Assembly: GCA_024679065.1 (NCBI GenBank) | Contig: JAGIQG010000004.1 | Location: 54,746,001-54,810,000, forward strand | Source of the DNA: Sphyrna mokarran | Taxonomy: Eukaryota | DNA length: 64,000 nucleotides | Direction: 5' to 3' | In this document: positions 1 through 64,000 of the stretch, piece by piece | How positions within the stretch are numbered: the stretch's first letter is position 1 | Layout: each line of letters begins with the position of its first letter | The notes under the pieces: generated by a model | Told to the model about the DNA's origin: nothing | The model's database searches: none | What the model saw: the letters and a program-made list of their open reading frames with translations, nothing else | Position numbers and translations under genes: made by a program

Positions 1-1060
1 CAATAGTTGGTCCATCTAAAAACTTTGGTACTCTTCCCAACAGCCTCACAGTCTGTCCAGCGTTGCTGCCAGCTCCTCCTGCATTTCCTGGCACTGTTGC
101 TGCATCACTGTTGCAACTGATCAAGAAGAGATCGCGGAGGCCAAGCATGTAGCCTGGGACCAGCTTTGTCTCGCCCCTGGCAGGCTGCGTGCCAGAGATT
201 TCGGACCTTCCCTCCTCCACCCAATGGCCATCAACAGACATATGGCATGCTCGACAGAGTGACCCAGATGCCTCACACTCACTTGACTCATCACAGAAAC
301 TCTCTGGGATGGTGAGTTGCAAGGTGAAAGCTGACGCGAAGCCGGTGCTGGCTTGGTGTTTTCATCATTGCTTTTAGTGAGGAATTGTCTGAGCTGTCTT
401 GAGAAGGATGGGTAGGAGCAGAGGGGGATATCAGTGCATCTGGCCCTGGTGCATCCCGTCCCTTCGTGCAACACAGTAGATGAGGTTAAGCACAAGGGAG
501 GGGCACGAATCTGGTTGCATGCAACTTAGTTCAGATATCTCCAACCAGTGGAGGATTAGCAGGTGCTCACTTCTCCGTTCCAGCCCAACCCGTCTGTTAT
601 ATTTGTTGTGGGTTCTCTTCTCTCCTGGTCCTCAAATGGAATGAGAACCTGACCTTCAGACACATCACCCACTGTCTTCACCCTCTCACAGTGGGTTTGG
701 TTGTTCTTCTCCTGTCGGGCCGAGTAAATTCCGATTGTAGGATCCTGCAAGGTGTCATGGGGTAGCCCCCAGGGGGAAAAGTTTGGTTAGAGTAGGGCCA
801 GAAGGAGGTGCTTGCAAGTTAGGGGCTGGACGTTTGCATTGTGCTGGGGGCGTGGGAGGGATCTGGAAGTCACTGAGTGGAGAGATACTAGGACCGGTTT
901 AACATTCATCCTTGGTGCCCAGATTATGTTGTTCAGTTTCTTCTGGCGCTGTTTCTGTCCTCCTTCCCAGTGCCCTCATGCTGATACATGCTGCCACCGC
1001 CTCCCAGGCTGTATTGCCATCCCTTCCCCTGGAATAGCATTCTGCTAGGGAGAAGGAGGG
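1..1060 (-). mobile_element. Decayed Harbinger/PIF-type DNA transposon remnant (Myb/SANT-like ORF fragments)
   Basis: Minus-strand translation of ~905-1010 gives AWEAVAACISMRALGRRT..(frameshift)..QRQKKLNNIIWAPR. ORF 556..750 gives QEKNNQTHCERVKTVGDVSEGQVLIPFEDQER. Both resemble the Myb_DNA-bind_5-like protein carried by Harbinger elements. Boundaries approximate. Confidence 0.6.
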
Positions 1061-1149
1061 GTGGGGTTTGAGACTCCGAATTGAGCTTCAGGCTGGCTGG
1101 CGGGTTAAATCCTGCCCACTACACCTCGTGGCTGGAAACGTTCTGGTCC

Positions 1150-2941
1150 ATTTTTCATTATCTAACTCCATCGGATTGGAAATAAAAACTTGCCCAAGAG
1201 ACGAGTCTGGAATTGTTCCATTTTCAAGCAAAATGGACATCAAATGCCAGAAATGTTGGAGAATGCAAGACGTAGTGAGAAGAAGAACTGAGAAAGTTAA
1301 TATTAGTCGAGAAACGGTGCTGGGAAAGATGATGTAATTGAAGGCAGATAAATCCCCAGGGCCTGATAATTTACTTCCCAGAGAACTTAAGCAAGCTTCT
1401 TTAGAAATAGTGGATACATTGGTGTTCATCTTTCAGGTTTATATAGACTCTTGAACAATCCCAGCAGATTGGAGGGAGTGAATGTCACTCCAATATTCAA
1501 AAGAAAGGCAGAGAGAAAACAGGGAATTATAGACCAGTAAGTTTAACATCGATAATTTTCGAATCCATTATCAAGGACTTTATATATCACAGCATTTAAA
1601 AAAAGCAGTGGCAGGATCAGATAGAGTCAGTATGGATTTATGAAAGGGAAATCATGCTTGACAAATCTGTTGGAGTTCTTTGAATATGTACCTTGACAGG
1701 AGGGAACCAGTCAATGTGATGTATTTGGACTTTCAGAAAGTGTTTGACAAAATCTAGCACAAGAGATTATCGTGTAAAGTTAAAGCACTTGGGATTTGGG
1801 AAGTGTGTTATGATGGATAGAAAATTGGTTGGCAGAAACGAATTAAAGTGTTGGAATTAATGGATGTTTTCAAATTGGCAGACAGTGGGATGTCACAGGA
1901 ATCGATGTTTGGACCATAGCTATTCACAATATATATATTAATGATTTGGATGCGGGAACAAAATGTAACATTTCAAAGTTTGCAGATGATACCAAGTTGA
2001 ATGAGAGGATGAATTGTGACGAGAAGTAGAATGACCTTCAGAATGACTTGGACAAGTTGATTGAGTGAGCTAATCAATGGCAGATGCAGTATAATTTGGA
2101 TACGTGTGGGGTTATTCACTTTGGAAGCAAAAACAAGAAGGCAGATTAGTACCTGACTGGCTGTACATTGAAAGAGGGGAGTGTGCAGCGGGGACCTGGG
2201 TGCTCTTCTACACTAGTCAATGAAGGTAAGCATTAGGTGCAGCAGTTAGTAAAGAAAGCAAATGGCATGTTGGCCTTCATTGCGAGAGTTTTCGAGTACA
2301 GGATCAGGGAATGTGTTGTTGCAATTATACTGCACACCTAGAGTACTCTGTGCACATTTGGTCATCTTTTCTAAGGAAGGAAGCTCTTGCTGTCGAAGAA
2401 TTGCAGCAAAGGTTTACCAGGCTGATTCTGGGAATGGCAGGATTGATGTATGACGAGAGATTGACGAGGTTAGAATTGTTTTGTTTGGACTTCAGACCAA
2501 TGAGATGTGTGTGGGGGAGGGGACGGGGTGAGAGGAGGGGGTTAGGGGGAGGGTTAGTACCTCATCGAGATTTATACAATTCCAACAGGATTAGACAGGC
2601 TAGGTGCAGAAAGGATATTCCCAATGATGGAGAATCTAGAAGTAGGGGTCTCAGTCAGAGGATTCAGAGTAGGCCATTTAGGATAGAAGTGAAGAGACAT
2701 TTCTGCACCCAAAGAGTGGGGAGCCTGTGGAATTAATTACCACAGGAAATAGTTGATGCCAAAACATTGAATGTTTCAAATCGTTGATGGACATTGCACT
2801 TGGGAAGTTTGGGATTCAAGGTTATGGGGAAAATCAGAATTAGACTACTGAGTTGAATAATCAGCCATGATTGCAATGAATCAGGAGCAGGCTCGAAGGG
2901 ACAAATAGCCTACTCCTGCTCTAATCTTCTATATTTCTATG
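1150..2941 (+). mobile_element. Old, 5'-truncated CR1-type LINE (RT region and 3' tail), many stops and frameshifts
   Basis: Recognisable motifs: KSPGPD, NYRPVSLTS, SQYGFMKGKSCLTNLLEFF, YLDFQKVFDK, KFADDTK, HLEYSVHIWS, QQRFTRLILGM, plus a typical CR1 3' tail. Confidence 0.9.
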
Positions 2942-3624
2942 ACACTTCAAATGCTTCTCGTAAAATTCAGCCCATGGAGCTTATTTGTTGTTTGGATGTT
3001 CACACTGTAGGGTATAGAATCTTGGGAGAGGGATCAGTGCGATCTTTCAAAGCGGAATTAGATATATTGCCAAGAAGGAGAAAATTTCATGACTTTGAGA
3101 AAGAGTGCAAAAGTAAGCCTAATTATCTTTCAAATCTTTGGCACTGTCGCAATAGAGTGCACGGCTTTTTTCATGTTGCAAGTTGCAACTCTTTACTCGG
3201 CCAAATGGATCCATGCAGATGTGTGCGACATAAACATATCTATAACTTTCTTTCAGTACTTCGATGGACAAATTCGTAGAATAAAGCTGCACTTCTTTCG
3301 CATCGCGCGTGCACTTCGATTATACGTCATGAGGCTATAACAAGGACATAAATTAACATGCAGCTTTTACAGTGTGAATCGCCAAAAAGGAGCACGAATC
3401 ATTGGTTTGTTAAATAATATATTTTTCTTGCGTTCACTTATCCAATTAACAATTGGAAGTGAGGCGTATATGAGCCGGTCTCATGCTGCTCTTTGTTGAG
3501 TTAATAATAGATATCTAAAAACATCGTTGATCGGCAATTTGGAACATCCTGTAGGTTACTATCAAACAGCCATCAAAACTCACATAAAAATTCTTATCTA
3601 CTTAAATTCTCAATGCTTTGGCAA

Positions 3625-3930
3625 CCTGGTTCAAATCTCACCAGGTAAATGGTAAAACTTGAATCCAATAAAACATGCAATGAAAATTCTGACGATATCA
3701 TGAAACAATTCTCATTAATCACCAAACCCCATCAGGTTCACTAATGTGAAAGGGCATTTGCCGGCCTTACCTGCTCTGGGCTACATGTAACTCCAGATCG
3801 ACAACAATGTGGCTGGTTCTCAGATATACTCTGAAATGGTCTGGCAAACCACTCAGTTCAAGAGAAATTAGGGATTTTGAATAAACACTGGCCAGCTAGC
3901 GAACCAACATCCCATTAATAAATACGAATA
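3625..3930 (+). mobile_element. tRNA-derived SINE, family A (degenerate)
   Basis: GGTTCAAATC B-box-like motif. Shares the core (ccatc..ggttcactaatg..ccttacctg..ctacatg..actccaga..aatgtgg) with the copies at ~6085, ~15730 and ~61020. Confidence 0.7.
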
Positions 3931-5147
3931 AAACACTCCGCCAAAGTTTCCAGAAAAGTATAATTATTCTTGCGCGACAGTTTATGTTACATCGACGTTC
4001 TATGTTACTTTTCATTTGTTACTCAGTCCCATATGAGCGTAGATGACCTCTCATCATTACATTGATGTCCTGGAACATTTCTGGTTCTGCTGAGATCTAA
4101 TGCAACAACATGTACGTTCTCAAACGTTGCTACATGCATGGGTCAGAAAGAAAAGGCTTCCTTATATTGGTGGTGCGTAGTGTTCAGCAGCATACACATT
4201 GTTGACCAAACTCGGATGGATTGATCTGAGCTGGAGAGCAACTGAGGAGGCAATCATTCATTCACAAACCGTAGAGTTAGCCCACTCAATGACGGTGGAG
4301 GGAAGGTGTGCGTGGGGCAGCAGAATGAGTATATTAGTAACACAATTAATGGTATCAAAACCACCACATGGTGGGAGGATTTGAGAAATTGGGGAATTAA
4401 TGTGAATATTTATTCATGGACTAAAGTTACATCACATAGATTGGCCTTTGAAGCATCAGAAGATGGATTGTGATTGATGGACATAACACCTGGCTGATTG
4501 CAGATGAAACGACGGTATAGGTGTTACGTCAACAGCAGAAATATTGCAATCGCTGCTTTACTTTGTGATCCCTGTGAGAATAACTGATAAGAACTGTGAT
4601 TGGTTTTGGGAAAGGCTTCCAGAGAATGAGATATCATTAAAAAATTAATTTAAACAAAGACTCGCGGTTGCAACCGTGTGGAATAGTCACCCTTGGAGAA
4701 TGGAAGGACGAGCCAGAGCCGGATTGAGGACTCCATCCCATGAAAGCATATATTAAAAAAATCTGGCGCAAATAAGGCGGTTGTCCTCACTTGCAGGAGG
4801 CATACTTTACGCAGAAGTCTTTTTTCTGATATCCCAGCAATGCTTAGATTGCCCTGTGATTCTTTTTTCTCAGTGTTGCTTTCTTTCACGGGAATTTCGT
4901 GTTCGCTTTTTACATGATCGTCGCAGGTTTAATCGAAGGTGTTCTGCACTATCACTAAACTTCTACATTATCCCGACAAATATAATCGTGCACCTCCGCA
5001 AATATCAATTCCGAATAAATGCATATACATTGGCGAAACAAGTTTCGATCTCTTCTGGGATGTACTAAGCTGTTAACATTGTTTGTGTGGCGCACAGACG
5101 ATACGATTCTAGTCCTCAATATGTACTCATAGTTGTCATTGATTAAG

Positions 5148-5980
5148 AAGTTGCAGAGCTGGGCCGAGAGGTGGCAAATGGAGTTTAATGTGGAAAAATG
5201 TGAGGTAATGCACTTTGGCAGGAACAATAAATGTGTAGAGTATAGGGCTAATGGTAGGGCTCTTAATAGTGTTGAGGAACAGAAGGATCTTGGTGTATGT
5301 GTCAATAGATCCCTGAAAGTAGGCAGTCAAGTGGATAAAGTTGTTAAGAAGGCATATGGAGTCTTAGCTTTTATTGGTAGGGGGATTGAATTTAGGAGCG
5401 CAGCATCATGTTGCAACTGTACAAAACTCTAGTGCGGCCGCACTTGGAGTATTGTGTGCAGTTCTGGTCGCCACATTATAAGAAAGATGTGGAGGCATTG
5501 GAGAGGGTACAGAGGAGGTTTACCAGGATGTTGCCTGGTATGGAGGGCAGGTCCTATGAAGAGAGGTTGAAGGATTTGAGGTTGTTTTCGTTAGAAAGGA
5601 GGCGGCTAAGAGGGGATCTTATTGAAGCATATAAGATGATTAGAGGTTTAGATAGGGTGGACAGTGATAGCCTTTTTCCTAGGATGGAGAAAGCTAGCAC
5701 GAGGGGACACAGCTTTAAATTAAGGGGTATGAGTTATAGGACGGATATCAGAGGTAGGTTCTTTACTCAAAGAGTGATTAGGGAGTGGAATGCCCTGCCT
5801 GCAGCTGTTGTAGATGCGCCAAGTTTGGTGGCGTTTAAGAGGTTAGTTGATAAGTATATGGAAGAGAAGGGAATGGTTTAGTTAGGAGGGGCATTGCTTT
5901 TTATTTTTGGTCGGCACAACATCGAAGGCCGAAGGGCCTGTTCTGTGCTGTATTGTTCTATGTTCTATGTTCTATGTTCT
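5148..5980 (+). mobile_element. Young CR1-type LINE 3' fragment (RT C-terminus and (TGTTCTA)n tail)
   Basis: ORFs 5133..5432 and 5408..5881 ([20 protein letters not shown]; RPHLEYCVQFWSP), ending in a tandem tgttcta tail. Highly similar to the minus-strand copy at 18566-19385. Confidence 0.95.
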
Positions 5981-6084
5981 CTTTGGAGTCTATCATTAGC
6001 GATCATGCTCGATGCCTTTGTCATGGACGACAAAGCCCCCTCGATCCTCCATACCCCTCTCCAAGTCCTTCCCTTCCACAACCG

Positions 6085-6432
6085 GGAGGCGGTGTTGGAA
6101 TGGTATTTTCACTGGTCGAGTAATCCGCAGACTCAGAATAATACTCCGGGGACCCGGATTTAAATCCAACTGGAGTAGATTGCGAGATTTGAATTCAATA
6201 AAATCTGGAATTAAAAAAAAAATCAGTGATGACCAGGAATCTACAATTCATTGTCGCAAACGCCGATCTGGTTCATTCGTTTCTTTCAGCCGAGAAATCT
6301 GTGGTCCATCCCTGGTCTTGTCCACATGTGACTGCAAACATTTACAAATATGGTTGACACTTAACTTGCCTCCGATGGGCAATAAATGCTTGTCCAGCCA
6401 GTGACTCTCACATCTCATGAATGAATAAAGAA
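6085..6432 (+). mobile_element. tRNA-derived SINE, family A
   Basis: Same core as the other family-A copies, ending in catgaatgaataaa. Confidence 0.75.
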
Positions 6433-6509
6433 AACATGAACGTATCGACAGTTCGAATTTGTTCTAAACACAAACATCGTGCATTCTTGCTTTAAAGCAA
6501 AACGGTTAT

Positions 6510-6788
6510 TAGTCACAAGTTGGCTTGCATTCACATTGCGATGGAGTTACGATGAAAATCCCTTAGTCACCACATACCGATGCATGTTCGGTTACAGCAA
6601 GGAGAATTTGGCATGGATAATTCACCCGATCTACACATCTTTGGACTGTGGGAGAAACCGGAGTAGCCGGCGGAAACCCACGCAGACACGGGGAGAATGT
6701 ACAAACTCCATGCAGACCTTAAGGCGGGAACCTGAGTCCCTGGCGCTGTGAGGCAGCAATTCTAACCACTGTGCCACGGTGCCGCCCG
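6510..6788 (-). mobile_element. HE1/V-SINE-like tRNA SINE
   Basis: Reverse complement begins GGGCGGCACCGTGGCACAGTGGTTAG, followed by the central GTGTCTGCGTGGGTTTCC..GGTTTCTCCCACAGTCCAAAGATGTG domain. Confidence 0.85.
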
Positions 6789-9329
6789 AGGTTTGTACAT
6801 CACGGCAATACTTTTTGCTGTCTCAGTTTTGAATACAATTGTTAATACATTGCATTCTGTTGGCCTACTTGATACTATTTGCTCATTTCCATTTCATTTT
6901 TGAGCAATTCCTTAAGTGAGTTGCACTTTTTTTTGATTGTGATATCCTTTCCATTTGGGTCCGTTTCGTTGGAGCGGTGAGAGACAAGGGCCAGCACCTG
7001 GATTAACCAAGCTGTCGATTATCAAATCCAGGCAGCGTGCAGTCGGTGGGGTCCTCTGTCCAGATTGTCTGCTCCACTACCGTACCTACTTTCGTTGTCA
7101 GATATCCCTGAAAGATAACACAACGTGCGCACAGACAGCACTGAGACCTTCTGCACTCTATGGGTACCGAGGGACTGATGTGTTATCCCTTTAACCATAT
7201 TATCTTTTCTTTGATGTCTGTTTATGTCGGTCCAATACCCCTCGAACGGGTTGCCTTTTAATTGATCTCTGAACATATTTATTTGATGAACGTAAAAGTA
7301 ACACACCACATTGCTGTTGGTGTCTTCAAACTTCTTTTTCATTTGGATGCAAATGTGGGTTCGTTCCTGCCATCATTTATTACCTTTGCCTTGCCTTCGA
7401 TCTCATAATCAGAATATCTTAAATTTTCGACTAAATACATTTTCATTGTTGCTTACTTTGTGTAGATATTTAACAACGGAAAAAAATGGTTGGCTGTTCC
7501 AATTTTATATCAAATTTTGCGCATTTGTTTGCTGCAATATTCGCCTTCCCGTTGCGGTGTGTAAGTGATCAAATGCCTTCATTTATCTCCGAATTATGAT
7601 AATGGTACCATATTGAGAGGCTGTAGTAGATACCAAGTGGAATCTTGTCATCCTTCAGAGCTCTCATCGATGCAAAAGCTTGCCGTCTTTGTTTTTATTC
7701 CGATTTAATCAAATCAAGTCCAATTCAGAGTCTCAACAAGTTAAGACATTCCAGATCCAAGCTGACAAGACAGGGCTCTCACGTCTTGTCTTGGGCTTGA
7801 TCCATATGATCCAAGCTGTTTGGAGTAGACATTGCTCCTTCATCAAGGCTTTATTTCATTTGCATCTTAGCCAAAAGACCGAAATGCCGCTGTTCAAAAT
7901 TGCTTCAAATGAAGCTAAAACGTAAGTTTAACCAAGCACAGCATGTCGATACTATACTTGATCTTCGGCAAAAGGCCCGTCTTTGAACACACAGTGCACA
8001 AAGGAGCATTAGTTAAATTTAAATTAATAATTTTAGATTAATTATCCACTAGCTATATTCATATCAATGATTTCAATTGCCCGCAGGGGGCCAATGCTGC
8101 GGAATTCGTCAGGGTCGATGACCAGCCACCTTGAACATTTTATCTGTTCATCGATGACCTTCACCTCACCATAAAGTTAGAAATAATAATGTTAGCTAAT
8201 GCTTGTTAAGTACTAATTTCTCTTCGCAATTCCTTATATAATGCAAGTCGATGGCCGTATGCAGCAAGGCCTCGAAAACATCCGTATATACACACTGCAC
8301 AGATTTCATATCAATGACAATCTTTCATATCAAAAAGGACAACGCCCTCGTTTTGAAATTTACTGGGACTTCCATCATTGAGCCCCCACCATTAAATTCG
8401 CAGATTATATGGTATGCTAATTTCTATTGCCCAGGAAAAAAATTTAATTAGACTTTTCATAAAAATGCAATTGCTATAACAATATGCCTGAGGTTAAGAA
8501 ATTAGAAACTGATTACTCGTCTCCCCAAAATCTTTTCCAGCGTAAACAATACCAATTGGCGCATGGTGGAATGCTCTGAGTGCGTGAACAATTGCATCGC
8601 CAACAATATATAGGAAGGTTCTATAGGACCAAGCAGCCAGCTGATTGATATAGTTGCAATATGTACTAGCTAGAAGCAATTTCATTTTATTTACAAAAAA
8701 TTGCCAAGACAGATTCGACTTAAAAGAGCAGGGAACACAGATGCGTGGGAAAAACATCACCTTGAGAAATATCACTCTTACTTTACCGATACTGATTCAA
8801 AATTTTGGATCTTGGTGCCTGGCACTGCCCAACGAGCAACCCCTTTGCTCCTAGGGACACCTCGGGGCCTTAATGACCTGAGAGCTGAGGACTAGCTCTG
8901 ATTCTCGCTGGAGAGAAGCTCTCCCGGCGAGGTTACAGAGGCAACTGAGCCCCGATAATAATGTCCGGAATCGTTAATTTAATGCAGCATATACTTACAT
9001 TTAATTTAAATGATTTATCGAGTGCTGGTATAATTGCCGGGATGTCGGGCGTAAATTTGATTTCCTAGCTCTCTCGAAATTTTATCTGCCCGCTCAGGCC
9101 ACCGGCTGGTGGTGCACAACGGCATGATGGCGTCTCAAGTGTTTTTTTATCAAGCCAAAAATGAGGTTCAATCCTTCATCTTGGATCTGATTTAGCTCTT
9201 CTGTTGAGAACATGAATTATATTTAATTGGTTTTTGGAGCAGGCAAGGAGTGGATTTTGTTTGTCTGGTTTACTCTGAGCATTAACTTTGCAACATTAAG
9301 GATGGAATAGAAACATAGAATGTAAAACA

Positions 9330-12300
9330 AAAACGAACGTATTAGCTTAAATGTTACCAACTGAAATACGTAAATATGGCAAGTTGCAATTCTTCACTGC
9401 TAACATATATCTTACAATTTTCATTACTTACAATTTAAAAAGTATCTCTCATAGACTTAAACTCCTCTTCAAAACCAAACAGCAAGCAATGCAGGCTGAG
9501 GTGCTGGTTGGTTGGCTGCCCGGCCTCAAAGCTTTGAAGACTTCTGCAGCTGCAGAGACAGAAAGACATCTGTCTTCTGACACTCAAGCAGCAGCCTCCA
9601 GAGAGAGACAAAGTTCTCTTGCTTCTTTCGAAGCGAAGCGGAACCCACCGGATTTTTTTTCACCCATAGCTGAATTTTAAATAACCCCAATCAAGAAAGA
9701 TTATATAAATCAGTTTCTTAAAGGTAGAGTATCACCTCACCTCCCCTTAAAAAAATGAACCAACAATGTGAAAAGATAGTTTAATTTTCAAAACGTCCAG
9801 ATTCATGCAATCAGTTCTCTAATCGAAACACGCCACATGCCAACATAACAATGGTATAGTCCAGTTCAGTTAATCTTTTCCAATATTGAATATTATTCTC
9901 CTTTCATCGAAGTCATGATAAAGTATCAGCAATAGCAATTTCTCTTCCGGACACATGCATAATTTTCAAATTAAATGACTAAAATAATAAATTCTATGTA
10001 TACAGTCTTGCATTCTTGTATTTAAATTTATCCAGAAACACCAATGGATTATTGTCAGTGAAGGCAATTGTCTCTAATGAATTGATGGCAATATAAATGT
10101 TAATAAGTTGCCATGCCAATGCCATGTTCAATGTTTCTTTTCCGCTGGCTACATATTTCTTTTGAGGATTATATAGCTTTCTAGAAAAAACACCCAATAG
10201 GCCTTTCTATCCTTTCATAGTCTTCTTCGAATAATACAGCACGAGTGCCCACATCACCATCATCAATGACCACCTGGAAGGGTTTTGCATAATTAGTGTT
10301 GCCAATACAGGCACAGTTTTCATTCTGTCAAATACCTACTGATCCTCAGCCATCCATAGAAAATTTCAGCGCTCTTTCAGCAGGGACGCAATTACATTGC
10401 TAAAACTTGGCACACGTTTCCTGTAATAATCACTTAAACCCAGGAATTGGATGCTTCCCTTCTCATCGACCGTTTTGAGAACTCCGCTATAACCTTTGTT
10501 CTTACGTTCTGTTAAGCTATCTATCTATCTATCCAACTTTATGTGTTAAGAATGTGAATTAGGCTTTTGCAAATGTAATCTGAGCCAAGTACACCACCAA
10601 GTCCACTTCTTGAAATCGATCAAACAATTCTTTTAGATGTCCAAGAGTTCCTTCCAATGAAAATGATCAGATCATCCATGCATACTGCACAATTGTGCAT
10701 GACCTTATTGGCCAGTCTTTGTAATTATACTGATGCATCCTCCATTCCAAAATGGCATGACTTTAAATTAGTATAGACGGTTTTCTGTCCTGTAGGCTGA
10801 AATCTCCTTCACTCTTCTGGATAATGGCACTTAACAGTATGCTTAAGTAAGGCAAGTTCAGGGATGTCATTCACTTGTCCCGTCCTTATAATGCAGTCTT
10901 ACAATCGAGGAATGGGATATAAATCTAACTACATATCTACATTTTGTTTCTATAGTTGACACACAATCATTGGGTATTATCTGGTTTTGTTATCATCACG
11001 ATGGGTGAGCCCGATTCACTGCAATGCACGACACTGATGTCTTTTTTAAAGCATTCTTTCAATCTGCTTTTGAACTTATGCCAACATTAATGGAATAAGT
11101 CTATATGGATGCTGTTTATTTGGGACAGCATTTCCTGTAACAATTACTTTAGTATTTCCTTGTTTATGCCCACATCTATTACCATGTGATTTCCTGACAC
11201 TTTGAGATCACCTTGATCTTTCCTGGGAACATCCCTTCATAGTACTTTTTATAAATTTTTAAGGCTCCCATATTTTTCAATCTACTTTGAGAAATGGAAA
11301 ATTCAGGATCTCTAGACGGCTTCTTTGCCCTAAGTCATAGCAGATGTTACATCTTCCTTCTGTTTACCTTTCCTATCAACATACCGTTTGATGATATTCA
11401 GATGGTACACTCCGTAAGTCTTCTTTCTATCTGGCATTCAAATCAAATAACTCACTCAATTTTCTCTGTAATTGATAACTCTCATGAAACCTTGTTTTTA
11501 ATGGTACCACTGGTCAGCGAGCACTGATAATAATATTAGTACTTTGCTCGCCGCTCGTAGGAATACTAAGATTTTTTGATTTATTATCAGTTTCCTATTC
11601 CATCACGTGCTGTGCCACTTTAAAATGTTGTCTAGCCAACTCACAAACGTTTGTGATTTTTTTTCCCCTAAAGTTTGACACATACTTCAAAAACGTGGTC
11701 TTAAAATGCTGTCTCATCAATTTCCCCTTTATCAACATAAATGCTTATTTTACCTCATGATCAAGAATTAAATCAAAGCTACTGAACTTATTTGAAATTA
11801 AACTTAAGGTTCATCCTGAATTGCATAAACTATAAATCGAATTCCTTCATTCCAATCCTCTGGATGGCCCTGACTCATGGCTCTCAGCATGGTCTTTAAA
11901 CTTTAATGACAGTGTTCCAATGCTTCCTGTGATTCTGGAGATATAGAATTGATTTAAATCTCTTTATCCCTGAGCGATGCATAATCTCACTGAATATCTT
12001 CAATTCAAAATTTGATCATTGATTTTTTTGGGGTAATCTAGATGTGGTAAAATATTAAAACCCATATAATCCTTTTAGCTGTAATATTACATAATAAAAT
12101 GGCGTCTAGAAATCTAGTAGCACATCCATTATGGTCAGGAAATATTAATTCCCAGTTTTCATTTCGTGAGGGAGTCCCACGCGATCAAATAGGACCCTCG
12201 TAAAATGTTCCTCAAATGCCAGAATGGGTATGGAGGTTTGATTACCACGTAAAATTTTTCTATTAACTGATATGTGTGGTAGGTATGAGCAAAATATAAC

Positions 12301-15300
12301 TAAGCCAATAAAAATGCTTCTATTGTTTTGTTTGAGTATTTCTCCCTCGTCAACGACGGCTGCGCGTTGCCGTCATCGTGATGGAAACACTCGGTTATGC
12401 ATCAGGGCTCGGGGGTGGGGTGGGGGTGGGGTGGGTGGGTTGGGTTAGTGGGCGTTTGCCGCGGTTCCCGCTCGGGATTCGCATGTTATTTGCGGCGGCC
12501 TCAACCATAGTCTCCATAAGCGCTTCCTCTTGTGATATCCTTAACACCTCCTTTCCATAACTTACTGGTCATAGAACTTGATAAACATTACTCATCTGTC
12601 TGAATATGTAAACATCTCATCAACATTTAATTTTTAATGTAACAACACTATAATATTCACTCAGATTCTTCCTATGTATATGTATTCTTATACAGCTCCG
12701 TTATCTTTACATCTTTATGTTGCGACTCATCCAACTTCCCCGACCTAAAGATATCCGCTTCGTCCTCCACGTGTAGTTACTTTTTCTCAACCATATGTCG
12801 AACAGTGGCCGCCATTCTCCCATCGCGACTCGCAATTTTTCTGTCACGTCGATTTGTAAGATGGATGCAACGACATTGAACAGGGGTTTGTGCATGCAGT
12901 GGCTGGAGAGCAGTCCGGTCAGACGACGCTGGGCATTTGGTTCCGGTCCTCATCGAATCTGTACATCATTCTAGTGTTGTTCAGACTAGCTCCCCACATT
13001 CGGGGAACTAGCCGGAGACCCCGCCGGAATGAAGAGGGGCAATTAGGACTCCCCCCCGCCACGGGGTCGGACGTCGGGAGATGATGCCCCTTCGGCATGG
13101 GTATCCTGGCAGTGCCAGCCTTTGCCCCCGGCACTGTCCAAGGTGCAAAAACTGCCTATACCAGAGAGCCCCTTGGCACTGCCTATTGGACATCAGTAGG
13201 GCCAAAAGGATGGAGCCTATTTTGGGCAGGGCCCAAGAGCGATCGGTGGGGATTGAATTTCCCGCTGTCACTCTGCAAACACGATAGATCTGGGATGGAG
13301 GAGGACAGCGATTGGGGCGAGCTGGGGGGTGGGGGAATGGTCTGCTGGAGAGGAGGGTATGACCATGAAGGCGGGACTGAGGTATGGGTATCACCATTGG
13401 TGGGGGGTGCTATTGGCTGTGCATCGGGGAGCTCGGAGGCATGATGTCAGGTTTGGCCAGGGAATTGATGTGGGGGCTACGATCAGGCAGTGGGGGAGGG
13501 GTTTGTGCTGGAGGGTAGCGTGGCGGGAATCCGGATTACCCAGCAAACGGGAAGTCTGACAGAGTGAGACTGCTGCGCATGCGCAGAGATCTGGAGCTGT
13601 CAGACACCGGCGAGAATAGGCTCCGCCCCTTGGGTTTTTAATAAGATTCATGACTGGGAGCTCTGCAGTTCACAGATTGCGGAGATTCAGGTGAGAAGCT
13701 GAACTGACAAAGCAGAGAGAATTTAGGACAGTTTTCCTACTAATTCAGCATTTTTGGGAGAATCATTGTTTCTGAACGTCAACATCTTTGCCGTCACCGT
13801 ATTTTCTCCTCTTGCCTCAAAATATGACTTTGTGATCGTGTTACCGCACGGTTTGGAGATTTTGCATGATATGATTCCTGCAACAGTTCAGTTGTTTGAT
13901 TTTCCTCAGCTTTTTCAACTACAGTGGGCATTGCTGTACTCCATTTATGATGTAACCAGGATAAACTGTATTCTGAAAAGATTATTTCTGTTATTCTTAT
14001 TGGCACTTCAGTTTTGTTCACTGGTCTTTCCAGCCTTAATTTAAATAATGGTGCAAAATTCTTTTCACAATGAATTCCATATGTAATCAACCTTCCCAGC
14101 AATGCTCCCTCTATACTATATCTGTCCTCATCACTTCCATTAAAGATTAATTTGTCCCCGTACCTCTTAAAACTTTAACTTATTTACATATTTCTCCTTG
14201 TATAGACGAGTAAATCTTGTTCGTATATTATTCAAGGAGATCTGGGACCCGCTTATCAACCAAAACCTGAGCATGTTTTACATTCTTTTGCCTTCAGCCA
14301 TGATTTCCTTTACCACTTTAACAAAATCCACTGGCTTATCCTATTTTATCACGTCTATCTTCCTAATGCTGTTCCTAAACCACCAACACTGACTTTGTGA
14401 ATCCAACTTTGTTGCCAGACATCTGAGGCTTTTCATTTCACTTTCATCCTCATATGTTTCCTTTATAACCTGAGGCAAACTATCTTTACCATTGCCAAAT
14501 AGATCTCTTTTGACGTTGCCACCTGAGAATTTTGATTTTTACCAGTCGTTATCCTCCACAGATTACAATTTATGTTGAAAACATAGATTCACGAAACAAT
14601 GGAAATTCGTCTCCTATTTTTGCTTCTACTTTTGCAGTTTTATACATTTTGATTTCTAACATTTCAAGTTCAATTATTTATTCTACTTGCTGATGTCCTA
14701 ATACTTTCTCTTTGTTCTATTTTTTCTTCTAGTGTCTTTTTTTCATTTTATTTTCATTTTTGTTTTGCCAGGGCTATTCACTCCTTTTCTTTGGCTTCCA
14801 TCTCTCTATTTTTTCCTCTGGAATTGTCACTCTGTCTCTATCTTTTTACTAAAATTGCTATTCGAACTGTGTCATTTCCTTCCCATGTTGTAACAATCTC
14901 AACTGTGAGTCCTTTTCAAGCTATTTCATTATAATTGAATTTTAGCCATTTCCAATGAATGCATTGCTGACACATGTAATTATTGAGCTGTCACTGAAAT
15001 TATTCTGCATTCACAGCCACTTTAAATATAGTGAATTCCAGCTGCATTGCCAATTCCACAAGTTTTGTTTTAACTGCTTTTGGTAAACCACTCGATTGAC
15101 CTCTTCCACGCCCTGGAAAACTTCAATTCATTCCTGTTTATACCCATTGCTGAAATCACCTAAAACAAACTTTTTGCCCATTTCTTCATGTAATCCTGAG
15201 AAAAACAAAGAATTATAATTTTGAATCTGAGCCACACCTCCAATTTGTTAGGGACTAGAGCAGAATCCCCAAAATATGTTATGTAGTTAAACATAAATGC

Positions 15301-15700
15301 AACTATTTTTATTTTGGCATTAATATGAGGATAAGTTGTTCAACTTCAGGGGTGATTCTAATGAGACATTAGGAATATTTAGCAAAATGAACATTATTTT
15401 AACAATACAGTTTAAATATGATAAAAGAATTAATATAATTTTTACCATTTGAATCTCTCAAACATGACAAGGTATAACGTTTAAATGCAAACCTAGCTCT
15501 ATTAGTTCCAATCTAAGCAATATTCCTCAGAATTAAACTCCTCTTCAAAATCTGTTCGCCAGAAATACAGGCTTATGTGCTGGTACATGGGCTGGCAGTT
15601 CTCAAACCTTTGAATACTTCTGGAGGTAGAGAGATAGAAAAACACCTGTCTTCTGATATTCAAACGGCAGTTTTCGTAAAGAGAGAGGGGCTTCTTTATC
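9330..15700 (-). mobile_element. Decayed Gypsy-superfamily LTR retrotransposon, Gmr1-like (gag-PR-IN-RT-RH order)
   Basis: Two diverged LTRs (~9330-9740 and ~15246-15700) sharing ttaaactcctcttcaaaa...tgtcttctga. PBS-like sequence next to 15246 and a polypurine tract at ~9735-9750. Integrase core (PILAFEEHFTRVLFDRVGLP..GN*YFLTIMDV) at ~12.1-12.25 kb; RT motifs (HPYRL, CVNYR, VMPF, MDDL) at ~10.65-11.1 kb; RNase H at ~9.9-10.3 kb. Confidence 0.8.
12806..13764. mobile_element. GC-rich non-autonomous DNA transposon (MITE-like) nested in the LTR element
   Basis: Abrupt GC-rich block bounded by short inverted termini (cattctccca at left, tgggagaatc at right). It interrupts AT-rich gag/pol remnants. 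Confidence 0.6.
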
Positions 15701-15729
15701 ATTATTCTTTGTTCATTCATGGGACATTG

Positions 15730-16050
15730 TATCACTGGTTGGCTAGAATTTATGGCCTTGCTCAGAGGGAGTTGAGCATCAATAACATTGCTGTGGATCT
15801 GGAGTCACATGGAGACCAAGCCAGATAAGGATGGCAAATTTCTTCCCCTAAAGATGTTTAGTGAACAAGATGTTTCTTTTCCCCTCAACAATTGACAATA
15901 GTTTCACAGTCATTAACAGAATCTCAATTCCAGATATTTTTTATTAAATTAAAATTTCACCTGCTACATTGGTATTCAAACTCAAGCTTGCAGAATTTTA
16001 ACTGAGTTTCTGGATTAATATTTTACTGATATTGTCACCAGGCCATCACT
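15730..16050 (-). mobile_element. tRNA-derived SINE, family A
   Basis: Reverse complement of the family-A core (tggatctggagtcacatg..ccagataaggatggcaaatt). Confidence 0.7.
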
Positions 16051-17869
16051 TGCTTCTTTCACGTCGAGAAAGAATCCACCTGTTTTGCTCTGTAAACTCG
16101 GCTCCTCCCCTTCACGTGCCTTTATCTCTGTCACTCAACCTAGCAATTCCTATCCTGAAGCCCAGGGGAAGAAAAACATGAACAAAAATTCATTAGTTCG
16201 GATTAAAACAAATGTCCCATTATTTCGGATCAATTATTCTCCTCCATTCTCAACATGGACCAGCTTGGTATGATGACAGATCAGCACTGGTAATGCGGAA
16301 TTGGATTTTAAGCATACCATTCACAAGAAGAATGCTACAAATACCTTTTTTAAAGGAACAGTATGATTACGGCTTTGTGCCCAAGTTGACTCCATAGAAA
16401 AACACGTCAGCTAGTCCATGAATTTTGTGCATTATTTGAACACAAATGTTACTCCTGTTCATTTGAGAATTTAGCCATTTAGGCAACATGAAACAGGTTT
16501 GTAAAATAACCTGGGAAATTTTTAATAAGTTGTAGATATGCAATTATTAAAGATAAGGTAGGATCTGACTACCAACTACTATGTTTCTTAACTTTTGGAT
16601 CAGCCTTGGGTGCAGGTTGATTCTAATAGCACCACGCATTCCATATAGAATGTTAGTGTGTGGAGATTGCACGTAGCATGTGTGTCGGGACAACGCAGAA
16701 GTCCTGATGTCTGGCCACGTAAATGACCAAAAATGTACAACCAGTATTAACACCTCATTATTTGTCCCCCTCCAGAGTTAGTGAGCAGAGGCAGGAGACA
16801 TATGTGAGAGGATTGGTTTGGAGGGCTAATCTTTTAATGTTTAGAAACCACATAGGATAAATGAAAGATATAAGTTACACATCTTAAAAGTTTAGTTTGA
16901 CCTATGGTTGGTAGGAACTGTAATGGATAGAGTGGGCTTGAAGTACATGAAATATGTTTTAGCTAAAGTGCATTTTGCTGTGCTTTTTTTTGCTGTTTTG
17001 TTTGAAGTCTTCCTGATGTAATATTGGTCCTTACAAACTTCACTGATTATTTTCAGATAATGTAAGAAAGTTTACTACCATAGGTGATGTATTCAAGCAT
17101 TCTGGAAAGTAATATGAACTCTGTCTCTGACAGGTATCGCAGAATCCAATGTAGGTTGAATACCTGCAAGTCATGTTCCACCAATGTTGGCACATCACAA
17201 TTTAAACTTGGCTTCTTAAAATCAATGAATTCTTTTGAGGGTTTGACGTAGACACAGAGATCGCTAGAGAAGAGTTAGTCTACCTGTAAAATGTATAATT
17301 CATAGATCCAAACCCTCTTCCTTCACACTCCCTTCACCTCCTCTTCCTTCCCCTTCCCTAATTTTCCTCATCTTCCTTCACCTTTGTTCCACTTATCTCA
17401 TTTCCACTCCCCTTCTTTCCTGTCTCCTCTCCTCTCTTCTTTATTTCCCTCCCTTATTTTTGCGTTTACAGAAAGACGACAGAACAATTGTGTTAAAGTA
17501 AAAAGACTTGTTTCATTGGTCATGTTAAAGTGAGCAATATTTGTTGAAGTGAAATATTTGGAAAATTTGAGCTAATTAAACGGAATGTTAACTGCAACTG
17601 TTAAGGTTAGATGTTTAGTTAAATGGTAACATTGTATCAAAGTTGGTATTGATAACATCATTTTTGTTAATGAATGCTTTCCATAAAACTTTATAAAATT
17701 CCACAGATGCCTTATTGAAACATCAAAATACAAACTTAACATAGAATTCTATAGGTGTTTTCTTGAAATATCAAAACACATTTAATTATGACATAATTGT
17801 AAATAAGTAACATAATTGAGATAGAAAAATCAGAAGAATGCCAATGATGATCACATGGTGATTTTAAAA

Positions 17870-18370
17870 ATCAATGAATAGTACGGCACAGGAACAAGTC
17901 CTCCAGTCCGCCAAGCCTGCCCCGACATGATAGCTTTCTAAACTAAAGACCTTTTGTCTATATGTGGTGTGTACCCCTCTATTCGTTACTTATTAATGCA
18001 TTTGTCAAAATGCCTCTTAAATATTGCTTTTTTTCAGCCACTACCATCTTCTCTGGCAGCACATTTAAGTCAGTTACTACTCTCTGTGTAAAAAAAACCC
18101 TTCTCGTATCTACTTAAAATTTCCCCCTTTTACCTGAAAACTATACCTACTTGTAATTTAAACCGCTACTGTAGGAACAAGACAATGACTATCCACTTTG
18201 TCCATGCCTCTCAATATTTTGCAAACTAGTATCAGATGCCACTCCCCCCCCCCCCCCCCACCCCTCCCCGCCTTCGAAGTTCAAGTGGGAAAAAAACCAA
18301 GTTACTCCAGTGTCTCATCCTATCTAATATCCTCCAAACGGGGAAATATACTGCAAAACGTTTCTGCACA
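17870..18370 (-). mobile_element. Old CR1-type LINE 3' fragment
   Basis: Antisense to the RT C-terminus (ORF 18232..18435: FFPLELRRRG) followed by a CR1-like tail. Confidence 0.7.
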
Positions 18371-18371
18371 T

Positions 18372-18564
18372 TAGAATCATAGAACTCTATAGTGCAGAAA
18401 GAGGTTCTTCGGTCCATCCAGTTTGCACCGAACACAATCCTACCCAGGCCCTATCCCTACATCCCTACATATTATACTCACGAATCCCTGTAACCTGCGC
18501 ATCCCAGGACACTAAGGGACAATTTGATAGCACGGCTAATCAACCTAACCCCCACATCTTTGGA
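18372..18564 (-). mobile_element. HE1/V-SINE-like SINE 3' portion
   Basis: catagaa..tagtgcagaaagagg..cacatctttgga matches the 3' halves of the copies at 47680 and 56180. Confidence 0.7.
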
Positions 18565-18565
18565 T

Positions 18566-21500
18566 AGAACATAGAACATCACAGCGCAAAACAGGCTCTT
18601 CGGCCTTCGATGTTGCGCCGGCCAATTAAGAAAAAGCAATGGCCCTCTAACCTAAACCATTCCCTTTTCGATCATAAACTTATCTACTAACCTCTTAAAC
18701 GCCACCAAACTTGGCGCATCTACAACTGCAGCAAGCAGGGCATTCCATACCCTTACCACCCTCTGGGTAAAGAACCTACCTCTGACATCCGTCCTATAAC
18801 TACCACCCCTTAATTTAAAGCTATGTACCCTCGTGCTAGCTTTCTCCATCCTAGGAAAAAGGCTATCACTGTCCACCCTATCTAAACCTCTAATCATCTT
18901 ATATGTTTCAATAGGTCTCCTCTTAGCCGCCTTCTTTCTAACGAAAACAACCTCAAATCCCTCAGCCTCTCTTCATAAGACCTGCCCTCCATACCAGGCA
19001 ACATCCTGGTAAACCTCCTCTGTACCCTCTCCAATGCCTCCACAACTTTCTTATAATGCGGGGACCAGAACTGTACACAATACTCCAAGTGCAGCCGCAC
19101 TAGACTTTTGTACAGTTGCAACATGATGTTGTGGCTCCGAAATTCAATCCCTCTACCAATAAAAGCAAAGACTCCGTATGCCTTCTTAACAACCTTATCG
19201 ACTTGACTGCCAACTTTCAGGGATCTATGCACATATACACCAAGATCCCTCTGTTCTTCAACACTATTAAGAGTCCTACCATTAGCCTATACTCTACACA
19301 TTTGTTATTCCTGCCAAAGTGAATTACCTCACACTTTTCTGCATTAAACTCCATTTGCCACCTCTCGGCCCAGCTCTGCAACTTGTCCAAGTCTCTGCAA
19401 ACTATAACATCCCTCTTCACTATCTACCACTCCTCCGACTTTGGTGTCATCCGCAAATTTACTAATCCATCCTTCAATACCCTCATCCAGATCATTTATA
19501 AAAATTACAAACAGCAGGGCCCCAAAACAGATCCCTGAGGTACACCACTTGTAACCGAACTCCACGATGAATAACTTCCATCAACCACCACCCTCTGTCT
19601 TCTATCAACTAGCCAATTCCTAATCCAATTAGCTAAATCACCCTCAATCCCATACATCTGCATTTTCTGCCGAAGCCTTCCATGGGCCACCTTATCGAAC
19701 GCCTTACTAAAGTCCATATATACCACATCAACTGCCTTACCCCCATCCACCTCTTTGGTCACTTTTTCAAAAAACTCCATAAGGTTAGTAAGGCACGACC
19801 TACCCTTCACAAAACCATGCTGACTATCCCCAATCAATTCATTTCTCTCTAAATAGCTATAAATCCTATCCCTAATAATTCTCTCCAATACTTTGCCCAC
19901 AACAGAAGTAAGACTCACTGGCCTATAATTCCCTGGAAGGTCTCTCTTCCCCTTCTTGAACAATGGGACCACATTCGCTATCCTCCAGTCCTCCGGAACC
20001 ACACCCGTAACCAACGACAACTTGAAGATCAGAGCCAGAGGCTCTGCAATCTCCTCTCTTGCCTCCCAGAGAATCCTAGGGTAAATCCCGTCCCGCCCAG
20101 GGGACTTATCCAACTTCAAACCCTCGAGAATATCTAGCACATCCTCCCTATCTACTTCGATACCTTCCAGTTTGCTACCCTGTACCTCAGTGTTCTCCAT
20201 AACTACATTTACATCACCCTGCGTGAATACCAAAGAGAAATATTTATTCAGTGCCTCTCTAATCTCTTCAGGCTCCACGCACAACTTCCCACTGCTGTCT
20301 CTGACTGGCCCTAATCTTGCCCTAACCAATCTTCTATTCTTAACATATCTAAAGAAAGCTTTAGGATTCTCCTTGATCCTATCAGCCAAAGTCTTCTCGT
20401 GTCCCCTTTTAGCTCTTCTCAACTCACTCTTCAGCTCCCTCCTGGCTAATCTATAGTTATCTAGTGCACTAACTGAGCCTCCAAGCCTCATCCCGACATA
20501 AGCCTCATTTTTCCTTTTAACCAGCGAATTAACTTTTTTAGTACACCATGGTTCCCTTACTCGACCATTTCCTCCTTGCCTGACAGGGACATACTTATAA
20601 AGGACTCGCAGTAGCTGCTCCTTGAATAAGCTCCACATTTCAGATGTTCCCAGTCCCTGTAGTTTCCTAGTCCAACCTATGCACCCTAATTCCCTCCTTA
20701 TGGCCTCATAATTACCATTCCCCCAGCTATAACTACTGCCCCCAGGTTCATGCCTATCCCTATCCATCACTAAGGTGAACGTAACCGAATTGTGGTCACT
20801 GTCACCAAAATGTTCACCAACTTCCAAGTCTAACACCTGGTCTGGCTCATTGCCCAACACCAAATCCAATGTAGCCTCACCTCTAGTTGGCCTATCTACA
20901 TACTGAGTCAAAAAACCTTACTGCACACTTTGTACAAAAACTGACCCCTCTAACGAGCTAGAGCTATAGCTATTCCAATCAATATTAGTAAAGTTAAAGT
21001 CCCCATAACAATTACCCTATTACTTTCACTCCTGTCCAGGATCGACTTTGCAATCCTTTCCTCTACCTCTCTAGAACTTTTAGGCGGTCTATAAAAGACT
21101 CCCAACAGGGTGACCTCTCCTCTCCTATTTCTAATCTCAGCCCATACTACCTCAACAGACAAGTCCTCATCAAACTTCCTTTCTGTCACTGTGATACAGT
21201 CTTTGACTAATAATGCCACTCCTCCCCACCTTCTACTTCCTTCTCTACTCCGACTGAAGCATTTGAACCCCGAAACCTGCAACAACCATTCCTGTCCCTG
21301 ATCTATTCATGTCTCTGAAATGGCCACAACATCGAAGTTCCAGGTACTGATCCAAGCTGCAAGTTCCTCCACCTTATTGCGAATACTTCTTGCATTAAAG
21401 TATACGCATTTCCAACAATGCCCTCCTCCACCCGTATGCTGCTGTGCTTTACAGTTCTCATCTATGACCCCCCTATTCTCGTCCCTCTTAACATCCAAAC

Positions 21501-22459
21501 TACTCAGGATCCCACCCCCTCTCTTAATCAGTTTAAACCCCCCTGCATAGCCTTTGCAAATTTTCCCCCCAAGATATTGGTTCCCCTCTGGTTCAGATGT
21601 AGACCATCTCTCTTGTAGAGGCCCCAGCTACCCCAGAATGAGCCCCAATTGTTCAAGAACCTGAACCCCTCCCTCCTGCACCGTCCCCGCAGCAACAAGT
21701 TCAAACATTCCCTCTCTCTGTTCTTTAAACTATCCCGTGGCACAGGCAAGAGTCCAGAGATAACCACTCTGTCTGTTTTGGCCCTAAGCTTCCACCCCAA
21801 CTCCACAAATTTCTGTTTAATATCCCCTTCCCTTGTCCTACCTACATCATGTGTCCCTACGTGAACTATGACTTGGGGCTGACTCCCCTCTCCCTTAAGA
21901 ATCTTGAAAACCCACTCTGAGACACCCTGGACCCCGGCCCCTTGGAAGCAACACACCAGCCCCGAGTCCCGTTTATTACTATTTACTCTCCTATCTGTCC
22001 CCCTAACTATGGAGTCTCCAATTACCAGGCCTCTCTGTACCAATTTATAGAGTCAGAGAGAAAAACTACAACTACCGGTAAGCCTCCTTATGACGACTTC
22101 CCGTTTCTACTTAGTTTAAAAAACGGCAAAAAAACTACCACGCTCGCTACTTTAACCAAAAAGAAAATGTTAAAAATTACCTTAAACTCGAATTTTACAC
22201 TCGCCCAAATCGCTGCCTCTCCGTGCTGCTCCACAGGAACAATGAGGCCGATACGCAGAGGTTAGTACTAAAATAGCTTAAAAACTACAACTACCGGTAA
22301 GCCTCCTTATGACGACTTCCGGTTTCCAGTTAGTTTAAAAAAAGGTAAAAATTACCACCACTCGCTACTTTAACCAAAAAGAAAATGTTAAAAATTATCT
22401 TAAACTCGAACTTTACACTCGCCCAAATCGCTGCCTCTTCGTGCTGCTCCACAGGAACA
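18566..22459 (-). mobile_element. Young, near full-length CR1-type LINE: SGNH-esterase ORF1 remnant and ORF2 (APE endonuclease + RT) broken by a few indels and a stop
   Basis: ORF 21528..22043 (VIGDSIVR..VHVGTHD..DGLHLN) is an SGNH hydrolase. ORFs 21307..21498 and 20950..21285 give endonuclease motifs (YFNARSI, AISET, GVFYRPP). ORF 19505..20911 and the downstream pieces give RT (SQHGF, DFSKAFDKV, GVPQGSVLGP, FADDTK). Tail is (tagaaca)n at ~18566. Confidence 0.95.
22061..22459. repeat. Tandem ~180-bp direct duplication at the LINE 5' end (22061-22241 and 22280-22459)
   Basis: aaaactacaactaccggtaagcctccttatgacgacttcc...gtgctgctccacaggaaca occurs twice with few differences. Confidence 0.9.
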
Positions 22460-23619
22460 CAGGACGTTCTCATGGACGTTCTCAATCTGACTCGTCGGTC
22501 GGGGCTTAGTTGCTCTCCTCTTGCACTGCACTATTGCTGTAGAATGAAGGCTACCGCAGAAAACTGAAGTTTCGGGATTTTTCAACGCATATCAGTAAAT
22601 TGGTAGGGAATTCCTGCCGGCCCTTGGCAAGACAGAAGGGTGTCTATCCTTTCTCTCCGTAACTTCTGTTTATCTCTGGATTGCAGTCACTTGCTGCTGA
22701 ACTTGCTTAGTGAAAATGTCTGCTTTCCAAGTAATTTCAGGCCGTAACCCACAGCGGGATCAATGATGTTATTGAATTGGCATTACTGAGGCGAACTTCA
22801 TTCTTAGTTCATTAAAGGGGGTAATCAATTCTTTGTTTTAAGTGGGCATGGTTAGTTTTAAATTAGTTTCTCGAGTGTGATGGTCATCTATTGATATAAT
22901 GTCTCATTTTTCCTTGGCTGGCCTTCCAAGTTGTCAATTACTTGTCGGACTCTCTACCTCATTAAAGTTTCCTCGTTACTATAATTCTTGTGAAGACAAA
23001 ATAATGCTTCGTTATATTTTCATCGTCCATAATGGGGAACATTTTATGTAATGGAAAATGATTAGGAAAAATAACAGTTCAGGCTCTGAGGGGGTGAAAA
23101 GGCTAATAAAAGCAAGAATTGAAAAACGGTCAAAGGATGGAGGTTACCGATGGCTTTGAGACCTAGAGGAAGGAGTTACCTGTAAACGGAGTTGGTAAGT
23201 TTATTTAGATAAATGCCCGATAAAGGACACCCTGGTCAAAGTTCAATGGCACGCTACTCTTTGCGCCATTCTATTGAATCCTTTGTATATTTGTTGTTAC
23301 CCACCCATTCTCCTTGATACGGGATATAACGGCAAGTGTTCATGCTTGCAATTATAGAGATTTAATGAGATATCTGGTGCTGAGAAACTTCAACTTACTC
23401 ACGCCATAGTATTCCATCCTATCATAGAACTTCCTTTTCATCCATCCTTCTACATATTTAAATATTTTAGCATTTATTGCATTTCTACAGAATGCAAGTA
23501 CTGCTGATGCCGGAAATCTGAAATAAAAGTAAAACATGTTAGAGCTACCAATAGACCTGGCAGGTTCCTTGGCGAGAAAAATAGAGTTAATCGTTCAGAT
23601 CAAAAACTATTTACTAACC

Positions 23620-24340
23620 ATCGATTGCATCCCTTCCTTGGCAATTTCTGGGGAGAATCAAGATGTTTGCAATATTTATGTTATGTTTGACTCTTAGATG
23701 ATATTCTGACCATATATTTGCAACTGCACGAAATGTTATTACTTCTATCTTTGCAATATAGCAAATCCGTCCTGATCTAATACAATCTGTCCCTGCAAAA
23801 CTCGCCCATTTGTTGGCAACATTCAAGTTTTACTCTTCTTATTTACTTCTGGCCAGCCGCACACACTGAAGGCTCTGTAAACATATAGTTATCTAACAGT
23901 TTCCTGGCAATTCCCCAAATCTCATCAAATCTTTTCATCCATCATGTGTTCGCTGATCTGCATTTGCTTTCAATTAAGCAATGCCATTTAAAATACTTAC
24001 CCTTCTTATTTACACAACCTCCTTCCAATGCCTGTGATGTTCTCTAGCCGTAATGCCGTCGGCTGCACCGCACTCTCCAAATTACGGCTCTTTGAGGATT
24101 CTAAATCTCCATTACTCCGCCATTGACGGCCTATCCGCCGCTTTCAAAGCACCACGCTTTGTATTGCACTACCAAAACTTTAACCTCCCTGCCTTTTCCC
24201 TCTTCTGATGAACACTTTAACATTTCCCTATTTAATCAAGTTTTACCGCCCAGGATACCTCATTGTGCGATTAAGTATCTTTTTTTACATTGTCATGGCG
24301 CTTTTAAACATTTCATTGTTTCACAGGCGCGAAATAAAAC
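23620..24340 (+). mobile_element. Old L2-like LINE 3' remnant just upstream of gene A
   Basis: tgtgttcgctgatctgcatttgctttcaattaagcaatgccatttaaaatactt resembles the conserved L2 'L..LHWLP....I.FKI' region. Confidence 0.5.
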
Positions 24341-24448
24341 AAAATGATGGTGTAAACTATTCTTCATCTTTTTTTTGCTGCTCCTGCTACAAGTGATTCC
24401 AAAAGTTGCCGAAGAGCAAAATGATTACTAATAAAATGTATTTTCTTA

Positions 24449-24517
24449 CCAATGGACATAGGATGTCAAACGTCACTGCTCTAGTCTCAGAGTCAATATT
24501 CAGCAGACAATTTGCAT
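24449..24517 (+). promoter_or_regulatory. Candidate promoter of gene A: CCAAT (24449), CRE half-site ACGTCA (24470-24475), perfect octamer ATTTGCAT (24510-24517)
   Basis: Motifs read directly within 125 bp upstream of ATG 24571. Function is inferred. Confidence 0.4.
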
Positions 24518-24570
24518 AGTGGCAAACATACGGTCAGCACCGCCAGACATCAGTTGAGCTTTATCTTGCA

Positions 24571-24631
24571 ATGTTGCCAAATTTGATCTTTCTCTTCATG
24601 TTCCTGTCACTCCTGATGATCATTTTAACAG
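24571..24631 (+). CDS. VJ-C1 IgSF receptor gene A, exon 1 (signal peptide MLPNLIFLFMFLSLLMIILT)
   Basis: ATG, 20 hydrophobic codons and a phase-1 donor G|GTATTG, in frame with exon 2. Confidence 0.85.
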
Positions 24632-24816
24632 GTATTGGGATATTCTCTATCCCAAATAAACCATTTTTCCACAGTTCTCACGTCAGTTGTATTAAATGTA
24701 ATTCTATGGCTGTAATCGTTTTTTATTGCATTTCCGTGCAGAAATGTGTACCAAAGTCTCTGGTTTCACATTGAACACAGTCAATTAATATAAACCTTAA
24801 ATATATTTTCTAACAG

Positions 24817-25137
24817 GTGCTCTAGGAGCTTCAATCAGTGTGTCTCAAAGTCCTGAACAGGTAACTATATTAAGGGGGGCAAATATCACCTTCTACTGCA
24901 TAATCCCCCTTTCTCATGACAATGTGGATATCGAGGTACTTTGGTGGAAACAGGGAGAAAATAAATATATGACAAAAGGAACCGATGACAGAAAACGATT
25001 CGATTTCAAAAGTAAAGGAGGTGGTTCATTTGAGCTGCGAAACTCCACTCTCCAGGACTCAGGGATCTATCACTGCGCAGTGATCCATCAGGGAAAAAAT
25101 GTTGGAAATGGAACAGGATCAAATTTAGTTGTCTGCG
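24817..25137 (+). CDS. Gene A exon 2: V-set Ig domain with germline-joined J-like G strand
   Basis: Acceptor ttttctaacag|, donor G|GTAAGT. Reads VSQSPE..ITFYC..WWKQ..LQDSGIYHC..GNGTGSNLVV, with the canonical Cys, Trp, DxGxYxC and GxG motifs. Confidence 0.93.
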
Positions 25138-25734
25138 GTAAGTGACTGAAATTACCGGGAACATCAAGCACTTTGTTTTGCCATTGTTTTATTGTGCTGC
25201 CTTTGATATTGTAAAACTCTGTGCAAAACAGTTGACTACGCAGCGGAATGTGAGATTTTATCTGCTGTGTTCTTTCATACTGCTGGAAATACTCAGCAAT
25301 TCAGGACACGTCTGCAGAGAGGCAAAGTTAAAATCTCAGATTTAAAAATTTTTTGAGTAAAATGTTATCTGATTCAGCTCAAAATGTAATTTTTACGTCA
25401 GGTTTCTCAGCCCGAGGTTGGCCCACATAATCTCCATTCTCCAGACGGAGGAAACAACCTCGCCAAATCTATCCTGAGAAGCACATTCACAATCTTGAAT
25501 TTTCCAATGACATCACTTCATTTTAATTTTTTTCATTCTTCGCCTGCATGAGCTTCCATAAATTTATATAACCTTGCTTTTATTACCGGTTTCGGACTGA
25601 TTTTCTCTTGCGGACGCTGTTATCTGATCTATTCTTACCAGCATAAGGGAAAGCAATGAGGATATGATTCGAATCTCATTCCTTACTCTGAACATTTCTC
25701 CACCAATCTGATTTTCTCCATGTTCTATTCGCAG

Positions 25735-26046
25735 CTGCACCAATTCCGTTAAAGATTTCCGCTAAGCATCTGACAAGCAATTCAACTGCGTTCCTGAATC
25801 TTGTGTGTCAGACAGCTGGGTTTTATCCGGGTGATTTGACTCTCCTTTGGTATAAAAATGGCATCAACATCGCAACGGTAGGAAATCCGATCAAACAGCA
25901 GAACGCAGAAGGACTGTATGAAGTTTCCAGCTCTTTTGACGAGACGCAGTCTGTGCAGAAAGAAACTGTTTATATCTGCTTGGTAACTCACATCTCTCTC
26001 CGAACTCCCGCCATTGCCATTCACATAGTTAACAACTCCTGCCCAG
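25735..26046 (+). CDS. Gene A exon 3: C1-set Ig domain
   Basis: Acceptor ttcgcag|, donor G|GTATGA, 312 nt. Reads LVCQTAGFYPGDLTLLWYKNG..YICLVTHISL, with the C1 hallmarks FYP, W and CxVxH. Confidence 0.93.
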
Positions 26047-27128
26047 GTATGAGTTCGAAAGGCCAAGAAGTGTAGTTAGCAGTTTTTAAATATCAGAAAA
26101 GGTATCCGTTAGAGATTATTGACATCACTAATCATGAAGATAGTTTTAAAATAAAATACCTATTATTAGCCATTGAGTTACTTCTTATTTTATTTTTCCA
26201 ATGTTGTTTTTCTTACCCGATTTTTTAGAAAATGAAGCGTCAGTTTGTTTTATTGGACTCATGCGAAAGTGACATTACGGATCGAAATTATCTTTCTGCG
26301 GAAGCAGGGCCAATAGAAGTTAACTCTGTTTCTCTTCATAGATGCTGCCAGACCAACAGTATTTTCTGTTTTTATTTTACTTCATGCAGTGTTTTAGAGC
26401 AGGGAGGCATTTCATAAAATGCATTTCGACTTTCGCTGTGATTTGCTTCCGTTAAATATAACTGAAACTCATCTGATTAATGATAACTATTTCTGCTTAA
26501 TTAATAAACAGCCGAAATTTAATTTGGGGGTGAAAATTAAGCATTACTTTGACAGCGATCTCTTTTCTAATGCAATGACCGTCTGTAGTTAATAATTTAT
26601 TTTGTTGAATTGGAAAAAGAGCTACTCTACCAGGCTGGCAATTCCAAGTCTCAGTAATTTGCCGCGAATTAATCAAATAAGAGTGGAAGAAGCAAAGAAA
26701 ATTGAAGTTACAAAAACGTCCTTCTGTCAGACGCAATGTTAATCCTTTCACGCCAATGTTTAGAACATCCGAAATTGGTAATCTCCCTGGCAGATAATCA
26801 TGACATTGTGCCACTCTGTGAAAGTAAGTTACTTTTACTTGCAGCTTATAATGGTAAATGCCTTGGCGCTTGGAGATATGGAATATTTAGTTAGAACTGC
26901 TGTATGTAAAATGATTCGGAGATAAAAATGATCCGGTTGTTCATTTGTAGTTTTTCCACGTCAGGTCTAGAAAAATGACTTAAGGTTATTTTTAAACGTC
27001 CTTCTCATAAGGTTGTACATAGCTGCTGTAAATATGAGCAGTAGTTTACCCAATCGACTGTCATGACAGCTAAGGATCGGTAATGCAGAAACACATTAAA
27101 ACACATAACCAACTATTTTTTCTTGCAG

Positions 27129-27239
27129 GTTCTGATGGTGGATGTCATTATCTCTGGATTTCTAGGTGTGTGATGGCTGGATTGGTGTTTCTGATGCTTA
27201 TAACCATCACTGGGGCGAAACTGATTTCGAAGAATAAAG
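27129..27239 (+). CDS. Gene A exon 4: connecting peptide and transmembrane (GSDGGCHYLWISRCVMAGLVFLMLITITGAKLISKNK)
   Basis: Acceptor tttttcttgcag|, donor G|GTAACA, phase 1/1. Hydrophobic stretch followed by basic residues; aligns with gene B exon 4. Confidence 0.85.
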
Positions 27240-28303
27240 GTAACACATAATTTTCATTCTGGCATAAATCTGCAGGACACCCTCACGTAAACCGACATGT
27301 CTCTAGAATGCAAAAGGAGGATTTTCAGTCCACCCAGACTTCATTGATTCGCTGAATGTCCTTTCTATCAAACCCCACTCCGCCGCTTTTCTCCGTAATT
27401 TTGCATATTATTTCTTTTAAGATAGCATTCGAATTCCCGCTCGAATACGTCGACCGAAATTCGTTTCAGGCTTCAACCACCCTTTGGGTGTACAAAATCC
27501 TCATGTTAATTTCTATTGCTTTGCCTAATATTTTGAAACTGTGCCCTATACTTTTTGGATGTACCTCCGAGAGCGAAGAGTTTCTCACTGGTTGCCTTGT
27601 CCATAGTCCTTAGGGCCTGGGATATCTTTATGAACTTTTCTCTCAGCCATCTAGTTTCCAAGGAAAACAGACCCAATTTAAGCAAACTATGCTCATATCT
27701 TGCTTCTTTAGAATTATTCTTGTGAATTTACTGAGCAGTTCCACACGATAACTATTCAATTAATGCTTATTTGAAGCAAAATAAAATATTTTGCTCCAAA
27801 TAAACATTAATTGAAAAGTTATAATAATATATAATAATTAAATTATATAAGCAAAATAAAATATTTTGCTCATAGTCCAGCTGAATTCAGAATGTTGTGA
27901 TGAAAGAATTGCCACAAATTGTAAAGAATCACATGATTCGGACAACATCAATGACGTTTTTAAGTAAAATGCTCTCAACGTCCTTTCCAGTCTGCTGTAC
28001 GCGAATGCTGATGAATTCATCAATGCGGATTTCACACGAAACCCGGAAAATTTAGTACCTCAAAATAACTTGATAGTAATCCTACTTGATCGGCCTCGAA
28101 ATGTGGATTGTTCACTTCAATGTAGAATGCAATTCTTTGTTATGGGATCGGAAGACGTTTCACATACTGGTCTACCTAAAAGTTTATTCCACACAAAGAA
28201 AGTAATCTCCGTGTATTATTAGTAAAATGATAATTTTAGTTTTGTTTTATCAATGATCTGTGTACTAGCATTCACAGTTACACACGTCATATTATATTTG
28301 TAG

Positions 28304-28404
28304 GGAAATGTCGTGCTTATATTACTGCAACAGTAGTTCAAAGATGTGGATTCGCAATGCCGATCAAATGGGGTAAAACTTGCAATAGGATTGTGAGAGC
28401 TTAA
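28304..28404 (+). CDS. Candidate gene A cytoplasmic/terminal exon (GKCRAYITATVVQRCGFAMPIKWGKTCNRIVRA*)
   Basis: atttgtag| acceptor in phase 1, open to TAA, at a position analogous to the gene B candidate exon at 55291. No ITIM. An alternative terminal acceptor exists at 29621 (GDEA*). Confidence 0.3.
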
Positions 28405-30459
28405 GTTCAGTTATATAACATTTGATCAGTAAAAGATTTGTCATTTGAGTGATTAGCTTAACATGTTAAGTATCGGTTTAATATACTTTGGAGCCGAAAA
28501 CTCGATTTATCACGATCAATCTGCGTGTGACTCCAATCCTACAACAGTATGACTAGCTCTTAACAGGCCTTTGATCTGGCCGTGCAAGCAGCTTACTTCT
28601 CTCCAACGAAAGATGAGAATAAATATCTGCGTCAGTGTTGCCCACGTTCAAAGAATAAATAAAACAAAATTCTGTAGTTTGACGTTTTTTTGCCTGCTTA
28701 GCATTCTTGTGCATTTTTTAAAAATGCTTCCTTTGCTGTTTAAAATAACAAATATATTCAGAGTGTCCACATAACTCAATACCCAATGAAACACCAATTT
28801 TGTGGCTCTTTAAAACAAACATTTTTCACAATAATATTGGTCCATTCTATACATTGGTTCCTGCTTGTTTAATCTATATCGTAGTATCTTGCCTTTGTGA
28901 TTTAATATCCAATGGCCTTTCCCATTACTGCTCTTCATTGACTGCTTTGCAGTCTGAATCCGGTGTCTCTTTGAATTCCATCCTAAGATGTTATCAACAT
29001 AATCAATTGCTAATTTTCTTCATGGTTGGAAAATTCTACTATTCTGTGCGCTGAATTCCCACGTCATATAAATTCCTTGGAAAGCAAAAGCATGCAAACT
29101 GACTGAATATCATGATCATGAAATGTACTTAAATTGCATTAATCCGGTTAGGTCAGAAAATGTAGCAATACTGGACCGTGAGCTGGTAAATTCTTCTAAT
29201 TTATCGAAGAAAAGATTTAATTTTCTATAAATGCTGTGGAAATGGAAATTGTTTACTACAACCAATTTCACAAAAGGTCTTTATCTCTCTTTCATGTCCG
29301 TTAAAATATTGTTTTGACGAACATTTGATACTTCTTGGATATAGGTGCAGGTGGTTAAAGAAATGCCGAAAATTACATTGGAAGTTTCATCAACACACAC
29401 AGCTATGTACTAATTACATACAATTATCGGTGCGTTGCTTTTGCAAGTTGGCATTGCATGTCGAAGATGTTGAGATGGACTCGAATTGTGCTCTATCTAT
29501 AACACTGCAGTGTATTGAAAATCGATAGAATGAAATGTCAGTTACAATAGGCACCCGAATTTCCATTAACGTTGACACATCAATATGTGTATTCACTGTG
29601 GTTGATGCATTTTTTTTTAGGTGATGAAGCATAACACGCTTGCGAGAGCATTGAGAAGGTTAATGTTGTAGCAATGCGCCGCTTGTGTTTTTGCTATATT
29701 AACAATTGTTGCGAAATATGTACCGCAGGGGCGGGTTTATAAAACTAAATAAAGAAAATGCTCATTAGTCATCTCGCTGCGGTAGTGTTTTCTTTAATTT
29801 AGATGTGAATGATTACAACATTAAAATGCATTTAGTGTTACTATCAATATAATGCCAGCAGTTCTGCTTACTTGCAGAAACAGACAATGTTTGGATTAAA
29901 CGGAAATTCTACACCATGTTTTCCATTGTAAACCTTTCTAATTCACGAACAAATGGAAGCTTCAGCCGGCTCGCTTTAAGACCATGAATTTTCCTAATCT
30001 TCTAATTTCTAATATAATGCTACATGTATGAGCATGTTCTTAAATATATTTTTAGGTTATTTCTTTATTTCTCTATACATATCTATTAGCATTTATCTGC
30101 TAAACTTGTGACATGTGCCTTTGTGTAACTCACTGAAATGTTGCAATGATGATGATCAAATTATAGGTAAGTAGGATTGCAAGTAACTGGGAGCACAACC
30201 ACTAGAAAGTTCCTTTTCAAGCCATTCACCATTTGGATTTAGAAATGCATCATCGTTTACTCTTGTCGCTAGGTCAACATCCTGAAACTCACTCCATTGC
30301 AGCTCTGCAGGCATGCTGAACCTGCAGTGCTTTCCTAGGATAGCTCATGGTCATCTCAGAAGTCGCTGGCGATGAGCAGTAAATGCTTGCCGAGAAAGAG
30401 ACATCCAAAGCCAAAATCAGATGCGTTTTGAAGTCTGCAATTAATATATGGAATCCCTA

Positions 30460-30890
30460 TTGTGCAGAAGGAGGCCAAACGGCCCATCAAGTCTGCTTCG
30501 ACTCTCCGACAGGGCATTCCACAGACAGTCACCCAAGGCCAGAATCAAATCTGGTCCCCGGACATTGTATTAACCACTGTGCCAGCGTTCCGCCTTTTCC
30601 CAAACGGCAAAAACAAAAATGTGACGGGGGACTGGGCGGCAAATTGGCACTGTGGTTAACATTGCTGTCGCTCCGAGCCAGGGAACAGGATTTGATTCCA
30701 GGCTTGGTGTCACTGTTTGCACGTTCTCCCGGTGAGTTTCCTCTGGGTACTCTGGTTTCTTCTCACAATCGGAAAGCTGTGCTGGTTAGGTATGGCTTAA
30801 TTCTTCCAACAGGCATCAGCGTGTGGCGACACCAGGATATTCACAGTAATTTCATTGCGGTGTCAATGTAAGACTATTGTGACTAATAAA
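30460..30890. mobile_element. HE1/V-SINE-like fragments (one minus, one plus)
   Basis: gtgcagaaggaggcc..cagtcacccaaggccagaatcaaat..taaccactgtgcc (minus), then gggcggc..tggcactgtggttaac..gttctcccc..ggtttc (plus). Confidence 0.65.
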
Positions 30891-31199
30891 TTATCTTTCC
30901 TTTTTAAACTTGTGGGAGGAAAGTGGTGCACCCAGAAGAATTCCACACAGATAGAGGGAACTCCACACATACAGTCACTCCCAAGTCCGGAAATGAAACG
31001 GGTCCCTGGCGCTGCGAGACAGCAGAAACATTACATAGAAACGAGAAGCAGGAACAGGCTTTCGACCCTTCAAGCCTGCTTTGCCATTCATTGTGATCCT
31101 GACTGATCTTCAAATTCAATATCTTGATCCCAACTTTCCCCTGTACTCCTTGATCTGTTTAGCCCTAAGAGCTATATCTAATTTATTCCTGAAATTACA

Positions 31200-33780
31200 T
31201 ACGTTATTTGGTGTTTATTATAGACCCCCAGATAGTCAGCAGGAAATTGGAGAGCAAATATATGTGCAATTGTCAGAGAGGTTTAAAAATGATAAGAGAG
31301 CGATTATATTAGGTGATTTCAATTTTCCCAACATTAATTGGGATAACTACCATGATAAAGGCTTAGACGGAGCAGTTTTCTTAAAATATATTCAGGAAAA
31401 CTTCTTAGGTCAATATGTAAAGGATCCAACGGGAAGGAGCTATGTTGGACTTAACTCGGGGGAATGAAGCCAGACAAGTGGTCGATGAGCTGGTAGGAGA
31501 GCATTTTGGTGATTATGACCACAACATGATTCAATTCAAAGTTGTTATGGTCAAATAAAGTGACATGCTGCAGAAAAAGGTTTTCTTTTCGAGGAGAGTA
31601 GATTTTAACAGAATTAACAAGGATCTGGCAAAAGTAGATGGAAAAATATAAGAAGGGAAATGTACAGAAGATCAGTGGGGGGTATTCAAAGATGAAATGG
31701 GGTGCGGTACATACCCAATATGTTCCCTTATATGTTCCTGTATGTTTGTTATAGGAAAGTATAACAAATCCAGAGAACCACGAATGACCAGAGGCATTAA
31801 GAATATAATAAGAAGGAAAATACAGGTTTTAATAAATATAAGGGGAATAAGCTTGCGGAGGCACTAGTGGAGCATACAAGATGCAGGATACTCCTTAAAA
31901 AAGATCAATTACAAGAGCAAAGAGGGATATAAGAAAGCTCTGGCTGGTAAAAGGAGGGGAAATCCTATGATATTTTATAATGGAAAGAGATAACCATGGA
32001 AAGAGTAGTGCGCATTAGGGACCAAGGGGAAATCTGTGGATGGAACCGGGTGTTAAATGAATATTTCATATCTATTTTCACCCGCGAAAATAAGGATGTA
32101 GTGTTGGATCTCGGAGAGAAAGACACAGGCGTTAGAGAAAACAGGGAGGGACAAAGTATTGGATGTAACTGGAGTTATACAACTCCAGTTCCGGTTGAAT
32201 TGTGACTCAGGTTGCTGTGGGAGGCAAGGGAGGAAATTGCAGGGGCTCTGACCCAATTTTTTAATTCCTCCCTGGCCACCGAGCAGGTGCCAGAGCTCTG
32301 GAGAACAGCTAATGTGTTCCCACCATTTAAGAAAGTTTGCAGAGACAAGCCAGGAAACGATGAACTAGTAAGTCTTATGTCTGTGGTTGGGAAATTACTG
32401 GAGAAGATTCTGAAGGACAGAATCTACCTCTATTTGGAGAGGCAAGGTTTGATCAGAGGGAATCCAGCATGGATTTGTCAGAGAGAGGTCATGCTTAACT
32501 AATTTGCTTGTTTTTTTTTTGAGCATGTAACCAAGTGTGTGGTTGAGAATAGAACGGTTGATGTAGCTTGCATGGATCTCAGCAAAGCCTTTGATGAAGC
32601 CCCACGTGGGAGACTTTAAGAACACTAATGCACATGGGATACAGTGCGGTTTGACAAGGTGGATTCATAATTGATTTAGCGGTAGGAGATAGAGAGTGGT
32701 GACAGATGACTGCTTTAGTGACTAGAGGCAGCGATCAGTGGCGTTATATAGGGATCTGTGCTAGGCCCTATTGTTCGTAATTTATATAAATTACATAGAT
32801 GACTATGTAGGAAGTGGGATCAGTAAGCTTGCCAATGAAGCAAATATTGGTTGGATAATTAACAGAGTGTCTTGGGTGACATGATATATATATATAGTAT
32901 ATATATTTTTACATGAGATGGTCAAATGTGCTGTTAAGTGGTGGATGGAATTTGACCCTGAAAAGAGTGAGATGATGCACTTTGAACGGAGTAATTTGAC
33001 AAGGAAGCATGAGACGAAAGGTCCGACACTGGGAATTTTTGAAGAACAAAGGAACCTTGGAGTCTTTGTCCATAGATCTCTGAAGGTGGTAAGACAGGTT
33101 AATAGACTGATGTAAAAGATATATGACACACTGGCCTTTATCAGTTGGGGCATAGATTGGAAAATAGAGAGATCATGATAGAGTTGTATACAACTTTGGT
33201 GAGGCCACAGCTGTAGTACTGTATGCAGTTGAGGTGGTCATATTATAGGAAGGATGTAAATGTACTGGAGGGGGTGCAGAGGCAAATTACCAGAATGTTA
33301 CCTGGGATGGAACATTTATGTTATGAAGAGTGGTTGGATAAGCTTGAGTTGTTTTCGTTGGAACAGAGAAGACTGAGAAGCAACCAGATTGAGGTGCTCA
33401 AGATTTTGAGGGGCATGGACAGGGTAGGTATGGAGCAGCTGATCCCCTTAGTTGAAGAGTCAGCTAAGAGTGGACACAAGTTAAAAGTGAGGGATGGGAG
33501 ATTTAGGGGGGATTTGAGACAGAACTTTTTTTACTCAAAGAGTGGTGACTGTCTGGAAAGTACTGCCTAGAATGGTGGTGACGTGGGAGGCCTCACATGC
33601 TTTAACAAGTATGTGGATGTGTACTTGGCACGCCATAATATTCAAGGCTGTGGGCCAAATGCTGGCAAGTTGGATTAGGTGGGCAGGTAACTGCACTTCA
33701 TGCACCAGTGCAGATTCGATGGACCAAATGGCCACATCTGCGCTATAATATTCTGTGATTCTGTTACTCTGTGATTCTAC
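31200..33780 (+). mobile_element. Degenerate CR1 LINE (EN-RT-tail) inserted in the older CR1
   Basis: GVYYRPP, ILGDFNFPNINW, LWEAREEIAGAL, WMEFDPEKSEMMHF and TRMLPGM motifs, plus a (ctgtgatt)n-like tail. Confidence 0.9.
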
Positions 33781-34729
33781 GAATGACACAACATTTTGGT
33801 CTCAACTCGTTCTTGTGGTAGTGAATTCTATATATTCACCACTCTGCGCGAAGATAGTCTCCTCACCTCAGTTCTAAATGGTTTATCCTCAAACTATGAC
33901 CCCTAGTTCTGGACTAACCCACGACCACAGAAATTAGAAATCATAGAAGTCATAGAAATCACATTCTGTCTGAATCTACCCTATCTAACCCTGTTGGAAT
34001 CTTGAAGGTTTCAATGCGATGTTCTCTCACTCTTCTAAATTCCAATGAATTCACTCATAACCTACTTAGTCCCTCCTCACATGACAGACCTGCCATCCTA
34101 CTGATCAGCCTGGTAATATTTACTGTATTGCCTCGATAGCAAGGATATCTTTCCTTAAGTAAGGAAACCAATACTGTGGCCTCACCACACCATACACATT
34201 TGCATAAATAAATGAATTCTTATCTTGAAATCATCTCGCTATGGAGGCCAACATGCCATTTGACTTCTTTACTGCTTGCTGCACCTACACGAGGACACCA
34301 AGCTCTCATTGATCCACATCTCTCAATTTATACCCATTCATGTAACATTCTGTCTTCCTATTATTGCTAAAGTGAAAAAGCTTCACATTTATCCACATTA
34401 TACTGCATCTACCATATAGAAACCCATACAGTTAACCTGTCTAAATTGCGCTGAAGCATCTCTGCATTGTCCTCGTAGCTCATCCTCCTACCCAACTTTG
34501 TATTATCTTCAACTATGGGAATAATACATTCAGTTCACACTTTTAAATCAATAATACATGATAGGAATAGTTGGAACCTAGCAGAGATGCTTGTGGTGTC
34601 CCATTAGACACTGTCTGACAATCAGAAAAAGACCCACTAATGTCAATGTTTTGCTTCTTATATGCTAACAAGTTTTCAATCCATCTCAGGATGTTACCTG
34701 CAATATCCATGAGCTTTAACTTTATATTT

Positions 34730-35970
34730 GATTTGATTGATTTGATTTGATTTATTATTGTCACATATACTAACACACAGTGAAAAGTTTTGTTTCTTTC
34801 ACGCTATACAGACAAAAACATATCATTCACAGAAGGAAACGAGAGGGTATAGAATGTAGTGTTATACTTATACCTAGAAAAGATCAACTTAATGCAAAAT
34901 AAGCCCATTCAAAAGTTTGACAGCAGCAAGGAAGAAGCTGTTCTTGAGTCTCCGACTTTTGTATCTTTTTCCAGAAGGAAGAACGTGGAACAGAGAATGT
35001 CTGGAGTGCACGGGGTCCTTAATCATGCTGGCTGCTTTGCCAAGGCAACGGGAAGTATAGACAGATAAAATGGATAGGAAGCTAGTTTGCATGATGGATT
35101 GGGTTTTAATCATGATTTTTTGCAGTTTCTTGTGATTTTGGGCAAAGCAGGAGCCATACCAAGTTGTGATACAACCAGAAAGAATGCTTTCTATGGTGTA
35201 TTTGTAAAAGTTGGTGAAAGTTGTAACTGACATTCCAAATTTCCTTAATCTTCTGAGAAAGTAGAGGCGTTGGTGGGCTTTTTTTTAACTGTAGTATCGG
35301 CATGGGAGGGATCAGACTGGGTTGGTGGTGATCCGGACACCTAATAACTTGAAGCTCTGAACTCTTTCTGCTTCATCCTCGTTGATGTAGAAAGGGTTAA
35401 TTCTCCTTTAACAATCACAATCTCCTTCATTTTGACACTGAGGTGGAGATTATTGTTCCTGCACCAATTCACCAGATTCTCCAGCTCATTCCTATACTCT
35501 GTCTTGTCATTGTTTGAGATCTGACCCACTACAGTGGTGTTGTCAGCAAACTTGAAAATGGAATACAGTGGAATTTAGCCATACATCATAGATATATAAG
35601 GAATATAGTAGGGGCTGAGAACACAGCCTTGTGGGAAAAGAACAAAGCCAGTTGACCTTTTCTAGCTATAAGTGTTGAAGATGATCGTGGATGAAGTGCT
35701 GTTGCCCATCCTTACTGATTGTAGTCTGGTCTGTGATTTAGAAAGTTCAGGATCCAGTTGGAGAGGGAGGTGCAGAGACCCAGGCCACAGAGTTTCGAGG
35801 TGAGTTTCGTGTGAATAATGATCTTGAAGGCTGTGATATAATCAATAAACAGATGTTGACATAAGTATGCTTGCTATCTAGATGTTCCAGGTTTGAGTGC
35901 AGGGCCAGGAAAATGGTATCTGCTTTGGACCATCTGCAGCAGTGTGCAAACTGTAGTGGATCCAGGTAAT
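34730..35970 (-). mobile_element. Rex/Babar-like (CR1-clade relative) LINE fragment
   Basis: Minus-strand ORFs read LDPLQFAH..ADTIFLALHSNLEHLD, GQISNNDKTEYRNELENLVNWC and ESILSGCITTWYG..LPSGKRY..RLKNSFF. (tttga)n tail at ~34730. Confidence 0.8.
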
Positions 35971-37014
35971 CTGCTTTATGAGACAATGTCGAAAGCCTAC
36001 TGAAATTCTAAATAAGCCACATCCACTGGTTCTCTTCAATCAACTCTACGAACTACAACTTGAAGTATTCCAATTTTCCTTTTGTAAATCCACGCTGACT
36101 TAGCTATGCCAGGTGAAGGATATGTGAAGGGCTGAAACATGGATTTCTTGGAAAGATGTACAGAAATTTGAAGGGGCAAACACGTTCATGAACTTTGGAG
36201 AGACAAAGATGTTGGAAACGGGATAGTGGTTTCTGAAATGTAGGGAGGGAGGATTGATCATTTATGGAGACGGATTATGTCAGCCTATTTACATAGGCTC
36301 TATGTACATATTTCATATTTCTCTATATACATAGAGAACTGGCAACATTATCAGCTGAAAACAGATAGCAAGAATACAGGCTTGTGTTATCATCAGTGTA
36401 GTCAGAATAGAGTCAAGAATATAGGAGGTTGGCTTCATGATGAACTCGAAGGCAACAAGTGGAGGGGCTGGAAGGAAAGTGGAGATTAATGTGATTTTAG
36501 GGCTGTGGTGAAGGGTACGGTGGGGTATGCACTCCTTAGAGGTCATTTGCAGAAATAGGGGAGTGAATGCGACAGAGACAGCTGAGCAGATATTTTCAAG
36601 TTTAGTTCATGCAATCCCCTTACTTGTTGTAGGCGATGGTGTATGAGAGGAAATAAAGGTTTATGGAGACTGTTTTGCAGTAGACAAAGCGGTCAGATAA
36701 CATTGCATTTTGGGTGACTCACGAAAATAGAATCGTTTTAGTAGAATGCAGTAGGAACAGTTGGTTCTTTATGTGGCTCACAGAGATCAGGCGATCAACA
36801 AACAAACCAGTTTAGTTATATTGCTTTGTATTGATTTGATAATTATAATCCAGTTGCGATCAGAGAGTATTAAAAACCCATGTTATTTCATGCTAATAAG
36901 AGTTTGATACAGATATATTTGCATTGACAGCCGACCATCTAATTATATTGGTGCTGCGTAAAGTTTGGGCTGTATATCTAAAGATACGTATGCTTGCCAG
37001 CTCAAAAATAAAGT

Positions 37015-37577
37015 GGACCCTATTTTACCATTTTGATTCCAGGTGCTAGGCTTGAAACTGGGGATGTTTCAGATCCGACTTTTGAGACTGTTCCATACGC
37101 ACACTGCCTGCAAAAATATCAGCGAGCATTATTCTGCGAGTATCAAACTTATGGGTGGGCATTAATGCACCTAAACCAGACGTGCCCTTCCCCTCCCCCC
37201 CCCACCCGATCTCCACCTCTCAGTAGAGAGCAGCAGGACGCTTGACATCTATCCCCTCACTAACTGTAGCGCCCGAATTGGGCTTTCATGGAGCATGTCT
37301 GTTTGGCGCCGATTCTGGATGGGCGATAGAGGTGGTAAAAGGAGAGGTGCCGGTAGAGTTTGACGTGCTGCCCATTAAGTTGATTTAAATGTATGCATAC
37401 GCGTTTCAGTGCCTGTCGGGCCTATTTTGGGCACGGTCTTAATTGTGGCCATTTTCGCACCTTGGTTAAGGGGGGACTGGTGCACAAGCGGGTGCGGATC
37501 ATGCTACTTGCCTCACGCCCGACTTTACCAAGTTTTGCGCCTGAAACTGGATGCAATGTGATGGTAAAATCGAGCCC
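37015..37577. mobile_element. MITE with 16-bp terminal inverted repeats
   Basis: Left end ggaccctattttacca versus reverse complement of the right end gggctcgattttacca (13/16 match). GC-rich interior. Confidence 0.7.
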
Positions 37578-37599
37578 ATCGATTGAATAAAGCTATGTG

Positions 37600-38790
37600 G
37601 GTAGAACTTAGAAATAATAAAAAAGTGATATTGCTAGCTTTTTTTATGAACACCAGATAGTCAGTTGGAAACTGAGGAGCTAAAATGAGATCAATATGTA
37701 AATGCGAGTAAAAATAATAGCAAAAAGGTAATTATCGTAGGTGATTTCAACTTTCCCAACATTAACTGGGATAAACATTGCGTAAAGAATATGACTGGAT
37801 TTCTTGAAATGTGTAGAGGAGAACGTTAGACCAATAGAAGAGCGTCCAAAAAGGGAAGGAGCTGTGCTGGGCCGAATTCTGGAGAATGACGCTGAAAAGA
37901 TGTTTGAGATGGGGATGGGTGGTGGGGAGTGGTGAGGGGTGGAGGGATGCGCGGGGGGGGGGGGGGGGGGGGGGGAGGGGTGGAATCATTTTAGCGATAG
38001 TGACCATAACATGGTACAATTCACTCATGATATGGACAAAGAATCACACAACTTGCAAAAAATGTTTTTAGTTTGGGGAGAGCAGAGTTTAACGACATGA
38101 AGCAGAATCTTGCCAAAGTAGACAAGGAACAGCTACTATAAGAGAAATCTACAGAAGTGCACTCGGGTATTCAATAAGGACATAGAAGAGGGGAGGTAGT
38201 ACAAGTCCAACACGTTCATTCTAGAGTGATAAGAAAAAATAGCAACCCCAAAGAATCATTGATGACCAAACATATTCAGGAAAAGGAAAATAAATGCTTC
38301 GAGCAGGGAAAAGACCAAATTAGCAGAAACGAAGTATCAACGAAGTATTAGTGAAGAAGAGAACGTGCAGGGCAGACTATAAGAAAGCAATTAGAAAAGC
38401 TAAAAGTGAATATGTGAGGGCTTTGGTTTGTAAAAGTAGGGAAAATCCCAACACATTCTATAAATATATGAATGGGAAGAGGTTAACCAAGCAAAGAGTA
38501 GTGTCTGTTCCAGAGCAAGGGGCCCATCCATGTGTAGAGCAAGAAGATATTGGCAGAGAGTTCAAACGATACTTCACATCTGTCTTCACCAAGAGAATGA
38601 GGATGAAGGTATGGAGCACAGAGGGAAAGACTGTAAGGTTCTTGAGCAAATTGACACAGGGAAAACAAGGAACTGGAGGTATGACAGTTTAAATGGGTAC
38701 AAATTGCCAGATCCAGATGAATTGTGTCCCAGGCATTCGTGGCAGGCAAGAGAGGAGTATTCTGAGGTTCTGCTCCAATTACTGTCATGA
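37600..38790 (+). mobile_element. Degenerate CR1 LINE fragment (EN to linker)
   Basis: IIVGDFNFPNINW, SDHNMVQF, YKKAIRKAK..ENPNTFYKY, YFTSVFT motifs. Confidence 0.8.
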
Positions 38791-38862
38791 GAGAATATTA
38801 ATTCGAAGTTTCTTTTTAGATAGCGCCCAAATTAAATTCCCAGCATCATTTTAATTTTGCAG

Positions 38863-38972
38863 GACCTCATGTTAAATAGCATTGCATTTGGGTTTCTTGT
38901 ATTGCGGTGGGTAGATTGGCTTTTCTGATATTCGCGGTCATAGTTGGGAGAGATTCTGTCTGAAGAATACAG
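38863..38972 (+). pseudogene. Disabled transmembrane exon paralogous to exon 4 of genes A and B
   Basis: Acceptor ttttgcag|, donor AAGAATACAG|GTAGGT (gene A: AAGAATAAAG|GTAACA). Reads GPHVK*HCIWVSCIAVGRLAFLIFAVIVG. It is 110 nt versus 111 in gene A, so it has an in-frame TAG and a net 1-nt frameshift. Confidence 0.7.
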
Positions 38973-40011
38973 GTAGGTACCCATTTACACATTCGTTTTT
39001 AATGCAAATTTTCATGGGATCCCAGAGATCGTGATCGGTGGTGATGTAAGCGTAAGGATTGCGCAATTGTCACTTATTGGATGCAAGAAAAAACCGATAT
39101 CGTGAGCGGCCAGTGGGACTGGTTTTGTAATGTAGTCACAGCCTCAAAATTGGAATTTAATGAATCTGATTATTTGTGCATTACATTTGATAATGTCTAT
39201 ATTCTGGCAGATCGTAAATCCTGTCAGTGTCCAGATGGAGAAGATTTATAATTCACTTAAAATCTGAAAATCTGACATTAACAAAATATGAAAAATCTGA
39301 GGACTGGCACAAAATATCTCGTAACTGTTCAATGTCCTTTGCAGACGGAGACACTTCAACGCGGCCTGAGCTATGTGTGATTCCAGTCCGACAGAAGTAT
39401 GCTCAATTCTTAAACAGCCTCTGATGTGGTCACGCAAGCCATTTAGTTGTATCTGGCTAACGACAGCCAAGATGGACAGCAAATATGCTTATCTGGGGCA
39501 CCGACGTCTTGAAAATGAATGAAGCAAGATAGCAATTTAACTTTTCGGTCTGGTTGATATTCTCACCTAGTTACATAAGCAACACGATCGAGCTGCCGTT
39601 TTCCAGGCTAAAGGAACACATTTATTCTGAGTTTCTACATGATGCATTACCCCGATAATGAATAATCACTTATTTACCTCTTTGAACGAATGTTTGGGTT
39701 TTGTCATTAATGATTAAAATTGTATTTCGTTGTGCGGTGGACTAGAACATCCCACAGTTCGCTTATTTCCTTGTATTACGCACTAAGTCATTGTTAATTT
39801 GTATGAAATGGACATTCTATGTAGTCTGCCAACCAAATGCATAGTTGTTTTCAGTTTCACCATCACTAATATCAATAGAATCCAAGGAGCATTTTTTCCA
39901 CCCCCGCTGTGGCTTGCGTCCGCATGTGTTTTTGTGCGTGTTTCTGTGAGTGTCTGTGTTTGCGTAATTGTGTGCGTGCGTTTTTATCCAAGTGTGTTAA
40001 ATTTTATCTAG

Positions 40012-40097
40012 CCTCTAAAAATACTTTTGAAGGTACAATTATGGAAAGTGACTCAAGATCGTCAGCATTGAAAGGAGTTAATCTGCTGACTTTCCAG
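40012..40097 (+). CDS. Candidate cytoplasmic exon (ASKNTFEGTIMESDSRSSALKGVNLLTFQ), phase 1/0
   Basis: ttttatctag| acceptor and CAG|GTAAAC donor. The phases link a phase-1 TM exon to the ITIM exon at 40982. Confidence 0.5.
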
Positions 40098-40314
40098 GTA
40101 AACAAGATAGTGCAATAATAGAGAACACTGGTGACAAGCTGGTGTTTTTTTTTGTATAGATGTTGTTATAATGAAGATATTTCGTCGCGGTCCACTTAAC
40201 TATCGGCATTTTTCTCTTATCGATGTTTTCTGACATTGTATTTTGGAAATATTTGATGCTTGCTAGGATGCTGCTGAAGGTTGTTGAAAAACGGAAAATG
40301 AAAGGGAAAATGAA

Positions 40315-40660
40315 GGCACCAGAGTAGTTAGCATTGCTGCCTCACAGCTTCAGGCACAGGGTTCAATCCCAGCCTTGGATGACTGCATAGATGGAGTTTG
40401 CATGTTCTCTCCGTGTCTGCTTAGTTTCCTCCCATAGTCCAAAAATATGCAGATTAGGTAGATTGGTCATGTTTCATTGCCCCTTAGTGCCCAAAAATGA
40501 GTAGCCTAAGTGGATTGCTCAATTATCCCTAAGTGTCAAAAGGTGTGTAAATTAGATGGATTAGCCATGATAAAAGTATGGGGTAAGGGTAGGACGGGGA
40601 CAAACGGAGTCAGATATTCTATCAGACAGTCGGTGCATACTCTTCTGCATGTATGGATTC
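40315..40660 (+). mobile_element. HE1/V-SINE-like SINE
   Basis: ggcac..gtagttagcattgctgcctcacagc..gggttcaatccc..ggagtttgcatgttctc..tttcctccca.. Confidence 0.8.
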
Positions 40661-40981
40661 TGGTAGCTTCATTAACATACAACTATGTAATAGTCATATG
40701 TCGGACAATCTAAAGATTGTTTTTCGGAGCTGAGATTACTGCTTAAAATGTGAAAATCTACTTTGTCTACACGCATCAGTAAGCACATATAGGCAGGATG
40801 AAATATAAGTTCCAATTGACACCTTAATTACGGACGCATCGTTAAATATATTCACGGTAAATTTTGTATTTAGGATGTAGCCCATGTTCCATTTATGTTT
40901 ACTGTTTAATCAGCAATTTGTATTTTGGTGACGCCAATTAATTTACCAGGTAATGAAATGTGTTCGTTGTGTCACACGCAG

Positions 40982-41161
40982 AAAAATCAGGACAAAGTTG
41001 TGACATATGCCGCAGTGAATTTGAAAATGTCCACTAAAACTCGAAGACATAAAGCTGAAGAAAATGTGACAGCGCATGTTCAGATGCGTCTGAAAATTAG
41101 AGAAGAAAAAGTATCGAATACCTGCGAAGAGCCAATAATAATGAAATTGCGGAGTACTTGA
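40982..41161 (+). CDS. Terminal cytoplasmic exon with ITIM (KNQDKVVTYAAVNLKMSTKTRRHKAEENVTAHVQMR...ST*)
   Basis: cacacgcag| acceptor in phase 0. Canonical ITIM VTYAAV at 41000-41017; open to TGA at 41161. May be a pseudo-exon. Confidence 0.6.
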   Translation, partial: KNQDKVVTYAAVNLKMSTKTRRHKAEENVTAHVQMRLKIREEKVSNTCEEPIIMKLRST

Positions 41162-42964
41162 CTTCGCTGCGACTTTGCGTGCATCGAAGGGTGCTTGTAT
41201 ATATTCTTGATAACCCCGACTTCAGTTGCAAATTGGTAGAAATGATCAAGAAATGATACCTTTAAACATTTTTTGTCAGATAAAGCAACGAACAGGCCGG
41301 ACAAGATAACACATGCGATTCTAGAATTGTCTGAATTTGAGACAGGGAGACTATTAGAAGCCGAACTACAGACCAAAACCCAAAGGGAGCGACAAAGGAG
41401 ATTTACAGAAAAGCAGCAACCAAATGAAATCACTATCTTAGGCGCAGAAATTCAGTTATTCTTGTATGTCTGTTGTATTCCTCTGCTCATGTATATCAGT
41501 ATTTGCAATCACTGTTATGTAACATCGTAGTATATAAAACAACAATTTTGGTTATTTAATTATTTGAGATTATTAGTCAGCAATGTAAATAGATGTAATG
41601 AAAAATACTTTTAATGTTAATTCTTCATTAGTGGATATTTAGTTATTATACACTTTTGCAATTACAAGGTAAACCAGTTGTCATACTAAAACTAACTTAT
41701 TATAATATACAACAATGGATTTCTTAAATCTACTTATACAGGTGTCTGTATCCTTCCTTTAAAAATACGTTCATATCTCAAAAAACATAGTCTAATAACG
41801 TCAACTGCAACATTATCTCATCAATCATTTATTTAAACCTCGAAAGATAGGCACTAAAGAGTCCCTTTGTTTAGTGGCATCTCAAAATAGCTGTGCCGTC
41901 ACACAGCAAGGTATGTGTTCCTCTGCCCGACTTCGAATCCAACTGTTTAAAGTTCTTCGGTTTCTCCCCCAATTGTGAAATCTTGAAACTTTTTTTAACT
42001 TTGTACATTTACATTTTTTATTTTCTACACGGGCTTACTGCCCAAACTACAATGACTATCGGTATTCCGCTCCGCATTCGCCTCACTTTCCTACCCATTT
42101 CACAATAGCTTCAAAATTGAGTGCTAACGATGAATTCTGATGAATAAATGACTCACATGTCTCATAAAGTAGAATAGTACAAATTAGGCAATGCAACACG
42201 AGTCATAAAGTATTTTAATTCCAGAAGCTTGTTTTTATAATTGTGCTTTCTTTTCTATCTTATAACCACTAAGCATACTTGTGACCGGCTTCAACTTACT
42301 TCCATGTGGTGCCTTTTTTACTGATTCCTTACCAACGACTGCCGAAAGCCCCTGTAAGTCATATCCACGCATTTCCTTTGTCTTTTCACATTTGTTAACT
42401 CTGAAAGAATTACTTAAGAGAAACCAAGCATATTTGCTTGTAGGAAAATGGGTGCTCATCAGGTTTTGATAAATTTGTGTTTCTACAAAGGCCTGGCAAT
42501 TTTTCTCAAGTGATTAAATTGTCCATTACATGTCAGTAAACGTGTTTTCATACTTTGTATTTCAAATTATTAACAAATTATTTGACTTTGTTGTGCAACA
42601 ACAGCACATGCTTCAGTAGTCTTTCCATGACTGAATGATCAAACAAGACACATTCACGCGAACAGTGAAAACGTTAAGCGTGGAAGAGATCAGCTAAATG
42701 TTCCGCTTTGTGATGTTGCTATAACGACAAACGTTGCGAAATATTAATATTGGCGGGCTAGTTTCTACAGCTAGACATGACTTAGTAGCTCACTTCCGCT
42801 GCAGCAGTGGAAGCTTTAAACTTAGCTGTTAATTGCAACACTAAAACTGTTGTGGAGCGACGGTTATTGCACCTCACTTTTCTATATAATTGCAGAAACA
42901 GAAAATACCTATCTGATACGGATATATGTTTAATTGTTACCATCATAAACCTTCCTTACCTCAT

Positions 42965-43240
42965 TAGGAATCTGAATCTATAATTGCGCCATGTTAAGGC
43001 GGCGAAATTGCTTCTATCTTGTGTTTTTTTACACAGAAGTCGTGGGTGCCTGGAGCACGTTTCCGGGGAGGTATTGAAAACAGACACAATCCTGACTTTA
43101 ATGGGTTTCTGGACAAATACATGAATAAGATAGGAATAGAGGTATGTAGTCCCCGAAAGGATTGGGGGTTTTAGTTCTGTAGGGCAGCATGGTCGGTACT
43201 GGCTTGGAGAGCTGTAATTTTCTTGGTTCTTTGTATTTTC
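42965..43240 (+). mobile_element. Short CR1 3' fragment
   Basis: ttttacacagaagtcgtgggtgcctgga..ctggacaaatacatgaata.. is a CR1 terminal motif. Confidence 0.65.
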
Positions 43241-45029
43241 AATTTCCAATTTTACACGCAACGTTTGCGGCACATGGACATCTGCACCAGAAATTCCCGC
43301 TTTGAACTCCATACCGGGGCTCGTTGGTCAAGGAAAGTGCCTTCATGACGTGGCTAAGCAGGATGATTATTAACCTGAAAATCCTGCCATTAGCAGACAG
43401 TAAGAACGGGAGGGCTTCCTTGTCAGCCAGAATTGTGCTGCAGCTGCTGCGCAATAGCCACCTCGCGTTAAAGGCCACCAAACGCAGCTTCCTACCACGG
43501 TCCGTGCTCCGCAGGTAGCGTGCTCCAAGGTTTGAGGGACTATCAGAAACAGAAAATATGCAATGTGTGCATTGGCCCAAGTACAACTTCTGGCCGTTTA
43601 TTGAGTACGCTGAAGATTTAGCAAGCCGTGGAATGGAGTAGTCTGCAATGCCGTAAGGACTGATCATATGGCGTCCAGCTTTTAAATTGTGGACACATTT
43701 CTAAAACGCCAAAAGTGAATACAATTTTAACTTAATCACTTATTGGTTGGGATATTTGAAGAGAAGAGCTGCTAATCACTATAGTCCAAGCGTCGTATTT
43801 TATAAACGATTTCTTATGGGACGTCTTGCTGTTCGGTTTCATCTGCATTATGACCATTCTTTGCTTTTTACTGAAAGTAATATGGGCAGTTTGGAAGATT
43901 CTGCTTTGACTTTACGAACATTGTACATTTTATTATACGCAAGGGAGTGGAAAATTTGGATCTGACGAACAAAAGCTCGATTAATGCCCAAAATGCACGC
44001 ATGACTGCCTGTGTTCGGCCTCACAGACATGCAAGTCCAATTCACAGTCTGTGTGCATACCCATTGAAAACAAATATTTAATCAGCACTATTAAAGTGCA
44101 TACATTATTTAAAAAGTCGACATAACAAAGAGGAAGTGTCTTCGCAGACTCAGATGGGGTGAAATTCACTCCTTAGCTGCTTCTATCTTTATCCATCAAA
44201 TTTGTTTTACCTTCTCACCAATTACTGTCCCCTGTACGCATGATACTGTGGATATGTCGTTTCATGCTTTTTATACTAGTTAGAGTTTGGGAGTGAGAAG
44301 TTGGACATTCAGTTACTCTCAGTATATATTTTTTTTAGATATACGAAGCAGGGCACCATATAAATAACCATGTATCTCACTGACAATGTCATCACAGCCG
44401 ATAAAGGTGGCCTAAATTAAAAGATACGTAGCATGATATTTACAGAGTGTGTATTTTTAAACAGTAGAAGCATGGACTACATCCACTTTAGTGGTAAGCC
44501 GATGGCATTTGCAGCCGTGATAGAACGGTGCTGCATGTCGCACAAAATTGTTTCTCTTCCTGGAAACACGAAACCGCATGTGTATTTAGCTATCAAGGAG
44601 AGACAGTTAGATAGAAACAGATGTACGTGTTCACTCACATTCAGTCAAGCACATCGATCGCAGTGGTCGGATTTTCAAAGAAAAGTCATTTAAGCCATAC
44701 TTCCGAAATATCCAGGAATACATTCTTTTGATGCAATTATTCTGACAATTATTTGAGCAATTTATTTCTTTTCAGTCTACTAACTATTTTGCACTTGAGA
44801 TTTTTATTTAAAATTCAAGAACTCCATTTGATATAGCGACCTGTTGTCTCGAATTATCCTCAGAGGAAACAAACATCGCTCAAACATCTCTGACTGCTCG
44901 CTGGTGGCTCCGCGAATAAGGAATCCCCGAAATTCGGTGCTGAACCTTGCAGTACTTGGGGACCCGAATGTCTGTTGACATATGTTTATGTGCTGGAGTT
45001 CTACAGTTAATCTCAGATTTTTTTTTCAA

Positions 45030-45340
45030 AGAGCAACACAGCACGGGAAACAGGCCCTTCGGCCCAACGAGCCCGCGCCGCCGTCATAACTTTATAGTAA
45101 CAATTCCATTTTCTTATTCTAATTTTAGGTTATTCCTAATATGGAAGAATCTCAATATAGGGTCAATTTGTTTCCCAATCAGCCTAAGAGCGAATTTTTG
45201 GGATGTGGGAGGAAACCGGAGCGCCCGGAGAAAACCCACGCAACCACGGGGAGAACGCGCAAACTCCCGCAGACACCGGCCCAATTCCAAGTGTCTGCAC
45301 AGCTACAGCGATAGTCACTGAGCTGTCATGGTGCCCTTCA
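45030..45340 (-). mobile_element. V-SINE-like SINE with CR1-derived tail
   Basis: ggatgtgggaggaaaccggagcgcccggagaaaacccacgca central domain, with an aacaggcccttcggccca tail. Confidence 0.8.
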
Positions 45341-45488
45341 GATGGTCCAGATAAAGCACTCATTTACGACATGAAGCACCAGGCAACCCATGAATCAACA
45401 TCCAAGAGCTGTCCTCGCACCACCTGCCGAATGCATGCTCCTTGTTGGTCAAGTTGGACCGAATTACCTGTGAAAAAAAAAGTCATAG

Positions 45489-47381
45489 TTAAACAGTCCT
45501 ACTATATCCCTCTATCTGCATACCGCTCATGTGGCTGTCCAAGAGACCCTTAAACAGCCCTAGCGTGCCTGCTCCCACCACCTTACTCGGCAGTGCATTC
45601 CACACCCCCACTACCCTTTGTGTGAAAAACTGCCCTCTAATATTCGTCTTATACATAGCCCCCCTCACCCTAAGGCCATGACCCCTCGTCCTATCCATTT
45701 CTGAAGGTGGAAAAAGTTTACCACCATTTACTCTATCTGTACCCCTTATAATCTTATACACCTCTATTAGATCCCCTCTAAGCCGACGTCTTTCAAGGGA
45801 AAACAACCCCAGTCTATTCAATCGTTCCTCATAAGACAGTCCTTCCATACCAGGCAGCATCCTGGTAAACCTCCTCTGCACTCTCTCCAAGGACTCCACA
45901 TCCTTCCGATAGTACGGCGACCAGAACTGGACGCAGTATTCCAAGTGAGGCCTAACCAACGTTCTATACAATTGCAACATCAAACTCCTACTCTTGTATT
46001 CTATACCCTTTTCTATGAAAGCTAACATACTATACGCTTTCTTTATCACCTTCTCCACCTGTAAAGACACCTTCAGAGACTTGTGAACCTGCACCCCCAG
46101 GTCTCTCTGCGTCTCTATACTCCGAATAGTTTTACCTTTTATCCTATAGCTCTCTTCTACATTTTTCCGGCCAAAATGCATCACCTCGCATTTATCCGGA
46201 TTAAATTCCATTTGCCATCTATCTGCCCAGTCTACCAACCTGTCTATGTCCTGTTGTATTGCCTGGCACTGCTCCTCTGTACCCGCCAATCCAAGCATCT
46301 TAGTGTCATCAGCAAATTTGCTGATCTCACCACCTACCCCAACTTCCAAGTCGTTTATGTAAACCACAAATAGAAGAGGACCTAGTACTGAGCCTTGTGG
46401 CACTCCACTAGTGACAGGCCTCCAGTCGGAAAAAGAGCCTTCCACTACTACCCTCTGTCTCCTCCCGAGCCAGTTCTCGACCCATCTACATACCTGGCCC
46501 TGTATCCCATGCGCCTTCACCTTCTCTATCAGTCTACCATGAGGAACCTTGTCAAACGCCTTACTGAAATCCATGTAGACGACATCAACAGCATGTCCTT
46601 CATCAACTGTTTTTGTCACTTCTTCAAAAAATTCCACTAGATTTGTAAGACAAGACTTCCCCTTGACGAAGCCATGCTGCGTATCCCTGATCAGATCGCA
46701 GCGCTCCAGATGCTCATACATCCTGTCCCTGAGGATCCTCTCCATTAGCTTACCTATAACTGAAGTCAAGCTCACCGGCCTATAGTTCCCTGGGTTATCC
46801 CTCTGACCTTTTTTAAACAACGGTACTACATTTGCTATCCTCCAGTCCTCTGGGACCTCACCTGTGTCCAAGGAAGAGACAAAGATTTGCGCCAGAGGCC
46901 CAGCTAGGTCTTCCCTCAACTCCCTTAGCAGCCTGGGGTAAATGCCATCAGGCCCCGGAGCTTTATATGTCTTTAAGCTGCCTAACAGCCCCAACACCTC
47001 TTTCCTCGTAATCTTTATTTCCCTCAACGGATCCTCAACTTTGTCAAAATCAGCAACAGACATCTGGCCAGTCTCCTGCGTGAATACCGACGCAAAGTAT
47101 TCATTCAGGATCTCCCCCATTCCCTCAGGCTCTAAGCATAGATCCCCTCCTCTGTCCCTGAGAGGTCCAATCTTGCCTCTAACCATCCTTTTGCTCCTTA
47201 CATAGGAGTAAAATGCCTTAGGATTTTCCTTAATCCTGCTTGCCAGAGCCGCTTTGTGGCCCGTTTTTGCCTTTCTAACACCCCTTTTAAGATCCCGTCT
47301 ACACTCTCTATAAGCTTCCAGCGCTGTCTCAGTCCCCAGTTGCCTAGATCTAATGTAAGCCTCTCGCTTCTTCCTGATCAA
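45489..47381 (-). mobile_element. Young 5'-truncated CR1-type LINE with an uninterrupted 630-aa RT ORF
   Basis: ORF 45489..47381 reads KAPGPDG, NYRPVSLTS, TQHGFVKGKSCLTNL, DFSKAFDKV, GVPQGSVLGP, KFADDTK, HLEYCVQFWSP. Confidence 0.95.
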
Positions 47382-47679
47382 GTCCTTTTGTGAGCTTAGT
47401 TTGAAATTCGTGCATGGGGAAGGTCAGTTGGTTTTGTAATAGATCTTGTAACCTCGTTATGCACGAATAGACTGTGGACAGCAAAACTGATAAAGCTCCC
47501 ACCTTTAATGGTTGTTAGTGTTGCCCCTAAAATGACATAAGTTATTGGACAAGCATGTGTTGACATTGCAAGGCGAGGTCTCGATCGAAAGTGACTGCTA
47601 GATTTTAGATTATTTTCCCCTTTTATTCTTTCTACCCATCCTTCTTTTGCTCCTTTCTCTCTTTATTGCAGTCTGTGGT

Positions 47680-48018
47680 CATAGAAGCCAACAGTGCAGA
47701 AAAAGAGCCTTCGGCCCATCGATTGTGCACCAACCACAATCCCACCCAGGTCCTACCCTCATATCCTTACATATTTTACCCGCTAATCCCTCTAACCCAA
47801 GCATCCCAGAAGACTACGAGATATTTTTTTTTAGCAAGGCCAATCAACCTAATCCGCATATCTTTGGACTGTGGGAGGAAACCGGAGCACCCGGAGAAAA
47901 CCTACACAGACAAGCGGAGAACGTGCAAACTCCACACAGGCAGTGACCCAAGCCGGGATTAGAACCCATGTCCCTAGAGCTGTGAAGCAGCAGTGCTAAC
48001 CACTGTGCTACAGTGCTA
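47680..48018 (-). mobile_element. HE1/V-SINE-like SINE
   Basis: tctttggactgtgggaggaaaccggagcacccggag..cagtgctaaccactgtgc. Confidence 0.85.
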
Positions 48019-51000
48019 TGATCTACTGTTGGGTCTCGAACCGCGCAATTTCCATTGTCTGGTCTACAGACAGATTTACGGTTATAGAGCATTTGTTTAT
48101 AGCACAATTTAAAAGTGCTAATCCAGAATACTAACAAAAGTGTGTCGATGGTTTTGACAAATAATTGATGCGAAGTAGGGGCATTGTCAATGTTACTGTA
48201 CACAATGGGGATATCTAAGAAGCCGAAACTTCTTTTCAAGCTTCTTGAACAATCGAAATGTTTGTTTGCTGGAAGCCTTTTCTGCCCAGCACGGCGTTGA
48301 CGCCGAACCCAGTTCACTCTTCGACCTGATTGTTTCCAAACAATATAAACGCTGTTCTGTCCAGCCTACTTGACATAACCTTAAGAGGTGGAACTGAAAC
48401 CCGAATGCATTTTAGCACAAAGTTGTTCAAAATACAGTACGTCATCTCCAGTTGATATAAATGGCTTGAGCTATGCAGCAGGGATGAAGCTAATGCGCAG
48501 ATAAATCTAAACCTTTTAAACACTAACTTAAACTGGAAGATAACTTAGCGCTTCTATAAATACCAACTAAAAACCAACGATTCCCTTATTACAACATTTA
48601 TTATCTCTTCAATTATTTCAGACTGTTGTCCTCACTTCGGTACCTCAAGTCTCTTCCACCGTGGACCAGTCTTGTGTGGCTTAATGGTTTTCATGTTTTT
48701 ACTGTTGACATGCAGGTGCCAACGCAAATTTATACAGGCTGGTGATTGTTTGTTTTTCTACAAATGTTACCTGTTGACTAGTAAAATCTAGGATATTGAC
48801 TTAAGATGTTGCAGCGTAATGTGCCTCCAAGTCAATGTGGTGTGATATTTACAGAAGAGATTGGAGGTGATTGCATTCCCTTGACGTTGCTGCTTTCATC
48901 CCGTTCAGTGGCAGGGATTGTACGGCTATGAAGTGCTGTCCAATAACATCGCCCTTCCTAAAAGAGACCAACAACATCGCCCTTACAAAACGTCTAAAGT
49001 AGCTTGCATCTCTAACCGGATGCTGCTCTGAATTTCGATCACAGTGTGTGTTTCACATCGGCTATTGCAATCCAGTCAACTGCACTATATTTAACCAATC
49101 AATCTGAAATTTCACTTCCGTGTATATCGCTTTATTTAAAATAAATACCCGAAACTTCATAATGTGCGACTGTGAGACATATGAGAACTGCAAGTATTAA
49201 ATTACTTTATTAATAACACGCTGAAATCGAGAGAGGGCATCAGTTTTGACAACATGATACTTCATGACACAATGATAATGAACTCCTAAGTCTGAATCTT
49301 TCCTAGACTCGTACAGACATGGCTATTGTTAAACAACACATGATTATTCAGTGTTTATTTTGTAACATGCGAACCTAAGTTCTTATGCAATTGTTTCTGG
49401 AAAGTCATTGTGGCAACGATTTACATTGATGACAACTATCATTATAATTAACTGTGTTATAACATTGCGCCCCGAAACATTATTTATGCATCCGCAGCTC
49501 TGAAGTGCCTGCTAAGTCCAATGATATTATGAGTCGAACATGTCCATAGATGTTATCAGATTGCAACCTTTCAAACATAGATAGACATAGCAACAGCCGA
49601 GTTGTCAGGTGCTGTGGGATAAATCGAGATGAAAGATATTGCTTTAACTATAAACAATAACAAACCCATGACGCAGATATCTCTGCACAAAAATATAACA
49701 TTTATTCAAAGCAAAAACATGCAGCAAATAATCAAAAGCGTTAAATAGCTTTGAGATAGGACCTCTCTGGTAAATCTAACGTATACAATCAAAACCTGAG
49801 AAATTTACCGTTTTTCTTATCAATTATTCCCGTCTTATAATAGTTTTAAATCAATTATATTTAATATAAATTAATCAATAATCATCCAAAAATATCACCT
49901 CAGCCAATTGCATTGTACCATCCAGCATGACGATATCTCATTCGTCAATTTAATCCAAATTTAGTCCTAACTCTCATTTTGACTAAGTCACTTTCTTGTT
50001 GTCTAACTATCCTAAACGCTTACTTTAGAGGTCAAAGTGGATGTTCCCATCGGATCATTTTCAAACTGGATTAAACTGTGATCACGCGTCCGGGCACGAC
50101 CCATCTTAAGGCTAGACAATGATTAAACCTACTTGTTGATGTTGCAATATGTGTTCCCGCATAAGAAAGTTTCCTGATATGAACTTTGCTAACTACGGGT
50201 TTCCAGGCCTTTGACTCTAAACTATTCGCCTTTACTATCATCTCTTACCGTAACCTGCTTTCGCCTGAAAAGAACGGTGATTTAGACAACACTTAAAATA
50301 CATAAAAGTATATATATTTTAAAATCATAATTTACTCATATATGAAATCATTTATGACCTCTTACTGATTTCATTTATGAGTAAACTATTCACTCATTAA
50401 GTTATTAATATGCTTGAAAATCATTTAATTCTTTATTTGTAGTCCTGTCAGTGTCTTATTAAAAACCTTATTAACTGGTTCGAAATTTCCTACATCTTTA
50501 GGTCTATCCCGAACAATTATTTTTAATCTGATTGAACCTTTGCCTGTTCGCCCCCCCCCCCCCCGCCCCCATATCATGAATTTTCTATATTGCATGGCTC
50601 CAACTATTTCCCTCTTTTTATAATAAATATATTAACCAGAAAACTTTAGATAATTTCTACAGACTATTGAATTCAAGACCTGTTCCTCCTGAAGTCTTCC
50701 AATCAGAGCTCGTAATTTGCTTTCTCTGATGATGGGAGGATTGGGTTTTTTTTGTCAGTCAAATTACTGTCAATAATAACCGTCTCTTGATTATTCTTGT
50801 TTTCCATCTGACGCGTTGTAACCCCGATATTTGCCCGTGAATCGCAGCTTCTGAATATAAAAGAAGTTGCAACGCATGGTGCACGCGGCATTGGAAACGG
50901 ACTATTATGACCCCTCCTTTCACAATTACAGATGCCCATAAAACACACCAAGTTGCATTGGAAAGCTCAGACGATTCCGCAAAAGTATTTCATCAAGTAC

Positions 51001-51157
51001 GATGCATTATGCAACTTTAAAGATACCTTACGAAAGAAATTTGAAGTTATATTGAATGCTCTGTGGTAAGGGTTAAATAATATACCTGGGGCATACGCCT
51101 TCAGCTTACTCTTTAAACTCGGCCGATGGCACCAAAATCAGCAGAGTATCGCCTCTT

Positions 51158-51163
51158 ACGTCA
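51158..51163 (+). promoter_or_regulatory. CRE half-site ACGTCA, same distance from the ATG as in gene A
   Basis: CGTCA starts exactly 100 nt before the ATG in both genes (24471 vs 24571; 51159 vs 51259). Confidence 0.4.
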
Positions 51164-51258
51164 TCACCTTACACTGTTCATCATGTTATACGTGGCGCTA
51201 TTTCTCCTCAGATCGAGACTTTCGTGTTAATTTCACACATCCAGTACCTATCGCTAAA

Positions 51259-51313
51259 ATGGCATCGAGTGTTGTGCTTCACAGCGCACAGGTCATCTGG
51301 ATTACCTTGATTG
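51259..51313 (+). CDS. VJ-C1 IgSF receptor gene B, exon 1 (signal peptide MASSVVLHSAQVIWITLI)
   Basis: aaaATGG Kozak context and phase-1 donor G|GTATTT, like gene A. In frame with exon 2, but less hydrophobic than the gene A leader. Confidence 0.65.
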
Positions 51314-51412
51314 GTATTTATTATAGTTCACACCTTGTCTTTCCGTCTGTGTCTCGCTCTCGCTCTGTCTTTTTTATATATAACTAAAACGAGTGTTCAT
51401 TTTCTTTCATAG

Positions 51413-51730
51413 TTGCTGCTAATCCTCTGATTGAAGTGACTCAGTCCCCTGAAAATATCAATTCGATAATCGGGGCTAATGTTGCATTCGACTGCACGTT
51501 TCCTACTTCTCACGACAGTTTAGATGTGAACTTTCATTGGTGGAAACTAGGCGAAAAGGATTTGATGCGGCCAGGATCAGATAACAGGAAATGGTTTGCC
51601 ACTGGGAATGGGAGAGCCTCCTTTCAACTTCTGAATATCAGTATTCAGGACTCTGGAGTCTATTACTGCGGAGTGACACTTCAGGGAAAATGGGTCACAA
51701 ATGGCAGTGGATCAACCCTCGTCGTCCGTG
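51413..51730 (+). CDS. Gene B exon 2: V-set Ig domain with germline-joined J-like G strand
   Basis: ttttctttcatag| acceptor, G|GTAAGA donor. Reads VTQSPE..VAFDC..WWKL..IQDSGVYYC..NGSGSTLVVR. Confidence 0.93.
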
Positions 51731-52667
51731 GTAAGAGAAGTGTTAAGACGATAAGCTGCATAGTCTCAAGGTTACTCAAATAAACAACAAAGATTCGCAT
51801 CCCTTCAGAGTTCGCTTGGCCGATTTTTAAATAGTTACATTGGAAATTAATTGCTCCAATAGAAAGATTGGAGTCATGAAACAAAGATACTCTTTTTACC
51901 GTCATACTTGTTTGGTAATCATTACTTCTGCTCTTTCATGCGTTCAACCTGCACAAAAAAATGTTTTCAGTTCATTGAAATGTGGATGCAGATTGTGAAA
52001 CAACTTGAATTAATTTATGCACAAGTAATATTTCGAATAGTTTAAAACAGTGCTTATTAGCAAAAAAGATACATGTATTCTTATTGAATCCAATTATAAT
52101 CAGAACACAAGTCATACTCTTCCGCTTTGAAGCGAATGTATATATAGAGCAGGTGGTGTTTCCAAGAGTTTTACAAGCGTACTTCTGTTTTAATGTACGA
52201 TTTCCAATTCAATACAAGAGCAACTCCAAATGCTTCACCCGTTTTCGAGTTCTTCTACCTATTCATCCAAACAGAAAAATCTAATTTCGAGAATTTATAT
52301 AGGGAAGGATAAAATTGCGCCCAGTTCAAAAGATCTGGAATGCTCGTTACAAGTAGATTCAGTAGAAATTAAAAAGGAAATTTTATATGCATTTGAAGTA
52401 GAATACTTGCTGCACTGGAGTAAGAGCCGAGACGTGAAATTAATTGCTTATTTCTTGCATAGAGCCACCGCAGATGCAATGAACCGACTGGCATTCTTTA
52501 TACTCTATGATGCAACAATCTACAATAATTACAGAGCGATTTTTAATTCCGCTAGTAATAAACAGATTGATAGCTCTTTGAGCTGTCTTAGCTCAAATTG
52601 AATAAAAGTGAATGCCACTCTGAAGAATTTACGGTATATATAAATTCATTTTTCGATCTTTCGCCAG

Positions 52668-52979
52668 CTCTTCCAACTCCCATGAAGATTCTTCCCCGCG
52701 CATCTGCAAGCAATGTACCTGATTCTTTGATGCTTGTGTGCGAAATGGCTTCATTTTACCCGGCGGATCTAACTATCACTTGGTACAAAAATAATGAAAG
52801 CATTGAGAATGGAATTCATACCATCAAACAACTCAGCAAAACTGGAATGTTTGAAGCTTCCAGATGCTTTGAAGAGACACAACCTGTCCAGGGAGGGACT
52901 GTTTATACCTGCCTAGTTTCTCATGCAACTCTCCAGATTCCGGCCATGGCAACTTACGTAGTTCCCAATTGTAAACCAG
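52668..52979 (+). CDS. Gene B exon 3: C1-set Ig domain
   Basis: ctttcgccag| acceptor, G|GTATGA donor, 312 nt (same as gene A). Reads LVCEMASFYPADLTITWYKNN..YTCLVSHATL. Confidence 0.93.
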
Positions 52980-54304
52980 GTATGAAATCAGTTTTCTTGG
53001 AAAAAATGACAATGAAGTAAAATCTAACGTCGTTGAAAGTGAATGGATTGTAAATTTCAGCGCAGGGGCAACGATGGCAATAAAATGTAAACTATATTTA
53101 TAAAATCAGGTCATTATTTAAAGTATTGAAATGTATTCTTTGTTTCCACTGCCTTTGCTTTTCCATTTTCAGGCCGAGCAGCTCCTCGGAATAGAGACAA
53201 CTTCTTAAATCGAAGAAACTTCCACTTTTGGTCGGGAGTGAAAAGCCGGTCTCGGTTGGACCGCGTTATTTATATTGCCAGATTTTACTTTCAATTTATT
53301 GTACAACCAAATTTGCATATTCGCGCAATGCAATTGCATCTCAACAGCTCAGTAAATACTGAAACCCAGAAAATGTTGTTTTCACAAAATTCATTTCCCT
53401 CACCGGTTCAATTTAATTCATCAATATTGTATATTCAAACTGCGTTCATTATCTGCCAAATTCCCACTTCAACTCATAATTTAGTGCCTCCCCATTGTAA
53501 TCACAAGTGGATTTCTCTAGTCCGGCGCAGATCTGAGACTTGGGTTAGAGTTCTTCATCCTGAAGTGGCAAATGGAAATGAATCCTTGACGGCTCTGTGG
53601 CAAATGTATATCTTAACATTTTCTGTGTTGGCGATTTTTAGTGGAATGGAAAACGTGTTCAACTAAAATTCTGTCTTCTGGTTATCAAATACTTGTTGCA
53701 TATTTAGCTTTCTTGAAATAATGCCAGAAATGGATTGAAATTGAAATGGTGCGTTGTCACCGTAGGTAAAGTTTTACACTTACATTTTGTGGAGAAAATT
53801 AACAAGCGTAGACTTACATAGAGAGAAATCCTTAACATCAAGAAGCACTGATGCAACTCCAGACAATGCCAAGGAGGAATTAATACTTGAATTACCTAAT
53901 CTAGTAAAACAAAAGAAATATTTTATAGCAACGATAGTAACCAAGTGTGAAAAAAAAACTGGGACTAAGTATCGGTGAGGCGATAGTTAAAATAATTTTC
54001 CCATTCTGCCCACCACGGGAATTGTAGCTGGCAGGGGGCGGGAGGTCTGTTAACCCCGGCTGGGATTTTCCGTTTTCCGGGCTAACTCAAACTGAAAATT
54101 TTCGCCCCCTGAAATTCGTCTTGAGCGACAGCGCAAATTGGCCGACAACTAATCAGTGGCAGTTGCTGTAATCTCCTGATTACCTTTTAGTTTTCTACAG
54201 GTTAAATGATGCAATGTGTCACTTACCCATCCCAACATGCAACGCTTAGTTTTAAATAGCGGAAAATGAATTTTCAACAAAAAAAGATATTCTGATTCCC
54301 CAGT

Positions 54305-54645
54305 ATGAACAATTCGGCATTTCTCGGCAAATTAGCCAGCATAATTAAAGATCTCTCGCACCCCCACCATTCTCTCTTCCATCCTTTTCCATCAGGAAAA
54401 ACATACAAATGTCTGATATCAAGTTCCAACCGACTCAAAAACAGCTTCTTCCGTTCTGCGATCAGACTTTTGAATGCACCTAGTTTGCATTAAGTTGATC
54501 TTTCTCTACACCCTAGCTATGACTATGACACGACATTCGGCGTTCGCTCGTTTCCTTCTCTATGAATGGTATGCTTTGTCTGTATAGCGCGCAAGAAGTA
54601 ATACATTTCACAGTATGCTAATACATGTGACAATTATAAATAAAA
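54305..54645 (+). mobile_element. Rex/Babar-like LINE 3' fragment in gene B intron 3
   Basis: LGKLASIIKDLSHPHHSLFHPFPSGKTY..RLKNSFFRSAIRLLN; same family as 34730-35970. Confidence 0.8.
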
Positions 54646-54736
54646 TAGAATTCTTCAATATTGGGATCTCTTTGCAGTTGTGACTGCAGATGACACTTGC
54701 ACAGCTCTAAGTTTGAAAGTTTTGTCAATCTTTCAG

Positions 54737-54856
54737 GTCGTGACAGCATCTCATCCTCATCTTACTTACGGATTTTTGGGTGCATAGGCTTCGCATTGAT
54801 GGTTTTGCTACTGTTGATCATCATGAGAATCTTGTTCATATTGGGCAACCCTAAAG
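54737..54856 (+). CDS. Gene B exon 4: connecting peptide and transmembrane (GRDSISSSSYLRIFGCIGFALMVLLLLIIMRILFILGNPK)
   Basis: atctttcag| acceptor, AAAG|GTAGGA donor, phase 1/1, strong hydrophobic helix. The YLxIxxC motif is shared with the gene A TM exon. Confidence 0.85.
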
Positions 54857-55290
54857 GTAGGATATCGCATTAGTACGGAATTAAAATATAAAGTCGGAAT
54901 AACAGGCAACAACCAGTAAGCAGCAAAAAACTATTGATCCACTGTGAACTCAATTTTTCATTGGTGCTGAAAGTTTTCATTTGATTGTTGGGTTTGAAAT
55001 TGGCCTGCAATATTGATTAGAGTATTTATTTTAGATCGGCATGCATTTAAAGACAGATTGTGTTTTCAGACCGCAATCTCCCATCACATCCAATCCAAAA
55101 ATGTCTTCTCTGACACACTCCGAGAATTATTTATCCAAAATTATTTCCCCCATCATTTAGAGGTTTCTTTTAAAACAATGTAGTTTTGCATTAGCATTTG
55201 CCATTCAGCATCCTTCGCGTCAACACAAGTTTCGGAGTTTAATAATGCTTCTTTTTTTTTATCCTCCGGTAATTATCTGTTTATTTGCAG

Positions 55291-55361
55291 AATCATGTTA
55301 TGCATTATTGACAATGACTTTTTGGATTTTGCGCTTTAATACGCCATCAGAGAAGAGATGA
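55291..55361 (+). CDS. Candidate gene B terminal exon (ESCYALLTMTFWILRFNTPSEKR*)
   Basis: tttatttgcag| acceptor in phase 1, TGA at 55359-55361 and AATAAA at 55502. Contains the ITIM-like SCYALL. Confidence 0.4.
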
Positions 55362-56179
55362 AGCAAAAGGCCGTGGCAAACCTGTGTATATAAACACTCT
55401 TCTGACCGATGTCTTACATGTAATGTGCACATTTTATGTTGAACTAAGAACTTCTGACATTTGGCACTGTTGCTTACTAAGATTTTGCTGGCTCTAGTGG
55501 AAATAAAAAGAATTGCAACATTTTCTAATTTTCGCTTTTATGCTTCATGTCAATATAGTTAATGCCAAACAGAAGCTTTACACTTACGATCCACACTTGG
55601 GGCACTGAAAGTTGGTTTAGTTAAGGTCTTGGAGGCGGATGCAGCATTAGCATTTCGACGTTTCAACGTGTTTCTGGCTGTTAAATTCGAGATCTTGTAT
55701 CAAAGTTCACTCGAAAATACTTCTGCTGGATGGAGCTTGCAATATTTCCTCTGTTGCAACAATGACAATCCTTCGAAGGGACTCATCGGTTGTTCATTTG
55801 GACGAGCTGTGGTCGTGAAAGACGCTCAGTAAATTTTTATCATATTTCACATAATTGCTGCCTGAAAGTATTACTCATGGCTTGGAATTAGATTGAGATT
55901 CGTTGGACCTTATTAATAATTAGGTTTCTGGATTGCTAATTCTGGAGAAGGTTTTGGTTTTGAGGATCAACTTGACACAGAGACTTTTTAATTTAAAATC
56001 ATGAATATCTGATTGAAAAAATTGAAATTTTGAAGCTCTTGCGCCAGTCAACGGGGAAGTTTATTTCCACTGACAATGAGTGGGTTATAAGAGGATGTAA
56101 TCGAACATTATCACCAAAAGAACAGAGAGGTACGAGAATCTTTCTCAGTCAGAGAATGTTACAGTATGAATTCATAGAA

Positions 56180-56515
56180 AATCGTAGAAACCCTACAGTG
56201 CAGAAAGAGGCCATTTGGCTCATTGAGTCTGCACCCACCACAATCCCATCCAGGCCCCAGCCCATACCCTTATATATTTACTCGCTAATCCCTCTAGCGT
56301 ACGCCACTGAGGACTCTAGAGACCATTTTTAGCATGGCCAAACGATCTAATCCGCACATCTTTGGATTGTGGGAGGAAAACGGAGCACCCGGAGGAAACC
56401 CGCATAGACATGAGGAGAATATGCAAACTCCAGACAGACTATGACCCAAGCCAGGAATCGAACCCAAGTTCCTATGAAGCAGCAGTGCTAACCATTGTGC
56501 TACAGTACCGCCCAT
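56180..56515 (-). mobile_element. HE1/V-SINE-like SINE
   Basis: ccctacagtgcagaaagaggcc..tttggattgtgggaggaaaacggagcacccggagg..gcagtgctaacc. Confidence 0.85.
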
Positions 56516-57684
56516 ACCGGAACTGCTGGAAGCATAATTCATCCAAAAATTTACAAGAGAAGGTGATATCTATTTTTTAAAAAATAATTTAGTATGGGGA
56601 GAAAATACAGGTGTATGGGACTAAAAAGAAAACCCTCTCCAAGGACAGATACAAGAACAACTACGCAAGATCCTCACTTTCTCGCACTGCGTCAAAGAAG
56701 TGACTTGTGCAATAGTGAATGCAATGAACATTCCTATAGTGTATCCTTCGTAGCGTTGCAATTATTTTTAAACCAAATTGGCAGCCATAGGGAAGTTGGG
56801 GTAAAAAACATAGTTTAGGGACAAGATATCAGTTGAAAGAATTTGCCTAATATAGTGACCTAACATGTAAGTTCGCAAAGCTAAAGGCGACGCAAATGTT
56901 ATGATGAAATCATTTCGTTTTGTTATGTGTTCTGTGGATCAATGAAGTTAACACCTCACTTACAAAACATCTCTTTATAGACCGCAAGACGCATTTGATA
57001 ACCGGCTGACTTACCCGGAAGTCGAAGTAATTAGTTCTTGGAAAAAGAAATCCTAGAGGCAAGGAAAATGCGCAGACACATGGGATGCACGACAAGAAAT
57101 ATAAGTGCTGAATATCAACACAGAACCAAATTTCATATTTCTTTACGCCTTTTACTTTACGCTTGCAATTACGGCAGAGTTCGCACAAGTGCAGAACAAA
57201 ACGGATGTTAATAACTTAATTAACATGGCTTGTAAGTAATTAAATATTGCAATTTGCCTGGAATCATAACGTAATGGGAACATTCCTTCTCGGTTGCTAG
57301 CCCATTTATAAAATTCCTTGGAAAAGATTATGCCTTACTAATAAGAGAGGACCGTGTATTTTTTAAATGTTTTACTTTATTCTTACTGCTAAACACCCGA
57401 GCTCACGTTGAAATCTTAATCTTATATTTGTGGAATTTAAAATTTCACCAACATGTTAAAAAACCATATATTTTAAAGTATTTTAAAGTTTTACTTTGTA
57501 TCTGAGCCCAATCATGACCAGTACTTTTGTTGCTTGCAAATGAAAATGAAAAAAATAATCTTCCTGGTGTGTTTTATGTGAATAATTCAGTGTGGTGAGC
57601 TACTTACTTGCTTGTTTGCATTGCCAATGAAACAGCAAAAGGCAGTCCTCTAACTTGACGTTGGATGTAAAATACCATTGACCA

Positions 57685-58078
57685 TTGAAAAGGATAAAGG
57701 AGGATCTCATTTAAACTTACAGAATATTGAAAGACCTGTAAATGATGGATGTGGGGAAGATGTTTGCATAGGTAGGAGAGACTAGGATCCAATGACACGG
57801 CCTTAAAATAAAGGAATGGCTCCAAAGAACTGAGATGAGGAGGGATTTCTTGAACCTGAGGGCAGTATTGCATAGAATTCATTGCAACAGGAGCTTGTGA
57901 AGTCCAGGTCATTGGGTATATTTAAGACAGAGATGGATAGCTATTGCTTGATGATGGGTTCATAGGTTATGGGTAAAAGGCCAGAGAGTGGGGTTTATAA
58001 ACTTGTCAGTCATGATTGAATGAAGGAACAGAATTAGGCCGAATGGCTTCTATATTCTATGGACACCCACAATTCATG
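57685..58078 (+). repeat. 394-bp direct duplicate of 60075-60468 (CR1 3' end plus flank)
   Basis: Near-identical by eye (~6 mismatches). ORFs 57604..57912 and 60000..60302 share the same peptide. Confidence 0.9.
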
Positions 58079-58489
58079 CAATTGACAAAGAGAGACGTTA
58101 TGCAGTAAAAATCAATGCACTTTTTTGGGCAGCACTCTTTGAGGTAAGAAACCAAGACCATTGTTCTGGCATTGACTAGAAATCTCACTGCGATAACACA
58201 TCTCTGCCCAATCAGGATAGTGACTCAGGAAATGCTTGTGATGAAATGTGAAACTTGCGAGCTACACTAACAACTACAACTCGCTACAAAATACCTGCAT
58301 TGCTGCTGCATTGGTAACCCAGAGATCTCGGGTAATGCTGTGGATATCTAGGTTTAAATTCCACCAACGTAGATAGTGAAATTTGAAATCAATAATCATC
58401 TGCAGTTAAAAGTCAAGTGATGACCATGAAATGATTCCTGGAAAAAACCACCTGGTTCACGAATGAACTTTTTCGCCCAGGGGGAAAAA

Positions 58490-60451
58490 GCATGCTAAGA
58501 GGAAAGCGAGGCAACCATGACTAAGGACAGAAGTCAGGGGAATTAAAGCATACAATGTGACGAAGATTAGTAGGGAGCCATCGGATTGAGAAGTCTTCGC
58601 CAACAAAGGATAACTAAACAAGTAAAAAGGGGTAATAGATGAAATATGGGTATAAGCTACTAGTGATGTAAAAGATGATTGCAAGAGGTCTTTTTTAGAT
58701 AAATAAAAGTTGAGAGTGGGCAATGGGCCATTGGAAAATGAAGCCGGAGAAGTAATAATGGGGAACAAATAAATGCTGAAGGATCTGAACAGGTACTTTG
58801 CATCAGTTTTCAGGACGGAAGACAGCAATAACGTTAAAAAATTCAAGAGAGTCAGAGGGCAGAGTTGAGTATTGTGGCCATTACTAAAGAGAAGGTGCTC
58901 GCGAAACTGGAAGGTCTGAAGTTCGGTGGATTTCCTAGGCCAGATAAATTGCACACAAGAGCTCAAAGGAGCTAGCTAAAGAGGTAGTGAAGTTATTAGT
59001 GGTGATTGTTTAGATATCAATTCAATCAGGGAGGGCCCCAACGGACTGGGAAATCGCTAATGTTGAACAAGGGAGGCAAAAAAATGGGAAATTTCAGACC
59101 TATTAGCCTGAACTCTATCGCGGGCAAGATTTTAGAGTCCATTACTTGAGATAAGATTTTGGAATATTTGGAAATGCATGGTAATATGTGGTGAAATCGG
59201 CATGATATCATCAAGTGGTGGTCATGCCTAACAGGTATGTTTCAATTCCTTGAGCAGGCAACGAACAGGTTAGACGAAGGACAGCCACTTGATGTTATCT
59301 ACTTGGATTTCCAGAAGGCCTTTGATAATTTGTTACACAGGAAGCTGCTGAGTACGATACGAGTCCATTGTATTAGAGAAATGTACTATTATGGATAGAA
59401 AATTGGCTAACTAGCCAAAGGCAGAGAGTGGGAAAAAGAATCCTTTCCAGGATGACAGCCGGTGGCTATAATTCAACACAGTTCAGTGTTAGGATCACAT
59501 CTTTTCGCTTTCCACATCAATATCTAGATGAAGTAAGTGAGGACACTGTGCCTAAGTTTGCAGATGGTACACAGGTAGGTGGAAGGACTGGCAATATTGA
59601 GGAAACAGGGAAGCTGCAGAAGGACTTAGATGGGTTAGGAGAGTGGGCAAAGAAATGGCAGATGGAATAGAATGTGGAAATGTGATGTTATGCATCATGG
59701 TTGAAAGAATAGAAGCTTAGACTATTTTCTAAATGGGAGAAAATTTATGAATTTTGAAGTGGAAAGGGACTTGGGAGTCCCAGTTCATGATTAGATCAAG
59801 TTTAACTTGCAGGTTGAGCTAGTAGTTAGGAAAGCAAATGCAATGCTAGCATTCCTTACGAGAGGACTAGATACAAAAGCAAGGATTATTGCTGAGGTTT
59901 TATAAGACTCTGATCAGATCATATTTGGAACATTGTGAGCAATTTTGGGCCCTGTATCTAAGAAAAGATGTGCTGGCTTGGAGAGTGTCTAGAGAAGGTT
60001 CACGAATGATCCCAGAAATGAAAAGCTTGATGGATGAGGCGCATTTGAGGACTGTCAATCTGTACTCGATGGATTTGAAAAGGATAAAGGAGGATCTCAT
60101 TTAAACTTACAGAATATTGAAAGACCTGTAAATGATGGATGTGAGGAAGATGTTTCCATAGGTAGGAGAGACTAGGATCCAATGACACAGCCTTAAAATA
60201 AAGGAATGGCTCCAAAGAACTGAGATGAGGAGGGATTTCTTGAACCTGAGGGCAGTATTGCATAGAATTCATTGCAACAGGAGCTTGTGAAGTCCAGGTC
60301 ATTGGGTATATTTAAGACAGAGATGGATAGGTATTGCTTGATGATGGGTTCATAGGTTATGGGTAAAAGGCCAGAGAGTGGGGTTTATAAACTTGTCAGT
60401 CATGATTGAATGAAGGAACGGAATTAGGCCAAATGGCTTCTATATTCTATG
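58490..60451 (+). mobile_element. Degenerate CR1-type LINE (RT and tail), inserted after a family-A SINE fragment (~58300-58480)
   Basis: YFASVF, NFRPISLNS, YLDFQKAFD, KFADGT, WAKKWQME, YLEHCEQFW motifs with many lesions. Confidence 0.9.
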
Positions 60452-61029
60452 GACACCCACAATTCATGAACAAATTTTTAAATATCTGATGTTTTTGGAT
60501 TGCAAAGATCTATTGTGCTGTAATAATTGTCTTTAACTGCAAAATCATTAAAGGGTGATCCACAATCAATTCGTGTACGATTGAATATTTAACTAACTGT
60601 GTTATACTTAACCAATAAGATACATCCTTTCATTTTGTGGAGTAATTGCATGGTACGAGACAGCTATGTGTGGCGGACATTCTGTGTTGGACAAAATCCT
60701 TCCTGTAATTAAACAAATTGGAATCTCAAGAAGCTTAACAACGAGAAACCTCCCCGAAGCTGCATGCGAATTTAACTGATGGTCTTATTCTGCTTTGAAC
60801 ATTAGAAGTAAGCACTTTCAATCTGCTCGAACCAAAAAGATATCCCATCAACAATAGAGCTGTCAATCTGAATCCATCTTCAGACCAAACAGCAGTAGTC
60901 CAGTAAACTGTGATCGTAAGCTGGAGCTGGAGAGAAGGAGGGAACAGTAGAGAGAAAAACAAGTAAAAGAATGAAATCATTAACACTCAGCGATCAGTTT
61001 GGATTCACATTCTTGCTGGAAGTGTAAAC

Positions 61030-61985
61030 CTAAGGGAAGGCAGCGGCATTGTCAGCTGAGTAATAAACCAGAGATCTAGGGCAACGCTTTAAGGGCCCCA
61101 AGGTGCAATTTAAATTTGATAAATATTTGGTTTAAAAACCAGATGACAATTCATCCCATCTGATTCACTGCAGTAGTGAATGGGTTAACGAATTTTGTAA
61201 TACTTGGAGAATGGTTAAAAAGTATTGGTGCTTCAGCTTGTTTTCATGTTTCTCAGATAGACACCATAATTGTTTTCACGTGCTCAGACAAAGAGACTGC
61301 AGCTGTCCTTGCTGTTAGGCATAAGTTTATGACAGCCCGTGCAGAAATGTAGCTGACCCCGCTTGTATCTATGTTTGTATCTTTAATTTTATGGACTTTC
61401 GTCTAAGATAGTGAAGCTTGCATGTCCTAAATATATATTCATATATATTCGTTACGTACTCCTTATGTGTCATGTAGCAACATATATATTATATGCTATA
61501 CAACTTACGAACATAGATTGTTACACCAGTTCCATTAATTTTAACTAGTCTTTTCGGCCTGTATGTTGGCTAAGGGCTAATCACAAACGTCAATTGCGGC
61601 CTTGAGATAACCATGAAAAAATGCCGAGGCAACCATGTTCCCACGATAGAGGACAACCCACAGCTCGGAAAACTATTGAGACCAAGAAGATGCACACGTA
61701 ACTGGGGGGTATAAATATATGCTCTTAAGTTGTGTCCAGTGAGACGCCTGGGTACCAGGTGTGCCTTCCAAAAGCTTTTGAATAAACTTGCTGTAATTTG
61801 ACTCATAATTAGTCTAAGAGGTATCTTTACCTACAACACACTAATGTCCTTTAGGGAGAGAAACCCGCCTTCCTTACCTGGACTGACCTATACATGACTT
61901 CAGACCTACAACCACAGTAATATGGCTGACTCTTAACTGCAACTAAACAAGGGAAATTAGGGATACACACGTCCGTGGGAAACTC
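61030..61985 (+). mobile_element. Family-A SINE split by a solo LTR
   Basis: SINE core ..cccatctgattcac | cactaatgtcctttaggg..ccttacctggactgacctatacatgact.. resumes after 61838. Confidence 0.7.
61169..61838 (+). mobile_element. Solo LTR (670 bp)
   Basis: TG...CA termini with imperfect inverted repeats (TGCAGTAG / CTACAACA), TATAAA at 61710, AATAAA at 61781, and a CAC duplication at both junctions. Confidence 0.75.
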
Positions 61986-62059
61986 ACTTCCTGTAAATTA
62001 ACGCAAAGGATGAACTGGCTATGATTCATCTACATGACTCAGTACTGCACTTCTGGATA

Positions 62060-62853
62060 TGAGAATACTGTGGCCTTAAGAAATGTATTTATTTCTTATT
62101 TCCAAAACAGGCTTTATTTTAGCAGTCAGTTCAACTTTGAATGTAGCCAGTAGCCCCAGTTGTCACTGCAGCAGCAAACTTGTTCTTAGTTGCTAACGTT
62201 TTCGTTTTACTTTGGATTAATGCAATTCTGTTATTGCTTTAGTTCTGGAGTTTTTCATGGTAGGGCTTGATTAGCTTGATTGACAGGAACAGTAATGTGA
62301 TTGGGAGGCACAATTCTTACACAGACAAATGAGCTCAGTTGTTGTTTTGGACTTCTTGGGAAAGGCAGCTCTCTATGTGTCATTATCTTTTTCTGGATTT
62401 AAAGACTGGGATCTGCTAGGAAGTTAGATTATTTCTTTGGAGGGTACCACTTGAGAGATAGAAGAAAAGTTTATTCCTGTAACCGTCCAGAGGCGTTAAA
62501 GTGCTGGAAACATAACACCTAGGTGAACCGATTTGTTTATGTGCTTACTTCTGAAGAAGGGTGCATGTCTGTGGGGATATTACTTATTTTTAAACTATAG
62601 AGATAGCTAGCTGTTAAGAATTATATCTTATTATGTTTAAATACTTCAAGTGGTAAACGTGTTTTAATTCTTTTTGTTCTGTTTTGACTGCGTTGTAAAT
62701 TAAACTTTGATTTAATAAAAAAAATCCTATTGGGTTAAACGAATCATACATGGAGAGAAACAGCTTATGCTCTCCCTAATGCCAAAATCAAAAAGGACAG
62801 GGGCTAGTCTAACTTTATAATGTACCATGGACTTTCTGACCTTGTCCCTAACA
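62060..62853 (+). mobile_element. Probable solo LTR related to the Gmr1-like element LTRs
   Basis: Start tgagaatactgtggccttaagaaa resembles the LTR start near 9735 (minus strand). End ..ttctgaccttgtccctaaca resembles the LTR end at 15246 (..ttctgctctagtccctaaca). No TSD seen. Confidence 0.5.
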
Positions 62854-64000
62854 TGGCGAGCATTTGTGCATTGAGTCACAGGCTATTTGCAGAGATCTTT
62901 CAAAAGAGATATTTTTCTTTGATGTGATGGCAGTTGGCCATCATTAGTTCTTCAGACTTAACGGCAAAATATTCAACCGAGAAGATAATTTATAAAACAT
63001 AGTGAAAGGACTTGTTCATATTTTAATCAGTGCATTTTGCTCGGAGATTGTGAAACGAAGTTACTTAAAAGTAACTTCTTTTCAAAAAAGTCAGCCCCTG
63101 TAAATTTGCATAAAATAACACTTGTCCAACTGTCGACAGCCAGACGCAGTAGTCGAAGCCCTTTCATACACCCCAGGGTTTTCAAAGTACCTGTCAAACA
63201 CGTAAGTTTGAATGGAAGCGTGGGAGAGTCTACATACAATTCTCCTCCGTTGCTTTTTCATGTTCGCTGCTCACGAACCTCTCATCAGCAAATATGGGAA
63301 AGAAACAATGTGCAAGTGGAGTAGCAACAAACGCCAGCGGAGTCGGGCTCGGAAATATGAGGCTTAGGGCAAGGGTGCTGAGATCTAGGGAACCAAAGGG
63401 TAGAAACCAGAGAGTCAAGAAGTGGGGTTCGGAGAGAGACAGTCCAGAGATCAAAGGAGCACAAGGCCCATGGACCCAAAGAACGGTGCCAGGGAACCGA
63501 GGACTGTTCAGAAAAGAAGTGGGGCCCCCGAAAGTAGAAGTCCAAGGAACTAACGAAAAGGATCGGGGAACCGAGCATCGTGGAGCCAAGGACAGTGAGG
63601 AAGGCCCAGACAGTGAAAGCGCCGGGGTGCGGGCCAGGGTAAACTTTAGCAGGGAGCATAGGTCCCAGCAAGCCCAAGTGCCAGGGAGTAGTTTCCGGAA
63701 GTCCATTGATGGGCCTGCGTCGCCGACCATAAGGCATCAGGTGTGGGTGCTACTGATGCCTCCGTAAGCAAATGACAGAAGAATATGTGTGCTGTGAGAG
63801 GGAGTTTGAGAGAGAGGGAAGAATGGGGAGGAGAGTTAGTGGAGGAGAGTCAATGTGTGCCGCTGGCGGTGCATGGTACAGAGCATAAGGGGTAGAAAGT
63901 GTAAAGGTGAGCTTGGTGATTTTCAGAGGAAAGGGGTTGGATATCGCTTTAGTGGAAAATGGGGAATGTGAGCGTGTGCGCGCGATTACGAGAAGTGGAT

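What the first reader, a model, noticed from the sequence alone, without database searches (positions are those of the whole stretch)
24571..54856. Tandem cluster of non-rearranging, antigen-receptor-like VJ-C1-TM genes
Seen in sequence: two paralogs 27 kb apart with the same exon plan (leader / V / 312-nt C1 / TM) and phase-1 introns throughout. Hand alignment gives ~49/99 identities in V and ~49/104 in C1. Each V exon already carries a J-like GxG G strand (GNGTGSNLVV; NGSGSTLVV) followed directly by a splice donor, with no RSS. Established: C1-set domains are largely confined to Ig, TCR, MHC, beta2m, tapasin, SIRP and relatives, and a germline VJ + C1 + TM chain is the architecture proposed for the pre-RAG antigen-receptor precursor (cf. 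PRARP/VJC1-type genes, SIRPs, NKp30-type VJ domains). Inference: an expanded, diversifying family of innate TCR-chain-like receptors in a cartilaginous fish, possibly uncharacterised.
Basis: partly seen in the sequence, partly recalled or inferred. Interest (0 to 1): 0.88.

Follow-up and report, generated by a model that had tools for sequence, protein, structure and literature searches.

The report
Shark SIRP-like V-C1 receptor gene pair
Two intact, non-rearranging immune-receptor genes (a variable-type domain with a built-in J segment, one constant-type domain, a membrane anchor and a short tail) belong to a large cartilaginous-fish family that public databases hold only under inconsistent automatic names such as SIRP-like.

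Summary
Two + strand genes (A, 24571-27239; B, 51259-54856) share one exon plan: leader, V exon ending in a J-type G strand, 312-nt C1-set exon and TM exon. All splice sites are GT/AG and all introns are phase 1. The window has no RSS.

These are not orphan TCR-like genes. They belong to a large multigene family that I found only in cartilaginous fishes (20 species named). NCBI predicts these proteins under mixed automatic names: 18 of 53 SIRP-alpha/beta-like, the rest TAPBPL-, Ig-lambda-, NCR3LG1- or CD276-like, or uncharacterised.

Long-tailed members carry 3-5 ITIM-type tyrosines. Short-tailed members often have an Arg in the TM. Gene A is of the second kind: its nearest relative is a Mustelus asterias protein (89% in V, 80% in C1). 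Gene B is a short-tailed member of a different, old lineage. A decayed TM exon plus ITIM tail lies between them.

The C1 domains score about equally against every solved C1 class, so orthology to SIRP or PRARP stays open.

Ten literature searches found no description of the family.

First-reader notes report similar genes elsewhere in this genome.

The parts
24571..24631 (+). Gene A leader exon (MLPNLIFLFMFLSLLMIILT + 1 base), donor GT
   Evidence: It resembles the leader of Mustelus asterias P0158.
24817..25137 (+). Gene A V exon with germline J-type G strand (NGTGSNLVV), then Cys and the donor GTAAGT. It includes the last few leader residues (split leader).
   Evidence: Pfam V-set E 1.6e-10. 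Family V HMM E 6e-43. 89% identical to P0158. No RSS.
25735..26046 (+). Gene A C1-set exon, 312 nt, ends NNSCP
   Evidence: Pfam C1-set E 9.9e-11. Family C1 HMM E 1e-40. 80% identical to P0158.
27129..27239 (+). Gene A stalk/TM exon (SDGGCHYLWISRCVMAGLVFLMLITITGAKLISKNK) with an Arg in the outer part of the TM
   Evidence: tblastn to P0158 gives 67%. The Arg column goes with short tails across the family.
27965..28011 (+). Candidate last exon of gene A (…SAVREC, then stop). This is inferred. A second acceptor at 27989-27990 would give another frame, and read-through of the TM donor gives KNKGNT and a stop.
   Evidence: Mustelus P0158 ends VAVREC and S. canicula P0159 ends KNKGNEA. No RNA evidence.
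38863..38972 (+). Decayed TM pseudo-exon with two in-frame stops, of the type without the TM Arg
   Evidence: tblastn to Heterodontus P0157 residues 162-189 gives 54%.
40982..41161 (+). Orphan cytoplasmic tail exon: one intact ITIM (VTYAAV); the next motif has His in place of Tyr
   Evidence: tblastn to the tails of P0157, P0163, P0166 and P0169.
51259..51313 (+). Gene B leader exon (MASSVVLHSAQVIWITLI + 1 base)
51413..51730 (+). Gene B V exon with J-type G strand (NGSGSTLVV), then Arg and the donor GTAAGA
   Evidence: Pfam V-set E 8.9e-9. Family V HMM E 4e-37. 66% identical to S. torazame P0160. No RSS.
52668..52979 (+). Gene B C1-set exon, 312 nt, ends PNCKP
   Evidence: Pfam C1-set E 3.9e-12. 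Family C1 HMM E 4e-39. 71% identical to Heterodontus P0167.
54737..54880 (+). Gene B stalk/TM exon 54737-54856 (RDSISSSSYLRIFGCIGFALMVLLLLIIMRILFILGNPK). Read-through gives GRISH with a stop at 54872-54874, and ATTAAA begins at 54880.
   Evidence: tblastn to P0167 gives 80% over 20 aa. No separate tail exon was found in 54857-64000.

Best explanation
The window holds two intact members of a large multigene family that I found only in cartilaginous fishes. The family consists of type I membrane receptors built as split leader, V domain with a germline-joined J-type G strand, one C1-set domain, a Cys-bearing stalk, a TM segment and a tail. The genes do not rearrange.

The family comes in two signalling forms, as SIRP, KIR and NITR families do. 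Long-tailed members carry 3-5 ITIM-type tyrosines; I infer that they recruit SHP-type phosphatases and inhibit. Short-tailed members lack these motifs and often have an Arg in the outer half of the TM; I infer that they pair with an ITAM adaptor of the FcR-gamma, DAP12 or CD3-zeta kind and activate.

Gene A is a short-tailed, TM-Arg member. Gene B is a short-tailed member of a different, ancient lineage, with a basic residue at the TM border. Between them lies the decayed back half of an inhibitory member, perhaps gene A's former partner.

I infer that ligand binding is through the V-domain loops and that the conserved cysteines at the C1 end and TM border make disulfide-linked dimers.

Shown: gene structure, domain types, family membership, lineage placement, and the link between TM Arg and tail type. 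Inferred: expression, signalling partners, dimerisation and ligand.
For: - Exon models and splice phases.
- Domain types: Pfam V-set and C1-set above the cut-offs.
- Family size: a V-profile search of 1.84 billion representatives gave 154 proteins at E<=1e-10. The single-V hits of 250-400 aa share the leader-V-C1-TM-tail layout.
- Taxon range: all named family members are chondrichthyan, 20 species in all: 10 of 10, 6 of 10 with the other 4 being reptile multi-V proteins, 10 of 10, 23 of 23, 53 of 56.
- Nearest relatives: gene A to Mustelus asterias P0158, 89% in V and 80% in C1. Gene B to P0160 and P0167, 66-71%.
- The V and C1 trees agree. A sits in a 7-row clade (SH-aLRT 98) and B in a 4-row clade (97); each clade includes a ray (species names).
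- TM Arg: present in 11 of 77 unique stalk/TM rows. 0 of these 11 have two or more Tyr motifs, against 37 of the 66 rows without Arg.
- Constraint: dN/dS between A and B is 0.35 (V), 0.41 (C1) and 0.29 (TM), with dS above 1.
- No RSS.
- SIRP-alpha clusters are the nearest named clusters for long-tailed P0162, at 0.97.
- 18 of 53 automatic names are SIRP-alpha or SIRP-beta-like.
Against: - No RNA evidence: no RNA run was listed, so splicing, 3' ends and expression are unverified.
- The last exon of A is ambiguous and none was found for B.
- Gene B lacks the Arg at the column that marks the activating type. Its basic residues sit at the TM borders.
- The link to SIRP rests on architecture, a feature-based look-up and automatic names. 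SIRP d1 is not among the 60 best solved matches of the V profile. The C1 profile does not prefer SIRP over beta2m, Ig or MHC: 19-27 bits per domain for all. Short-tailed P0159 lies nearest to Ig-kappa-like and NCR3LG1 clusters, not SIRP.
- The likeness of the tail to SIRP-alpha's four tyrosines is recalled, not tested. The tail search found only 4 chondrichthyan proteins.
- The Arg/tail counts are not corrected for shared ancestry.
Confidence: 0.75

Rival explanations
1. The family is the direct co-orthologue of tetrapod SIRP genes. The two genes are then simply shark SIRP-beta-type genes that lost one C1 domain.
For: 18 of 53 automatic names are SIRP-alpha or SIRP-beta-like. SIRP-alpha clusters are nearest for P0162 at 0.97. 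The family profile aligns to SIRP-alpha 2wng across both V and C1, E 9e-32. Both have a V-then-C1 layout and paired long and short tails (SIRP features from the abstract and section 16 of PMC2785349).
Against: The family has one C1 domain, not two. The only V-C1-C1 model (P0043) has two near-identical C1 copies. SIRP d1 is absent from the best 60 V matches. The C1 profile is equidistant from all C1 classes. Short-tailed P0159 is nearest to Ig-kappa-like and NCR3LG1 clusters.
Confidence: 0.2
2. The family is the cartilaginous-fish counterpart of the PRARP genes, non-rearranging VJ IgSF genes first described in chicken (Fu et al. 2019).
For: As I recall that paper, the architecture is the same: VJ domain, C domain, TM, ITIM tail. 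PRARP is listed among joined-VJ IgSF genes in PMC11599192 (passage) and among VJ genes in PMC10751288 (passage).
Against: No PRARP sequence could be obtained, so nothing was compared. The paper is not held. No bird or bony-fish V+C1 protein was seen among the 83 named look-ups or in the domain table of the best 150 hits of the V-profile search, though most of those 150 were not looked up by name.
Confidence: 0.12
3. They are germline-joined immunoglobulin light-chain genes, which cartilaginous fishes are known (recalled) to carry.
For: 6 of 53 automatic names are Ig lambda-like. A lambda V-J-C stretch is the best single stretch for the family profile, at 71 bits. P0159 is nearest to an Ig-kappa-like cluster.
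Against: Both genes have a TM exon. Relatives have ITIM tails. None of the 84 J-type motifs in the family is preceded by the Phe or Trp of true J segments. The family forms one group apart from the reptile V outgroup (SH-aLRT 99).
Confidence: 0.02
4. One or both genes are unexpressed pseudogenes in a decaying cluster.
For: No RNA run was listed. A dead TM exon and an orphan tail lie between the genes. LINE fragments fill the rest of the window. The 3' ends are unresolved.
Against: All four exons of each gene are open with canonical splice sites. dN/dS is 0.29-0.41. The canonical Cys and Trp residues and the J-type motif are kept. Close intact relatives exist in other species.
Confidence: 0.1
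5. They are B7H6 (NCR3LG1)-, CD276- or tapasin-related (TAPBPL) homologues, as some automatic names say.
For: 14 of 53 automatic names are of these three kinds. An NCR3LG1 cluster ranks second for P0159.
Against: The same clades carry SIRP-like, lambda-like and TAPBPL-like names side by side, so the names are not consistent. The J-type GxG strand is present in 84 of 106 V domains. The multi-ITIM tails and TM Arg are not, as far as I recall, features of those families.
Confidence: 0.04

Closest known systems
SIRP family (SIRP-alpha, -beta, -gamma)
   Same: Both have an N-terminal V-set domain with a J-like G strand followed by C1-set domain(s). Both are non-rearranging. Both have an inhibitory long-tailed form with several tyrosine motifs and a short-tailed form with a basic TM residue. 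SIRP-alpha clusters are the nearest named clusters by protein features, and SIRP-like is the commonest automatic name. SIRP features come from the abstract and section 16 of PMC2785349; the SIRP-beta/DAP12 pairing from the abstract of PMC12975943 in a search listing.
   Different: The family has one C1 domain instead of two and many dozens of genes per genome. By sequence the V domain is closer to TCR-alpha and IgL V than to SIRP d1. The C1 domain is not specifically SIRP-like. Orthology, synteny and CD47 binding are untested.
[quoted passage not shown] 2019, J Immunol)
   Same: As I recall: non-rearranging VJ + C + TM + ITIM genes, discussed as relics of the pre-RAG receptor. The name is listed with SIRP, NKp30, NITR, CD8 and CD79 as joined-VJ IgSF genes (PMC11599192 passage).
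   Different: Reported from bony vertebrates as a gene pair, not as a large family (recalled). No sequence was available here, so membership is untested.
UrIg and UrIg2 of elasmobranchs
   Same: Both are non-rearranging, with a single-exon VJ domain, a split leader and C1-type domains in the same animals (PMC12227049 section 7). UrIg2 is the second-best solved match of the family profile, E 2e-37 summed over three C domains.
   Different: UrIg2 has nine C domains in nurse shark, and UrIg and UrIg2 are described as two paralogous genes, linked to the MHC and to the antigen-receptor complex respectively. Here there is one C1, a TM with short or ITIM tail, and a large family. Per-domain scores to UrIg2 C1 and C3 are no higher than to other C1 classes (20.3 and 19.2 bits).
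Teleost NITR and mammalian KIR/LILR paired receptors (recalled)
   Same: The logic is the same: large, fast-evolving clusters of non-rearranging Ig-domain receptors, with ITIM-tailed inhibitory members and short-tailed members carrying a charged TM residue. NITR V domains also carry J-like motifs.
   Different: The second domain here is a genuine C1-set domain (Pfam), not an I- or C2-type domain.
NKp30 (NCR3)
   Same: A germline VJ-type V domain with a GxG strand lacking the J Phe, and a TM Arg in an activating receptor (recalled). It is named as a non-rearranging MHC-linked VJ gene in PMC12227049.
   Different: NKp30 has no C1 domain.

Membership tests
IgSF C1-set domain | Match to the curated C1-set profile above its gathering score | tested here: met
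   PF07654 scores 42.3 bits (A) and 46.8 bits (B) against a cut-off of 21. The best solved matches are all C1 domains.
VJ-type (antigen-receptor-like) V domain | V-set domain whose G strand carries the J motif GxG[TS]x[LIV]x[VI], encoded in the same exon | tested here: met
   GTGSNLVV in A and GSGSTLVV in B, inside the V exons. The canonical Phe or Trp before the motif is absent: it is Asn here and in 69 of 84 family motifs.
Rearranging antigen receptor genes (Ig/TCR) | Recombination signal sequences flanking separate V and J segments | tested here: not met
   0 RSS-like sites on either strand of the window, and V and J are contiguous in one exon.
Rearranging antigen receptor genes (Ig/TCR) | Junctional diversity in transcripts | not testable with these tools
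   No RNA run was listed, so read laying could not be used.
SIRP family | V-set d1 followed by C1-set domains in a linear array | tested here: met
   V then C1, but one C1 instead of the two in SIRP-alpha (PMC2785349 abstract).
SIRP family | Inhibitory form with several cytoplasmic tyrosine motifs, and an activating form with a short tail and a basic TM residue | tested here: met
   Met at the family level: 37 of 66 rows without the TM Arg have two or more motifs, against 0 of 11 rows with it. Genes A and B themselves are short-tailed.
SIRP family | Specific sequence kinship of V and C1 domains to SIRP domains over other IgSF classes | tested here: inconclusive
   SIRP-gamma d3 gives the highest single C1 score (26.6 bits), but beta2m (24.8), CH3 (24.3), MR1 (24.1) and lambda (24.0) are equal within noise. 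SIRP d1 is not in the best 60 for V. SIRP-alpha clusters are nearest by features for a long-tailed member only.
SIRP family | Conserved synteny with the SIRP locus; CD47 binding | not testable with these tools
The window holds no flanking genes, only LINE pieces.
PRARP | Sequence kinship to chicken PRARPA and PRARPB | not testable with these tools
   No PRARP sequence could be obtained, and the paper is not held.
UrIg/UrIg2 | VJ exon followed by several C domains, in a single-copy gene linked to the MHC or the antigen-receptor complex | tested here: not met
   Each gene has one C1 exon and then a TM exon (one search finds only two C1 exons in 64 kb). This is a large family. UrIg2 features come from PMC12227049 section 7. 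Linkage was not testable.

The most novel reading that the evidence does not exclude
The family could be the least-changed living descendant of the pre-RAG antigen-receptor precursor: a myeloid- or NK-type, disulfide-linked VJ-C1-TM chain. It would have expanded in cartilaginous fishes into a paired activating/inhibitory recognition system that does the work of KIR, LILR or NITR. It would be sister to SIRP, PRARP and the rearranging receptors rather than nested within any of them. The conserved Asn-linked sugar site at the position of the J Phe would then mark a pre-rearrangement form of the G strand.
Probability: 0.15. Interest if true: 0.8.

Novelty: new member of a known kind. Interest (0 to 1): 0.45.

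Why it matters
C1-set domains are found almost only in molecules of adaptive antigen recognition and in SIRPs. A germline VJ + C1 + TM chain is the architecture proposed for the receptor that the RAG transposon invaded (PMC2785349 section 16; PMC10751288 passages; PMC12227049 abstract and section 7).

Recent work presents UrIg and UrIg2 as the non-rearranging VJ-C1 relics of sharks. In the parts I read, those papers do not mention the much larger VJ-C1-TM family to which these two genes belong. Databases hold that family under at least seven kinds of unrelated automatic names.

A proper description would need trees against SIRP, PRARP, UrIg, TCR and IgL, plus synteny and expression data. It would clean up the annotation. 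It would also show whether cartilaginous fishes have a SIRP-type paired-receptor system as their innate recognition repertoire, and add a data point to the debate on antigen-receptor origins.

For this window alone the result is modest: two ordinary, intact members and one decayed member of that family.

Tried and rejected
- **RNA evidence.** The look-up of sequencing runs (kind rna, gene B, 3.7 kb) listed no run. Read laying was therefore never called.
- **Tail homology to SIRP-alpha.** A search with the tail of P0017 alone at E<=10 gave only 4 chondrichthyan proteins out of 42 candidates. It says nothing either way.
- **Reaching non-chondrichthyan relatives with the 36-sequence profile.** Only the 8000 candidates sharing most words were scored. 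The three non-family hits (a grouper, a clam and a convict-blenny protein, E 1e-12 to 9e-8) lack C1 domains.
- **Ranking C1 classes through solved structures.** Whole-chain scores are inflated by multi-domain chains, and per-domain scores do not discriminate.
- **Last exons.** For B, no phase-1 exon resembling the Heterodontus or S. torazame C-termini was found in 54857-64000. For A there are two candidate acceptors and a read-through option, unresolved.
- **V or C1 relics for the orphan TM/tail.** None found.
- **MHC linkage from earlier notes.** The 8 MHC notes shown, out of 33, are on other pieces of the genome. No conclusion.
- **Literature.** Ten full-text searches found no description of a chondrichthyan SIRP-like or VJ-C1-TM family. 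Subscription papers are not searched. Fu et al. 2019, Flajnik et al. 2012 and 2023 and Ohta & Flajnik 2015 are not held. Supplementary files were not asked for; those of PMC12227049 and PMC10751288 might list such genes.
- **Rejected readings.** Recent tandem duplicates: the trees contradict this. Rearranging segments: there is no RSS.

Full report
**What is in the sequence.**
The window has no N runs. Two genes lie on the + strand, 27 kb apart. I read the DNA and checked every boundary by script.

- Gene A: leader 24571-24631, V 24817-25137, C1 25735-26046, stalk/TM 27129-27239.
- Gene B: leader 51259-51313, V 51413-51730, C1 52668-52979, stalk/TM 54737-54856.

All internal acceptors are AG and all donors GT. 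The leaders are 3n+1 long and the other exons 3n, so every intron is phase 1. Each V exon starts with the last few leader residues, which is a split leader. Both C1 exons are 312 nt.

MAFFT gives 51 of 106 identical columns in V, 48 of 103 in C1 and 12 of 39 in TM. Only the V and C1 exons are still alignable as DNA (65-67% identity); the other shared pieces are repeats.

Pfam gives V-set (E 1.6e-10 and 8.9e-9) and C1-set (E 9.9e-11 and 3.9e-12), all above the curated cut-offs.

The V exons end GNGTGSNLVV-C and TNGSGSTLVV-R, then one carried base and GTAAG. There is no RSS-like site on either strand of the whole window, and no heptamer near the V exons.

Family HMMs on all six-frame pieces find exactly two V and two C1 exons, with E values from 4e-37 to 6e-43. 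The next best hit has E about 1.

**The family.**
A profile of the two V exons was run against 1.84 billion representative proteins. It gave 629 hits at E<=0.001 and 154 at E<=1e-10. Most single-V hits of 250-400 aa have the same layout: leader, V, C1, TM, tail.

Every family member whose name I looked up comes from a cartilaginous fish:
- 10 of 10;
- 6 of 10, where the other four are reptile multi-V ITIM receptors with much lower per-domain scores;
- 10 of 10, chosen from the weakest V+C1 hits;
- 23 of 23;
- 53 of 56.

Together these name 20 species of sharks, rays, skates and a chimaera.

The automatic names of the 53 proteins are:

| Automatic name | Count |
|---|---|
| SIRP-alpha (PTPNS1)-like | 13 |
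| SIRP-beta-1-like | 5 |
| Tapasin-related-like | 6 |
| Ig lambda-like | 6 |
| NCR3LG1-like | 5 |
| CD276 homologue | 3 |
| MHC class II beta-like | 2 |
| Uncharacterised or hypothetical | 13 |

This suggests one chromosome per species.

First-reader notes of this scan, which are unchecked, report further genes of this kind just beyond the window's end and on other pieces of this genome.

**Where A and B belong.**
Separate V and C1 trees of 124 and 105 rows (quick IQ-TREE, SH-aLRT support) agree with each other.

- Gene A is nearest to Mustelus asterias P0158, at 89% in V and 80% in C1. It sits in a 7-row V clade (support 98) with Scyliorhinus, Chiloscyllium, Heterodontus and Mobula proteins. 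The C1 tree adds Pristis (support 92).
- Gene B sits in a 4-row V clade (support 97) with S. torazame, Heterodontus and Mobula proteins.

These results are, with species names. So A and B are old paralogues whose split predates the divergence of sharks and rays. They are not a recent tandem pair.

dN/dS between them is 0.35 (V), 0.41 (C1) and 0.29 (TM), with dS above 1. Variability in the family V domain is moderately higher in the A' strand and in the CDR1- and CDR3-equivalent stretches. Loop lengths are nearly fixed.

**Signalling type.**
In the 36-sequence alignment, long tails carry a repeated pattern of 3-5 tyrosine motifs of the kind xxYAxL ... TVYAQ ... LTYAAL ... TEYAEL.

I aligned 77 unique stalk/TM/tail rows. 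The column holding gene A's Arg (WISRC) is Arg in 11 rows. All 11 have tails of 61 residues or fewer, and 0 of the 11 have two or more motifs. Of the 66 rows without Arg, 37 have two or more motifs. These counts are not corrected for relatedness.

The Mustelus counterpart of gene A ends KNK-VAVREC. The window holds ...SAVREC followed by a stop at 28009-28011, with two possible acceptors. Read-through of the TM donor gives KNKGNT and a stop. Whichever is used, the tail is short.

Gene B's relatives also have short tails. I found no separate tail exon. Read-through gives GRISH and a stop, with ATTAAA six bases later.

In Heterodontus, the gene A lineage has a twin pair that is 92% identical over V-C1. 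One of the two (P0157) has a long ITIM tail. That is the usual picture of paired receptors.

In the window, a TM exon with two in-frame stops (38863-38972) and an orphan tail exon (40982-41161; VTYAAV intact, the next motif with His for Tyr) match P0157 best. This may be gene A's decayed inhibitory partner, and it has no V or C1 relic.

Pairing of the Arg with an ITAM adaptor, SHP recruitment by the long tails, and disulfide-linked dimers through the conserved cysteines at the C1 end and TM border are all inferences from what is established for SIRP, KIR and NKp30-type receptors. That knowledge is recalled.

**Comparison with known families.**
- *V domain.* Against solved structures, the V profile is nearest to TCR-alpha V (E 1e-8), then Ig light chain V, pIgR and PD-L1. 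SIRP d1 is not among the best 60.
- *C1 domain.* Per-domain scores of the C1 profile are SIRP-gamma d3 26.6 and d2 23.9, beta2m 24.8, CH3 24.3, MR1 24.1, lambda 24.0, UrIg2 C1 20.3 and UrIg2 C3 19.2 bits. The domain is a genuine C1 with no preferred class.
- *Full family profile.* It scores UrIg2 at E 2e-37 and SIRP-alpha at E 9e-32. The SIRP-alpha alignment covers both V and C1. Multi-domain chains inflate these totals.
- *Feature-based look-up.* It places long-tailed P0162 next to SIRP-alpha clusters (0.97). It places short-tailed P0159 next to Ig-kappa-like and NCR3LG1 clusters (0.96). The SIRP signal therefore comes largely from the tail and overall layout.
- *J motif.* The J-type motif GxG[TS]x[LIV]x[VI] is present in 84 of 106 unique family V domains. 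It is never preceded by Phe or Trp. In 69 cases it is preceded by Asn, which creates an N-G-S/T sugar site.

[quoted passage not shown] UrIg2 has a VJ exon, a split leader and nine C domains, and UrIg and UrIg2 are presented as the non-rearranging relics of elasmobranchs (PMC12227049: abstract and section 7). PMC10751288 calls UrIg a novel non-rearranging VJ-C1 gene and cites NKp30 and PRARP as other VJ genes (passages). None of the passages I read mentions this family. The PRARP paper (Fu et al. 2019) is not held, so what I say of it is recalled.

**Verdict.**
The genes are real, intact as far as sequence can show, and non-rearranging. They are ordinary members of a large cartilaginous-fish family of SIRP-like VJ-C1 paired receptors. 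That family is already predicted in public annotations but inconsistently named. As far as ten searches of the held library can tell, it has not been described.

Both genes are of the short-tailed kind, and gene A carries the TM Arg typical of activating partners.

Four questions remain open: expression, 3' ends, orthology to SIRP or PRARP, and chromosomal context.

Noticed in passing
window 38863-38972 and 40982-41161: A dead TM exon with two in-frame stops, and an orphan ITIM tail exon. Both best match the long-tailed Heterodontus twin (P0157) of the gene A lineage. No V or C1 relic goes with them.
   Followed up: partly
window 25105-25137 and 51698-51730; family alignment: The residue before the J-type GxG motif is never Phe or Trp in 84 family motifs. 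It is Asn in 69 of them, which makes a conserved N-G-S/T glycosylation site exactly where true J segments have their Phe.
   Followed up: partly
window 54857-54885: Read-through of gene B's TM-exon donor meets a stop after five codons (54872-54874), and ATTAAA begins at 54880. The TM exon may therefore be the last exon.
   Followed up: no
proteins P0108, P0010, P0021, P0124, P0110, P0201 (other species): A sub-set of the TM-Arg, short-tailed members also has an acidic residue followed by His deep in the TM (…IIVDHVK…). That makes two charged positions in one TM helix. P0129 carries the same acidic-His pair but has Gln at the Arg column.
   Followed up: no
window 18655-22052 (-), 45492-47423 (-), 31039-33567 (+), 5133-5878 (+): LINE fragments fill most of the rest of the window. 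They include reverse transcriptase (E 1.7e-22 and 3.1e-34), endonuclease (E 3.5e-7) and a GDSL-lipase-like ORF (E 2.6e-7).
   Followed up: partly
proteins P0001, P0003, P0004, P0018, P0046, P0140: The next-best matches of the V profile outside cartilaginous fishes are turtle, snake and gecko receptors. They have 2-6 tandem V domains, each with a J-type GNGT strand, and several of them (P0004, P0018, P0046, P0140) have ITIM tails. Their automatic names are titin-like, obscurin-like, pIgR-like and FCRL5-like.
   Followed up: no
protein P0043 (Amblyraja radiata): This is the only V-C1-C1 model in the set. Its two C1 copies are near-identical, which points to a recent exon duplication or an assembly or annotation artefact.
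   Followed up: no

Follow-up and report, generated by a model that had tools for sequence, protein, structure and literature searches.

The window, a 64,000-nucleotide stretch of one contig of the shark Sphyrna mokarran, contains part of a cluster of immunoglobulin-type receptor genes. Coordinates are given here as window positions; sites before the window on this contig have negative values, and adding 54746000 to a value gives the genome position. As listed in Table 1, the window contains a short-tailed gene (gene A), a LINE fragment, the back half of a long-tailed receptor that lacks leader, V and C1 exons (the orphan), and a further gene (gene B). Over the 464 kb of contig that we examined the cluster contains 12 V-C1 pairs, and the genome has at least 37 matches to the V domain (37 listed of 103 candidates), with all of the listed ones residing on the cluster contig. 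These listed matches fall into three patches, near 50.2, 54.2-55.0 and 62.4-63.3 Mb, and none of them has an internal stop. The V exon codes for a V domain plus a J-like GxG motif (it ends GNGTG...) in a single exon that is followed by a C1 exon, and the genes are thus of the VJ-C1 type.

Annotated relatives of these genes are the RefSeq ‘SIRP-like’ models from Mustelus asterias (XP_078067246.1, long; XP_078067247.1, short) and from Scyliorhinus canicula (XP_038662970.1, long; XP_038662022.1/023.1 and XP_038662972.1, short). The shark models and the cluster share the order leader-V-C1-TM, with the long forms having a 14-residue first tail exon and VTYAA, and the short forms having an Arg-type TM segment. 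The shark models are all intact, unlike the orphan, which has no leader, V or C1 exon and a dead TM exon. Note that in the annotated tail of the Mustelus long form the segment with two tyrosines is repeated in tandem, giving four tyrosine motifs.

Table 1. Coordinates of the features in the window.
Feature	Position	Strand	Remarks
Gene A leader exon	24571..24631	+	ATG, GT donor, open with V-C1-TM; 45/61 nt identical to C' leader
Gene A V exon, joined VJ type	24817..25137	+	Pfam V-set E 1.6e-10; 316/321 nt and 106/106 aa identical to C'
Gene A C1 exon	25735..26046	+	Pfam C1-set E 9.9e-11; 295/312 nt identical to C'
Gene A TM exon, short-tail type, Arg at start of membrane segment	27129..27239	+	91% to Mustelus short form, 44% aa to C'
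Gene A probable own last exon and 3' end (predicted)	27991..28660	+	Homologous to six-residue end of Mustelus short form; AATAAA at 28618, 28654
Inferred junction interval between duplication units	37033..37582	.	A''-block homology stops at 37033; pre-C'-block homology begins at 37582
LINE fragment, 3' side cut off	37582..38784	+	Positional paralog of LINE in front of C'
Junction of inferred ~6.4 kb deletion (promoter, leader, V, C1)	38781..38788	.	Crossed by contigs of 4/4 other organisms
Orphan dead TM exon, long-tail type	38863..38972	+	TAG 38877-79, 1-nt loss near 38949; 82/106 nt identical to C' TM exon
Orphan intron 3' end, taken for an exon in the earlier note	40012..40097	+	No counterpart in annotated proteins; 69/86 identity to C', intron-like
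Orphan true first cytoplasmic exon	40098..40141	+	44 nt, phase 1 to 0, open; donor GTGTTT vs GTGGGT in C'
Orphan last exon	40982..41161	+	Open; first motif VTYAAV kept; second tyrosine gone (TAHVQM vs TAYAEV in C')
Gene B	51411..54856	+	V 51411-51731, C1 52668-52979, TM 54737-54856; middle gene of duplicated unit

Structure of the orphan and its intact twin

An earlier note on this DNA described the orphan as a dead TM exon followed by two cytoplasmic exons, with no V or C1 exon upstream. The TM exon is indeed disabled, having an internal TAG and a 1-nt loss that leaves it with 110 nt versus 111 nt in gene A, and its AG/GT ends are intact. Its proposed homology to the gene A TM exon was confirmed by an alignment test (score 163, reached by 0 of 2000 dinucleotide shuffles; z 7.6). 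The orphan exon is however closer to the TM exon of C', an intact gene described below, than to that of gene A (score 285, z 18.1), and its likeness to the gene B TM exon is not significant (score reached by 90 of 2000 shuffles).

The first of the two proposed cytoplasmic exons had to be corrected, as 40012-40097 is the 3' end of an intron and the true exon is 40098-40141. This exon reads KQDSAIIENTGDKL and matches the 14-residue segment that follows the TM segment in the annotated Mustelus and Scyliorhinus long-tailed proteins. Because of this match, the CAG/GT at 40095-99 is read as an acceptor plus exon start and not as a donor. The open frame across 40012-40097 means little, because five segments that start at an AG and run to 40097 have an open frame in this phase, and the C' counterpart of this segment holds a stop. 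We considered that this TAA might be a premature stop in C', and rejected this since the annotated proteins place it in an intron. The last exon, on the other hand, is as the note had it, being open and bearing the ITIM VTYAAV. Its second tail tyrosine is kept in C', Mustelus and Scyliorhinus and is gone in the orphan. Protein searches with this exon returned no matches, a weak blank as the query is just 59 residues long. Splice dinucleotides are intact on all three orphan exons, and AATAAA-type signals are located downstream at 42143 and 42513.

The absence of V and C1 exons upstream was also borne out. Across 27240-38862, neither tblastn with 15 V and C1 domains from the cluster (best E 0.079) nor nhmmer with eight exon sequences (best E 0.74) detected a remnant of V, C1 or leader; the positive control, a region containing gene B, gave E values of 1e-17 to 1e-71.

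Genome searches with the TM exon, with 40060-40200 and with the last exon each returned two matches from two candidates, namely the window itself and C'. This twin is located 73 kb upstream of the orphan on the same contig (G000:C993:54707705-54714351; window-relative -38295 to -31649), with its leader at -38295, V at -38044, C1 at -35901, TM at -34167 and tail exons at -32944 and -31813. C' is open over 336 codons with canonical splice sites throughout and is the counterpart of the annotated long forms, just as gene A is the counterpart of the short forms. Its tail contains VTYAAM, which ends in Met and so departs at +3 from the ITIM consensus, followed by an ITSM-like TAYAEV. The latter fits the ITSM form TxYxxV/I (PMC11599192). 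C' is thus intact, and from its sequence it is predicted to be of inhibitory type.

Probable tandem duplication, front-end deletion and decay

Self-comparison of the contig revealed two collinear units, LINE-C'-B'-A (approximately -41200 to 37033) and LINE-orphan-B-A'' (37582 to approximately 87100), with blocks that align at 71-83% identity. B' is a twin of gene B that is located upstream of the window. The V and C1 exons of B (51411-52979) and B' (-24373 to -22031) are homogenised as well (dS 0.09 for V and 0.075 for C1, with flanks at ~80%), and B' may be decaying, as judged by loss of the second C1 cysteine and of one V codon and by an altered C1 acceptor. A'', located at window-relative 80125-80235 and 80863, 25 kb behind gene B, is another back half that lacks the leader, V and C1 exons, having lost this block by a clean 3.76 kb deletion. 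The A'' TM exon and its last exon of six codons have open frames, with the TM exon identical to that of gene A at 97 of 111 nt versus 81% for the flanks (p 0.13). As an alternative TM module, A'' is a better candidate than the orphan. Also present behind gene B is a 394 bp direct repeat (57685-58078 and 60075-60468, 98.5% identity) that is far younger than the surrounding duplication.

The LINE allows the missing front end of the orphan to be placed. Related LINE elements carry RVT_1 and endonuclease domains, and the best non-self genome match of the LINE piece at 38556-38775 is the LINE before C', by a modest margin over the next genome copy (187 versus 166 bits; 40 of 1109 candidates scored). 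This LINE stands before the C' promoter in the first unit and directly before the orphan TM intron in the second. The match to the LINE ORF ends at 38784 in the orphan unit, with the C' copy continuing through the rest of the frame, and homology to the intron that precedes the C' TM exon begins at 38788. LINE insertions are normally cut at their 5' end. The 3' cut seen here thus points to a later deletion of ~6.4 kb, which likely took the promoter, leader, V and C1 of the C' copy. The earlier note had offered as its first option a paralog with deleted ectodomain exons, and had held that a V/C1 remnant would favor it. The search for such a remnant came up empty, the deletion being clean, and yet this option is supported by the intact twin 73 kb upstream, by a junction that can be placed and by the presence of this junction in other organisms.

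Several results bear on whether the orphan is real and on its age. A contig from the best-matching DNA run (X1), a run that may be the assembly's own sample, has 0 differences over 38584-40352. Contigs from 4/4 other organisms cross the LINE/TM junction, with one doing so at depth 2; on the LINE side, one of the four junction contigs aligns over 30 letters and also has loose letters that resemble LINE sequence. The frameshift site shows no gap in 3/3 other organisms with contigs that cover it, and no difference is listed at the TAG in 4/4, with 1-4 differences per contig being unlisted. A second contig with C'-like loose ends was also observed in 3/4. Comparison of the locus among organisms, which the earlier note had proposed, thus shows the junction and frameshift to be common to them, and because of this the duplication, deletion and frameshift should predate splits of ~10% sequence divergence. 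The region is repeat-rich and duplicated, conditions under which a mis-join or false duplication in the assembly has to be considered. However, an artefact of this type is implausible in the extreme given that the copies differ by ~20%, that the X1 contig is identical and that the junction is crossed in four other organisms.

We consider it highly probable that the orphan is a non-processed pseudogene derived from tandem duplication of a three-gene unit followed by front-end deletion and then by frameshift, stop and drift. Specifically, a unit composed of C' with its long ITIM tail, B', and A with its short tail would have duplicated in tandem. The C' copy would then have lost ~6.4 kb comprising its promoter, leader, V and C1, and the beheaded copy would have taken a frameshift and a stop and drifted since. 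That an open twin with the missing front end lies 73 kb upstream makes a dead duplication leftover the likely identity of the orphan. It has an intact paralog with the same exon-intron layout (introns align at 79%), disabling lesions and neutral exon divergence, which are features of a non-processed pseudogene.

A different arrangement of events is suggested by the leader-V-C1 block of gene A (24372-26160), which is homologous to C' such that gene A plus the orphan resembles C' with 12.6 kb inserted. Here the gene A V-C1 would be the original ectodomain of the orphan, and a short-tail TM module would have inserted before the long-tail TM exon. We regard this as very unlikely. Both flanks of the gene A V-C1 (13631-22692 and 26452-37033) are collinear with the A'' block, which places this V-C1 in its own short-gene context. 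Furthermore, the LINE from the front of the C' promoter lies after gene A, just before the orphan TM exon, and Mustelus has the same short gene (TM exon 91% identical) beside a separate long gene.

The pseudogene reading is also in line with how the orphan diverges from C'. Identity is 248/312 in exons (79.5%) and 1130/1423 in introns (79.4%; Fisher p 1.0), and the tail exons alone have an identity of 0.806 (p 0.78 versus introns). The point estimate of dN/dS relative to C' is 1.57 over 68 synonymous sites; a ratio near 1 is weaker evidence of decay than usual since these receptors evolve fast. The two outgroups have the same state at 59 sites, of which 18 are changed in the orphan and 11 in C'. 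Relative rates gave a mixed result, with 25 orphan-specific versus 11 C'-specific changes when Mustelus is the outgroup (p 0.029), and 16 versus 14 when Scyliorhinus is (p 0.86). Counter to plain decay, the tail exons are still open, AG/GT ends are present and the canonical VTYAAV is retained where C' has VTYAAM. In neutral simulations from C' (20000 runs each, with rates taken from the flanks), the tail remained open to the first motif in 21% of runs, open with this motif in 13%, open to the second motif in 10% and open over all 54 codons in 5%. The simulation treats the copy as free of selection ever since it arose by duplication, and because of this it probably understates the chance of an open tail.

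The surviving splice dinucleotides of the three exons and the AATAAA-type signals at 42143 and 42513 would also suit an orphan that is transcribed from the LINE or by read-through, giving rise either to a non-coding RNA or to a short ITIM protein that acts as a decoy in the cytosol. Such a role is more improbable still than the insertion of a TM module, as the orphan lacks sequence constraint and the LINE piece is old and broken.

Gene A and its predicted pairing with C'

The second option of the earlier note was that gene A once had alternative TM/tail modules and that its TM exon could still be spliced to 40012 for an inhibitory isoform. The splice target named is not an exon, and as a history of gene A the proposal is not supported, long and short forms being separate genes both here and in the two annotated sharks. 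A last exon of its own is moreover predicted for gene A at 27991, and two AATAAA signals follow at 28618 and 28654, ~10 kb before the orphan. A candidate last exon at 36854 (score 19 versus the Mustelus tail) was set aside in favor of 27991, where six residues match allowing for one extra base. Compared with the Mustelus and A'' versions, the start of the exon at 27991 has one additional base, which would give a tail of 21 instead of 6 residues; the A'' counterpart is in frame, and both last-exon candidates for gene A are predictions. Read-through of the TM donor would alternatively give a 3-residue tail like that of the Scyliorhinus short forms. Between the TM and predicted last exons there is also a 75 bp A+T-rich palindrome (88%) at 27748-27822.

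Even with the history corrected, the dead gene could have been co-opted as a tail, with the gene A TM exon skipping its own last exon and splicing to 40098 and 40982 to form a receptor with an Arg-type TM segment and an ITIM. The phases fit (27239 is phase 1; 40098 is phase 1 to 0), both tail exons are open, as occurs in 5-21% of neutral simulations, the canonical VTYAAV is kept, and isoforms with opposite tails are known in NKp30 and NKp44 (PMC6514059). We nevertheless judge this splicing to be unlikely. Gene A has its own conserved predicted last exon and two AATAAA signals 11 kb before the target, the tail exons are conserved no better than the introns, the second tyrosine is lost, the 40141 donor is further from consensus than in C', and a receptor that combines this V domain with an ITIM tail is already available in C'. 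It is equally doubtful that one locus makes both a short activating form and an ITIM form, which would amount to a paired receptor rebuilt from a dead neighbor.

The preferred reading of the orphan as a pseudogene leaves gene A and C' as the pair of interest. Their ectodomains are nearly identical within one cluster and homogenised beyond their flanks, with dS values of 0.075 for V and 0.088 for C1 versus 0.60 for the leader and with 77% identity in the leader-V intron. Gene A has an Arg where the long forms have a Gly, and C' has a tail with ITIM-like and ITSM-like motifs. V-C1 identity is 94-98% within species and 71-85% between species. A tree of eight ectodomains groups these by species (A plus C' 100/99, the Mustelus pair 90/89, Scyliorhinus 97/99), whereas a tree of nine TM segments splits the long from the short type, with support of only 90/87. 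We therefore predict, from comparisons of sequence, that gene conversion keeps the A and C' ectodomains alike, and that the working system is a predicted pair composed of an inhibitory C' (ITIM-like plus ITSM-like) and a short-tailed A. By analogy with NKp30 and NKp46 (PMC6514059), gene A likely activates via an adaptor through its TM Arg.

Homogenisation of paired receptors by gene conversion is described for Siglec-5/14 (PMC4042635) and for Xenopus CEACAM pairs (PMC5112662). A/C' shares with them ligand-binding exons that are almost identical and have few synonymous changes, tails of opposite type, location in one cluster and the presence of broken or fused copies, and differs from them in its Ig architecture of a joined VJ plus C1. 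Conversion among CEACAM genes is tied to opposite gene orientation (PMC5112662), whereas A and C' have the same orientation and are 63 kb apart.

Family placement and significance

When compared with solved structures, the Scyliorhinus long form matches SIRP alpha best (E 8e-18), followed by UrIg2 (2e-17) and SIRP gamma (1.5e-16). The SIRP ectodomain is V-C1-C1, whereas A, C' and the annotated relatives each have a single V exon and a single C1 exon. Mammalian SIRP genes neighbor NSFL1C, a SEP-domain gene, and PDYN. SEP-domain matches (two genes) are located on other contigs (C668 and C1326) than that of the cluster (C993), and a search of the genome for the opioid-peptide family gave no match anywhere and so is uninformative on SIRP synteny. 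NCBIfam assigned 0 families to three shark proteins. Despite the RefSeq label, we do not file this family as SIRP, given that the genes have one C1 and that UrIg2 matches about as well.

There is likeness to SIRP alpha/beta in having a long/short pair and a joined VJ domain with GxG (PMC11599192), and SIRP is placed under Tetrapoda (PMC13262535). A joined VJ exon is also reported for NKp30, for PRARP and for UrIg (PMC11599192, PMC10751288, PMC12227049). UrIg has more C domains than the cluster genes and NKp30 is without a C1, and the accessible parts of the papers on UrIg/UrIg2, NKp30 and PRARP (PMC12227049, PMC10751288) describe no multi-gene paired cluster. Our literature search found no paper on this shark cluster, with most subscription journals and supplements, which may hold gene lists, falling outside its scope.

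If gene A did splice into the orphan tail, this would be a clear case of exons from a dead paralog being reused to switch receptor signal, and A'', in which the TM and last exons are open, would then provide a parallel. As a pseudogene fragment, the orphan is ordinary birth-and-death debris. In the second unit, precisely the leader-V-C1 block has been lost from both members of the pair, and this may reflect chance or selection against extra copies. The value of the orphan is as a marker, in that it shows an old tandem duplication of three genes and leads to C', an intact gene of predicted inhibitory type. Through C' it also leads to a long/short pair, A and C', with V domains that are predicted to be kept alike by gene conversion, as in two other sharks.
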